DNA from: Moniliella sp. 'wahieum'
Taxonomy: Eukaryota
Assembly (NCBI GenBank): GCA_003971905.1
Contig: RSEE01000032.1
Location: 310,001-374,000 of the forward strand
Length of the DNA stretch: 64,000 nucleotides
Reading direction: 5' to 3'
Shown: positions 1 to 64,000 of the stretch, in pieces
Position numbering within the stretch: position 1 is the first letter of the stretch
Layout: each line of letters begins with the position of its first letter
Notes under the pieces: model-generated
What the model saw: only the letters and a program-made list of their open reading frames with translations
Database searches by the model: none
Told to the model about the DNA's origin: nothing
Position numbers and translations under genes: made by a program

Positions 1-1511
1 AGGTGATGTAGCCTGTTGCATCGTTGTTAAAGTCGGGAACATACTCGAATCCAAACGTGACAAAGCGGGAACCCTCAGCGTCGATGTAAGCTTCGGCGGG
101 GATGCGCTGGGTACCACTGACAGCCTCTTGATATACCGATCCTGTGTAACTGTTGCGGGTCGCCCCATTGAAGTGCTGGGCCGCGTCAAACGTCCAGTTG
201 TCGACGGGTCATAGGTGCCGTCTGCAACGACTTTGGTGTCAGCACTTTATTTCTCTTCTTTGCAACGATAGAAGCGGGGAGGGGAACGAGACGCACCTGC
301 AGACTCTGGGAAGCGTAGCCGATACCGTTTGTGTTCTGAGCCTCTACAATGTCAATTTCCGGAGCGGACCGGCCGACGGTAACATCCGGGCCGGGATGCT
401 CCTCACCCGGACAAGTGCAAGCGCTGAAGCGCTGACCGGGGAGATAGGAAAGCTTATAATCGTACTGGTATGAGTAGGTACCCTGGGCATGGAGCACGGC
501 GTGAGGCTCCGTTTTCTCTTTGTTGGTCTGGTTGGGTAGGGCACCATAGTCGCACGAGGTATAGCTGTAGGGCCAAGTGCCATCAGTGGATCCCAGGTAG
601 CCCGGGCGGGCCAAATTGCCCATAGTCCAAAGACCTGGCCAGAAACCACGAGTTTCCTGGGTTCCGGGCAGTTTCACGGCCATTTCAATGTAGCCGCCTT
701 GGAAACAGAATTTGTTCCAGGACTGGAGCATGCCGGATTGGAAGTTGAGATTGTGGGTGTCTTTTTGGGTCATGACAACGTTTAGGGCACCACCGGTCGT
801 GTTGATGGCTTCGGGAGAGTACCATTCATAGTCGTTAGTAGCAGCATAGAAGATATCCTGTGCTTCCCAGAACGGATCGTCGCCCGGCCAAAAAGTCCGC
901 CCCTCTTGCTCAAACTCGTCCGAGAAGACAAGGTTCATCTGCTGATTATTCGTTTGCGATGTCCAGGACTTGGCACTGTCCGGTGTATCGGGGTCGATGA
1001 GGGATCGCATGGGCAGGTCAGCGACTTGTCCCGAGCCGTTTGTCCCGCCCAAACCGTAGGAGCCAAGGACGTTGTGATCGTGCTTGCGCTCGACAGAGAG
1101 AATGGGGTAACCGGCAAAGAGCATGAGCAGGCCAAGAATGATGAGGGCCATGATAAGCAGATTGAAGAACCCACGGAAGTCCATAGTTCTGCGGTGCACG
1201 CGCTTGCCAGGGGGGTCGGGAGTGTGCAGGTCATCATCTGGCTCGACATCAAGAGAATCCCAGCCTGCCAGGGGACGTTGCGGGAGAGGAGAAAGGTCGG
1301 GAGAGGGAGTGTCGTATGATGTACCAGAGATCATTTTGTGGGTGGAAGACTGGAGACTAGCGGCATCGGACATGGCGGCGTAAGCAGGGCGAGCATGGTT
1401 GGCGCGTAAGCCAGGGCCCTGGCTTTGGGTCTGACTCGTGAAGGCACGGGTTTGGGTGGGAGAGACAGCGCGAGGTGCTGGCAGACGAGTTGGGTACTGC
1501 TCACGGCGCAT
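1..1511 (-). CDS. KRE6: Beta-glucan synthesis-associated GH16 protein (KRE6/SKN1 family), 3' end outside window
   Basis: Single TM segment, then LIDPDTP, LVFSDEF, GDDPFWEA, SGMLQSWNKFCFQGG, WPGLWTMGNLARPGY and RSAPEIDIVEA. A 75-nt intron lies at 222-296 (GTGCGT..CTGAC..CAG). After an indel, coding continues to the window edge (YQEAVSG, FGFEYVP). Confidence 0.93.
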
Positions 1512-2031
1512 AGCCCGGTTGGACCGCCCGTTGGGAGGCCATGGTGGTTGGTCTGAGGTGGTGGAGAGAACGAAAAAGGTGGTAGTGACAAGGGGAGTAC
1601 GCAGGCGCCGGGTAGATGATTTGCAGAATATGCCAGCGATGCCGGGGCCGACGAGGAAGGAATGACTGGTACGACACGGAAGCCAAAGGTGGGGGCGTAG
1701 GATCTAGTGACTGGAGACTATCGTCGCATGCGATCATCACAGCCCCAGAGGGGTGCAGTGAATAAAGCTGTGGGAGGAATGAGGCCTAGGCGCAGTACTC
1801 TGTTAATGAGGCCGAGGGCTGAAACCAGCGTTGGAAGGTGGAAGGTGTGATATTGAATAGCCTGAGGCCCTGAGGTCCGAGGGTTGGGGGCGTGAGGACC
1901 ACTCAGCTTGAGTGCTCAGCCTGAGTACTGGGTCTCAACGTTCAACGTACTCAGCCGCTCATCGCCACCTTCGATCTGGCAATCGGGGGGGGGGGGGGCG
2001 AGAGAAAGACAGAAGGGGTGCGGGTTGAACA

Positions 2032-2052
2032 TACTGAGTACTGAGTACTGAG
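2032..2052. repeat. Heptamer array (TACTGAG)x3 = AGTACT+G
   Basis: Directly visible. Confidence 0.9.
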
Positions 2053-2707
2053 TCTGAGTACGCGAGTACGGAACATGGAACGCGTTGAATGTTGGCGTTG
2101 TGAGCTCGCCGGTCGCCATGCTCGATGCTTGCTCCCTCTCACACATCATGCATCACACCACTTGGAGTGTCAAAACACACACTTCGAGTGTTTGATGAAG
2201 GCGAGGCCTGAGGATGCGGAAGAGCTGAGGCTGAGGGCAGCTGCTGGGGCGGCAGGGCGGGGGAGCTGGCGATGGAGGAGGGAGTACTGCCGTTCTCTTG
2301 AGCGCCGAGCCTCGCACGTCACATAGATATCGGATGGGCCGACGCATTGTGATGCAGATGGGCTGGCATGTGGCAGGGGGAGCGACAAGGCGAGGAGCCG
2401 GCAGTCACTAAAACACTAGTCATTAGTCACTGAGCACTGACACGTGGTGTGAATTGTGACGGTCACAAAAAAGCGAGCGCTGAGCGCCTGCTCTACCATT
2501 GTGCATTCCGCGTGTAGTCACTGTAGCAGGGATTGAAGATTGGGCCTGCACATGTCTGCGATTTTGGTGTCACTTGCTGTCACATGTCACAGGCTGCACG
2601 TCACATGCATGTCACAGTTGATGCATGATTTCTGATGCGGGATGCATGATACTTGGTGCTTGCACTTCAAATTTCAACTTGACCACGTCCAATTAAAACT
2701 GCGATCG

Positions 2708-2796
2708 TCGATCATCGATCATCGATCATCGAGATTGGTGCATGTTGTGATATGTGTGTATGAGTAATGATGATCGATGATCGATGATCGATGATC
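2708..2796. repeat. Two mutually inverted heptamer arrays, (TCGATCA)x3 and (TGATCGA)x3
   Basis: Directly visible at 2708-2731 and 2771-2796. Confidence 0.9.
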
Positions 2797-3695
2797 AAAG
2801 AATCCGATTATCGCGATTAAATCGCTGGCATTTCCTCGCAGTGCGCCTTATGCCAGCCGGTGCCTGTGCCTGGGCAGCGAAGCTGATAGCCCTCCCCGTG
2901 CCGGTTCCAAGGCCCACGCCTTGCCGTCGGTATGTCCCGCCGAGTTGCCGCTGCCTCGGGCCGTAAGCAGTTGCTCCGGTTGCTCCCCACAGCGCCTGTG
3001 TCTGCTGCTGCGTGCTACTGCGTGCTTCTGCTCGGGCCTGGCCAAGTACTATCCCGATGAGATCGATGATCGATGAATAAAAGCAGTGGGATACAGCCAA
3101 CACACCCCTCTGATAATGCACTCATCCTCCGATCTTCCCATTCCCCCTTCCGCCAGTGTCGCAGGGCGTCGCTGTAAGAACGCCGTTAACAATAGAGCTT
3201 CTTGTTACATCGTTATGAGTGACTGAGCGTTGTTACATGTTATCCGCCACCCAAAGCCTACGCACGGTATGCGTCTCTACAATTATCGATTATCGTGTAC
3301 GAAGCCTGATGCGTGCACAGGGAGAAGATTTCGCTCGGGCTGAGCGCTGAGGCTCAGCCGCTCACCGGCGCTCACCACACGCTTTCCCTCTCATCGATCT
3401 CATCTGGTTAATATAGCGTCGCCAGCCGCTCAGGACATCAGCATGGTTTGGCTTCCGCCACATGCCCTCCCCCAATCGCTCACATTCCACTTGCTCAAAA
3501 GAGGAGAGAGACGATAGGCTGTCATCTCATTTCTCTGATTGCGCTTTCTAATATCAGGCCTCAGGTGTCGATATCTCCCCTGTGGCCCCTTTGGTGATGA
3601 TGCGTGGTTCCCTTCGTCCCTTCATAACAGAGGGACACAACCTATCGTGCAACTATATCCCTGTTAGACTGTGATCCTGCCGCTGCTCTTATCCC

Positions 3696-3769
3696 GGCTC
3701 GATAGCGTAGTGGTAACGCCTCCCTGGCCAATAGGCAATGACATGCCGGTTCGAATCCTATTCGAGCCT
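3696..3769 (+). pseudogene. tRNA-like element / pseudo-tRNA of uncertain identity
   Basis: Perfect acceptor stem GGCTCGA/TCGAGCC, D arm GCGT-AGTGGTA-ACGC and B box GGTTCGAATCC are present. The T stem (GCCGG/CCTAT) and the anticodon arm are mispaired. Confidence 0.7.
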
Positions 3770-3879
3770 CTCTTTCCTCAATGTTTCCCCGGGCTGTGCC
3801 TTCCCACAATCCATTCAACATTGGTGAGAAGTTTTGAAGTGCAACTCCTGCCGAAGCGGTGTACCATGTATTACATGGA

Positions 3880-4900
3880 CTGATGCAGCACACACGCTTC
3901 CAATTTTACAGACTTTTGCCCACATATCGATGTTAGGTGACCCGAAAAGGGTGGGAAGTCTGCGAGGTAGTGGATGCAGCCTCTCTCTATTAGTGTTCGT
4001 CAATGATCTCGATGATCCGTACTCATTAATCAACGCGAATTCCCTAAGTGACCGGTAGAATATCTCAGTCGCCGTATAATGGTGCAAGCCGGAATGGACT
4101 TGGGGTTTCAACATATTGCTCTTGACACGCCTGGAACAGGGAGCGGAGTGCAGTAGACGCCGTCGGTATCCATCACTCCGTGTAGACTTTTCCATAATGA
4201 GGCAACTCGACTGGAGTTTTGTCCTAGAACCCGAAGCCAGTCCAATGTCCGTCAAGTTGAAGTAGCCCGAGGCGTCGAACGAGGAACCGGCTTGAGGCTG
4301 GGGGGAAAATGCCCCAGCACATGCAGCTCATGGACCGCAACAAACATCTGCGTTCCATAGAAGTGGGCATGGTGCTCGCGTTGCAAGTCGGACTTCTGCA
4401 GAAGGTATCGAAACCGCGTCAGGGACATATTACTCCGTGGCGAGACACATAATCTCCTGGTCATGGAAGGCGTGCATGATTTCACTAAGCCTACGGGGTA
4501 CGCGTGGCAGTGAGGATGTCGCGTTCAGTGAAGACGAGGCGCGCTCCATCCATTGACCATGCCGTTTTGGTTAGTCTCCTGTTAAGCGCTCATATTTTTC
4601 CTGACTTTACACGCAAGAGAACGACGTCGCCATACCTGGCTTGTCCCACTTGCGTGATGGTGTGGAACGGTGGGAGACACAGAGCTTGGTCAGGAGCTTC
4701 CGGAGCATTGTCCCTTCTGGTCCTCGGCATGAACGCGGCTATCTCTCTTGCACCTCTTGCTGAAACGAGCATTTGAGGGTGTGGTTCAAATTGGGAAGCG
4801 CGACTCATGAGCCTTCAATGCAGGCGGACAGGTATACTATTAGCAGTAGAGCGAATCGTAGTAGTAATTGCCATGAGCAGGTTGGCTTCGCACTTGACAT
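3880..4900 (-). pseudogene. DBF2: Decayed Dbf2/Sid2-type NDR (AGC) protein kinase
   Basis: Collinear relics across several frames: YYYDSL, MLRKLLTKL, FHTITQVGQARYG, ERDILTATRTP, EHHAHFYGTQMFVAVHELHVLG, PPSLKP (normally HRDLKP), LTDIGLASG (normally LTDFGLASG) and FPPFSG. It has in-frame stops and catalytic substitutions, not only indels. Confidence 0.85.
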
Positions 4901-5518
4901 TGACTTGGCAGGCAACCTGAGTCTCCCAAGGGGACAAAGCTCGCCCGTCTTCTACGACTGCCAAGAGCGCTGGTTGTCCTCCTGCTGAGAGCAGTGGTGG
5001 CAGTATATGGGTGCATTTTCGTGGGGGCGATCACTGCCTGACCTGTGTCCTGTGGGGATGATTCTCCACCCGCCTGTTGCGGCAGCGGGGCGGGACTGTG
5101 TGTGAGGAACTTGGTTGCCGGGGCTGTTTTCTGCAAAACAAGTAGGTATCTGTGCGTCCATCAGGATGTGGCGAAGAGGCACAGCTCATGGATCATCAGC
5201 CCCACCAACGTGGGTAGTGGATTTTAATCCAGTGGCGCCTTAGGCCTTAATATTGAAAGCTGACAGGCCCCAGGGATTTCGATTTAGCGTGAGCGGCTTT
5301 TAAACATTGAAATAAGCTGACCCCCGTGGAAATTGCAAGAGCGCATGACTCGGCACACTGCCCCCGTTCTAGCGCGTCCCATCTCAACAGCGAGAGCATC
5401 ACTCAACATTCCCGGCCGCAGCAAAAGTCAGGAGCAGCGTCCCACACCTCCCCGTTGTTTTCTGAACCATCTCTCCTGCTACAGCCCACCACCAACCACC
5501 ACCAGCATCACCACCATT

Positions 5519-6501
5519 ATGGCAGACACCGCCACCCCACAAGCGACGAGAAAGAGTACTGCACCTGTGCGCCGGGTGCAACCGGCGGGACGGCGGGTGC
5601 GCCCCTCCCTGGCCCCGGCCCCGGCGTCGCTGTATGCCCCACTCGCCTGCCAATCTCTGGGTCGCGTATGGAGGAGGAAGAAGAGCTGGCAATTCGCCCC
5701 GTTCCTCTGGATTTTGGTTCGCTCTTTGACCAAATGGACCGATTTCTAGTCCATTTCAAAGCGGCCGTGAGCAGCACCTGTTCTCGTGCCGAGGCGGAAC
5801 GGGAGGCGCACGAGACCCAGCTGGCGTTAACGCGGGACGAAGTACGAGCGGCTGAGGGGGAGGTGACAGATGCAAAGGAGGCTCAGTCTGCACTGTGGGA
5901 AACGATCAGTGCTCAAAAAGCAGCCGACGCCGAGGAGCGTGACACGCTCGCTCGCCTCCGTGCCACCCAGGCCAGCTTGAGCTCCAAGGCTGATGATTTG
6001 CGCGCACAGCTGGCAGCGGTCACGACCCAAACCAGTAGGAAACGGACACATCTCGAGATGGTACGCGATACCATTCATCTCCAGCGGTCCAAAACACCTT
6101 GGGAACATCAACGTCTCCAAGACCTGCTTGGCATCGAGATCCAGCCTACGAAACACTCTTGTACGTCCACTCGTTGTTCCTGGTGTATTGGTACTGACCA
6201 CGCTGCAGCCCAACTCAAAATCATTTTCTACCTTCTCAATCCCGACGATTTTTACTCGCAATCGACTTGCCTCCTCGACCTCGGCGGCAAAGGGAAGCCG
6301 TACAGCGTACTCTCCACTCATCCACCCCTGCCTGGGGGTACGATTCATGCACTGGTGCAGCAGATGAACCGCACGCGCGACCCATGGTCTTTCATCAAGG
6401 CCATGAGGCACGAGTTCCGACAACGGGCTCTGGCGCCTCCAAACGACGGCGTGGGATCCAGGCGTGATGCTTGCCGTTCCGGGGGAGCTGGGGGGAGCTA
6501 G
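5519..6501 (+). CDS. SPC25: Kinetochore protein Spc25 (Ndc80 complex)
   Basis: Long coiled coil followed by an RWD-like Spc25 domain (LGIEI..LKIIFYLLNPDD..HPPLP..LVQQMNRTRDPWSFIKAMRHEF). 48-nt intron at 6161-6208; one indel near the 5' end. Confidence 0.8.
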
Positions 6502-6874
6502 AGCAGCTCTGTCCCGGAGTCATGATCGAGTATTTGTACTTTTCGTCTTCGTGTCCCTTTTGTATGATTGCACTTCACATGATATGTCCCAGGTTACATA
6601 CCTTTTCATGGAGACACACATAAAATGAAGGGACAGGTGGTAAAAGGCTGCCGCTGGTTAACAGAAACCCTGGCGTACTATGCTCTCTGGTAGTACGGAC
6701 GTGTGGTGACACTTGGTACTTGTTACCAGTGGCTCGATAATTCTGGAGGCTCAGAATATCCATATTTCAAAGTTGTTTTTGTGCATCCCTCAATCTTTGA
6801 ATTTACCACAGACCATCGCCGCCAACTCGCCCCAATCGCCTCCACTTTGCCACCAGCGTCGTCAATTGCCTGAT

Positions 6875-7830
6875 ATGCCTGACCCCAAGACGCAAGCTTA
6901 CCTTGCCCGCTACCTTGAAAAACCTGACGAGCCTCGAAAGAAAAAGCGCAAATCGAAGCATGCTGAGCCTGGCTTGGTTATCCAGGATGACAACCCTTGG
7001 CCTGTGCCCGAACAAGAGGAAACAGGGCCAGAAGACCCCTTCGTTCTCCGCGTTAGCGAGGGCAAGAAGCCCGCATTCAAAAAGACGTTTTCCTCTGCTA
7101 CTTCATCGAAAGTGGTCTCGTCCGACTCTGCTTCCCAAGCTGGGACTGAGACCGAGACGGCCACCCTGCCCCGGCCCCCGCCCCCGCCCCCGCCCGCCCC
7201 CGCGCAGGCTTGATGACCAAGGCAGATCTTCGTGCGCAAAAGGAGGAGCGATTGGCCCGAGAAGCTGCGGCCCGCGCTGCCCCGCCCCTTCGAACAATAG
7301 CGAACAGCAGACGGTCTACCGTGATGCCTCGGGACGAAAAATTGATGTCGAGGCCGAGGCGGCGGAACGGGCAGAGGAAGAGCGGGCGCGGAAGGCGAAG
7401 GAGGCCGAGCGTAAGAATTGGGGGCGCGGACAAGTCCAACTTGCCGAAGCGAGGCGGAAACAAGAAGAACTGGAGGCCATCAAGGAGGAAGGTGTGGCCC
7501 GTTATGCTACCGATGAGAAGATGAACGCTGAATTGCGTGCTGCTGTCCGAGCGGACGATCCGGCGTTGGCCTTTCTTTCCACCAAGAAGGAACAGGGGCC
7601 GCGGATGCCTAAATACACGGGCCCTACTCCACCCCTAACCGGTTTGGAATTGCTCCAGGGTATCGCTGGGATGGCGTGGACCGCTCAAATGGATTCGAGC
7701 GGAAGTACTTCGCACGCATCAATGAGCGCAAACGCCGAGACCAAGTTGCTCAAGGTACGTCTCTCCTCTTCTATAGATACGGAGTACTGACTCGTTTGGC
7801 ATCCCAGCATGGCGGCAAGAAGACATGTAA
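6875..7830 (+). CDS. BUD13: Pre-mRNA splicing factor Bud13/Cwc26 (RES complex)
   Basis: [31 protein letters not shown] and [22 protein letters not shown] terminal intron precedes WRQEDM*. Confidence 0.92.
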
Positions 7831-7972
7831 CTTATACCCATTCGTCAGGAGTCCTATTGAGGTATGCGTTTGCATTGATACATGATGTCCCTGCTAAGGT
7901 TTATCATTAACATCATGATGGCACCCTATGATACTCAAGTGGGAAGGGTTGGCCATGCAATAATAATGCAGA

Positions 7973-9441
7973 TCATTTTTCAAACTGGTGTGTGCGACTT
8001 GCCCACTCCAATATCTTACGCTCCAGACCAGGTTTGGGGCCGTATTTAGCCCTACAAGCAGTCACCAACTCTGCGGGGGTAGACACCCCTTTGTTGCGCA
8101 GAAGTAGGGTACACTCACGGTCTGAAGGCAACACGTACTCGTTTGTGTCTGGCGACTTTTCCCTGAGGCTCAGCCCATCGGCCAAAGAGAAGTCCAAGCG
8201 TGGGATGTTAATGTCAGGACGGAAAAACCGTTGGTCCACCCTTTCTTCGTCCACAGCATCAATATTTCCGGGTTCCCATCCGGCTCGTCCAGTCTTCCGC
8301 TTGCCCTCTGCATCCTTCTCGAGGACATGAGTCACGCCTGTGTAGAAGTCACGCTCCCCACGGGCCAGACGGCAAAATCCAGTAGCACGGCGCATGTCGC
8401 GCTCGTAGCTCGCCTCAAGCGATGGCAGTGGCTCTCCCATATGCCGATGGGTCACCACAAGTGATCGGGGGCTCTTGCTGTGAAGCACCGCCAGTGTCTT
8501 ACTGGCCCAGAGGGAAATGTCGTCCCACCCCTCGTTTTCGAGACGAGGTTCAAGTATACGCCGAGTGTCCGAACCGGGGCGCTGTAGTTCCTCCAGGCTT
8601 TGGAGAATGTCTTGCATGCGGTACTGGGGGTAGGTGAGGGAGAAACATGATCCAAGGCCACCCTACGTGAACCAAAGAAGGGGCTGCTTGCCAGGTCTGT
8701 AGCCGGTGCCGGATCAGTGCTCCACTCAAGCAGAAGCTTGTCCACTAGCGCAGTGTTCTGCGGCTGGGCCGCCGTCACCTGCGCAACCACAGCTGCCACT
8801 GCTGATGCAGGGACAAAGTGCGTCGCCAAGCCAAGGTAATAGAGCTCCCACCCGGCTAGCCGGTGCCCTGTTAGGGCGAGGTACAGCCCAACCCCCCCGT
8901 CCAGCTGGGCGAGGGTGCGAGCGACCCCGACATCGGGAAAGAAGCCAATGCCGGTCTCAGGCATAGCCCAAAGCGTGTTTTCCGTTACCACCCGTATCTG
9001 AAGTGGGGAAGATAGCCCTACACCGCCGCCCATCACGATCCCATCTAAGATGGCCAACGCGACGTGGTGGCTGTCGTTTGCGATCCGAGCCAGGAGGTAG
9101 TCGACCTCATACTCTTTCTGGAAAAAGGCCAAGCTGGCTTGTTGGACCTCTGGGTCGGTGCTCGCCGCAGCACGGACAACAGCAAGGACATCCCCGCCAG
9201 CGCAGAAAGCGCGGCCTTCGTGGGTGAGTAGAAGGGTGCGGCCGCGTTCCTTGAGAAAGGCTTGAAGTCTTGCAGTGAGCTGAGTAACCATGGGCAAGTT
9301 CAGTGCATTAAGTGCCTCGGGGCGGGTGAGGGTGAGTACGTGCACGCTTCCTTCCATGGGGGGTGACGAGCATCGGTGAGAGATGTGCGCTCAGTTGGGC
9401 AACGCGTGCGCTGCCGGGGCGAGGGCAGTGGGCTTGGACAT
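7973..9441 (-). CDS. EHD3: 3-hydroxyisobutyryl-CoA hydrolase (crotonase family, mitochondrial)
   Basis: LTRPEALNAL, RAFCAGGDV, FFQKEY, DGIVMGGGVG, WAMPETGIGFFPDVG, LALTG, KSPRSL and DFYTGV; split by indels. Confidence 0.92.
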
Positions 9442-9813
9442 AGACAGGAGGTGGAGTAGAAGAGAGGGCAGGCCACCCTCCCCGAATGGATTGAGATGAG
9501 TTGGTTGGGATCATTGATCATTGATTGCCCGGGCTGACTCGGGATTATCGATTAGCGGGTACCGGCAATCGATAATCGGTAACCGGTTGACGGCAGTTCC
9601 CAATATCAACCAGATCCATCCATCATGCATCACATCACACATCAAATATCATGCGATCATCACCCATCCTACCCCACACCCCACTTTGTTTGGGCCTGTG
9701 AGGGAACCGAAAAAAGCTGCGGCACTAACCCTATTTGTTTACAGGCGCCCTTGTCAATTGCTATGGTTTTGCTCGCTTGGTGCCCGAGACTTCCCCCCAT
9801 CCAAGTAACCAAC

Positions 9814-10579
9814 ATGGCTGACGCAGCTCCTCGTGGACGTGGTGGTTTTGGCCGTGACCGTGGTGGCCGTGGCCGTCGTGGCCGTCGTGGTGCCCGTGGC
9901 GGCGAGAAGGAGGAATGGGTGCCCGTCACCTCCGTTGGCCGCCTCGTCAAGGACGGCAAGATCAAGTCGATCGAGGAGATCTACCTCTTTTCCCTCCCCA
10001 TCAAAGAGTACCAGGTGGTGGACCTGCTCCTGCCCAAGCTCAAGGATGAGGTGATGAAGATCCACCCTGTGCAGAAGCAGACCCGTGCTGGTCAGCGTAC
10101 CCGTTTTAAGGCGTTCGTTGCCGTTGGTGACTCGGACGGTCACTTGGGCCTTGGTGTCAAGTGCGCCAAGGAGGTTGCCACCGCCATCCGCGCTGCCCAT
10201 CAATCTGGCTAAGCTCTCCGTTATTCCGGTTCGCCGTGGGTACTGGGGTGCTGCTCTTGGTGAGCCCCACACGGTCCCCATGAAGGTGAGCGGTAAGACT
10301 GCCTCGGTCATGTGCCGTCTCGTTCCCGCCCCCCGCGGTACGGGCATTGTTGCCGCTCCTGCGTCGAAGCGCATGCTTCAGCTTGCCGGTGTGACCGACT
10401 GCTACACCCAGTCTTCGGGCCAGACGGCCCATGGCAACTTTATCAAGGCCACCTTCGAGGCTGTGTCCAAGACGTACGGTTTCCTCACGCCCAACCTGTG
10501 GAACAACATCCCCCCTCCTCCTACGCCCTTCGTGGAGTACTCTGCTCACCTCGCAAAGGCGGCCAAAAAGGCGCTCTAA
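9814..10579 (+). CDS. RPS2: 40S ribosomal protein S2 (uS5)
   Basis: RGG-rich N-terminus, [31 protein letters not shown] and [12 protein letters not shown]; strong codon bias; indel near 10197. Confidence 0.98.
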
Positions 10580-11135
10580 ACGTCGCATGACATGTGACAG
10601 CTCATTGCGCTTTAACATGAAAAATTAAACGTCTTGGTTGTGTCGTTGCCATTGATTTCTGGTCTGGGCTAAGGTTGGGGAGGCCTTGTGCTCAGATGCA
10701 TAGACATGCTGTACGATAGTGATGAAAGGTATCTTTTAAGTTGTGCAAATAGAAGGCGAATCTGTCTGGGGCACGCGTATGGGGCGTTCCTTAGCAGCTT
10801 CACAGCTGAGTCGGGATCAGAGGCGCTGTTAAACAGACGCAGGCAGTAACTACCTACGTGCAACTTTTTGGCGGTGACTGGTACGAAAACCTGTCACTGC
10901 TCACTTAACTCGGCCGTGACCGCGTGACCCGCGAGAGAGACGCCAAGTACGATCTTCTTCGTCCATTTTTGATCATGATGAATGATCAGGAAAGGGGGGG
11001 ACTTAGGCTAAGATTCAGGATGGGGCTGGAGATTTGGCAGCTGTGTGACAGCTTCATATGCAACTGGAAGGGGTCGACGTGAAGCAGGTTGTTTACGGCA
11101 AAAAGGTATAAAGCCAACGTGCAAAACAAAACATA

Positions 11136-11220
11136 TGGACGAATAGGGAATCGAACCCCAGACCTCACACAGTGGCACCAGGATGCAAAGCGTGCGCTCT
11201 ACCAACTGAGCTATCCGCCC
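11136..11220 (-). tRNA. tRNA-Ala(UGC) with a 12-nt canonical intron (11172-11183)
   Basis: GGGCGGA/TCGTCC acceptor stem with the G3:U70 Ala determinant, GCTC/GAGC D stem, CACGC-TT-TGC-A[intron]T-GTGTG anticodon arm, GGTTCGATTCC and downstream T runs. Confidence 0.95.
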
Positions 11221-11683
11221 GTGAGCTGCTAAGAGTTCGTAGTTCGGACCTGCACCAACCTCCGAATGCTTTCACTTGGGCGGCCCCAATACCCCTCTGC
11301 TTAGTTTCCTTTCTTCTACATCCAGTGATTGATCAAGGTCAAGTGACCTCCTCATCTTGATGGTTATGTTGTGGCAATCAAAGCAGTTTATAAGCGCCTG
11401 GCTCATGGGATCACATGCACGACAGGATCGGTCATTAATTGGGGCTTGTAACTTGCTGGTAGCCAGGACTTGCTCATGTAGCTCAAGCGGCGTAAGTGCC
11501 GTGACGGGTGACGGGTGATGGGTGACGTGAAAGATTCAATTCCGGCCCGGTCGGCTCGCCCTTTGTGGGCCTTGTGTCTCACAAAATCAGGCTAGCACGC
11601 AAGCGAGTAGCCTCTGTTCATTTCCTCCGTTCTAAGTTAAGCCTCAGCCTGTGGTCACCTTGGAGGCATGCAGAACGCCACCA

Positions 11684-12688
11684 ATGATGACCACCGCTAC
11701 TCCCCTTCGCTCCACGGGGAGCATAATGTACCCTCAAAAGCAGCCAGACGAGCCGCTCCGATATCCAACTCGCCTTCAAGTTGCCCTGACCACTCTGATC
11801 CACGGCCCTGGCGACCCGTGGCCTACCCCCCAAACCTGCAGGGCGACACGCCCCACCGACATCGACGTTGGCCTCGGCCTCGGTTTCGGCATCGGCAGAG
11901 CCAAAGGAAGAGGTGTCCTCCCCCGACATGGCTCTCGTTGCGAGCACAGGACCGGCGCGCTGATCGTCATTCTGGAGCAGGCAAGTTTGGAGCTATACCA
12001 GGTCCCTGTTTCCCCCAACGCCCGCGGCTTCCGCGACAAACGAAGGCAAGTTGGCGTGCTGAGTTGCGACGACCACCAGAGTGCGTTGGCCAAGATGGGC
12101 GGGACATTGCCGAGGCACGCCCGGACATTACGCACCAATGTCTGTTTGTCTCTGTTGGATTCGCCACTGAACAAGGCAGGGCGACTGCAGGTCTACATCC
12201 ACACCGCCCAGGGTGTCTGGATCGAGGTCAATCCTCGTGTCCGAATCCCACGGACGTTCAAGCGCTTCAGCGGACTCATGGTGCAGCTTCTTTCGCGCAA
12301 AAAGATTACGAGCGAGAAGGGCGATCGACTTCTCACTGTGATTTCTCCCCTCTCACGTGCTTTTCTGCAGGCACGCACAAAGTCACCCTTACCCACCATG
12401 CCCCTCTGCAACGCTTGTCGACATGGATCCCCCGCGTGCCTGCAGACCATTCTCTGGCAATCTTCATTGGCGCGATGGCCCACGAACGGGATGACTTTGA
12501 GGACTGGAGGTGGACGAAAAGTTGTCCGTTTCAAAGTATGCTTTGAGCGCGGCTGTGCTTGCAGTAAGTAAGGTACGTTTTCCCTTTGGATGTTGGACTA
12601 GAAATACTGGAGGGCTGAGAACTTGGCTGCTGACGCCATGTTTGGTGGTAGTTTACTTGCGCGATCGAAGATGCTGGGAATCATGTGA
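11684..12688 (+). CDS. EMG1: 18S rRNA pseudouridine methyltransferase Nep1/Emg1 (start codon uncertain)
   Basis: [66 protein letters not shown] and SKYALSA; 3' intron. Confidence 0.95.
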
Positions 12689-14417
12689 CATGCGAAGAGG
12701 ATCAAACTCAAGTACTATGCATTAGGTCGTCTATCTGCTATGGGCGCCAAATTGGGTAGAATATACTAATGAGGGCTGTTCAAAAGACTTCTCCGGACAC
12801 GGGATTCAGACTATTTACGCATGTAAGCCGTGAGTCGCAAACCAGTGTCGATGACCCGGTGAGGCAGACAGAGCTGCTGTCTCCGTGGCGAATGGGTATG
12901 CGATTGGGCGAGCCTATGTGCGCCGGTGAACATTGTGGTGTCGGTGGTACTAGTGGCAGAATAATGCTGGCTTGAAAAGGGATATACGCATGAATGTGAA
13001 GAGTCGTCCACACGTTGGGAATGCCGAAGAACGGCATTGCATCGTGGGCTCGATCGAGCCAGGAATTGCGAGGAGAAGGAGTAACTCCAAGCACCAGGGA
13101 CCCTGCTAGATCCGCGTTCTTCCCCCTGCTCATGACCAAACTAAGTACAAGTATTAATGGATTCTTGATCTCAGTGAAGAAAGGGGGTGCATCAAACAAG
13201 TCCGAAGCTATAAAATGGAGGAGGCGGAGGCGAGGGGTGCACGAGGCTCTGTTCGACGTTCAACGTTCACTTGGTCAGTGTTCAAAAGTGGGATGCCGGA
13301 TTATCGTGGAGTTAACAAACTGATTTACCGTGGAGTTAACAAACTACACCCATCCTCTCGTAGGCTGTTATGAACCGTGTTGGACTTGGCCGCACTCGTC
13401 CGATCTGCGAGGCCGCGGAAAGGAAGTGCTTCCCTGGCATGCTTTTTGGTCCGAGTTGGTTAGCAATACTGTTCTTAGACTCAGACTGTGGCGTGTGCGG
13501 TGTGCGCGCGTCGTCGTCTCGAACAACGCAAAACTACGCAGCACCCGCAGGCATCCACGCCAAACTGTCGTTTCTATGTTCGGTGATTAACACACCTGCT
13601 GAGCCCGAGGCTAGCTGCCAATAACAAGCTGCACGGACGGATTCGGGCCCTCAGCGCGGCCGTTGAGCCACACTGATTAATCGTTCAACTGACTCCAAGC
13701 TCCGGAAGGCGACAGGGAGCGGCGCCGCTGGCTTACTAATCCAAGCCGGCGTTCACCGATCATCATGGCTGAGTGCTGGCGGGGCGCGGGCGCTGATCCT
13801 TGGGCAAGCACATCCGTTTGGCTTGCCTGGTGGGGGGTGCTCGGGAAGCGGGCGCCGGGCAAGGCAGCCGCGGCATGCGTCAAACGACGAGCGGGGCGTG
13901 GGGGCAGCGCCGGGAGAATTGTTGCGGCGGGGGCTTGGCGCTTGGCCCTGCTTGGCTCTGCTTGGTGGGTGGCCCCTGTGCCCAGAGCGGTGTGTTGCTC
14001 AGGGGCGCTGGCTGCTCGCTTGTAGTTGCATCGTTACAGGCTGCTGCTGGTCCAGCCCGTGCGTCAGCGTCATCGGCCGTGCGTCATCATCAGTGCTGGC
14101 TGGTGCCTACGGCTGCCGGTGCTGCACCACTGCCCCGTGCGCCCGGAGATTGCACACGCCGAGCTGCCTCTTTTTTTTTACCAGCGGCCTCACGAGGCGA
14201 CGGCTCGCGCTCAGGCCGCAGGCTGAGTACGCTCGACGAGCGCTGAGCCTCCCTTGTCCGTGGACATTGCGCATCCAGACCCAGCACCCGCTTGGGCACG
14301 CGAACGAACGCTTAGCGACACTCAGCCATCGGCCGTCTCCTACATACTACTCCCCTGCCTTCCCCGCTGCTTCTCTCCTCGCCCACCACCACCACCAGCT
14401 CCCCATCCCGACGGTTC

Positions 14418-17131
14418 ATGGTTCGCTCGCCACCGCCGCCCTTGGCCCTTGCCGCTTCGGGCGGTGCTACTGCTGCTCTCGCCCCCGCGCTGCCAGACCT
14501 GCGCATCCGCACGGCGACGAACCCACAACGACCCTCCTGCCCGCCTCTCCCGCACCCGTCTCATTGCGGAAAGCGATAGCCATTCCCATTCCGACCCCAT
14601 CGCCGACGCCGAACCCGTCCCGTCGCATGAGCATCTGCATCAGCACCAACCGGAGCCCGACCACAACCATGTGCAAGGCGTCTTCGCAGCCAGAAAGGCA
14701 ATTACCACACCAACCTTCACCACACAGTTTCCATCCATATGCCGAGCCTGGGGAATGGTACCTGTTCCCTGGATCCCAGGAGGTGGAGCTGGAGCGCACC
14801 ACACGGCAATCACTGCCCGTACTCGCACACCTCAATGAGACTAACCTTTTCCTTTCCGCTGGCCCAACACCGCTGAGTTATATCGAATGGGATAATGGCG
14901 AGGATGGGAAGCGACGCTGAAGTGGCGCGCTTTGTGGATTCAGAAGCACTCGCCCGCCCAGAACGCTTGATGGGCGATGTGAAGGGATATGGCGAACCTT
15001 ATTTGACACCGACAAGATCTCCGCAGCTGAGCGCAAACAGCTGAGCAACGATCTTTTTGTCCTGATGATGGACACATACGCCGTCACAGGGACTTATGAT
15101 GGCCCACATTGTTGGCTGTGTCATTGCCACGGTGGTCTTATGTCCGATTGGTATGTCTCCATTTCTTGCTCTTTGGGAGTCCAGCTGATCCCTGTTTTTC
15201 TTTTTCCTCCCACCTCCGAAGCACTTGCCCTGAAGGCAGGACACTCTTCTTTGGCTCCCTTGGCTTGCCTTGTATACCTGGCCACATTGGGAGGTTCTAT
15301 CCTTCTTGGCCAACTATACAATGCTTTGACCCCACCCTTGTACCCGTCCAATGCGCACGGGAAGATGGGACACATCCTGTTCTGGGTGTCGGTCGCTGCG
15401 TTGGGAAAGGACGTGTTCCGTCTCGTGGGACAGCTGTTCCATGCCGCAGCAGCCGCCTTCGGCTTTGGTCGCTCCTCGCCCCCTGAGACAAACGGTCTTT
15501 CGTAGGCAGGCCACGGGCGCGATGGTCCCAGTTTGTTCGCATCGCTCTGGGTCGGGATCAACCCTTTCGTCCAGAGAAGCAGGAGGCGCTTCTTCAAGAA
15601 GAAGAACGAGTCCTTGAGCCCCTCCCGGACGATATGGCGGTTGAAATGGGCGTGGAGCGGACAGAAAGCCCACCATCACCTGTGGGGACATTGGTCAATG
15701 CGCCGCACCACGTGGGGCCTGACTGGCTGTCTTATGCCACTTCCAAGCTGCCATCTTATCGAAGTGGAAGCAGCCGCAGTTCCTCGCCTCAAAGCACGCT
15801 CTTGAGTTCTTCTACCGTACACTTCTACCATCACAATCTACGCAATGAGCAGCCCAAGCTTACCCCTCGACCCACCTCGCTTTTGCAAAAGATGTTGACT
15901 ATCTTCCGCTATACTCATGTGGTGGTCAACCGTTCCTTGCCTGTCTTCGGCTTTGCGTGTGGCTACACGGGTCTGGCCATTTACACGGGCACCTGCCGTG
16001 GCAACCGCGTCAACACCTGTGCCGCTCACGGGATCAAGGGCGCCATCTTTTTTTGGTATGGTCTGCTGACTTGGGCACGTTACCTGGGCGCGTACGCCGA
16101 GTTTGGTTGGGCATGGAACCGGAAACCGACCTTGGGCTCGTCCCGACGCCCGGGCATTACCCGCTGGCGCCGGAATGTGGTGACAGGCGAGTTCATCGAG
16201 TGCATGGTCATCTTTGTCTATGGCATCACCAACACGTGGATGGAGCGATTTGGGGCCAAACCGGGCGATCCTTATTCCATTAAGCAAATTCAACACATCT
16301 CCATCGCGGTCATGTTCTGGTTTGGGGGTCTGGTCGGGCTGTTCCTGGAGACTCGTCGGTTGCGCGACTGTTCTCCTTCACTGGTGCACTCAACCATCCT
16401 TCCGCCTACTCGCCTCGGAGCATGGAGTCTCGCTCCACCGCATCTGGGCGTGCGCGTAGCGGCGCCTACAGTTTGGAGGGGGTACCGGCGCGGGACGATG
16501 CGGACGAACTGGTCAATGTCCAGGCCCCGCCACCCTCGTACGCTTCGTCCTTCAACCCGTTCCCGGCTGTTATCATTGGTCTCACAGGCAGCGCGATGGC
16601 AGCCCACCCCAGGACTATGAGTATGAGGTACAGATCCATGTACTGTGGGGTAACGCTCTCGCAGGGTTTGGCGTTTTCCGTCTGTTAACATATGTCTTCC
16701 TTTGGCTTCGTCCGCCAACCTCCATTCTTCCCTCGCGCCCCCCCACCGAGGCGCTGGCGGCGTTTTGCCTTTCTGGCGGCGGCCTGGCCTTCATGCTTTC
16801 CTCGGAAGAGGTTTCCTTTGCTGCCATGCGAGCAGGGTATGACGACGTGATGGCAATTCTGTGCTTCCTTGTGGCAGTTGTTTGTCTCTGCTTCTGCTTT
16901 ACTGCGGCACTGCTTCTTATCAAAGGTTGGGCGTTGCGCCGGGAATTCCGCCTGGCTCGTCGTGCGACCCCCAGCATGTCCCCCGGCGACTTGATTGGGC
17001 TCCAGCCGCTGCACAAGCCCACCTGTGACCCAGTCTTTGTCTTGGAGGAAGAGGAGGAGGCACAGGACTTGCAGGCAGACCTGCCCCATCCTTCGTCTTC
17101 TCCCAGCAGTCCTGCCCCGGGCCTGCTCTAA
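14418..17131 (+). CDS. YTP1: Ytp1-family multi-pass membrane protein (DUF2427 + Ytp1 domain)
   Basis: His-rich N-terminus, LNET..PTPLSY, YPSNAHGKMG, CAAHGIKGAIFFWYG, NTWMERFG, QHISIAVMFW, SFNPFPAVIIG and PSRPPTE; intron near 15151-15221; several indels. Confidence 0.88.
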
Positions 17132-17893
17132 GTTGCAGTCGTGACACTAGCTGCGTCGGAGATGGTAAGCGGAGAGACTTGCTGGGCTGGGTGGGGTTCC
17201 ACTTGGGCCAGGACGTCTCTTCGTCCTTTGCGGATTGCCATGTCCCCGTGGGAGCGGCTATCATCCATCTCTAGCACTTGTTTGTCGTTTCGTTCAGTAT
17301 ACCAGGCGCCTTGGTAACTCGGCTTCAAGTTTTACCTGCCCTTGTTGCATTTGCCCTTGAATTCCATATGCCTGTGGGCTTTCCTCGGCCCAGCCCATGC
17401 ATGCTTCTGCTGATGTACCGCGTTTTGTACATCGTCCGCCTGCACGTTCATCGACACCGTTTCATACCTTATGGCCAGGATTGAGTTGAGTACTGCTTTG
17501 CTTGACCCGCGTCGTAGCAGGTCGTAGCCTTGGGCGATAGTCAACAGCAGGCAGAGCTGCTGAAGCGGTTGGGGGTAGGCCTGCAGGCCAAATGAAATGT
17601 TCCTGCCTATCCTATTTTCACAATCTGTTGTGCCCGCCAGGCTGGGGTGGATGATCGATGATCAATGATCGATGATGCCGGTTGCAGGCTATGGATGGAT
17701 GGATGGATGGGTGGGGGATGGCGGAGCGCAGCAGCGCGTAATTAGTCGATGAGCACTCGTGACCGAAGCGGCGCAATCTACCGCCGGGTGGTAACGCCCA
17801 AGTAGCAGCCGCTGCCACCCATCGTCCATCCAGCGCCTGCGCTGCGCCTGTCTCCCGCCACCCCCTGGCTCAGCCGCCCCACACGCGGCCATC

Positions 17894-20039
17894 ATGTCCG
17901 ACGGTCCCGCTCCCTCAGCAGCCGCGCCGCCGGGCTGAAGCACCCCAACAGCAGCCCCCTCTCCAGGCTTCCTCTCCCGCACATCCTGCCCCCGAGCCCC
18001 CTCTGCACACAGCCCACCCCGTCTCCCTCTGCTTCATTCATCTCTTTGGCCGCCGAGAGAGCTCCACGTCCAATGCCGTGCATGGCATGCCCACACGCCC
18101 CATCCTCGTCTCGACACCGAGCTTCAGGAGGCCATGGACGCACCTATGCCCCCTAACACCCCCGACCTTGCTGCCAACTATGGTACGCTGCCCCTTCCTC
18201 CCACGCTGCTCCAGACATGAACCTGACGTGTGCACAGGCGAGTCAGGCACAGATTCCTGGCTTCCGGCTCCGGCGGATGGTGCCTTTATCCGCAAGCCGG
18301 GGCGCGCATGGCGGCCCACCCATCCCCCCGACAGTCCCTCCAGCCCCCCCTCGCCTCACAGCGCACTAGGCCAGACGGCAATTGGGACGTACTCGACTCC
18401 CGGGGAGGAGATGCTGCTTCGGGCGAAACCTGCCGGCGGATGTGCGTGCCAAACTGGATTACTCTACTCCGGTGGAAGGACGACTGAAGACGTTGCTCAA
18501 GTCTGAACCGCCACCCCTTCCGCCACGGCCAAACGAAAGCCCGACATTTAAGGACCAGCTTAGTTTAGCGGAGGGCAACTGCGCACTTTTTTTCAAACCT
18601 TGCCTGCCCTCCTTTGCACGGCCTGACCCCGCTCAACCCGCTGCCCAAGATACGGATAAGGACCAGGATCAGGGCAAAGACCCGAACCCCGGCAAGGTCG
18701 AGGACATGGCACAGCCGCAGGATGAAAGTGTGCCGGCTGACTGGCTTGCGCTACAGCGTGCCCGGATTCAAAACTTGTTCAACCGTGCTCCCGCGGTCGC
18801 CCCCGCCCCCGGGCAGGACGTCGAAGAAGACCCCCGCCCGACCATCATGCGGACGAGTTGGTGGCTTCGATCGCCCTGGGAAAGGGGGGTGCGCCGCCGC
18901 TTACCCCGCCTCCCAAGGCCCTAGTGTTGGACGACCAGCTGCCGGCTTCGGTCCTAGCAGCTCGGGTGCATGAGGCGTCGGAAGCGGCGCCCAGCCAGCC
19001 AGCCTCAGCACTTGGTCCGACCGAAGTTCCGCAGCTCCTGCGCAAACAAAAGGACTGGCAACCTCCACGCTTGCCCGTTGTGTTCATTCATGGGCTGTTT
19101 GGTTTCAGTGAGCTCAAGTGGTCCAATATCTCCATCTCGTACTGGCGAGGAGCGACGGAGGCGCTTGAGGCCAATGGGTGTGAGGTGTTGGTCTGCCACC
19201 TGCCGACGGCAGCAAGCATTCAAGAGCGTGCGGCGGCGCTGAAAGCGGAGGTGGAAGAGCGCTTTTCTGGACGGGAGGTCAACATGATTGCCCACTCGAT
19301 GGGCGGCTTGGACTGCCGCTACCTCATCTCTCGCCTGAGTCATGGGCGCAGCCGCTACTCGTTCAAGGTGGCCTCGCTAACCACCATCACCACGCCTCAC
19401 CGCGGCAGTAGCTTTGCGGATTATATGCTAGAAAAGGTGGTGGGCCTGAGCCGGATCCCTCGTCTGGTCTCCATGCTGACCGCACTGGGTGTGCCTGGGG
19501 GAGGACGGGCGTTTGAAGATCTAACGACAGAACGGATGGCCATCTTCAACCTCACCTGTCCCGATCGTCCGGACGTGCAGTACTTCTCCTGGGGCGCCCA
19601 GTTCACCCCGACGCTCCTCTCGGAATTCCGCTTTTCTCACGGGGTCATCCTGGAGGCCGAAGGGCCTAACGACGGTCTGGTTTCGGTGGACAGTTGCCGC
19701 TGGGGTCAATACCAGGGCACCCTCGACGGCGTCAGCCACCTTGGCATCATTGGCTGGAACAATTCCGCCGCCCGTCCTGCCCCAGCCTCGAGCTCTTCCT
19801 GGCTACCTACCTGGACCCCGCCTGCGTGGACCCCGCCCACGTGGAGTCCTTTCAAGAAGACTAGTACGGCGGAAGCAGCCAAGCCCGCTCCTGAAAGTAC
19901 GGCGGTGAATTTGCCGTCTCCGTCCAAGCCAGCGACCAAGGAGGAACCAGCAGACCCTGAGCAGCCATCTCAAGAACCATTTGACGCGCCATCTTTCTTC
20001 CTCCAGATCTGTGAGGACTTGGCTAAAGCTGGCCTGTGA
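17894..20039 (+). CDS. Tgl2-like triacylglycerol lipase (alpha/beta hydrolase) with a long disordered N-terminus
   Basis: PVVFIHGLFGF, YWRG, AHSMGGLDCRY (nucleophile elbow), LTTITTPHRGSSFAD, EGPNDGLVSV and SHLGIIGW. The 5' part is frameshifted and the start is inferred. Confidence 0.88.
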
Positions 20040-21969
20040 ACGTGTGAACCCACCAGCAGCCGCGCACCCACCCATTCAAAGCATACCATATCGCATACCG
20101 TAGCAATCTTTTACCTTGTCTGGAAAGTATGTGGAAGAGGTGGAGCGCGAACATAGACATCTAAAACCATAGAGGGGCCATGCCTCGTATATTATGCTGT
20201 TGGATGAGACCATGACCTTGCATCCGCCGCCAGGGCTACAGAAAGCCAGCCATAATAGGCAATGGGGCGCCAACTTCGCCAACTTTTTTTCACGATGATC
20301 AGTGGCCGAATGGCCTGCCCTATGGACGCGCAGATTGTCGCCTAGTATACATTGCACTTGACACCAACAGCCCAGAGATGTTGCCCAGGCATGGCAGTTA
20401 ATATCTGGACAATGGGACATTTCTATCCCCACGGCGGACGTGCGTTCGATGCGACCACCGGTTATGCGGGTATTCCGCAATATCGATTACCGATCGATTA
20501 TCCCTCTAAACGGAAGACGATAGGACCGTCCAAGTCGCGAGCAAGGTAGTGTCGTTCCTTCTCCCCAGCATCAACGTCATCAACCCCATTCGCGACGACG
20601 TGGTTGCGTTGCACAAGTACTCAGTAACTCAGTACGGAACACAGGACGTTACTCATTGCAGTTAATGCAATTATTGAGTAGCCCAGTGGCTTCGGCAGCC
20701 CGGCGAATCATTGATCGATCTATCCTCGCTGAAACTATCCTAGCTGAAATTTCACTCACCTGGGCCAAGTGGAGGTCGGTCTGAAGTCTAAAGGCGAATA
20801 TTGACCTTGGGCCAATTTTTCTTTGCCGTCAAAACACAGTACACACATGCCTTTCGACGGCATAACACACCACCACCACCACCACCACCGCCTTCACCAT
20901 GATTGGCTGTTACCCTGCGTCAGTCAACGGCAATATTTTGATAACTTTTTAAGGTGCGTTGCTTATACTGGTGCTTGCTACTGGACACAAGGAGCATAAG
21001 GATGTTCAAACTTTTTACCTACGTTCACCTAGGCCTCGCGCCATTGAGGACTCTTTTTCGTTCTCGTTTCACTGAATTCTCCGTGTCGTGCATGTCGTGG
21101 GCTATTTGCATCCAGCCATGTTTGCATAACAAAATGCTGACCCACTTTGTGACACATCCAGGTTCGACTTGCATACACAGGTACAGTGTCGATCGTTTCG
21201 TCTTTTAAGGTAAGCCTGCTCTACTTCATCCTCATGTTTTCCAATGTATTTTTTTTCAAACTCTGCTTTCGGCGCTTATAGTGCTTGCTTAGAGTGGTGT
21301 CCCACCACGTCTTGGGAACCGTTTCACTCACTGTTCCCTTCTCGTTGGGAAGGTCTTTGGTGTAATACTCATTGTCCTGTTCTTGGCTCTGGCTTTCATC
21401 TCCAAGCGGTGCCATAAGCACCGATATTGATGCCTCGAACAGACGAATAGACTGCTCATTGCTCGCCTCCAACTACAACGCCACTTTATTCTTGACCCCA
21501 TGTAGGATTTCGAGCGTGTTCGCCTGCTTGATGGTGCTTCCTCTACCGCCCCTCTGCTCGACCAGCAAGCGTACCACCGACAGGTGATCACGTTGGTTCA
21601 TTCGGGGCGGGTGCTTCCGAATTGGCGACTGTGGCGTGTTTTTCGCTATGGATGTGTTTGCATGACATCCATCTCCCTGATGCTGGCAAAACGGGATGAT
21701 TATCTGCGGATGAAGATTTTAGATGACTGGTCTCATGGCGTTTCCTCGAGCCGTGTACCCGGGTACGCACCTCCCATGGAGAGACAGAAAAGGGAGTGCC
21801 CTTCGCTATTCGCTAAGAGGTAGGGAGGAACATGTGGCATGCCGCACAAGAGATGAAGTACTATGCAAGAGACACGCGCACCGAGGGCTAATCGGTGCGT
21901 AGGATGCGGAGCAGGCTATACAGGTAGCACAGCGGATGATCGTAGTTGTACATTGTCTGGGCTTGATCG

Positions 21970-23112
21970 CTAAAGTTGAAATGCTTGCTTGGGCAGGGAC
22001 AATTTGGCTAGCCGGGCCAGTAGACCCCCAAGCTGGACTCGAGTCGCAACTCCTTCCAAGATGCGCATGTGGGTGAGGCCAATCTCACGAATGTAATCCA
22101 ACTTTACTTGGTCCGAAAGAGTGGGCATTGTCTTGGACACGCGGAACAGAGTGGTTATAATGTCCAGAGCGCTGTAGCCTTGGATCCACACCTCGTCAAG
22201 GATCTCGACGGCCAAGTCGAGCTGGCCGTCACGGCAGGCCTGGAGGATCTGGTTGGCAACCTGTGGATGGGGTTGGTCCACAACCTTGAACACGTTTTCT
22301 TGTGACACGAACCCAAAGCCGGCCCAGGTGGATTGGAGGTTGTTAACCGCCTGTCGCATATCTCCATCAGCAGTAAAGATGAGCGCTCCAAGGCCTTCAT
22401 TCGTGTACTTGACCTGGAGGGAGGGTTAGTTTGAACTGGTATGGGAACAGGAGTCGGGAGAGACGTACGCCTTCTGCTTCGACAATTTCTGTCAAACGGT
22501 CGAGCACATCTTGATCAGAAAGTTTGGTGAAGCGCAAGATGGCGCAACGGGATTGAATCGGGTCGATGATCTTGTTGCTCTGGTTGCAGGCGAAACAAAA
22601 GCGGGTGGTACCGGAGTACAACTCCATCGTGCGCCGCAGCGCCTGCTGGGCGCCGGCCGTCATGCTATCCGCTTCATCGAGAATGACAATTTTGTGCTGA
22701 CCGGGCGGCAAGGTGATGGCCTTGCTAGCAAAGCTCTTGATTTTGGATCGCACCACGTCGATCCCACGTTCGTCGCTAGCATTGAGCTCGAGCACTGCGT
22801 TTTTGTATTGGTCGCCCAGAGCGCGCGAGCAAGGCAGAGGACAGAAGTGGTTTTCCCAATGCCAGGAAGACCAGAGAGCATCATATGAGGCACGTTGCCA
22901 TCCTTTTGAATGGCCTTGAGCCGCTCCACCACTGCCGCATTGCCCACCACATCGTCTAGCACACGGGGGCGGTACTTTTCAACCCAGGGAAGCTCAAGCC
23001 CAAACTTGGCGGAGGAGGCGGAGGCGGCGTTGTCGGCTACTGCTGGATGCTGGGCTGCATGCTCTTCAGCAATGTGCATCTGCGTGTCGGAGACGGCGGT
23101 CGAGGCAGACAT
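21970..23112 (-). CDS. RFC4: Replication factor C small subunit (yeast Rfc4 / human RFC2)
   Basis: [18 protein letters not shown] (Walker A), [33 protein letters not shown] and [13 protein letters not shown]; intron near 22414-22468. Confidence 0.97.
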
Positions 23113-23588
23113 AGGGACGAGCAGGGGACGAGCCAGTGGTGGTGGTGGAAGAACGCCAGCGGTCGAAATTTCAACACGCGGCTACGCGACGCGCCTTCGG
23201 AGGCTTCGGACGCAGGGGTACTCGGAGTCCGGATCTGAGCATCTGAGGCCGGGGCATGTGGCAGGTCTACTGCCTGCCTCGGATCGACGTGGAGCTTGTC
23301 CTGCCTGGCCGGTGTGACGCGTGACGGCCCGGTGAGCGGTGACCCCCACCGCTAGCTAAGGTAAGTCCTGCTCAAAAGTCCCGCAGAGGCGCGCCCTGGA
23401 TGCCACCCAGGCACAACGTCCTGGCTCGACTCCACCTCCTGCCACGCCAAACGCCCCCCTGAGACCTGAGGATGATGCGCGCTGAGGATCCTGGCGAGTA
23501 CGCCCCATGGGTGGCGGAGACGCCAGCAGTGGTTTCTATGCCCCCTCGCCTGCTGCCCAGCCCCCCCCCACCCCCACCCCAATCCCAC

Positions 23589-24364
23589 ATGCCCGCTTTC
23601 GACTCTAGCTTTGGCCCCAGCAGCAGCGGCTTTGTTGCCAGCGGCTTTGTTGCCAGCGGCTTCTCTGCCCTACTCCTGCTGCCACCAGCGACAGCTCCCT
23701 TCCTCCTGCACTGGAGAAGGGTCAGCACCTCATCCAGCTTGCCCAGCAACGCTATCAGCTGATCCTCGACCGTTCCACCCCCTTCCCGGCTCAGCGCTGG
23801 GCTTTACTGCTGGTGCACTGGTCGTCTTTATGCTGCGCATCCTCATCTCCGAAGGATGGTACATTGTCTGCTACGCCCTCTTCATCTACCTTCTTAACCT
23901 CTTCCTTGCCTTCCTACTCCCAAATTTGATCCCTCCTTTGATGACGACATGGAGGTTGACAACATTGAGGCTGGCGGGCCCGCCACCCGGAGGCTCCTTC
24001 TCCATCATCGGGTGGGCTGATGAGTGGCATCTTTGGTCCCCCACAGGCCGAGGACGAGTTCCGTCCCTTTGTAAGGCGGTTGCCAGAGTTTTCCGTATGT
24101 CTCTCCCCCTCCTGATCTTTTTATGCAAAGTGGCTGACACGGGCATCCAGTTCTGGCTGTCAGCGACGAAGGCCATTCTCATCTCGATTTTCTGCACCTT
24201 GTTCACCATGTTTGACGTCCCCGTCTTCTGGCCCATCTTGGTCTTCTACTTTTCACTCTGCTGATTTGACCCTGCGCCGTCAGATCCAGCACATGATCAA
24301 GTACAAGTACGTTCCGTTTGACATGGGGCGTAAGGCCACCTACCCGGGCGGACCTCGTGTCTGA
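23589..24364 (+). CDS. RER1: ER retrieval receptor Rer1
   Basis: GWYIVCYALFIYLLNLFLAFL, EFRPFVRRLPEF, FDVPVFWPIL and RRQIQHMIKYKYVPFD; intron near 24095-24150. Confidence 0.95.
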
Positions 24365-25044
24365 ACTCCCTGGGAGAAAAAATTTAGGCAGGATGCCCCC
24401 AAAATGAGCATCCTACCCCCTACCTCCCGCCGGTTGAAACTAGAGCATATTTTCCACTTCCTTGCCTGCTGTTGTGTCTTAGCATCTCGCCTCGGCTTCC
24501 TTGTTCCAGAGAAAATCGTGCCAGGCCAATCGATAACCGCACACCATTTGCGTGTTACAGAACAGGGCACTACAAGCATCCCTACTTCCCTGGTGGGCGC
24601 CATTCTATCAGCTACAAGATCGGAAGAACACTACAAGGATTGGATGAGAGCGTCTGGAAATAGAGCATTGTGGTGGCGCTGATGATGCCGGTTTGGAGTC
24701 TGGCCCTCGGCAGGCCACAGCATGAACAGACAAGGGAGTTGACCAAGCTGGCGTATATACCCAAGTAGAGGCATCGGATGCCATGCCTCACGTGGCAGCG
24801 TATCCTCATTCTGGCGAGGCCGTACCAATGAGGCGTGTGCGACTGGGTCCCCTGCCTCCCGGGCCGCTTTGGGGCGAGGAGCAAATCCAGTGAAAAAGTA
24901 TTCTCATTTGGGAGCTCGCTGAGCTCGGGTGACCAGTGACCGGTGACGCTCACTGGTGGTGGCACCCTGTGTGGATGACATAATCCCTAATTTTCCTTTG
25001 CGACATATAATTTTTCTCGGTGCTCTTCTCTCCACCACCGAGCC

Positions 25045-28000
25045 ATGGCCCGCGACTTCCGTCCCAAGGGCGCCCGGGAGGGCGCTGGCAAGCCCAAGCC
25101 CAAGAGTGCCGAGAAGCCTCAACAGCAGCAGGCGCCCAAGCAGGACAATCGTCCGCCCCCGCAACCCCAGCTGGCCTCCCTCTGAGCCCAAGTCCCACAC
25201 ACTTTTGACGACGACGGCCACGCGCGCTCAGTGCCTTCCGCACCCCCGGCTGATCGGCAGCGCGAGCCGCATCAGAACAAGAGCGCTCCCGAGCCGGAGC
25301 CTCTTTTCGCAGCATTCCACCATACTCGTGGAGGTGTCGGCTCTGGACAGCTACTTGTCCCCCCTCAGGCTTCGTGGATTACGGTACCCCTCCTGCCTCT
25401 GCCGGATGGGGCCACGGTCACCCCGCCGTCTGACGAGCAAGTTGACGCGCTGCGCACGAGGGCACAGGAGCTACTCATTGCGGATAACCAGGCTTTTTTC
25501 CATGCGCTGAAAGACTCTGGGAAGCGCAAGGAGGCTGCTTCCTTGGGCGCGCTCGGGTCGCTCTCAGCAGGTGATGCAAGGTTCATCTCTGACCTCCTTT
25601 ATGGCACGGGAGAGAGCAAGAGCGGTGCCACGTTGTCCGACCGAATTTCTGCATTGACCCTACTTATCCAGTCGAGCCCCATGCACAACCTTGAGACGCT
25701 GGACAAGCTGTTTGCTATGGTGCGCAAGCACTCCCGGCACGAGTCCGGTCCTGCCACGCGAGCAGTTGTGGACTGGCTGGCGAGCCCGGGTGGGCTTGGT
25801 GGACGGAAGCTTCTTTACTTCCGCGACCAGCCCGACCTTGCACGCGTTGCCTCGCTTTCTTCGTCAACGAAGAAAGACATGGTGCGCGCGGTGGACCAAC
25901 ATCTGGCCAAGTTTGCGTTTGAAGACGAGCTCAAGAAGTTTTACCTCCATTTCCTGCGCGCGCTCGAGGCCCAAATGCACCCCCTCCCCTTTGTGCGAAT
26001 TGCAGCTGTGGGGCATGCCTATCACCTCTTGCGCGACCAAAGCGAGCAAGAGCACAACGTACTCCGCCTCCTCGTTACCAAGATTGGCGATCCCGACCGT
26101 TCTGTGGCCGCCAAGATTTCGTCTCATCTTCTCAGTTTGCTTACCACCCACCGGCTATGAAGGCAATCGTCGTTCGTGAGGTGGGCGGAAGAGATGCAGA
26201 GGGCGGAAAAACGGGCACAGCAACCGAGCAACCCAAGGCCAACGTGCATGCCCAATACTATGGTGTGATCACCTTGACCAGACGGTTCTCATACTCAAGA
26301 TACCGCAGTGGCCACAGCCTGGTTGCTTTGTACTTTGAGTTGTTTGATGCACTCATGGCCCAAGGCGGACTGGAGGAGCCCAAGGAGGAGGCGAAGATGA
26401 GGAGCAAGCCAAGAAGGGACGAACCCAAGGATAAGAACCGCTGGCGAGACAGAAGGGGAAAAAGGGCAAGGGTAAGGGTAAGGGCAAGGGCAAGGTGAAG
26501 GCTGTGGTCTCTCTCCGCGACCGAGGCACATGGGAGGATGCTTAGTGCGATGCTGGCCGGCATGCGCCGTGCATTCCCTTTTGCAGCGGTACCGCAGGAA
26601 CTGACTTGACAAGCACGTCGAGACACTTTTCAAGGTCACTCATACTGGGTCCGTGACGCTGGCGGTGCAGTCCCTAAGCTGCTCTTCCAAACTCGTCCTG
26701 GCTACAAGACCACCCCACGGACAAGAGAGAAGAAGACCGCGGCACCTCTTTCGGTGAATTTGGGTCCGATGACCGACCGTTTCTACCGCACACTTTACGA
26801 TTCGCTTCTCGACCCCGTCTGGCAACATCTAACAAGCAAGCCATGTACCTCAACCTGCTCTTCAAAGCGATCAAGGTGACCCGGAACCGAACCGAGCCAA
26901 GGCGTTTGTCAAGCGTCTCACTCAGGTTCTGGTAGCCGGGATGGACCCGTCCTTTATCTGTGGTGCCCTCTACCTTCTCTCAGAGCTGCTCAAGCACGTC
27001 CCGGCTTGAGCGCAATGCTCACTGATCCCGAAGACGGGGAGCCGGAGCACTTTGTCGATGCGCCTGATCCCGATGATGAGAAGGCACCCGCCGCGGCCCT
27101 CGATTCACAAGCACGCGACGTATGACGGCAAGAAGCGTGACCCCCGGTACGCGTTGGCCGAGACAAGTGTGGTGGAGCTCTCCCGCTCACGCACATCACT
27201 TCCATCCCTCGGTCGCCCTCAACGCCCGGCAGCTTCTGCAGGGTTCTAAGGTTACCTCCAATGGAGACTTGAGTCTGCACACGCTCACCCACTTCCTCGA
27301 TCGGTTCGTCTACCGTAACCCCAAGTCCAAAGGTGAAGGTATGGCGAGTGTCATCCCGCTCCGGGGTGGTTCGGCGATGCAGCCGTCGGTGGCGAGTTTG
27401 CGGTTAGGTATGGACGGGGGCGCGGGGGTGGTCAACTTGCGCCGTACAGGGTTGCTTCCGGAAGAGGATGTTCGGAGCGCAGCGTTTGCTCAGCAACGCG
27501 CCGATCAGGTGGCGCCCGACCAGGCCTTCTTCCATCGGTTCATGACCACCAAGGCGGCACGTGCACCTGCACCATCCACCGAGGCCCCGGCCCAACAGGA
27601 GGATGATTCGGATGGATTCGGAGCTTGGGATGGACGAGGAGCAAGTGTGGAAAGCAATGCGCCGAACGCTGCCTAAGGAGCTGCAGCAAGCCGGGATGAC
27701 TGCGGAAGACGATGACGATTTGGACATGTACGGCTACTCCTCCGACGAGGGAGAGGCGGACGATACGGCGATTGCAGCTGTCCAGCAGTCTGAGGTCCCG
27801 GCAGACCAGGACGAAGACGAGGAGAATGATGATGATGATGAGGACGAGGCGCTCGAAGCTGGTGATGTCTCATCTGTCTCGGATTCGGATTCTGACGGGG
27901 ACGAGATGCTCGAGGACGAGGAGGATCTCTTGCCCTTTGCTGACTTTGATGCGGAGGAGGCCAAGTCCCAGGTGGCTGGCAAGAAGCGCCCAGCAGAGGA

Positions 28001-28136
28001 TGAAGAGACTGAAGGTCTGTCCAAGTCCCAACTGGCCCGGCGCGAACGCAAGAAGCGCAAGAACCTGTCTACGTTCGCTTCGGCTGAGGACTACGCGCAC
28101 ATGCTTGCGTCCGACGACGAAGGCAACATGGACTAG
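25045..28136 (+). CDS. MAK21: Ribosome biogenesis protein Mak21/Noc1 (CBF/CEBPZ family)
   Basis: TLSDRISALTLLIQSSP, FEDELKKFY, EQEHNVLRLLVTKIGD, HAQYYGVITL, YDGKKRDP, HFHPSV, LTHFLDRFVYRNPK, acidic tail and TFASAEDYAHML. Confidence 0.95.
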
Positions 28137-28364
28137 ACCGTACAATTCAATGGTGCCAGATCCCCCACGCAGGTTTCCCGATCGTCTATGTATCATGCCA
28201 CACACTTCACAGCCATCAATCTCATTCGCCCTTCGTCGTGAGTCTCGTAATTGTAATGGTGCAGCACAGTATGCATCTCCCGTACACGATAAGAAATACT
28301 TGGAAGGAATGGACAATTGGGAAATGGAAGGAAAGTGAGACCAGATGTATGAAGGGATAATTAA

Positions 28365-30084
28365 TTACAGCTTGGCCGAGAGTCCAGCCTGCTTGGCCTC
28401 AAGTGCTTGCTGCTCGGCCTGTACTTGGCTCTTCAGGATCCGGCGGAGGATCTTGCCTGCGCCGCTCTTGGGAATTTGGTCAATAATGCGCACACCGCCC
28501 CGTAGACGCTTGTAAAAGACAACCTTGTCATCCACATGCTTCTGCACGGCCTTGATCACCTCATCATGGTCCATCCCTTCTGCAGTGTGAGAAAGGACAA
28601 TGAATGCAAGAGGGTACTCAGTGGCCTTGGCCTTGACATAGAGGGGCACGACAGCAGCGTCGGCCACGAGAGGTGAATCAAGTAGAATCCCCTCCAGCTC
28701 GGCAGGTGCCACTTGCCTCCCTCCCGTCTTAATCAGTTCCTTGAGGCGGTCGGTAATGTAGAGATGGTTCTGGTTGACATAGCCAATGTCGCCCGTGGCG
28801 AACCAATCAGGTTCTGGGAAGGAGTTGGCGGTGGCCTCAGCATTGTTCAAGTATTGCCTGAAAATGGTGGGTCCCTTGACCCAAATTTCCCCCTCCAGCG
28901 TGCCCCCGTTTTTCCCTTTGCCCACGGTGTTGCTCACATTGTCCCCTGTCTCGGGATCAACCAGGCGAATCTCGATCCCGGCACAATCTGTCCCGCCGAA
29001 CCTCGGAATGGGCCCTTGCTGTATTCGGCTGGGTGACTGATGGCCATGACAGGACTGGTTTCAGTCAAGCCATAGCCCTGTGCGACATGGAGACCGGGCA
29101 ATCGGGCTTCCACCTGGCAGGCTAGCTCGTCCGAGAGTGGAGCGGCACCAGAGATGACTCCGTGAAGCGAGGATAGGTCGAACTTGTCCACGACGGGGCT
29201 CTTGGCAAAGAGAACCATTATGGGAGGCGCGACAGCCATCCATTGGATCCTGTACCTCTCGATTGCACGGCAACATGCTTCAAGCTCAAACCGCCGGCAT
29301 GACAACCACCGGTGCACCACTGGTGAAGTGCTCAAGACAGTAGATGGTCAACGAAAAGATGTGGTACATCGGCAGCACGGCAAGCGCCCGGCGTTCAATG
29401 CCACACGTCGGGTCGGCAACGATAAGGATGTTGGCCATGGCACTCATGTTGCCGTGGGTCAGAATGGTACCCTTGCTCTTCCCCGATGTTCCACTAGTAC
29501 ACGAGAGAATGAACGCCGTCATAGTGGTCGCGTCCTCGACGTGAATGGGCTCAAGCCGTTCCGATCCCAAGAGGGTGCGGACGTCTTTCTCTCCCAGGGG
29601 ACCTTCAGCCAGCTGATCAGCGTCGGATAGGAGCCAAATAATGTCCTTGTCATTGGCGCGGGGTGGTTGACCTTCTCGAGGGCAGTGCGGACGGCGACCA
29701 TTGAGCTTGATTGGGATGGACAAAGACGTAGCTGATGTCTGAATCGCTGAAAGGGTGCATCAACTCATCGGCGGTGTACATGGGAGCAACGGGCACGGCG
29801 ACGACGCCAGAGATGAGGCATGCATGCAGCAGCAATGGATAGTACGTCGAGTTGGGAGCCACGACGGCCACACGATCACCAGGTGCAAGCTTGAGCTTGA
29901 AACGCAGGGCCCATGCCAGCTGATCGGCCTTGAGGCTAAACTCACCGCGAGTCAGCGTCTTTCCGTCGAGGCGGACATAGGCAGGGGCATTGTCGGGCAC
30001 ATGCTTGGGGTTGGAGCGGACGGTCAAAATCGCGTTGCCCGTGGGCGGCGGCGGAACGGGGAGTGGGTTGTGGATGCTGGCCAT
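28365..30084 (-). CDS. 4-coumarate-CoA-ligase-like acyl/aryl-CoA synthetase, peroxisomal (PTS1 -AKL)
   Basis: TSGTSGKSKG, LPMYHIF, SGAAPL, QGYGLTET, GEIWVKGP, TGDIG, DRLKELIK, QVAPAELE, LRGGV and IPKSGAGKILRR; ends in SAKL*. TATA-like TATAAA on the minus strand near 30208-30213. Confidence 0.92.
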
Positions 30085-30819
30085 GGCAGAGGGAGGGCGG
30101 CAGAGCACAGATTGCGGGCAAGAACACGGCAGAGCACGATGGAGGCGAGGAGGAGGAGCTGTTGACAAGGAGGGCTTTGCGGGTGAGATGTGAGAGCGAC
30201 TGGGCTGCTTTATAGCGGAACGCACTTGAATGCTATGCAGCACATCGCCCCGCAACGGAGCTTATTGCCCGTCTTTGAGGCGGCAACCAGACCGGGCGCT
30301 GAGTACTGAGTAATGACATGATGACACCGGGTCGAAGGCATCCCAATAGCCGGCCCCGGTCGTCAATGCCTAATCAATCCCCCGTGCGTGGGGCTTGATG
30401 TTGATGCATGATACATGATGCATGATGAGTGTGTTGGCTGCTTAAGTGTGGCGATGCAGTCCACTGCAGTCGCACAGAGACGCAAGTCACCGGTCACCAG
30501 TCACTAGTCAGTAGTCAGTCCCTCAGCACCCTCAGTCCTCCCAGCGTCACGTTAACCCCACCAGGACAAGGCGCTGGCGCCTGCAGCCGCAGGTTGGCGC
30601 AGCGGGCGCGAGGGCGCGGTTGGGGCAGCGTCCGGGATTGCTTTTACTCCGCACGGGAACCTTCGTACTACCGGGAATCAACAACCCGAGTACCAGTACT
30701 TTACCGGGTGGCAACCGGAAAGCGCAACCCGGCCCGCGGCTCTGGGTACAGCTGCCGTATGCAGTCACGTGACGACTGTCCACTAATGCACACACCCCGC
30801 TGATTACGCGGGCTACGCG

Positions 30820-30848
30820 GTTACGCGTTACGCGTTACGCGTCACGCG
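30820..30848. repeat. Heptamer array (TTACGCG)x3-4 = ACGCGT+T
   Basis: Directly visible. Confidence 0.9.
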
Positions 30849-31201
30849 CGATTACGTGTTACAACCGTTATGCATTACGTCCGTCTCTGGTCCGCAGTCC
30901 CCAGCCTCCTGGTCCCAATCATGCATCCGTCACGTGCCATCATCGATCATCCATCATGCATCTTGAGTAGTTAGTAGCTTCGATCGAGTAAATACGATCT
31001 TGGAATGCTACAATTTTAAACTACCTTCCTTGTGATTTCAAAGCATCCAAAACGTCCACATTGCAATGTTCAATTCCGATCTGATGTGGTTTCGCCCTCA
31101 GCGCCTCAGCCTGTTCATAGCTTCAATATTCAATGCCTGTTCTTCTCGTGTTTCGCCCCGTCCCTCTGCCGCACCCCGTCACCAAGCCGCGGCAGCCTAC
31201 A

Positions 31202-32497
31202 ATGCTTTTGCAACGAGCGTCGCTGCTACCGTCGGTGTGCGCGGCTGCACTGCCGCGGTGTGCTCGGCGTACCATTTCTACCACAGCTGTCGCGCATGCA
31301 CAGCTGAATCGGGCCAAGTTGGCACAGGTCGACCAGGCGCTCGAGCAGTACGTTGAGGACGGAGTACACCTTGGGGTCAATTTGCTTGTGGCCCACAGAG
31401 GGGATGTGTGGTGCACCAGGCCCTTGTTGGCCAGGCTGCTCCCGGGAGGCAGGTTAAAGAGAATGACAAGCACATGGTTCTCTCTCTCTCCAAGGCATTT
31501 ACTGCTGTGCTCGTCTTGCGTGCGATCCAGGAGGGCTGGTTCGACCTGAACACTCACGTCGATGAGCTGATGCCTGGGTTCGCCGTTAAGGGAAAAGAAA
31601 ACGCTACCGTCGAACACCTTTTGTGCCATATGGCGGGCCTTCCAACCGCCACCATTTCGCCCCCCTCCCGCTACAGGCAATGGGTGAGCTGGAAAAGTCT
31701 GCGGCTGCAGCGGCAGATCTGGACTCGCTCTTCACCCCGGAGAAGGGTGTGTGTATTCCTCCGGAGCCGGATACGACGTTCTAGGTCAAGTTTTGGTAAA
31801 TTCCGATCCCAAGTCAAGGTCATTTAACGAGATTGCTCACGAGGAGCTCTTTGAGCCTTTGGGTCTGGAAGGCACTACCTTCAGCTTGCCAGTAGATGAC
31901 CCTGCTCGGGTCCCGATGGAGTATGCAGTTGCCTCTCGGACGCCTTACACGGATTTTCACCAAGGTTATGAATGGCCTGGATGAGACCAAGGCATCCTCA
32001 TCTTCGGGTGCATCCAGTACGGTACGGGATGTGTTCAAGTTCAGCGAGATGCTTGTGGGGCGTGGACCTGCAGTGCTATCTCCTGAAGTGCTGGCGCTTG
32101 CCAAAAAGAACCATGTGGGCGATCGACCGTTCGTGGCCATGACCGCCTTTGACAAGGCGTCCGTCGTTGCGCAGTTGAGGGGTACCATTGGCCTTTGGGG
32201 TATGTTCAAATCTGCCCGCATGACCAAAGCCGCCATCAAGGACGAAGAAACATTCCCAGCCCAATTCAACCTGTTGGGTGGTTCTTCTCGGGGTCAAGGC
32301 GACTTCCTTACCCACCTGGGAAACTCGCATCCCCCTCAGCGTTGGATCCCAAGGATCGGGAGCCGCGTCATCATGCACGATCCAGCACATGATTTGACGG
32401 TCATCTTTATGGCGCCCACCTGGTCGATGGCAACCACAACGCGATGCGCCACGTGAGTCAGATCAATGACCTCGTGCTTGCTGCACTGGAGGAATGA
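31202..32497 (+). CDS. Beta-lactamase-family (class C/EstB-like) serine hydrolase
   Basis: SxxK motif (SLSK), TVEHLLCHMAGLP, YSS..YDVLG, LFEPLGL and HDPAHDLTVIF. No intron seen; several indels. Confidence 0.88.
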
Positions 32498-32910
32498 ATG
32501 ATGTCTCCTAAGGCGTATTTCTATTAGTTCACTACGGAAGAGTATCAGCCAATGATATCAACCGGAGCAGAGTGCCAGGCTGTGGACCGGTTCAACCATC
32601 AATCTGGCTTCAGTGCTGGCCTTATGTGACCCAATACGCATTAGCGGGGAAAGGTCTGGGGAATGGCCAAGAAGCACCATCAAGTCTAACAGTCGAGTTG
32701 GCAGCCTGTTCCCCAAGGCTGGCCGATGGACGCTGTCACCATCCGGCCGAGTCCTGTGACTCTCATGTAGTAGTACCTGCCCCGCTAAATCCAAGCTGCT
32801 TTGAGCGTAACATTCTTTTCCTCCTCCCTAGAGAATCTGCGTATCGTATTCCGTCTCTGTGCCCGAGTCTGATAAAGAAATGATGAGACGATGTGTAGAT
32901 TAACATGCAA

Positions 32911-34715
32911 CTACCAAGAAGAAAAGTCACCAAACCCACCTTGGGGTCTTACGCTTCTTTCCTCCTCGCGAATCAGGGACCGCAGGAGGGGGTCTGGATT
33001 TGGCTTTGAGAACCGAAGATCGATGCGGGCCTTGGGCAGATGCCTCGCCAGAAGAAGCAATCGAGAGATACTTGCCTACCCCTCCCTGGGGCGATGCCAT
33101 TGACTTGGGTTCGTCCAGGTTGGTCCCAACCATGTGGTGCGATCGGTTTCCCGCGCACGGCGATGAGCTTGCCTGGCCTCTTTGTCAGCCAGTGGCTGGG
33201 CTTGACGTAGTCGCTTGGCCTGAAGCTTCTGCGCTTGCTCCTCCATGGGATCAGAGTACACATCTGCAACCTCAATTACAATCGGTTTCAAGGGTCGGTT
33301 GTTATTGGCAGCAGTGGGGGTGCGTTCGATGGCGGTAAGGGTACGCTCGGACCCTCCTGGTCGGCCAACCGACCAAAGACGGTATGTTTACCATCAAGGT
33401 GTTGCCTGGCAGCAAACGTGATAAAAACTGACTAGTGTTGGTGTTGGCCCCCCGGTTGGCCATGGAAAGGGTGCCCTCTGGGTGTGTCGGTGGGGGTTCC
33501 CTTGGGCTGCAACTCATCCCCGAACATGTGGCCATAATACGACTCGCCTCCCTCCCCGTTCCGGTAGGGTCACCCCCCTGGGCCATAAAACCGGGAATGA
33601 CGCGGTGGAAGGTGGTGCCCGCATAATATCCTTTACGGCAAAGCTGGAGGAAGTTCCAGCACTGGAGGAAATGTCAGCTCAATTATTTTCGCTTGGCTTG
33701 GATGAAAGGACGTACGGTAACAGGTGCCTTGTCCACGAACAGCTCCAAATCCAACTTGCCCAAGTTGGTCTCGAGACGAACATAAGCTCGGACTGGCTTT
33801 CCACCACGTTGTGCCAACGCCCGAACTGAACCAAATAGCTCATCTTCCTCGGTCATTCCAATCTGCTCATTCTTTGTTTGCGGGGTCATAGTGCTGCTGG
33901 TGAACGATGCTGCTGCTGCACCAGTCGTCATGAGTTGCTTAGCACCAGTTGGAGGATTGGCTGCCTTAGATAGTGCGAGTTGGGATACGGGCTTGGAAGA
34001 AGACGGATGTGTGGGTTTGCTAACCCCTTTCTCTGTGGAAGTCTTTCCTCTTCTTTTTGCCGGAGCTGCAGCAGGCGCGCTGCGGCACCACCAGCGGCAG
34101 CATGGTTGACTTGCTGGGAATACTCGTCACCACCCCCAAACTTTTGGCGGTCAGCTTCGGTTAGGGTGCGGTGATGGGCGACATGCGCCGGAACCTCGTA
34201 AGCCTTGATGGCGCCTTGGTCGTCTTGAATGGTCCAGAGGTCGCGCTGCTTGTCAAACGGGGTCTCTTGGTCGACAAGATCGACAAAATTGCGTGCGCGC
34301 ACGTTGAGCTCTCGGACTGTTTCATACGAATACACATTCCCGGTGGGAACAACAACAACCAGGTGAGTGTGCGATCCAAAGGCGCGAAAGGTGACTGGGT
34401 CCGCATATTCGCCCTTTTCGTTCTTGTGGAAGTGCAAGGGCACTAGTTGGCTCGGCTCCAGCGGCTCCCCAGACCAAGGATCAGACTTGTACTTGGCCGC
34501 GTACGGGACAATATTGGTCAGTTCGTACACTCGAGCGGTCTTGCCGTCGGGCATGCCCACCGCCACAGGATGCTCCCACGGCTGGAATGTCAGAGCACAG
34601 TGATCGAACGTCAAAGCCTCGTGCCCGGCATGGCTGAGGAAGCGCTTGTGCCGGGAGGCGCCGTCGTGCGCTCCGATGACCGGACATATAGAGCATTGGT
34701 GTTTCCGTGGCCCAT
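32911..34715 (-). CDS. Peptidyl-prolyl isomerase-like 2 (U-box/RING + cyclophilin; Cyp60/PPIL2)
   Basis: [72 protein letters not shown] and C-terminal GFGDFSSW*; intron at 33662-33715. Confidence 0.93.
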
Positions 34716-34976
34716 GACTTGTCCGTGTCCGTGGTCGGTGTTTGCGGTAGTGCTGGGGCTTGTACTGGCTGTCTTGGGAGCGACGCGTTGTGGACGTTGG
34801 CGTGGTGGTCCGCCCGCAACAAAACTGGGTGTCGCGGCGGGGGGAAAACTGAACATCAGCGACAGATTGCGTAATGAAGGAGATATTTCAGAACGCTGCG
34901 CTTATAGCAGCGGCGTAGTTGCCACCGCTGTGCCTCTCTCCGACCTCACCGGGCCGTCTGCCACCGCTTCGCTGCC

Positions 34977-37094
34977 ATGCCGCAAGTGTTGATCAAGTGC
35001 CCATCTCCGGACGCGCTTGGCAGAGTTATCGACGACACCCCCCTCCAGATCCAACCTGGGGCCGTGGTGGCCGATGTCAAGGCGCTTGTGTCGCAGTGGC
35101 CCGGCCGCCCCCGCATGGAAGCAATCCGAGTCATCCGCGCCGGTCGCGTGTGCGCTGATGACGACCTTGTCATCCTCCCCGCAAGTGACGAGGACGCTCC
35201 GCGCCATGCTTCACGTCTCCATACCCCCCAACGCATGGACCGAGAGGGTACCCATTGGCCGCCCTCAATACCCGTCGGTTGCGCCGTCCGGTCCACCGAG
35301 CGCCTTATTTAATGAACAGCCCCCATCATCCCCCTCCGGCCTGATCCAGCCGACCAAACCGACATCACTATACGCGCGGTGCAGTCCTCTCTTTTAATGC
35401 AGTCGCTTGGGTCCCCCCACCAGGTGTATGAGCTCATCTTCACCTCACGTTCTGTGGGCGCGGCGAATGGCCGATGTGTGGGGGTGGTGAACGAACTTAT
35501 TCCAATCGCAGTGCCTCCGGGCCTGCCCGTTCCTCTGAGTCCTATATCGGCCTTGCAAGTATACTGGGGTAACACCGAGACTGCGCCCAGTCCAATCAAG
35601 GAGGTATTGGAAGCCAACAACGATATTGATCGTCTGTTGGGCCTATCCCTCTGCCCTTGGGCTCAATTTGGAGCATCTGTTCTGTTCTCCGATACTCGCA
35701 TCCCTGTTCCTGGAAAGAACGAGTACCATGTCCAGTCCGGCGCTTCTGTTCTCACACTACGTCAAAGTTCCTTCCCTTCCATGTGGAGTCAACTCCAGTC
35801 CCCTCTGTCGTACTTGGAATGGGTGTCGCTCAACCGACTTACCCCCTTGGAAGCCGCGTTGATGTCTTTGTCTTCTCCGCCTCTTTCCAACGAGGAGGGG
35901 CTAGCAGCGGCGATGGACATGCTCATGTCGCGTACTCCATATCCACTGCAATCCAGCTCTGTTGAAGCTCCCCTAAGGCAAACGGAGCAACCAAGATTCC
36001 CAGCGCCAAGAGCCCAAGCAGGTCCTGGTCGCCCAGCCATCCCACCCTGGCACGTGCAACCGGGGCCTGACATGCGACTTGGAGCAGATGTATTAGCCGC
36101 GCGGCAAGCCTTAGCAGACGAAAATGCACGACGGACAATCGCTGCTGCACGGGAGGCGGCAATGTTGCACTTCCCCATCATAGTGCGAACAACCGTTCGT
36201 GCCATGTTCCGTCTCTTGAACGTTATTTTTGCCTTGGCCATTACCAGACTGCTTCCCTCGGTACGCACAGCGCTAAAGCCGCGCCCCTTACACCCACGCA
36301 CGCAAGAAGAGGACACGGACAGACGCGTGGGTCAGGCTGCGATATTCGTCTTGCTTTTATTCATCATCGCGATTTTTTGGTTGATTACCGTCGACTGCTA
36401 CGCCAAGCGCGCAATGCAAACACCGCCCCTCCTCCCGATGGTCTTGCACCTCCTGAACCCGCACAAGCCCAAGAGCAACAAGGGGTACGACGACTCCCCC
36501 TCCGCTGGATGCATGATGCCTTCTCGCTTACCCGCGGGCCCAGTGGGTTGGGACGTGGGATTTGGGAGAGGAGAACGAAAGGCTGTCTCTTCCCGTTCCT
36601 GCTCCACCTCCCGACCAGGAGGGCCGCCAGTTTCTACCTCACGCAATTGTGGCTGGGTTAGCGGGCGAGGAACGTCCCCAAGGTGAGCCTGATCCTAGGC
36701 GCATCAAACTCCCGCGCGATATTCCCCCGGATCCGCATGGACAGCTCGGGAATTGCTGGCCTCTTTTCTGGCATCTCTCTGGCCAGCAGCCCAAGCTCAG
36801 CGCCGAGCGGCCTTGCGGAACCGGGAGGAGACTACCCGTTCTTCTGTGCGCGCCTGGGCAAGCTTTGCCCGTTCATCCCTGCGCCAGGCAAGGGAGCATA
36901 TTGAAGCGCAACAGGCATCCCAGAGTGCCTTCGTTCTTCGTCGCACAGCCGGACCAGATGAGGTAGACGAGGACATGGTTCTCCCAGACGATAACTTCAA
37001 TGGCGCTTCGTCGGTCCCCACACCGCCCTTGGCACCGAGGGAAGACGAACGTCCCGACTTTGATGGCTGGCCCAGCCTCTTCCCCTCACTCTAG
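34977..37094 (+). CDS. N-terminal ubiquitin-like domain membrane protein, possibly a HERP/Usa1-like ERAD factor
   Basis: UBL-like start (VADVKALVS..WPGRP..IRVIRAGRV), hydrophobic segments near 36170-36400 and an LLASFLASLWP-type C-terminal helix. The family assignment is tentative. Confidence 0.55.
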
Positions 37095-37871
37095 CTCCTG
37101 AGGGCCTGCGCACGCCTTATACTACTCGTGTAGCTGGAGATATTTTGATGCGTCAACCTCGTGAAGACGTGAACGCATAACGTCCACTATACATTCTTTA
37201 CTCCTTGGATGAAGCTCCGTGTCTCCATTGCTCGTTCATTAATACCATGTTCAGTTCGCATTGAATCCAGGCAAGTAGATTGGGTATCGTCTCTATGTTG
37301 CTCCAGCAAAACCACACGGCCCATAAGCCAATTTCAGCAGCTTTTCAGAGTGACAGTGTTCTTCTTTCCGGACAACAGCTTCCTTCACGCCGCTCCCCAC
37401 ACATTGTGAGCCGGGTAAACGCTTCCTTTCCATGTCAGCTGAGGCGCCGCAGGCACATCCGGGAACGGTTGCTGAGCCCCCAATCCGCGACGCGGATGTG
37501 CATTTCTGCCTCGAACGCAGATGGAAAGGAGTGACTGAACCAACTTTTCTTCGCGCGAAATGTGTCTTCACCTTTTTGTCCTTTTTTTCCTTTTTCGAGT
37601 GGAGATCGAACCCCCCCCCCCATCTTCTGGCGCAAGTTCCGTGCGGGACCGTTATCTGCACCCAACCCTTCTCACCAAAAATAGGGCACACGGTAGAACA
37701 AGGAAGCGATGAAGGAATTCTAGTAACTTCCATTTCATTGGCAGACTTAAGAAGGCTGGGACAGGGGGAACGCTACGTCTAAACCTAACCGTTCATCTTG
37801 CGGGGGTTACTTAGGGGCGCCACCAGGGTCAAGGAACCAGGGGGATCGCCAGGATATCAGGACCCTCCGGC

Positions 37872-38315
37872 TCATGCCATCCGGTCCCGTACCCTAGGAA
37901 GCGCGTATGGACACGGAGGAACGTGGTTGACATCCGAGCGAAACCATTTCCACTGAGACTTAGTAGCCAACTCCTTCCAATGCGCAAACAACTTGCTCGC
38001 CGTCTTGGTGCCGTAGTATCCTCGCGTCGTCAAAACCAGGGGGAAAAACGTCTCTTGAGTGCGTCCCTGGTACTTGGCGTTCTTCTCGCATTCTGCTTGT
38101 TCAAGCATCCGAAGCAGCTCCTTCTCCCGGCGTTCCAAGGGGGTTGCGGTGCTCGCGTGCACCACCCTCCGGAACGCGCTCTGCGCTGCCAGTGATCCCG
38201 TGTCGCGCAGCGTGTGGTCGACCTCCATTCCTGATCCTCCCAGTGCTCCGGGTCCCATCACGCGGTAGTCAGTGCGCTGTGTCCTCTGTCTCCGGCCATC
38301 CTCGTCCTCCACCAT
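37872..38315 (-). mobile_element. 5'-truncated non-LTR retrotransposon fragment, restriction-like endonuclease (RLE) C-terminus, CRE/Cnl1/MoTeR-like
   Basis: RTDY..EVDHT (R-x-D..D), AECEKNAKY (E..K..KY) and FFPLVLTTRGYYG (F.P.V....G..G), in the RLE motif order. No RT domain upstream; A-rich tract on the minus strand near 37572-37596. Confidence 0.72.
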
Positions 38316-38690
38316 CTAGTATACATGGTGATCGAGAGCGCGACTATTAGTTGCTCATTCGGTATAGTTGGGTTGTCGTGATAGCAACCCACCACTACCA
38401 ATAAAGATCCACTCAATCACCCGGCACATTTTTGGGAGACAGGGCCCGTGCTGAGCATTAGTAATGCAGCATGGTATCCAGCAGGGGGGAGTGTTCAATT
38501 CAATTATTTGGAAGCGTCATTTAACGCGAACCTCTTCATACCTACCGACGGAGGTGCCACAGAGAACGTTTCGTTGGACGTGCGACCCAATATATAGATA
38601 GGCAGTGAACACCTCTCTCCGACAATACCCCGAGGCACAGGGCCGAACCACAGCACTGACCACGCGACTTGGTGGACGCTTGGATACGAC

Positions 38691-39490
38691 ATGGCCTCAA
38701 CAGAAGGCGCATGCAACGTGGTGGAGATTGTGTCGCCCACGCAGTTCACGGACCTCATGTCATCCAACCTGGAACGGGTCAGTCTACTGTACTTTTACGC
38801 TCCATGGGTCGCTCTTGCCAGGAAATCAAGTCATTGGTCGTACAGCTTGGTGCACGTTGCCCGCCTCTGCTGGTGGTGTGGTTGAAGCGGAGGCCCAGCC
38901 CGAGGTGAGCAACAGCTTTGGCGTCGACTCTGTGCCGACATTTATCTTCCTCCGTGGACACCATCTCCTGCATCGCATCAACGGTGCCAATTTGCCAGCT
39001 GTGCGCGATGCGCTGAAGCAGTTGTTCCCGCAATCGCACAGGGATGAAGAAGAAGAAGAAGGGTTAGATGATGAGGATGAGGATGATGATTATGAGGAGG
39101 AGGATGAAGATGAAGGTGATCCTGATGGTGGTGATGATGATCAAGAACAAGAACAAGAACAAGAACAGGGGGAGGAGGAAGATGCGCAACACACACCAGA
39201 GCAGTCGAGGCACGCAGGCACAACTTGACCGACCGCAAAAAAAGCAAAGCCAATTAACAGAAGGAACAGAAGCCCTGGCAAAAGCCCTTGTGGGGTTGAG
39301 TGTATCGCTTGAAGTCGCGGCCTGTTGTCGAAGCAAGACACGGCCACGCTTACCATCCTGACTGTGACATCCTAACAGAACATGGGGGCAGGGTGCGATG
39401 CCAAGCGATCAGACCATTCCCTCATCCGTGGCCCATCCATTTTCTCATGTTTGTCCGTGACGAGCTGAGCGCTGAGGGGGCCGGGTTGGG
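38691..39490 (+). pseudogene. GRX4: Decayed multidomain monothiol glutaredoxin (Grx3/Grx4)
   Basis: Recognisable Trx domain (SPTQFTDLMSSNLERVSLLYFYAPW..C, EAEAQPEVSNSFGVDSVPTFIFLRGH) and an acidic repeat-expanded linker. A stop follows, then a broken Grx domain (PCGVE in place of CGFS; DILTE..VR.QAI..WP..MFVRDEL). Confidence 0.78.
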
Positions 39491-39810
39491 CACAACTCAT
39501 CTTCACATGTGCGTACGCCTTGCTCTCCAAAAGGGCTCTTTTTGGCGGAATAGCATGACACTGACCACGCTCTTTTAGCAGCCAAAGGGAACGATTGAAA
39601 CAAAAGCGAGTTGGGCAAGCTAACTGGCTTGGCGATATATGGGCAAAAGGTGTGATCCGTTTTCGTTCCGTTTGCACTCTGTCCATACATTTCCCATCGT
39701 CACAACACAGTCATCGTCTTGCTTCCACATTGAACCTCACTGCAGCAGCTATGGCCATGCACAGAAAACACGTCAGTCGGGCGCAAAAGCCACTAATGAG
39801 ATCGTTGGTG

Positions 39811-41784
39811 TCAGGCCGGGTCAAAGGGCAAGAAGTTGCCGACGACCATAGTGGGGATGTTCCACTGGTCCCGTCGAATAGTAAAGGAGAAACAACACTT
39901 GAGCTCATACAACCCCTCCGCCGTCCGGCGTGGCGTGGAGGACGGGCGCGCCCGATACTGGCGCCGCCGTGGCACCTGAGCGCACAGAAGGGCCTGAGGG
40001 AGGCAGATGGGCCCGAGGTGGATGGACCCGAAGTGGATGGACCCGAGGTGGAAGGGCCTGAGACCGGAGGTCCCGAGGTCGGACTGGCGTCCCTCTCCTC
40101 ATCTTTCGTGGTCATTTTCCATGGGCCTAAACCACCGCTCGCCGAGTAACCCGATGATCTTCGGCGGGTATGGCGTTCAGAATCGTCTTGGGAGAGGAGG
40201 GTTTTTGGAAGCGGCGGGAGGCGCTGTAGGGGCAGACTGGGCTTGTGAGGAAATGGGGCAGTTGGGCCGCAATCTGCCGTGCAACAGGAACAGAAGAGCG
40301 TTGGCGTGGTGGCTTGCGTACTTTGAGCACACAGGTGTTAGTACGGCTTTTTGCCCGGATCAAATGAGAGACGCGGCCGTATCTTTCCCAGTAGTTGACC
40401 GCGCTCTCTGTGACTTCAGTTAGTCCCTCCATACCAAACCACCTCCAAGAAAAGGACGACGTACCCTCAGCCAAGTTCGTAAATACAAAGTCGGCCTTCG
40501 CGGAGCGCGTCAATGGAAACACCGATCAGCTCGGCAAATTCCTTGTTGGCCTTGTAGATTTCTCCCGTGCGACGCCAAAAGGCAGGCAGGGATGCCCTGG
40601 GAGGCAAATACACGATCGTAGTCGAGCGAGAAGAAGGCGTTCGAATTCGAACGCCTCCTCTATGTAAATCAGGTCAATGTCGGTCAAGCGCTGAGCAACG
40701 GCGCGGAAAGAAGCCGGTCGAAATACGAGAGAGGCTGCAGGATTCGGCGGCGCGAATCCGCACTGACATTGCAATCCATCCACTTGAGCAGACGGCGTAG
40801 CCCTTGATGTGGTTGTACGGCTTGAGTAGCCCGGCTCGTGCTTGGCCCGAATCACTTTTCCTAACCGGGACGCACGCGAACCATCATGCTGATCCGCAGC
40901 GGTCATAATAAACTTTCTCGTCTTGCTCGTCCAATGGAGGTCAGGTGGTCCATCGCTCTTGTCCGACACCACAGGCGCCGACGCCCGTGTCCTTGCCCAC
41001 CTCCCACTGCGGCCGATGGCACTGGATTGATGCAGCTCGATGCAGGGGAAGGACTCTCGGATGACATGGGGCGGGGGTTATCCAACGCCGAGCCGGCCCG
41101 AGAGACATTCCGCGTTGTTCATGCATGTTCTGGTGGGCGGCTGCGAGTACCCTGGGTACCCATCACGCTGTTGAGGTTCTCGAGGAAGTCACTGCAACCC
41201 CATGTTAGTGGCGAAAAAAGGGACAGAAGGCGACTACTGAGCATCTGGTATTCGTTCGTGCTGGTGGTCGTCTCGGGCAGCGCGCATCCCACTGCTGTTG
41301 GCCGGGGGGTAGGCCAAACAGGAGGGATTGCGTGGCGGGATAGGCGGCTGCGCCATGGCTGGGGGGGGGGTAAGGCCAGCTCCTGCGCGGGGGGGGGCAG
41401 GCGGGGCGCCAGCGGGAAGCGGGGGCACTGGCGGAGGGGGAAGCCGAGGGCGGGGAGGATGCCCCCATGCTGGGCGGCGGGGGGGACGGAAGGAGGGAAG
41501 GAAGGCGGTGGCGGGGGGGGCAGGCGCGGGGGGCGGGGCGGCGGCCGAGGCCGAGGCAGGCGACGGCTGGTCGGTGCCAGACGCGGGCGCCGGGGACTCG
41601 GAGGCGGGGACGCGGCGTCATGGCAGAGGTGGAAATGCCGCGGCGGACACAGCGCTGGCAGGGGCGTTCCGAGTCGCAGGTCATGTGGGAGCGGCGGCAG
41701 TACACGCACGCCAGCGACACCTTGCGGCGCTTGGCCTCGCCTCCTTGCCCTTGCGGGGGCGCGCTTGGCGGTAGAGGAGGCCAT
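39811..41784 (-). CDS. RDS2: Zn(II)2Cys6 + PAS gluconeogenesis regulator Rds2/AcuM
   Basis: ACVYCRRSHMTCDSERPCQRC, FIMTAAD, LLKPYN, FERLLL, GIPACL, RRTGEIYKANKEFA, ESAVNYWE and CCFSFTIRRDQWNIPTMVVGNFLP; short intron near 40413-40463. Confidence 0.9.
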
Positions 41785-42347
41785 GGCGGGGGTGGGGGTG
41801 GGGAGGGAGGTGGAGGTGGATGGCGGCGAGGGTGCTGGAGGGGTGGGCCGACGGGTGAGCGCTGACGCTGACGCGCTGACGGGCGACGCACGGCGAGCGT
41901 CGCGTGGGAGCCAGGCGCCCAATCGGCAGCCACTCCCCCCGTGCCCACGTTCATTCCGCTCGTTGGGCCAGCCCCCAAACAATTCCGCACGCGGGGCCCC
42001 GCCCAGCGCCCAGCAGGCACGCCGCCATGCGAGGCCCCCCGCGGTTATATGTGCGCGGTTACGTGCTTGATCGGCTATCGCGATCGATGAGCATGACCTT
42101 CCCACCCCCGGCCCTGTCCAGGTCATCCATCACACATCGCGCCCATCAGGCACGCCACCCGACCCCCGCTGCCCGGCAGTGCGTTGCCAGTGACTGCCGG
42201 TCTTGTTAGTCGTAACGCGTAACACGCGCCACCCACCGCTATCTCAGGCCCCAAGGCATGCAGAATGCAAGGCATTTCTCCTCTCCAAACTGGATACAAC
42301 AAAATACACGTGTCCCGCCCAGCAGGCCCCCAGCAGTCCGAGCCCAG

Positions 42348-44204
42348 TTAGCCTCCTCCTGCAAAACGCCAGAACCCCCGCCCACACCCCCGCCACAGCA
42401 GCGGCACCCTCGCCGCCCCGACTGCGGCGGCGCCCGAACCAGCTCCAGGGTCCGATCCAGCCTCTCCCCCACCAACGATCGTAACACCTGCAACGCTCGC
42501 CACCCATTCCATCCGTTCCTCCACCGCGTCCAGGAATCGGGGGCCAACATAGGTCCCCTGGGGCCAATCTTCCTGAGGGAATTCGGACCAATGGCTGCGC
42601 CCAGGACAGCGATTGAACCAGGGATTGAGCCCGGCATCGTCCTTGGCCAGCAGACTGGCCAGCGAGGTGGGGTGCGAAATGCTGGCGGGCCCATCGAGCG
42701 TAGGCAGTGGTCCCGTCGGCCCGAGGGGACTCTCCATCACTGATTCTTCCGGAGGCAATGGCCTCGATGCCCAGCTGGACGTCATGCTGCGTCGGGCGGC
42801 GTCCAGACGAGCCAAAAGCCGTACGTCTCCCATCTTCTCCTCGGCCATGTCGCTCAGTGCCGAAGACTCAAGGGTGGATAATAGTGTTCCTCCGTCTTGG
42901 TAGGCCAGGATACGCCGAATGCAGAGATCTTTCAAAGAGGGGATACCGTTTCCTCGAGTCACAAGGGGTGATAGCACTCGCTTGCCCCTCGCCTCTTCGG
43001 GGGCGCACGGAATGGGTTGGGCAGAAACGAGAGTATCAAGCTTCAGCGCTTGTATCTCAGCGGGAAGGGAGGTCTGATTCAAAGTGTCAGTTTTACTCCT
43101 TAGGATGGGCGTTGGGGGAGAAGGTATTTACCAGTTCATTACAACCAATGTTCAATTCGCGCAGATTGGTCAAAGTGCCCACAGCGGGGGGGAGCGCAGA
43201 GAGGCCAACGGCGCGGAGAGAGAGGACCGAGAGATTGGAAATACTAAACAAGGCACTGGGTAATTTGCGTAGTGGGTTCATGCCCAGAAAGATCTGCACC
43301 CCCGAGGGGTCCCCCGTTCAATGAGCCGGAGGCGACTGCCTCAGATGCCCTGCGAGCCCAAGGGGCACGCCCTCCCACGTTGCGGGGCAGGCACTTTCTC
43401 GGCTCTGAGGCTAACGCAACGAAATCCCCAGATCAGCAATCAGGGGGGGGAGATAGGTGAGGCCTTGTTTGTCGAGGTGCACCAGCGGTCGTACTTGGTC
43501 GAATGCTTGGGTCACGGCATGACGGACGACATTCCACTCCGGGTCTACGCTTGGACCTGGATTGGATGTGGGAAACCCGGGACCAGGAAGAAAATTAGAT
43601 CGGGTACCGGCCTCAGGCAGGCTGCGAGACAAGGGCGCGTGGTTGAATGGTAGCTCAGACGCGCCTTCTGGCGCGGGGGGCGGGAGGGAGAGAGAGCATG
43701 AGTGTGGGGAGAAAGGACGTCCCGCTTAGAATACGAGGGGGGCGATCCCATGGGCCCCAAGGCCTCATAAGGGTGGGGGACGCGACTGAATGCTCTGCTA
43801 AAGGTACGTCGATGACCAACCGCGGGCGAATCAGGGGGGAGAGGTGAGCTGGGGTCCGAGAGGGACAGATCCAGCCTACTGAACTCGGGTGATTCATCGG
43901 AGGAGTGAGAGGGGGGCGAGGATGGGTCCGATATGCCATCCGAATCATGGAAAATGCCTCGCAAGGCGTCATCGGCGTCAATCGCGTCCATGGGCGCAGG
44001 GTGCTTGGTGTGTGGGATATGCTTAGCAAAAAGAGGGAGTGCATGAGGGGGAGCCTTGGACGCAGCGCTGAATGGGTCGGCGGTGCTGCTCGTGCGCACA
44101 GCGGAGGGTTGCGGCGCAGGAGAGGAGGGAGGATTGGGCAAAGGCGAGGAGCGAATGTTGGCCGCGGGGGCAGGCGAGCGCCACGCTTCAAAAGCGGCTG
44201 TCAT
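42348..44204 (-). CDS. Conserved fungal leucine-rich-repeat protein
   Basis: Ser/Pro-rich N-terminus, LRRs (IFLGMNPLRKLPSALFSISNLSVLSLR..LPPAVGTLTNLRELNIG.N.L), PSLKDLCIRRI, EERMEWV and VPLLWRGC; intron near 43072-43129. The exact stop is uncertain. Confidence 0.8.
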
Positions 44205-45005
44205 GTTTGTCGTGGCGTTCGCCTGCGGCTTGGTTCTTGCGCGATGGGGGGGGGAGATGGGAGATGGAGACGCGACGCGTCGCTAGCAGCTCAGCCCGCG
44301 CTTAAGAGCTACGCTTGAAACTGGTTGGCGACTGAGCCTCAGATTCAGATCTCAGAGTGCTGATGCGCTGATAGCTGCCTGAGGAATATGATAGCCGATC
44401 GTGCTTCGCACTGCCCCTCTGCGGAGGTGCCTGCAGCCGAATCTCCATGCCCACTACCACTGCCCGTTCGCCTCACTAATTGGCTGGCATCATGCATCAT
44501 GCATCATGCCTTTGCATCATACCCTCGGCACCCGCGCAGGACGGATGGGACTGGGTTACGATCAATCATCGACGCGACTATACATCCTGAACCACCTGGA
44601 TTCTGACAGGCTCCCTCGGCACGCTTTCCTTACCACATGCCAAATGATTTTCGACTGGGGGCACCAGTGCTACGTGCGGCATGAATGGTGAATACGAGAC
44701 TTTGGGAGCGGCCGACTGACTTTAAAGCGAATGCATATGGCATGGAAACCCCGGGAAGGAATATCGGAAGAGAAACTTACGCACGAAAACTCATTCCAGT
44801 CCATAAAGTAGCATTTTACCAATAGGGCCTAAGGAACTAACCCACAAGGTTGTTTGAGTACGTTTGAGATTCATCGATTCAGAACTAAAGACCATCCGTG
44901 CAATAGCAAAGCGACAGGCAATTGACAAAACGAGAGAGTAGGCACAAATGAGTGTGGCAAAATGGCAAAAACAAGGGGATAGAGCAAGCCAAATAGCGTA
45001 GCAAC

Positions 45006-46880
45006 CTAGCTGTGAATGAAGCGGTTGAAAAGGCTCTTTTGCTTTGATCCCGTGGGGGTCTGGGACAGGATGGGGTGGGGATCGGGACGTGGTTCCCTGC
45101 TGTTGCGCAAATCAAAGTCGTCGTAGCCCCTGGCCTTCCTGGGAGGTGCGGGCAACCGTGTTTCCCGTCCCATCCGGGCCCCTTGGGCGTCGTACGCGTC
45201 ATAACTACTCATGGGGCCAGCTCTTTGAGAAGGCCCGTCGTAGGACCGAGTTGGTCGGCCGTCATATGGAGGCGGGCGATCACCATACGACGGGCCTCGC
45301 TGGCCGCCATCGGTGGACCACGCTCTGTCCCTGGGAGGGATGAACGGACGGGACTTGTACGCGGGAGGTTGCCGGCCCACATGTCCACGAGGCTGATTCC
45401 AGGTGGGGCCGGGGGTACGGTACTTCATGCTGTTGTCGTCGGAGCGGTAGTCCTTCGCACGAGTGAAGGAGGACTTGACAGACCGGCCGCCTTCCTCGGA
45501 ATCGAGATCACGGGTTGAAGTGTACCGGGAAAAGGAGAGAAATTTCTTGGCTGAGGGAATGTGGGCCGTCTTGCGCGACGAAATAGTGGTACTGGGCGTA
45601 GCCCTCCTAAAAGATTGCACTTCATCATCCACATTGCGCGATCGAGCAGAACGAACAGAACGAATCGATTTCGCCGGTCTTCTTAGGTCGCCAGTGCTGG
45701 CCGAAAAAGCGGAATACAGTCCTGCGCTTGAGAGGGCACGGGACTGAGGTGGGCGAGTCTCCTGGTTGTCCTCTTCGTTCCTTGCCGTTGGCAAGGGAGG
45801 AAAAGCTGTGTTGGCTTTAGAGGCAATGGTCAGTATTCGCTTCATTCAGCGATCAGAGCAGGAACGTACTGCGCATCTTGAGGAGCTCGAAGAAACTCTT
45901 CGATCGGCGCATATGTGGGCGAGTGGGGGCTTCTGCAGGGCCGCGCGGCAATGGGATCGAGTGGAGCTTGGAGGCGTATTCCTTGGCCAATGGAGAGCGT
46001 TTCTTGTCCTTAGAATTGGTCGAAGGAAAGGGGGCGGCATGCCTCCCTTCTGACGCAGCCATACGCGGAAGGGTGGATGCCTGAGATGCACTATTCCAGG
46101 CTTCATTGCGTTCCCGAGCGATGGGCGAAGCATCCCTGGGGGAAATCATGCGGGATGCATGGCGGGGTGGATAGCTTTCCTGTGGTTGGTTCACTTTCCG
46201 AGGACTAGGTTGGGGTAGGCCTGCTCGCTGTTGGCTTACTTGTGGGTTCGATTGCTGACGAGGGGGCTGGTGACGAGCTCGCATTGCTGCTCCAGGACTT
46301 TCTGAGAGGGATCATATGTGGAGCGACGAGACGAAGCGCCTCCCGAACGAAAAGACTGGGGCCGTAGTGCGGAAGCAGGTGGCTCCTCAACCTCAAAAAG
46401 ACGTCACCTTCATCGGAGGTGACGGAGCTGCCGTCATCGACGGGAGGAAGGTCGTGCAATCCTTCTGCAAAAACTGGAACAGAGGTGTAAGGCGAGCCCT
46501 GTACAGCCGGTGGTGCAAAATGTGAGGCTGATCCTGCTCCGCGTGATACGCAGGAGAAGGGCGAGTCATATGGACCTGTCGGGGTGGAAAAGATCTTTCG
46601 ACCGATGCAGGCAAGTGGCCCTCGCTGCGTGCGAGGGCGCTGTCGTACACTTGGGGCCTGGCTAAGCGCGGGGGGGCAATCTCAGGGTTTGGCTGGTTCC
46701 CTCTCGCAGAACGCATGAGACGACTGGCAAACTCGCGGTCGCCATAGAGGTAGAGATTGTCGTACAGCCCCAAGTCTGGTTCAAATTCGGGAACCGAGGC
46801 CGGCGAGGCGAGGCCATAGGCAGGCCCCAAGTCCCCGAAAGAGCGGAACCACGAGAAGACTTGAGGTGGAGTGCGAGATC
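45006..46880 (-). CDS. Hypothetical Ser/Arg/Pro-rich protein
   Basis: Chained minus-strand ORFs (46393-46830, 46205-46459, 45853-46284, 45006-45845) with protein-like composition; no recognisable domain. Confidence 0.6.
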
Positions 46881-47536
46881 ATCAGAGGAAGAATGGCGTA
46901 GATGGTGGTGGCGAAAAGGGAGGGCACGGCGGGGGGAAGAGGGGCGCAGATGGGAGCCGGTGGGCTTGCCCTGCCACTTGTGGTCCGCATCTGGCCCTCT
47001 CCCACCTAACAGCAGGGCGTACCGCAGCAATGCGTAGTCCTAGCCAAAGGCCCCGCTTCGCATATCACGTGTCGCATGTCACATGCATCACAGCCGAAGA
47101 TCAGGGTGCACTTGACAGACTGCCCTCACGCTGCATTCTGATGGGTTGGCGGGGAAGAATGAATGCTGCCCTTGCGCCCTAATGCGGGACAAGTCTCCCC
47201 GCTGGCGTTGGGGCAGTGCCCGCCAAATCTACTTTCACCCCCGCCTGCCGATCATCAACCACCCCTCACCGATCCCGGATCCCAGAGAAACTCCCCGCCG
47301 CCCAACACCGGTCCCACGCGTCCCAGGTCCCAACAAGCCCGACGTGAGCGCTGAGCGTGAACGCTCACATTTCAAATTCAGTGCACGATGATCGATGAAA
47401 GTTGAGACTTCAACTTTGAAACTTGGCCGGCCACCACTGATCTACTGACCCAGGACCGCTGACTGGTCAGGTGACCGCTTGACTCCTCTGGGCCATTCCG
47501 TCGGCAGCTTTGGCAGCTGAAATCTTGCGCATTTCA

Positions 47537-47670
47537 TTTCGCGGGCGCAGCTTGGATAAGCGGCAACGGGGAGCACCGCACGCGTCGGGCGGGCGACGCA
47601 GCTGCCCCAGGCAGCCTCCTGCAGCAAACTGGCCTGGTGCGGAGGGCGGCGGAGACGCGTCCATTTCGCG
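47537..47670 (+). promoter_or_regulatory. MCB (ACGCGT x2) and SCB/E2F-like (TTTCGCG x2) G1/S elements upstream of RPA1
   Basis: TTTCGCG at 47537 and 47664, ACGCGT at 47580 and 47655. Three ACGCG cores also occur upstream of RFC4 (23176-23193). MBF regulation of replication genes is established in yeasts. Confidence 0.55.
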
Positions 47671-47767
47671 GGCGTGACTTGCTCCTTTTTGCTTTGCCCC
47701 TTGCTCCGCCCGCCCTGCCTGCCTCCTCCTCCTCACGATTGCCACCATCGTGTGCCCCGCCACCCCG

Positions 47768-49720
47768 ATGCTGACGCTCCAAGACCTAACCCCGAATGCG
47801 GTCTCTATGATGATCCGCCGGGAGCTGCCCATGCAGCCCGACAACCTTGTCGTGCAGGTGTTGAGCATCAAGGTGCTGCCCATCAGCAACTCCGATACCA
47901 CCCGCGCCCGCCTCGTGATCTCTGATGGCCACCTTCTCCCAGGCCATGATGATCTTCCCCAAAGCCCCACCCCTACCGCTCGAACAAATCCAGCGCAACA
48001 CCCTTCTCCGCATCACCCAGTACCAGACTAACCTTGTGGGCGACCATGTTATCGTCATTGTTACCAACGCCGAGAAAGTAGGCGATGCAGAGGAACGCTT
48101 TGGCGTGCCCGTCACATACCGCTCCACCGTTTCCCCTGCCTCGGCCGCACCTTCAGCACCCGAAAGCAGTTCTGCGCCCGAAAGCAGTTCTGCGCCCGAA
48201 AGCAGTTCTGCGCCCGAAAGCAAGCCAACCATCTCATCCCCCCTTGGCCGCCGCGGTGCGGCTCAATCCGGACCCCGGCATGAGGCTATCGTTCAGGTCG
48301 AGTAACTACATGTTCGGCCCACGCATAATGACGCTCGGGGGATTGACCCTGAGCGCGTTCCCGTACTGCCCCATTGAGGCGCTGTCCGCTTTTCAGCACA
48401 GGTGGATGATCCGAGCCCGTGTTACATCCAAAAGAGAAGTCAAGACCTACACCAACGCCCGTGGACCCGGCAAACTCTTCTGGGTCCACCTGCTGGACGA
48501 GACTGCCGAGATCCGGGCCATCGGCTTCAACGAGATGGTGGACATGTTCTACCACCGGCTGCAGGAGGGCAAGGTTTACTATATTGCGCGTGCCCGGGTA
48601 GCTAGCGCCAATAGACAGTTCAACACGCTGAAGAATGATTATGAGCTCACCCTCAACTTCGAAACCGAAATTGTGGAGGCCCCCGATGCTGCCTCGGTTC
48701 CCAGCATCACTTTCACTTTACTCCGCTTTCGAGGCTGCGAGATGTGGAGCCCACCCGACTTGTTGATGTGATTGGTGTGGTGCAAGATGTGGGGGAGGTG
48801 TCCGATGTCATGACTCGGTCAACCCAGAAGCTAGTTCCAAAACGCGATCTCATTCTCGTTGACCAAACCGGGATGAGCGTGCGCCTTACCCTCTGGGGCG
48901 CAACTGCAAGCAACTTCCACTCCAATGAGCCTCATCCCGTACTGGCATTCAAGCATGTTCGTGTAAGTGAATTTGACGGGCGCACGCTGAGCATGGTCAG
49001 GACCACAATCATTCACGCCAATCCGGCTATGGACGAGTATTATCAGCTCAAGGCCTGGTACGAAAGCGAGGGAGCCAAAACACAGTTCAAGTCCTACAAG
49101 GGTAGCGGGACAAGTGGGGCGGACATGAACAACCCCAATGAGCGCAAGCTGATGGCCAGGTCATCGACGAGGGGTTGGGACGGGACCAGACGGGCAAGGT
49201 GGATACCTTCTCCGTTTTGGCCACACTGAGCTGGGTCAGGAACACCAACATGTGGTATCCCGCGTGCCAGAGCGAGGGGTGCAACAAAAAGGTCACCATT
49301 GAGCCCAGTGGTGAATGGCACTGCCTCAAGTGCGACAGGACTTGGCCTGAGCCAGAATATCGCTACTGTTACTGGTGGGATAACCGACCTCAGTGGTTTT
49401 TATTTGGGTCAATGGTTTTAATGACATTGGCAAGTTCTTTATGGGGAAGACCGCCAACGAACTGCATAAAGAATTTCCCGATGAAGATGACCTCAAAGAG
49501 TATGTCATGTCGAAGGGGCGGGATGTACGTGTTTTCCATCAAGGCTAAGTGGGAGTATTCAACGTACGTATCCCTCTTCCTTGCTTGCCCAATGATACTG
49601 ATACTGCATTCCGCAGGATACGGGCCGTGTCCGCTACACCATCCACAGCGTCAAGAAGGCCGACTGGGTGCCGGAGGCAGAGTTGCTCGCCAAGGCGATT
49701 GAGGATCTGTCGACAACGTA
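47768..49720 (+). CDS. RFA1: Replication protein A large subunit (RPA70/Rfa1)
   Basis: RLVISDG, PIEALS..WMIRARVTSK, GKLF..LLDET.EIRA.GFN, VDVIGVV, LTLWG, C4 zinc motif YPAC...CNKKV...CLKC; 3' intron near 49565-49616. Confidence 0.93.
48159..48221 (+). repeat. 18-bp coding tandem repeat (CCCGAAAGCAGTTCTGCG)x3.5 encoding APESSS in the RPA1 linker
   Basis: Exact repeats, directly visible. Confidence 0.95.
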
Positions 49721-50236
49721 AGCTTCCCCATTCCTTTTGGCATGATGTATATGTGGCTTCTGTCCATCTGTATCGTACTTATTTTCGTTCATGTCCGACG
49801 GGAATTGTGTCTGGATAGTCTCCCTCAGGTTACGCCTGGGAAGCCCCGCTATCTATCCACCCCTTGTTCTTCGATTCGCTCGGTCATACTCGTCGAACTT
49901 CCAGGAATGGAATAGCGTTTGTGGCGTATAGTTGATGCAATTGATGAGAGGTCTGAAAGCATCCAACCTCAGCTGGAGAAGGGTGTTTTGTACAGGCTTA
50001 TATATGCGCGTGGGAGATTCAGTGATGTTATAGCAGCCACAAGAGCTAATTTGATAAGTGGGGCGCCTTGCCCGAACGTACTATGTCAGGACAGTGGTGG
50101 GGGGGATATGCCAGGAACTTAGCCGATAATGATGATCGCAACAAGGCGCATTAAACCAACACACGCCCATCAACAGGGCTTGGATGAGAAAACGTACGTG
50201 ATGGTACCCCACGTCAGCCGCATAATCTACCCTCCA

Positions 50237-51255
50237 CTACAAACCCAGCTCCCCCTCCCCCCGGGCGGGGCCGACACTCAGGTCCATAATAGCTGAGGCG
50301 GGCGTACTGGATATCGATGACGGGGATGCCTGGGGGGCCTGCTGACCGTCCACCGATGACTGCATGTTCAACGGGATAGCGTGGTCAGATGGCACCGCGC
50401 TGGGATGACTCAAAAGAATGGCTTGGCCCGGCACCTCACTTGGCACGACCTGGAACTGCGGCTGTCTCGCACGGGAGCTGGGTGGGAAACGAGGTAGGGT
50501 CGTATCAGGAGCGAGTGGTCCTGTAGCACCAATAGCGTCCAAACGGGTGCGATTATCTTCGGTAGCGGTCTCCGTCAAGTTCGCCGCACCCCCATTAGTA
50601 TGGCTAAGAGGGGGACTGGGCAGGGCTGTGTTGGTCCTCAAAAACCGGAACGGACGCGGAGAACGTGTGGATGACCAGGCACCTCTGTTGGGAAAGGGGG
50701 TCAGTTCTCTCTGACTTGTAACCTGAAGGGGGCGATCAACTGGAACTTGGTCATGTGTGTGGCTGTCACCAGAAGGGATGAGGTTGACGTGAACAAGGCT
50801 TGGATTGGTGCGTCTTTTGGGGGAAGGAAGGCCGATGTTCTGACGTAGGTCAGGGCCAGATTGGACAGGGGCCGGAGGGGAGGGGATGAAACCACTGTTG
50901 GGCTGAGAGATGAATGGGCCCATACGCTGGGGCGCGAAGGCGCTAGCCCTGCTATTAGTGCTGAATGAGAAGGGCCCCTGGTTCCCCGGATCAAAGCCCA
51001 ACCCCTTCATCAGAGGGCTGCCTTGAGTATCTTCTGCGGCAGTGACAGTAGAGCGCGGGGGTGAACGCGTTTGCGCAGTTGTCACTGGCGCCTCCACGAA
51101 GACGAGCAGTTGGGTCGGATACGCAACTGGAGACGTATGTCGTACTCCGTCTCATACGGCAAGGTTGGGACATGTGTTGACACATGGAGCGTGATCCCGC
51201 CATCGCGATCATCGCGATTCTCCATTAAGGGCACAGGTGGGGGTGGAGGGGACAT
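50237..51255 (-). CDS. Hypothetical low-complexity protein, possibly degenerating
   Basis: 286-aa Pro/Ser/Thr-rich ORF with a frameshifted upstream ATG exon. The same frame continues through stops toward about 49850. Confidence 0.45.
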
Positions 51256-52733
51256 GGTTGCGACCGTGAGGTGTTAAGGCCAATCAACTTGCGCCAGAGG
51301 GTGTAATGGGGACAAGGAGAGGCCGCTCAGTGCCCCTCCCAACAAGGTTCTTTATATGCAAAACGGCTGTTGCACACAACAAGTTGTGTCTGTAGGGGTA
51401 AAATGGGACATCCACCGCCGCTTTCTTCTCAATTAGAGGTCGTGGTTTGAAGCATCCTCCTATTGTGCCTTCAACAGTGTCTCTCCCTGTGAGAAAAACT
51501 GCTTCTGTTTTGTGATTTCCTCACCACGTCGTCCAACGTAATGAACAGTGTGTGCCCCATATTTTTAATTGTTTCCCTGTCCCAGCCTTAAGCATTGTCA
51601 ATTATGATGTGGAGATGCAGAGTATGTCTTCCATGTTATGATGAGCCACGGCCCTTACTACTATAGCAACAACACTCCAATGCTCAGTGGTTGCGGAAAT
51701 GATGCGGCTTATGCGAATGGTGGTTGTGCGAATGATGTGTGTGTATTTGTGCGAAGAATGTTGTGATTATTGTGCGAATCATGTAGTGCTGTTGGGGGTG
51801 GCGCACCTGTGTTTTGGTGTGGTGACATTCATAAGTATGTGTTTGTGCCTATATCTAGTAGGCCGCACAGCCCAAGCACATAGACATCTAGTGGGCCTCT
51901 GCCGGACAGCCCGGCAAGAAACAAAAAGGAGACCGCTGATTATATCATTTGAAGCAACGGCACCCCGGACCTCCCGGGTCGGACCTCTGCAGTAGTTGGG
52001 GCCCCGGGGACCAGCAGAATGATTGGAGTGAGTATATACTCCACACCAAAGAGACTGTGCATAATGTCTCCACCAGAAAAGGAGCCGAGATAGATACGCT
52101 CATACAGATCACGGAGGACACAGAACCGTATTATATAGTAGTGAAGGCTCTCTTCCTTAAATCCTGAGGCGACCGCGCCGTCATTAACTGGCTGATTACT
52201 GCAGATTGGCCCTGACTGATGAAAGGCGCGGGGGAAGCGCATCACGAAGAGCACGGAGAGTGTGTACGAAGTAACACACGACGTAGAAGTCGAGGAGAGA
52301 AGACATCCGGGGGAAAATGAACGGTTTTTAGCGACGAGAAAGTTGGCGATCAGGCTCATGCTGATTTCGTCTCTGGGGCCTAGTGCGGTAGGTAGGGTAT
52401 CATAACGGCGACGGCTCGAAGACCCTGAAATTCCTCGGCAGCCCCGAAAAAAAGCTGTAAGCATCTTTCTATTCAACCGCTATGGGGCGAAGGAACGGAC
52501 TAAAGAGAAACAAGCACAAGATCCTAGGCAAGACGGGGAATGCAATACACGGCGCACACGCGCGGCAAGGCAGGGCCGGGGTGGGACGGAAAACAAGGCC
52601 CGGGTAAAAAGCATAGCGAATGGCTCTCAGAAAAAAGGAGGGAGAAATAAGGGAATGAGTGTAGAGCCAAACGGGGGGGGGAGATTAAACATGTGGTGCA
52701 TGTACATGGGGACAGGAGTATAACTTGAAAAGT

Positions 52734-55727
52734 TTACTCATCGTCGTCCACCTCGAGACGGGTGGCGAACGAGTAGATGTCGGGCTCACCCTCCTCCGAC
52801 TTCTCGTGAACGACAGTGAGACGCTGCAAGTTGGTGAAGAAGTCTTCCAGCACCTCGTTCTTGGTCGAGCGAACGCGGCGACCCATACGGTTGATCCACT
52901 CGAGCTTGTTCAGCACATAGTACACCACCGTGATAATGATAGTCACACCAATCGAGTAGGCCCAAACGCGCACAACGGTAACCACATCCGTCCAGTTGTG
53001 CTTGTTGTGGCGCAAACGGGGCGAGTGGATGTAGCGGGCAATGGGGCCACCGAGCCAGCCAAACAGACAGAAGATAGTGGCAAGGGCGTCAACACCAAGA
53101 ATGGCACCCACCAGCTCCCACGAAGGGATGGTGTTCTCGTCCGAAGTACCCGATCCAAGACGGGTAACAAAGATAAGCCAGTTCTCCGTAAGCGAAACCT
53201 CAAGGAAGAGAATAAGCTGCAGGTTACCGAAGTTCTGGACAATACCACCGTCGGGAAGGAACAGGGTGCCACGGACGATCCAGGTGCCACCAGCAAGCAA
53301 GGCACCGAGGATGGTCGAGATGACCCAAATCTTGGGCAATTGCCACTCGACAGGCTCCTTGGCAGGGGGGCGTTGTCGTACGCAATGGCAATGGTCGCCA
53401 AGTCGGCAAAGAGAGCAATGAAGACAATCAGGTCGGCGCGGATCACCTCGTCACGAATGCAGATCGACAGAAGGAGGTAGATCTCGAGGTGGAGACACAG
53501 CGAAATACGGTACTGGATGTAAGCCTTCATGTGGTGGAAAATCTGGCGGGCAACCTTGATCGAGGTGATGATGGTCGAGAGACCTCGTCCAGGAACACGA
53601 CGTCGGCAGCCGAGCGGGCAGCGTCCGAGGCACCCTCCACAGCAATACCACAGTCAGCCTTCTTGAGCGAGGGAGCGTCGTTGACACCGTCACCCGTCAT
53701 GGCAACCAAGTGACCACGGTGCTGGAGCATCTCGACGACCTGGTACTTGTGCTCGGGGAACACCTCAGCGAAACCGTCGGCAGCCTCAATGAAGTCGTGA
53801 ATGGCCGAACCAGCAAGACCGCCCGAGCCAATCAGGCGCTGCGAGTCGTACACCTTGGTGCCGAGCGAAAGCATCTTGCAAGTCTCCTTGGCAATAGCGA
53901 CAGCGTCACCCGTAAGCATCTTGACAGCGATACCAAGGTTCTGGGCCTCGGCAATGGTAGCAGCCGTGTCCGAGCGAGGAGGGTCAAACATGGGCAGGAG
54001 ACCAAGGAGGTGCCACTCGCCATCGTTGATGGCGACACCGAGCGAACGGAAACCACGCGAGGCAAAGTCACCGGAAACCTTGCGGTACTGGGCGGCCTGC
54101 TCAGGGTCAGGCTGGCAGAGCTTAAGAATAGCGTTGGGGGCACCCTTGGCGGCAATGTACTGCTTGCCGTCCTTCTCGACCTCGGCAGTGATACGCTTCG
54201 ACACGGGGTCGAAGGGAGTGAAGCGGTGGGTGATCCAGCCCGAGGCGAGCTCCTCCTGGGCACCGGGGTAGTCCTTCAGAGTCGAGATGGTAACCTTGTC
54301 AATGGGGTCAAGAGACTGAACGTTGTGCGACGAAGCGAGGGCGGCAACGGCCATCATGTTTAACGTCAACACCCTCCGAGGTGAAGGGCTCGTGAATCGA
54401 AAGCTTGTTGGCTGTAAGGGTACCAGTCTTGTCCGAGCAGAGCACATCGACACCGGCAAGCGACTCAATGGCAGTAAGCTTTTGCACAATGGCTTGGCGC
54501 TTGGCAAGGTAAGCGGCACCAACAGCCATGGTGGTGGTGGTAACGCAAGGAAGACCGACGGGCACACCGACAACGAGGAAGATCAGGGTGTAGGTGAGCA
54601 AGTTGTTCTCCTTGGGCTCAGCAATACCGGTGTGGCGGAAGAAGCCCGAAATCCAGAAGCCAACAACGAATGCCATGACAAGAACCAAAAGAGCGGTACC
54701 GATCGAGTCCATGACCTTTTGGAAGTGACCCTGCGACTCACCGCCGAGCACAAGGGCAGCAGTGCGGCCGACGAAGGTCTGCTTGGCAATGTCCGTGCAG
54801 AGCACGAAACCCTTCCCGCGCTTGCAGCCAGTGGTGTAGAAGACAGTGTCACCGATGTGCTTGTCAACGGCAAGCGACTCGCCAGTAATGGCCGACTGGT
54901 CGCAGGCAATGATAGCAGGGCCTTTGTCGACACCTTCGTCATCGTCCTCACCGTGGGCAGTGGCACGAGCCTTCTCGAGAATAGCAGCAGCCTGGGATCC
55001 GTCCTTGTCGGCGTAGTCGGCAAGAAGACGGCCATCGCAAGGAACGGTCTGACCGTCCTGGACAATAACAATGTCACCGGGGACGACTTCACGGGCCTCA
55101 ATTTCAACCTCCTGACCATTGCGGACAACGAAAGCGCGAAGAGCAATACCAGCCTTCAGCTGGGCGACAATGTCACCAGCTTGCTTCTCTTGGTACCAAC
55201 CGACGAAAGCGTTAAGGGCCAGAATACCACAAATGACACCAAGATCAATCCAGTCACGCAGACACCGGCGAGAGCAGCGGCCAACTCCATCACATAAAGA
55301 ATAGGACCCTTGAAGAAACCGGGAACTTGAGGAAGAGGTTCTCCGAGGGAGCCTCAAGCTCGTTGTAGCCGAACTGAGCGCGGCGGGTTTGGACGTCCGA
55401 GTCGGACACACCCTGCTGCATCGAGGTCTCGAGCCTAGAGAAAATTTGCATCGGTTAACATGAATTCCGGCACGAGCAGAGAAAGGGAGACACGTACCAG
55501 CTAGAAGGAACCTTGGGAGCGACCGTCTCCTGCTCACCATCCTTGTTGACGCGAATCTCGCGCACCTTCCAGGGACGGAGGATTTCGCGCTTGCGCACGA
55601 TCTGGATGTCGTTGTTTTCGCCCTCGTCGGCATTGGCAGCCTTCTGGGCCTTGATGAAGTCAAGAAGCGAGGCGTACTCGTCGTTAACTTGGCTCCCGTA
55701 GGAGCCCTTGGGGTGCTCGTCAGACAT
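52734..55727 (-). CDS. PMA1: Plasma membrane H+-ATPase (P3A)
   Basis: DQSAITGESLAV, GVPVGLP, CSDKTGTLT, PFDPVSKR, KGAP, FDPPR, MLTGD, MTGDGVNDAP, FADLAT and LTENWLIF; intron near 55436-55496. Confidence 0.98.
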
Positions 55728-57554
55728 GGTCGGAATGCCTGCGGAGCGGGGTGGGTGGGAGGCGGGCGGGGAGCGCGGCCGGACGGCAGGGGCGCGGGCG
55801 GTGGTGGTGGGGGGGCGGGGGGTGGTCGGGGTGGGGGGAGAGAGACGTCCGTCCAAATCTGGCCGGAGACGGTGGGCTTATAAGCACGCCAACATTCTTG
55901 CCTTGAGCAACCACATCCGTTGTTTGGGTGGGCACGGCGTCAGTGTGCCAGTGAGTGGATGAGCGCCGCCGGCGTCGCGTGGGGGCTAGTGCGAGGGGAC
56001 CAGCAACTGCCCCCGTGCGGTCAGCGTTGGATCAGGCACGGAAGCGTCTTCGCAATTGCCGACGAACTCTACTGCACGTTCGTTCGATCGGCCTGCAGCT
56101 GGGCGCCAGTGTTGTACGGCCCGTGCGCTTCTACGCGGCAGCCTAACAAGACGCACGCGGCTGTCCTTCGGGGAGGTCATCGGGTCACAGGTTACTAGTT
56201 ACTAGTTGCTAGTGACTGGTGACTTGCATGGACTGGCTACTAGTCCCGCCCGTCCTGGGTTACCGGTTACTAGGCGACCGGTGAGCTCCCCAACCGCTGC
56301 AGACGGGAACACTCCCTCTTATTTTCTTCTTGGGGGCATGGGTTTCACATGCGTCGCATGATGTGCATGATGCATGACATCCATGACAAGTCACATGCGC
56401 ATCACGCTTTCTTGAATCCATCGTGTCATGCATAATTGCGTCGCATCGAAATCGACCATCTATAGTCAACTTGACATCAACCCAATTGATCGTCAAAGCG
56501 TCCCACGTATCTTCAAGAACTTCAATAGCTTCAATATTCAATTCTCAGAGATCTGAGATAGTCTCAGGCCGAGGGTCAGATCTCAGAGCCTAATCAAATC
56601 TGTGTGACCTGGTATGTGACGCATGTGCCAGCGATGCATGATGGGTGACCGGTGACGCGTAGAATCATACTGCAGGAGCTACAAGTTAGAGACTTTGAAT
56701 GTCCCTGTCATGCATCATGTTATGCTGGCAGCTAAGGCCTAGCAGAATGCCTAAATTTAAGATCGAACATCGATGATCCAGTATCCTCTTCTTTGCGCCC
56801 TGCGCCAATCCTGTGCCCCTGTTCCATATGCCCTAAATGTGATGCAACAGGCCCTCGAGGCCAACATCGATCATCGAGCCGTCGGCGCGTCAGGCCCATC
56901 ATCGACATCATCAGGCCCTCAGGCCTGCCTCAGGGTCATGCAGGTCATGCATCATGAGCTGCACTATTCGCTCTCAGACTGCGACGTCCCCATCATGCAT
57001 CATGTATGGTGCCACACTGGCTTTCTCTCTCACTGATATTGCGTTTTCAGAGAATGAGCGCGAGCTCGCTAAGCGCTAAGCGCTAAGGCCGGAAGGAGAG
57101 GATGGGCGGCAGGGTGCGCATGCGGATACGGTATGCTAGCCCGGACTTGCCGGACTTGCCCGGACTTGTCCATGAGCGGGTTTGGTCCGAATCGGTTCTC
57201 CGAACGGAGGGCCAATTATTAATTGGCCCTCGGCCTGAGGCCTGATTAATGATTGGCCTGATACACATTGCGGCCGGTGCAGCTCTGCAGCCTTGTGCCG
57301 CCCTCTGCCGCATTCCGCCCCTCCACCTCTGTTCCTACAGAGACTGCACCCCGTCCCACGCAGCAGAGGGGCAGCACTCTATTTTCCCGATGGCGGGTCT
57401 CAACTGACCACTCTCCCTGCACCCATGATAACGATCACGATCATGGATAGACCAGGCGAGGATTGAATAGGATGTGTGATACGTGGTGTTCAATTGATCA
57501 TTGATCTCGTCGTTCATCGATCTCATCGAGCTCATGCATGCAATGGTTCATGCG

Positions 57555-57760
57555 TTGGTTCAACGTTGGTTCAACGTCAACTTCACGTTCAACGTTCAAC
57601 GTTCAACTAGTTGAACGTTCAGTACGTTCAACGTTCAACGTCGTCAACGTTGATTTCAACGCGCCTCCACCCTCCACCTTCAAGCTCTTCAAGCTTCAAG
57701 CTTCAAGGGTTCAAGCTTCAAGGTTCAACTGAACGACTTGAACGTTCAGCGCGTTCAGCG
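57555..57760. repeat. Degenerate heptamer arrays (TTCAACG)n and (TTCAAGC)n
   Basis: Directly visible; more than 15 units, in both orientations. Confidence 0.9.
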
Positions 57761-58512
57761 TTGGTTCGCTGGCATTCCTAAAAATGCGCTCGTAAGCTGC
57801 CCCTTCGCCGACAACATCGGATGCTGCCAAAAGGAGGCAAGCACACTTTTGGAAAGATCCGTATAACTCCCTGGCCACGTGCATAGATCACCGGTCAGGC
57901 ATCATACATCATGCACATCATGTCCCGTCCCTTTCCTCCCTGAACCCTGGGCCTGCCTCTTTTTGCCCCGCCGCAGCCAATCGCTTTTTCGGGTGCCTGG
58001 TGGTATATGGCCAAAGCGATTGTTGTAAGACGGGGGCACTGTGGATGCACAGTCGAATCTGCGGCCCAACCTGCCGTCAGAAGAATGGGAGAGCTTAACG
58101 CGCGCACGCTAATAAACAGGTTGTACGCGCTTAGCGCTTTTATAGGGGCCTAAGCCCTAAGGCCTTGTCCATGTCAGCGCTCAGCGCGAGCACGCCTAAT
58201 CAGGTTGAACGCTGCACGTGACTGCGACCTCTCCAGTGGCGAAACGGATTGGGGCCTCTGAGGCGGATGGCACTGAGAAGACGAATGTGGGTGCTAGGGC
58301 TGCCACGCGTCCGGCTGGAAATTGAAATGTGGCATTTGGCTGGGTTGAAAGTTGAAGGAGGATGGGTGTGCACGTGGCTGCCCCGGAGCTGGCGCATGGG
58401 CGCTTACGTACGCGTGCCCCCGCACCACGCGCCAGGAGGGCAATGGGGGTGGTACATGTGGACGCCGAATGTTCGACCACCCTCGATAGCCAGTCCCAGC
58501 GCCAGAAGGGTT

Positions 58513-60631
58513 ATGCGCCGCCTTCTGTCCACGCTTCCTGCCTCCACCACCTCCTCCGCACCCCGACCTTTCCTCCCGCCCCGCCCCGTGCTGCCCATTG
58601 GCCTCCGCGCCCCTGCCCTCTCGGTCTGCCTCGTCTCCTCCCTCCGCCCTCGCCGCCCCCCGTCCCCCATCTACGCGCCATGTCCGCTGTGCCTGCGTCT
58701 GCTCTCCAGGCTGGACCCCCCCGCCGCCCGACGCTGTCCCGGGCCCTTTCTCTCCCGCGAGGACAAGCACACTCTTTCCAACCCCAAGGACATCCGCACC
58801 CGCCACACGCACATTGACTGGTCCATCGACTGGTCTGCTCAGCTTATCAAGGGCACCGTCACCCACAGCATGCTCGTCACTGCTGACAGCGTGACCGAGG
58901 CTATTTTTGACACCTCCTACCTGGCTATCGAGTCGGTCCAGGTTGACGGCAAGCCTGCTACTTTACCCTCGATTCGCGTAAGGGCCGCTTGGGCGCGGCG
59001 CTGCATGTGAGCCTCGTGGCAAGCAAGGGTGCAACTCCTCAGGTGGCTATCACCTACTCGACCACCGACAAGTGCACCGCTCTCGGCTGGCTGACCAAAG
59101 ATCAAACTGCAGGCAAGACTGCCCCTTTCCTCTATTCCCAGTGCGAGGCGATCCATGCGCGTTCCCTCCTGCCGTGCCAGGACACGCCGGCGTACAAGCT
59201 GACGTACACCTCCTCGGTCAAGTCGGACATCCCGGTGCTTATGTCTGCCCTGCCTACCCACGGGCACAAATACGGGGCCGAACTCAACGCCTCGTCCGAG
59301 GTGCGTGAGTACACATTTGAGCAGAAGATCTCCATCCCCACCTACCTGATTGCCATTCTCGGGGGCCACGTTGCCTTCCGGACCCTGGGCCCGCGCACGG
59401 GGGTGTACGCGGAACCGCCACTGGCGGACAAGGCGCAGTGGGAGTTCGAAGCGGATGCGGAGAAGTTCCTTGCTGCAGCAGAGAAGCTGGTGAGCCCCTA
59501 CTCGTGGACCCGGTACGACTGCGTCATCCTGCCCCCCTCCTTCCCTATGGGTGGGATGGAGAACGCGAACCTTACCACGCTTACGCCTTCGCTCATCACT
59601 GGCACCCGGAGCCTGACGGACGTTGTGGCTCACGAGCTGATGCACTCGTGGGCGGGCAACTTGACTTCCTGTGCCGACTGGCCCTCGTTCTGGTGCAACG
59701 AGTCCTGGACCGTGTACCTCGAACGCCTCGTGCTCCAGGAAGTGCATGGCGGGTACCACTCCGCCGATGGCCGCGCTGCCCGCGGCTTTTCGTACATTAT
59801 TGGTGCCAAGGCGCTACAGGACGCGCTGGCCGAGTTCCGGAACAACCCTCGCTTCCAGCGTCTGGTGCCTGTCTTCCACGGCTTTGAGGACCCCGACGAT
59901 GCCTTTAGCTCCATTCCGTATGAAAGGGAAGCAACCTGCTTCTCTACCTTGAGCACCTGGTCGGCGGTTTGGACGTCTTCCTTCCCTATGTCAAGGCGTA
60001 TTTCAAGGCCTTCTTTGACCGCTCCGTCACCACCGACGAGTGGCAGACCCACCTTTTCACCTACTTTGAGTCCAACCCCGAGATTTTGGGTAAGCTCAAA
60101 TCGGTTGAGTGGGAGGCCTGGCTGCATGGTGAGGGGGAGCAGCTGCCCATCGACATGACCCCTTACTATGATGATACCCTCGCTGTGCAAGCCTTTGCCT
60201 TGGCGCAGCGCTGGCAGCGGGCCATTGCAGCGGGCTCAAGCAAGAAGGCAAACGAGGAGTTTGTCAAGGGCGATGTGGCCGACTTTAATGCCAACCAGGT
60301 CGTGGTCTTCCTCGAACGCTTGCACTCTGGCCCCCAGTCCCCCTCTCCATTGTGAAGAGCTGGACGAGGTCTACGAGTTGAGTAAAGAGACCAATGGCGA
60401 GATCCTCCTTCGTTTCTTCGAGGTGGCACTCGAGGAGGAAAAGTCTGAGTTTGCTCTGCAGGCAGCTAAGTGGGTCCAGACCCAGGGGCGGATGAAGTTT
60501 GCTCGCCCCATCTACCGTGCCCTGTTCAAGTTGGACCAGGACCTGGCACGCTCCACCTTCGAGGAGGCCCGTCGTTCTACCACCCTATCGCGGTGACCCA
60601 GTTGGAAAAGGACTTGAAGCTGATTGCTTGA
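58513..60631 (+). CDS. LAP2: Leukotriene A4 hydrolase / M1 leucine aminopeptidase (second ATG at 58680)
   Basis: YSQCEAIHARS..PCQDTP, IPTYLIA, LPPSFPMGGMEN, HELMH-x18-E, DPDDAFSSIPYE and QGRMKFARPIYR. Confidence 0.96.
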
Positions 60632-61777
60632 GCTCATGATCCTTTCTGATTGGGTTATTACCTCTCATCAATGTGCTCTTTCTGCATAGATCTTACTGCT
60701 ATTCGCATGTGTGTCGGTATGGGTGGCACCATAGAAAGGCAGTGCAGTGGTAGCCCCTAGTAGAAGAATCGTTCACGTATGTGATCAATGTACCTGTTTC
60801 CTTTCGCCACACTGAACTCGAGTCCATCCATCTCTCTGTGCGGCAGAAGAGTTTCCTGGCAGCTTGAGTCCGTGTTGCAGGTCGGGAGATCGTTCCCTCT
60901 TTCTGACCACAGCTGTACGTCCCGACGGGCTCTAACAGCCACGCGCAAAACCCAATTTCGACTTGCGCGACCTGTTGCTGGACCGGACCCATCAACGTAC
61001 TTGGCCCTTCCGCAGTTGCGACGGGGTCCAGGACGGGTACACGCTGCACAGCACCAAAGGTGAGGCGACGCATGCTATATGGTCCCCTTGAACACCGTGG
61101 TGGTGGATGGGATTGCGAGAGGATGAGGGTCATGCCATTCACACTGCTTTAAAAGTTCTCGGTACTACTAGCACGTACACTCAGGGCGGGAAAAGACCGG
61201 GGCTAAAGGGAATGCCCGGCAGCTAAGGGGCCCGCACAAGCACATCCACTCGACCCACCCGCAGCCGGCCTAATACACGGCAGGCAGGCAGGGCCATCTG
61301 GGTCATCTACCATAGGCAGAAGAATGTCGCCAGTGCGGCACAGGCCCCGGGACCAAAGTCGCGGGGCTTGTTCTTCTCCCGCTCTCCTTCGATACACCCT
61401 ACGTCGATATACCGAAGCATGGGGGAAGCCCGCAATGGCGGCGCAGGCCCAACAGGCGGTCGAGCAGCATGCTGCAGTGATTATTGAGGGAGAAATTGGG
61501 GCTGTATTGTGGCGCAGAAACTACGCAGTCAGGCTAGTCGGGCCAATGTGGATCGGAATAAGGATGAGGGCGAAGACTGTAGCGAGGACAGATGAAGACG
61601 ATGAAGGAATGGTGAGAAAAACTACAAGAACAAGAACAAGAACAAAACGGCACACAAAGAGGAACGACCACTAGCAAGCGGCTTCGGACCTAAACTTGCC
61701 CATTATGCCTATCCCCTGCAATCTACTCTGTTTCCTGTACTCCCTTGGATCGACCGGCAGAGGAGACGTGTCATATA

Positions 61778-63748
61778 TTAGGGACGCCAATAGGACCCAA
61801 CTAAGTTAATCAGTCGCCGATGCCGACCGGGCGCGGGCTGTCCCGTGCTAGAGTCAGCGTCGGGCGCAGAACTGGGTTCCTCCTTCACACATTCCTCGTT
61901 GGGAGAAGTGGAAACCAAGTCTTTCCGTACCGGATCCTCCTTAGGAGGAGGCTGGGATTCCTGGGAGGTAGCTTCATCCAGAGTCGGATCCGCTCCAGAC
62001 ACAACCGTCCAAAGTGTCCGTGGGAGGGGCTCCCTCGGTTTCCGGCTGTGTAGGCGTCCTGTGCGGGTCGTCAGACTTGGTGTCAGTGGAGACCTGCTCC
62101 ACCTCATGGGATGCTTCCACCTGACGGGAACCTTCGGAGGGTCCCCCCACCTTTTCGTCGGCTGACTCAACCATGGCCGAACTTTCAGGTCTAGGTTCGG
62201 CCAGCGTCAGGTCGTTGCTCCCCTCAGCCTGCAAAGTTGGAGCTAGAGAAGGTTGCTCATGACCCGGATCTGCTAAGAGAGGCACCGCCGGTGCGGGGCG
62301 GGCTTGCAGCCCCTTGGCCTGAGCACGGGTATGCGCATCCAGGTCGTCCACCTCATCGACCTGGCCGGGAGGCACACCCAGGTCGCCATCTCGGATCCCA
62401 GTGTTGGACGTGGGGTCCAGGCAAGGGGCGTGTCAACTCTAGCCCGCTTAGGGGGACTGCTTTCTTCTTCCTCCAAGGTGCGCTTGAGGCCCACGGGTGC
62501 CGTAGGCGCCGTCTCGTCCCCGATGGGGCGGCGGGGGCGTCCTCCTCAGACGAGGTGCGGAGGAAAGGGATCGGTACCCAGAGCGGCTCCTGTGTTTTGG
62601 GACGGTGCCATGGCACGGCGGACGCATTGGAGAGTGTGCGAAGGCGTTTGGGGGGGGGAGCCCAGACCCCCGGGGGGGAGGCTCATGGCACGCACAGGCG
62701 GCTCAGGTTCTGGGTGCTCAATATCCAGTGCCTCCTCAACGCCCCGTTCCTCCCTTGGCACTTCCCCTTGCACCTCTTTTGCCTCGGAATCTTCCGCCTC
62801 GGGGCCGGAAAGGCCCCTCTGCGCGCCGAGACGGCGAGAGTACGCTTGACGGCATACACGTACTTAGGGAGTGAGGTGTACCACCGCTGAGGTTCGAGCA
62901 CCAACTCGCACAACCTCTGGATTGTAAACGGGGGCAGGGGGTCTTCCTCCCCCAAGAACTCGTCCAGCATATCGCAGAGCAGTCCATATTCTCCGCATTC
63001 ATCTGGGTTGAAGGTGCGGCCCCAAGACGCGTTGTTGCCGGGGGTGGCAGAAGCGGTGCAGGGTAGAAACGGTCCAGGTCGCCTGGGCGTACGTCCAAAC
63101 CTTGGTCCCTCGCTATCTCCAAAACAGAAGGAGGTTTTCGCACCGTTTCTTGCGGATCGAGGGTTTGTGGCTCCTCCTCGCGCGCGGGACGGAGACAGTG
63201 AAGCGATTTTGAAGGGCCAGGGCGGCGGAGGCGGCAACCTCTGGAGCAGACTGGGGAGACGGCTCCTTTTCGGGAACGGGAGGGTCGGAGGGATAGGGAG
63301 GAAAGTAGCGGCGGTATTCAGGGCGGGTGGCGAGGGCAGTGTGCAAGGGGGGAGAGGGCGGGATGGAAAGCCGCGTCCGCGGGAGAGTGCCCTCCGAGAC
63401 GGAGAGGCCACTTGGGCCGGCGGGAGGCAGCTCGGTGGCAGTGGCGGTGGTGGTGGCGGTGCCTACAGCAGCGTTGGGTGGGTAGAGAGACGGATAGTCG
63501 CTCTGCAGCGCCTCCTTCGGGGGTTGGGGAGCAGGCAGGTCGAAGAGGATGGCGTGGAGCTGGAACTTGAGCGCAGCACACAGACGAGGCCAAGGGATGG
63601 CGGTGAGGTAGTACTCTGCGCCGGGGTCTGCCTCGGCGACGTGGGATATGTGGCCCCAGAAGCGTCGTCCCACACAAAGCATTCAGGCACGGGGCGCCGG
63701 GAGCGCGGGCGACGGCGCCGCGGGCGACGCGGGCGACAAGGCAGCCAT
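61778..63748 (-). CDS. Protein phosphatase 4 regulatory subunit 2 (PPP4R2/Psy4-like)
   Basis: MLDEF..PPFTIQRLCELVLEP..Y..LPKY..AV.R.L.VS signature, PLxxPIPFL and GQVDEVD; several indels, and the stop position is approximate. Confidence 0.88.
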
Positions 63749-64000
63749 GGCGCGGAGGAAGACGGCACGTGGTGGTGGCGACGCGGCAATCGAGACGCGA
63801 GCGGCGTTGCGTTTGTTCAGCACAGCTCCGCTGCCGCCCCCAGCACTGCCCCCGTGCCGCCCGCCCGTATCACTGTCTGAGCAACCATGCGGTGTATACG
63901 TAAGCACCGCGTCTCCGCTTGGTCTTGGCGCGTTGGCCATTCCAGGCCATTTATGCTGCTGCTGTCGGCGCACACGCGGAGCACGTTGGAGACGAGGCAG

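Follow-up and report, generated by a model that had tools for sequence, protein, structure and literature searches.

Tandem heptamers of many different sequences occupy the stretch of DNA analysed here (the window: 64,000 nt of Moniliella sp. 'wahieum', a smut-related fungus; GCA_003971905.1, RSEE01000032.1:310,001-374,000, forward strand) and appear to obey a single rule. This raises the question of whether the rule is a promoter code or the trace of the process by which the repeats were made. All counts on the fungus refer to this one 64-kb window. The gene map consists of open reading frames (ORFs) of at least 128 aa (n=159, of which 150 were scanned against Pfam) and their Pfam hits, without intron models, and the assignment of intergenic gaps to classes is therefore approximate: 7.2 kb (11% of the window) are divergent, 3.9 kb tandem and 4.8 kb convergent, beside 17.3 kb of coding ORFs.

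A single rule for different heptamers

An earlier note on this DNA had listed palindromic hexamers, each followed by one further base and repeated in tandem: AGTACT+G (2032), ACATGT+C (2579), ATCGAT+C/G (2708, 2771, 17651), ACCGGT+C/G (24937, 30487), ACGCGT+T (30820), AGATCT+C (44346, 56576), ATGCAT+C/G (30414, 44488), ACTAGT+T (56191), AGCGCT+A/G (3340, 47344, 57068), AGGCCT+G (57233), AACGTT+C (13256, 57586) and AAGCTT+C (57688). All of them were found at, or a few bases from, these positions (examples in Table 1). The rule proposed to unite them, T-N-A plus a 4-bp palindrome with period 7, is far above chance. Sites in which two identical T-N-A triplets flank a 4-bp palindrome numbered 67 versus about two in shuffled sequence (2.0 in dinucleotide shuffles, maximum 7 in 100; 2.2 with a Markov-3 and 4.6 with a Markov-5 model). 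Runs that keep period 7 perfectly over 15 nt or more number 18; rotation turns 12 of them into a palindromic hexamer plus one base, and 11 of these 12 have the A-NNNN-T geometry, TGATCA+T at 9509 being the exception. At lag 7, TCA..TCA and TGA..TGA occurred 3.6 and 3.5 times as often as expected, and the four bases between the paired triplets were palindromic in 31/55 TCA, 24/56 TGA and 9/11 TTA pairs, compared with 5.8% of 4-mers overall.

Other flanks gave no such excess (ANT 3 versus 2.3 expected, CNG 5 versus 6.6, GNC 4 versus 7.1). Hence the enrichment is peculiar to the ANNNNT+N class and stands out over other palindrome-plus-one heptamers. Strong enrichment is likewise limited to cores of four bases (67 versus 2.1 expected between TNAs); palindromes of two, six and eight bases numbered 7 versus 6.9, 4 versus 0.5 and 1 versus 0.05. 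Such constancy of core length suggests an enzyme whose stagger is fixed. In the list of 77 sites, each of the 16 possible four-base palindromes serves as a core; TATA does so in a single mixed-centre site only, the other 15 between identical TNA triplets. The central base recurs in direct orientation: 55 pairs share it (31 TCA,TCA and 24 TGA,TGA) versus four mixed TCA/TGA pairs in the same list. Two alternating dyad axes had been described for the arrays, but at T-N-A there is no true dyad symmetry because the centre base repeats directly.

Arrays contain 2 to about 11 units. Runs matching at lag 7 are over-represented at lengths of 5 to 7 and drop off at 8. Solo TNA-centred 7-mer palindromes show only mild enrichment (202, of which 45 lie inside divergent gaps, versus an overall expectation of about 177). 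When the window was searched for inverted repeats, nothing emerged beyond the arrays and some weak pairs.

Table 1. Arrays, single elements, spaced variants, counter-examples and the richest divergent gaps of the window (X7, the repeated 7-mer).
Feature	Position	Strand	Remarks
Array (TGA+GTAC)	2032..2053	.	22 nt, perfect period 7
Array (TCA+TCGA)	2708..2732	.	25 nt perfect; inverted partner array at 2769, 38 nt apart
Array (TGA+TCGA) x4 = [GATGATC]x4	2769..2796	.	Boundaries fall at palindrome centres
Array (TGA+TCGA)	17650..17676	.	One TCAA variant (CpG-to-CpA); ~110 bp upstream of ORF 17763(+)
Decaying array TCA+CCGG / CCAG / CTAG / GTAG	30485..30519	.	
Array (TTA+CGCG)	30820..30842	.	23 nt perfect
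Array (TCA+TGCA) = [CATCATG] repeats	44487..44509	.	23 nt perfect
Array (TTA+CTAG)	56191..56207	.	Decayed in-phase units follow
Array (TAA+GCGC)	57067..57087	.	21 nt perfect
Two (TCA+ACGT) arrays	57585..57641	.	Flank a 22-bp perfect palindrome (57598-57619)
Array (TCA+AGCT) = [CTTCAAG]x3	57687..57707	.	
One-sided single TCAGG-CC-TCAGG	3554..3565	.	5-nt direct repeat + 2 inverted bases
One-sided single TCAGA-TC-TCAGA	56576..56587	.	
X7+1+X7 [CCTGAGG]C[CCTGAGG]	1861..1875	.	Spacer complements last base
X7+1+X7 [CCTCAGC]G[CCTCAGC]	31096..31110	.	
X7+1+X7 [ACTCAGT]A[ACTCAGT]	20619..20633	.	Among few elements in a convergent-class gap
X7+2+X7 [TCTCATC]GA[TCTCATC]	3389..3404	.	X7 non-symmetric; lag-9 run exactly 7
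X7+2+X7 [CATCATC]GA[CATCATC]	56897..56912	.	Spacer is reverse complement of last two bases; lag-9 run exactly 7
[GGTCATG]CA[GGTCATG]CA	56934..56951	.	Period 9; register ambiguous because of two full copies
X7+4+X7 [CCTCAGG]CCTG[CCTCAGG]	56917..56934	.	Spacer is reverse complement of last four bases
X7+4+X7 [GTTCAAC]GTTG[GTTCAAC]	57558..57575	.	
Counter-example, perfect period-7 run TGA+CGGG	11501..11518		Non-palindromic core; upstream of EMG1(+)
Counter-example to A....T rule, (GATCATT)x2.4 = TGATCA+T	9509..9525		ECH(-)/RPS2(+) divergent gap
Divergent gap KRE6-like(-)/Spc25(+)	1704..5310		19 same-centre TNA-pal4-TNA sites, 5.3 per kb; T[CG]A 1.56x expected
Divergent gap AMP-binding(-)/beta-lactamase-like(+)	30262..31120		9 sites, 10.5 per kb
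Divergent gap PMA1-like(-)/LTA4-hydrolase-like(+)	55940..58221		21 sites, 9.2 per kb; T[CG]A 1.86x; densest field

Placement relative to genes

The earlier observation, made by eye, that the arrays cluster 5' of genes was borne out by counting: 51 same-centre TNA-pal4-TNA sites lie in the 7.2 kb of divergent and five in the 3.9 kb of tandem gaps, and none in convergent gaps or coding ORFs. Splitting the lag-7 signal by gap class gave the same picture, with same-TSA pairs in excess in divergent (64 versus 7.9 expected) and tandem gaps (13 versus 2.6) and near expectation in convergent gaps (3 versus 2.4) and Pfam-supported coding ORFs (7 versus 7.2). Convergent gaps are free of period-7 elements (0 in 4.8 kb) but not of spaced variants, which occur in the convergent gap 20037-21972 at 20035, 20569 and 20619 (two counted as loci). 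Perfect elements make up 10.9% of divergent-gap DNA. Lag-7 runs of exactly 7 number 21, of which 12 fall within classified 5' gaps; apart from TGATCA+T and a G run, all of these exact 7-bp duplications (ten) are palindromic units centred on TNA.

That the repeats arose through assembly or base-calling is scarcely credible. A homopolymer of G14 to G15 at 1985-1999 may betray a long-read origin, but 68 loci were counted in all, with many different unit sequences, decayed copies and a strict restriction to one gap class, and we know of no base-calling error that makes structured 7-mers like these.

The palindromic core is a product of the junction

What repeats is a 7-mer, NN-TNA-NN, in which T-N-A occupies the exact middle and C or G is mostly the central base. 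Where two copies stand side by side, the junction between them consists of bases that form the reverse complement of the copy end next to it, and 1, 2 or 4 such added bases give periods of 8, 9 or 11. Among TNA-centred X7-spacer-X7 arrangements, the spacer was of this reverse-complement type, similar to P nucleotides, in 6/6 cases with one, 9/11 with two, 0/1 with three and 2/2 with four bases, as compared to 4/16, 4/42 and 0/4 for one, two and four bases in 440 kb of unrelated control DNA. X7 was itself non-symmetric in 8/11 of the two-base-spacer cases, and therefore the palindrome was made there and did not pre-exist. In the commonest form, two copied bases replace the first two bases of the other copy and the period remains 7, the result being an arbitrary 4-bp palindrome, a directly repeated centre base and a periodicity that reaches two bases past T-N-A on one side only. 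In 48 single elements periodic matches had frequencies of 0.67 (position -1), 0.50 (-2), 0.69 (+1) and 0.54 (+2), as against 0.31 at +/-3. The match extended by at least two bases on one side only in 33 of them, on both in five and on neither in ten, versus about 24, 13 and 11 under independence. Positions 2 and 6 of the inferred original targets were complementary in 24/48, versus about a quarter expected; positions 1 and 7 were at chance (8/48). Both palindrome pairs were intact in 67 of 128 same-TNA lag-7 pairs, one in 38 and none in 23, the last number being in line with chance; a CpG-to-TpG or CpG-to-CpA change is all that separates many one-off cores from a palindrome. The palindromic core is a product of the junction, made by inverted copying of neighbouring bases.

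These data bear on the two processes that had been offered for the arrays. A template-switch or fold-back process had been proposed; its inverted copying is borne out by the reverse-complement spacers, but a general process of this kind is not. It would make palindromes commoner overall, but no general excess was seen: those of even type numbered 45, 15, 2 and 3 at arm lengths of 5, 6, 7 and at least 8 nt, versus 49.5, 12.1, 3.3 and 1.2 expected. Fold-back would moreover invert the centre base, which repeats directly.

The second proposal, a protein that reads T(G/C)A half-sites every 7 bp, found no positive evidence: the cores are arbitrary, the positions scattered, and broken cores are often one CpG-to-TpG or CpG-to-CpA change short of a palindrome. 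Its broader version, that the arrays are selected promoter elements recognized by a lineage-specific general regulatory or nucleosome-excluding factor, is unlikely in our estimation. Strict confinement to promoter-containing gaps, the enrichment of T[CG]A to 1.6 to 1.9 times expectation in divergent gaps and a weak hint of orientation there (right halves TCA 9 versus TGA 1) would all suit such a factor, but a protein cannot demand any palindromic 4-mer, and all 16 occur. Only T-N-A is constant, whereas an array of transcription factor sites should show a conserved recognition sequence. One-sided flank periodicity and reverse-complement spacers show an origin by copying, not convergence, left halves are unbiased (11 versus 10), and the elements are spread through whole intergenic regions, their distance to the ORFs, 38 bp to more than 2000 bp, being not fixed. 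Broken cores, too, look like unconstrained CpG-type decay. Later co-option of arrays may have occurred.

Plain slippage had been judged insufficient to keep choosing one geometry with arbitrary cores, and we agree: a slippage microsatellite may have any unit and grows within the array, whereas here the unit is restricted to TNA plus palindrome, control classes show no excess and most loci are two-copy with one-sided flanks. A refined version, in which self-complementary heptamers form slipped hairpins or cruciforms in negatively supercoiled promoters and then expand by slippage, appears distinctly unlikely. Slippage surely acts once arrays exist, copy number varies from 2 to about 11, and single strands of arrays with 3-4 units fold modestly (-3.5 to -7.9 kcal/mol, z -0.7 to -2.0), but most elements have two copies and hardly fold at all (-0.7 to -2.2 kcal/mol). 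C-NNNN-G, G-NNNN-C and T-NNNN-A heptamers would fold equally well and show no excess, so the exclusive T-N-A junction is unpredicted, as are the reverse-complement spacers and the preference for period 7 over 5, 9 and 11. At least 119 metagenome loci with three TCAT-SS-A units, which serve as controls only and have their highest values from 1-kb contigs, also argue against it: among the matches listed, the non-palindromic CC core was the commonest (63 versus 20 and 16 for palindromic cores). None of the matches listed had flanks like those of the window.

Three other schemes were rejected. A 3-bp duplication plus 2+2 bases of transposon termini (Tc1/mariner, PIF) predicts a periodicity of 3, but runs of 3-4 were seen in only 7/67 sites, and 38/48 singles extend by at least two bases on at least one side. 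Against a pure 7-bp duplication followed by decay, only 13/48 singles keep at least four flank matches, although the inner palindrome is far better preserved. An odd hairpin of the hAT type with an 8-bp duplication, worked through by hand, yields A-N-T or a complemented centre, neither of which was observed.

A possible origin in transposon excision

The pattern fits break ends capped by hairpins at a duplicated 7-bp target. Two features by which excision footprints are recognized are present, namely a fixed-length target in two direct copies flanking the junction and junction bases that are the reverse complement of the adjacent flank, and from this layout of target-site duplication plus P nucleotides we infer a match to the footprints of hairpin-forming cut-and-paste transposons. 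We consider it an even bet that the arrays are accumulated footprints of an element that inserts into promoters and duplicates a 7-bp target around T-N-A, grown by re-insertion or slippage; on this view the heptamer grammar would result from the repair of breaks and would not be a code.

In such a scheme, a cut-and-paste transposon would on insertion duplicate a 7-bp target centred on T-N-A. Upon its departure the transposase would seal both flanks as hairpins, host nucleases would open these at some 2 nt from the tip, and the ends would then be joined, with a net gain of 7 bp. A further visit at the new T-N-A would add one more identical unit, whichever overhang is kept, because after one event that T-N-A has symmetric flanks; replication slippage could also alter copy number later. 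Landing in nucleosome-free, promoter-containing gaps would give the decreasing order divergent, tandem, convergent, selection against frameshifts would keep coding sequence free of elements, and point mutation, often CpG-to-TpG or CpG-to-CpA, would wear down old units.

Several observations sit less easily with a footprint origin. That end joining in the main class adds two bases and loses exactly two is assumed, the density of roughly one element in every 150 bp of divergent gap is unusually high for footprints, the excess complementarity of positions 2 and 6 is explained only loosely, and the perfect array at 11501-11518 has a non-palindromic core. A T-N-A target centring a 7-bp duplication matches none of the families compared. 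No candidate 7-bp TNA-centred duplication around inverted termini was found in the 64-kb window, and none of the 150 scanned ORFs matched a transposase family.

The last two results would also suit a host nuclease, for example a domesticated transposase, that cuts the DNA of open promoters at T-N-A with a 7-bp stagger and seals the ends as hairpins, to be end-joined without any mobile element. All structural evidence for excision footprints applies equally to this reading, but we regard it as improbable: a duplicated target and hairpin ends need two reactions, staggered joining and then hairpin excision, as performed by transposons, and we know of no host nuclease that behaves in this way.

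Comparison with known systems

Intergenic tandem heptanucleotides, often arranged as hairpins, are familiar from bacteria (cyanobacterial STRR; Xanthomonas). They consist of one or few fixed units per genome, whereas any palindromic core is accepted here, and to our knowledge no T-N-A junction rule has been reported for them. Promoter microsatellites of yeasts and animals share the concentration in promoters and are born by slippage, but lack the constraint to T-N-A and a palindrome. Literature searches, including searches with 14-mer strings, returned no description of such arrays in fungi.

Galileo, an insect element, and other members of the P superfamily make 7-bp target duplications as inferred here. 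Their target consensus is palindromic and centred on one free base, A-N-T as against T-N-A here, and P-type excision proceeds through long staggered cuts, not flank hairpins. Classical hAT elements of the Ac/Hermes type duplicate an 8-bp target with the consensus nTnnnnAn, unlike the unit described here, which is 7 nt long and places T at position 3 and A at position 5, around the centre; its palindromes are even and not of the odd-centred hAT kind.

According to the available part of one account, hAT, Transib, RAG and the MULE Muta1 form hairpins on the flanking DNA that are opened by the host and joined with footprints; the Muta1 hairpin comprises 43+43 nt and is thus even (PMC5499845). The same excerpt describes Muta1 excision in yeast as mostly precise, which speaks against a footprint origin of the arrays (PMC5499845). 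Footprints of Ac/Ds in Candida, yeast and plants carry P-nucleotide palindromes which, as far as the excerpted text goes, are of the odd type, centred on the complement of the nucleotide that borders the element; here the palindromes are even, the last base of X7 being kept and its complement added (PMC5873905). Duplicated fixed-length target flanks with reverse-complement junction bases link the arrays to footprints of hAT (Ac/Ds), Muta1 and Transib and to V(D)J coding joints, as portrayed in these excerpts, whereas their share of divergent-gap DNA (10.9%) and their extension into tandem arrays set them apart from the hairpin-transposon footprints portrayed there (PMC5499845, PMC5873905). hAT7, which groups with Ac and Tam3, and Kyakuja are families with 7-bp target duplications that occur in Basidiomycota; the portion of the survey consulted describes hAT7 in Pucciniomycotina and Kyakuja in Laccaria (Agaricomycotina), not in Ustilaginomycotina (PMC12730594). 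They resemble the present case in a basidiomycete host and a 7-bp duplication; neither a target consensus nor footprints are given in that portion (PMC12730594).

Implications

A bolder reading, which we consider improbable, is that a promoter-homing, hairpin-forming transposase, active or domesticated, keeps adding 7-bp units to the nucleosome-free DNA of this lineage, and that its scars make up at least a tenth of divergent promoters and have been co-opted as a promoter architecture peculiar to the lineage, with tunable arrays that exclude nucleosomes or supply palindromic factor sites. If such a reading is right, a single mechanical process, the excision of transposons with repair of the hairpins, would have made much of this fungus's promoter sequence, in place of point mutation or selection. 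The arrays would be a sequence-readable record of element landings, that is, a natural map of open chromatin, as well as a fixed signature of the way in which this lineage opens DNA hairpins, and they would provide selection with a steady supply of palindromic sites and length-variable promoter repeats. For motif finding they hold a warning that a striking 'grammar' shared by promoters can be a repair scar.

A simpler form of the heptamer rule

The heptamer arrays described in the earlier note, which had read them as a palindromic A-NNNN-T hexamer plus one spacer base, are present in the window and were recovered by Tandem Repeats Finder and by an exact-repeat script. In 12 of the 18 perfect period-7 runs (at least 15 nt), some rotation yields a palindromic hexamer with one added base, the geometry being A-NNNN-T in 11 of them. 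The rule takes a simpler form, namely a T-N-A triplet followed by a 4-bp palindrome. At an offset of 7 nt (lag 7), TCA followed by TCA exceeded expectation 3.6-fold and TGA followed by TGA 3.5-fold. The intervening 4-mer was palindromic in 31 of 55 TCA, 24 of 56 TGA and 9 of 11 TTA pairs, against a background of 5.8%. Sites in which two identical triplets enclose a palindromic core (same-triplet TNA-pal4-TNA) numbered 67 vs 2.0 after dinucleotide shuffling (maximum 7 in 100 shuffles), an excess that the earlier note had anticipated; Markov-3 and Markov-5 models gave 2.2 and 4.6, respectively. The proposed preference for the A-NNNN-T class was likewise borne out, the other palindrome-plus-one classes being observed 3 (ANT), 5 (CNG) and 4 (GNC) times with 2.3, 6.6 and 7.1 expected. 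All 12 hexamer-N-hexamer repeats fell in the A class and none in the other three.

The cores cover all 16 four-base palindromes, TATA occurring solely in one mixed-centre site. When T-N-A was combined with palindromes of 2, 4, 6 and 8 bases, 7, 67, 4 and 1 sites were found vs 6.9, 2.1, 0.5 and 0.05 expected; strong enrichment is limited to period 7. A single perfect period-7 array, at 11501-11518, has a non-palindromic core. A period-9 analogue of the grammar lies at 51201-51218 and reads ATCGCGAT + C + ATCGCGAT, an 8-bp A...T palindrome repeated around one C.

Metagenome loci with three TCAT-SS-A units were used as a control. Among the 119 such loci in the matches listed, the core was non-palindromic CC in 63 and palindromic CG or GC in 20 and 16, and none of these 119 had window-like flanks. 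Metagenome control DNA (440 kb) contained 0.075 elements per kb, vs 7.05 per kb for divergent gaps of the window. Because the commonest metagenome core was non-palindromic and the control density was low, the rule is not general to heptamer repeats.

Genomic context and distribution of the elements

Eukaryotic and gene-dense, the window has a G+C content of about 57%. The best named relatives of its KRE6/SKN1-like ORF are in Ustilaginomycotina, the closest being from Tilletiaria anomala (72% identity, 67% query coverage) and the next from Sporisorium, Ustilago, Tilletia and others, and the window was therefore treated as smut-related basidiomycete DNA. A partial gene map was drawn from a Pfam scan of 150 ORFs, out of 159 that reach 128 aa; as it is built without intron models, the gap classes are approximate.

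Genes, spaced variants and other features of the window
Feature	Position	Strand	Basis or remark
KRE6-like	189-1703	-	Pfam
X7+1+X7	1861		[CCTGAGG]C[CCTGAGG]
G14 to G15 homopolymer	1985-1999		Upstream of KRE6-like gene; possible trouble spot for long-read assemblies
Spc25	5311-6498	+	Pfam
Bud13	to 7787	+	Pfam
Enoyl-CoA hydratase	7976-9390	-	Pfam
RPS2	9583-10576	+	Pfam
EMG1	11636-12568	+	Pfam
Ytp1	to 17128	+	Pfam
DUF676	to 20036	+	Pfam
RFC	21973-23181	-	Pfam
Rer1	from 23476	+	Pfam
Perfect 15-bp repeat, 2.6 copies	23624-23662		Start of Rer1-like ORF region
AMP-binding	28368-30261	-	Pfam
Beta-lactamase-like	from 31121	+	Pfam
Acidic (GAT/GAA)n triplet runs and 15/30-bp repeat	39043-39167, 40006-40079		In ORFs without Pfam family, probably encoding low-complexity acidic protein
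22-bp perfect even palindrome	40635-40656		Region without Pfam-supported genes
About 70% G+C, several G-rich short repeats	40865-42129		Long ORFs overlapping on both strands, none with a Pfam match
RPA1	48082-49699	+	Pfam
Perfect tandem repeat of an 18-bp unit, 3.6 copies, 100% identical	48159-48222		N-terminal ORF of RPA1-like gene; would be an in-frame 6-residue repeat; looks recent
PMA1-like	53530-55939	-	Pfam
X7+2+X7	56897		[CATCATC]GA[CATCATC]
X7+4+X7	57558		[GTTCAAC]GTTG[GTTCAAC]
LTA4-hydrolase-like	58222-60593	+	Pfam
PPP4R2	near 62686-63462	-	Pfam

Elements by gap class (TSA, TCA or TGA; coverage, share of DNA under perfect elements)
Class	Length	Same-TSA lag-7 pairs, observed/expected	TNA-pal4-TNA sites	Coverage
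Divergent gaps	7.2 kb	64/7.9	51	10.9%
Tandem gaps	3.9 kb	13/2.6	5	2.0%
Convergent gaps	4.8 kb	3/2.4	0	0.9%
Coding (Pfam-supported ORFs)	17.3 kb	7/7.2	0	0.0%

The clustering of arrays 5' of genes, previously noticed by eye, holds within the window, with 51 sites in divergent vs 0 in convergent gaps; the convergent coverage stems from two spaced variants in 20037-21972. An assembly or base-calling artefact is very unlikely, as the loci number 68, carry many different sequences and keep to one gap class.

Direct repetition of the centre base

No general excess of palindromes was found in the window. For even palindromes, arm lengths of 5, 6, 7 and at least 8 nt gave counts of 45, 15, 2 and 3 vs 49.5, 12.1, 3.3 and 1.2 expected, and the sole excess, odd palindromes with 6-nt arms, consists of the heptamer arrays themselves. 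The centre base is directly repeated, in 31 TCA/TCA and 24 TGA/TGA pairs, and only 4 mixed TCA/TGA pairs are in the site list. These observations speak against the fold-back origin put forward in the earlier note, which predicts mixed centres. Mixed centres would also be expected from a symmetric protein dimer bound to a 10-bp palindrome. The other earlier suggestion, a selected protein code reading T(C/G)A half-sites every 7 bp, is not favoured either: T-N-A is the sole constant and the cores are arbitrary, the elements are spread over whole gaps in ambiguous orientation, and broken cores resemble CpG-type decay.

One unit is arrayed in both orientations, as TCA+TCGA at 2703-2732 and as TGA+TCGA at 2769-2796; the two arrays form a 28-nt inverted repeat, 96% complementary and 38 nt apart. 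The PMA1/LTA4H divergent gap contains, at 57207-57231, a perfect odd palindrome of 25 nt whose 12-nt arms flank a single T. This palindrome directly precedes a TGA+GGCC / TGA+TTAA element and may be a long copy derived from a hairpin.

Anatomy of two-copy elements and register of the repeat

Identity runs at lag 7 were in excess at lengths 5, 6 and 7 (75, 43 and 21) and collapsed at 8 (3), the same three lengths numbering 39-58, 9-17 and 3-12 at the comparison lags 5, 8, 10 and 11. In the flanks of the 48 single, two-copy elements the period continued in 67% at -1, 50% at -2, 69% at +1 and 54% at +2, falling to 31%, near background, at +/-3. An extension of at least two bases was confined to one side in 33 singles, present on both sides in 5 and absent in 10, where independent sides would give about 24, 13 and 11. 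The two flanks tend to be mutually exclusive, and from this one-sided extension the typical element follows as TSA-wz / z'w' / TSA-wz, a 5-nt direct repeat whose two copies are separated by its last two bases in reverse complement. Two models were excluded: a 3-bp duplication with transposon-end bases, since it predicts runs of 3, and a plain 7-bp duplication followed by decay, since at least four flank matches are kept in only 13 of the 48 singles, while 67 of about 87 non-background pairs retain an intact inner palindrome. In the inferred targets, positions 2 and 6 are complementary in 24 of 48 singles vs about a quarter expected, and positions 1 and 7 are at chance (8/48).

The register of the repeated unit is decided by spaced variants, found by searching for a 7-mer with T-N-A at its centre (X7) repeated after a spacer of d bases. 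At d=1 the spacer was the complement of the last base in 6/6, at d=2 the reverse complement of the last or first two bases in 9/11, and at d=4 that of the last four in 2/2; the sole d=3 case does not fit (0/1). The same test in control DNA gave 4/16, 4/42 and 0/4 for d=1, 2 and 4. As the 7-mer is non-symmetric in 8 of the 11 d=2 cases, the palindrome arises at the junction rather than belonging to the target itself. The register is ambiguous in the several d=2 cases that repeat a full 9-mer; those at 3389 and 56897 have runs of exactly 7. Without a spacer (d=0), T-N-A-centred 7-mers were symmetric in 20 of 23, as expected if they are second-generation units. Structure-driven slippage of heptamers does not explain the T-N-A rule, the one preferred length or the spacers; heptamer arrays fold at -3.5 to -7.9 kcal/mol, but two-copy elements barely fold (-0.7 to -2.2 kcal/mol).

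A candidate excision footprint

A fixed 7-bp direct duplication with a reverse-complement junction matches the layout of a transposon excision footprint, that is, a target-site duplication with P nucleotides (junction bases reverse-complementing the adjacent flank). Starting from a 7-bp duplication t1..t7 with t3-t5 = T-N-A, opening of both hairpins 2 nt off the tip would leave each end with a self-complementary 3' overhang of 4 nt, the 5' end being set back by 2 nt. Joining of an overhang to a recessed end would give t1..t7 t7' t6' t3..t7, or its mirror image. This product would be 7 bp longer, with period 7, an arbitrary palindromic 4-mer, the same centre base and a 2-nt extension on one side. 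If the hairpins were opened 3 nt off the tip, the sequence would be identical because T and A are complementary, and opening of one end at the tip would yield variants of period 8, 9 and 11. The new T-N-A would have symmetric flanks after the first event, so that a further event there would add an identical unit whichever overhang was kept; slippage could act too.

Excision footprints with P nucleotides are textbook knowledge. Hermes and other elements reportedly favour promoter DNA free of nucleosomes. In Ascobolus, the footprints of Ascot-1 are said to carry palindromic additions. An excerpt of one paper states that hAT, Transib, RAG and the MULE Muta1 excise themselves by sealing flanking DNA as hairpins, which host enzymes open before end joining leaves footprints (PMC5499845). 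Excerpts of others describe P-nucleotide palindromes in Ac/Ds footprints of Candida, yeast and plants, with the Artemis-like Pso2 implicated in yeast (PMC5873905), and Basidiomycota transposons with 7-bp duplications, namely hAT7 from rust fungi and the Kyakuja elements of Laccaria (PMC12730594).

Several points count against a footprint. Classical hAT elements make 8-bp duplications, whereas the window units are 7 bp with a central T-N-A, and classical hAT palindromes have the complement of the neighbouring base at their centre (excerpt of PMC5873905), whereas those of the window are even. Muta1 excision in yeast is described as mostly precise (excerpt of PMC5499845). The complementarity of positions 2 and 6 is not clearly predicted, and the array with the non-palindromic core and the high element density also weigh against the model. 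No T-N-A-centred 7-bp duplications flanking inverted termini were found in the 64-kb window, and the ORFs scanned against Pfam matched no transposase family. With about 74% of the cores intact, a rough rate argument would put per-site divergence at about 7%; events in these gaps would then be roughly a tenth as frequent as substitutions, a rate attainable for an active element.

Word searches and searches with twelve array 14-mers found no description of such arrays in the main texts of the papers covered, mostly open-access ones. A 7-bp, T-N-A-centred, even-hairpin footprint that expands into arrays and builds up to a tenth of the DNA in divergent promoters would be a new form of such footprints.
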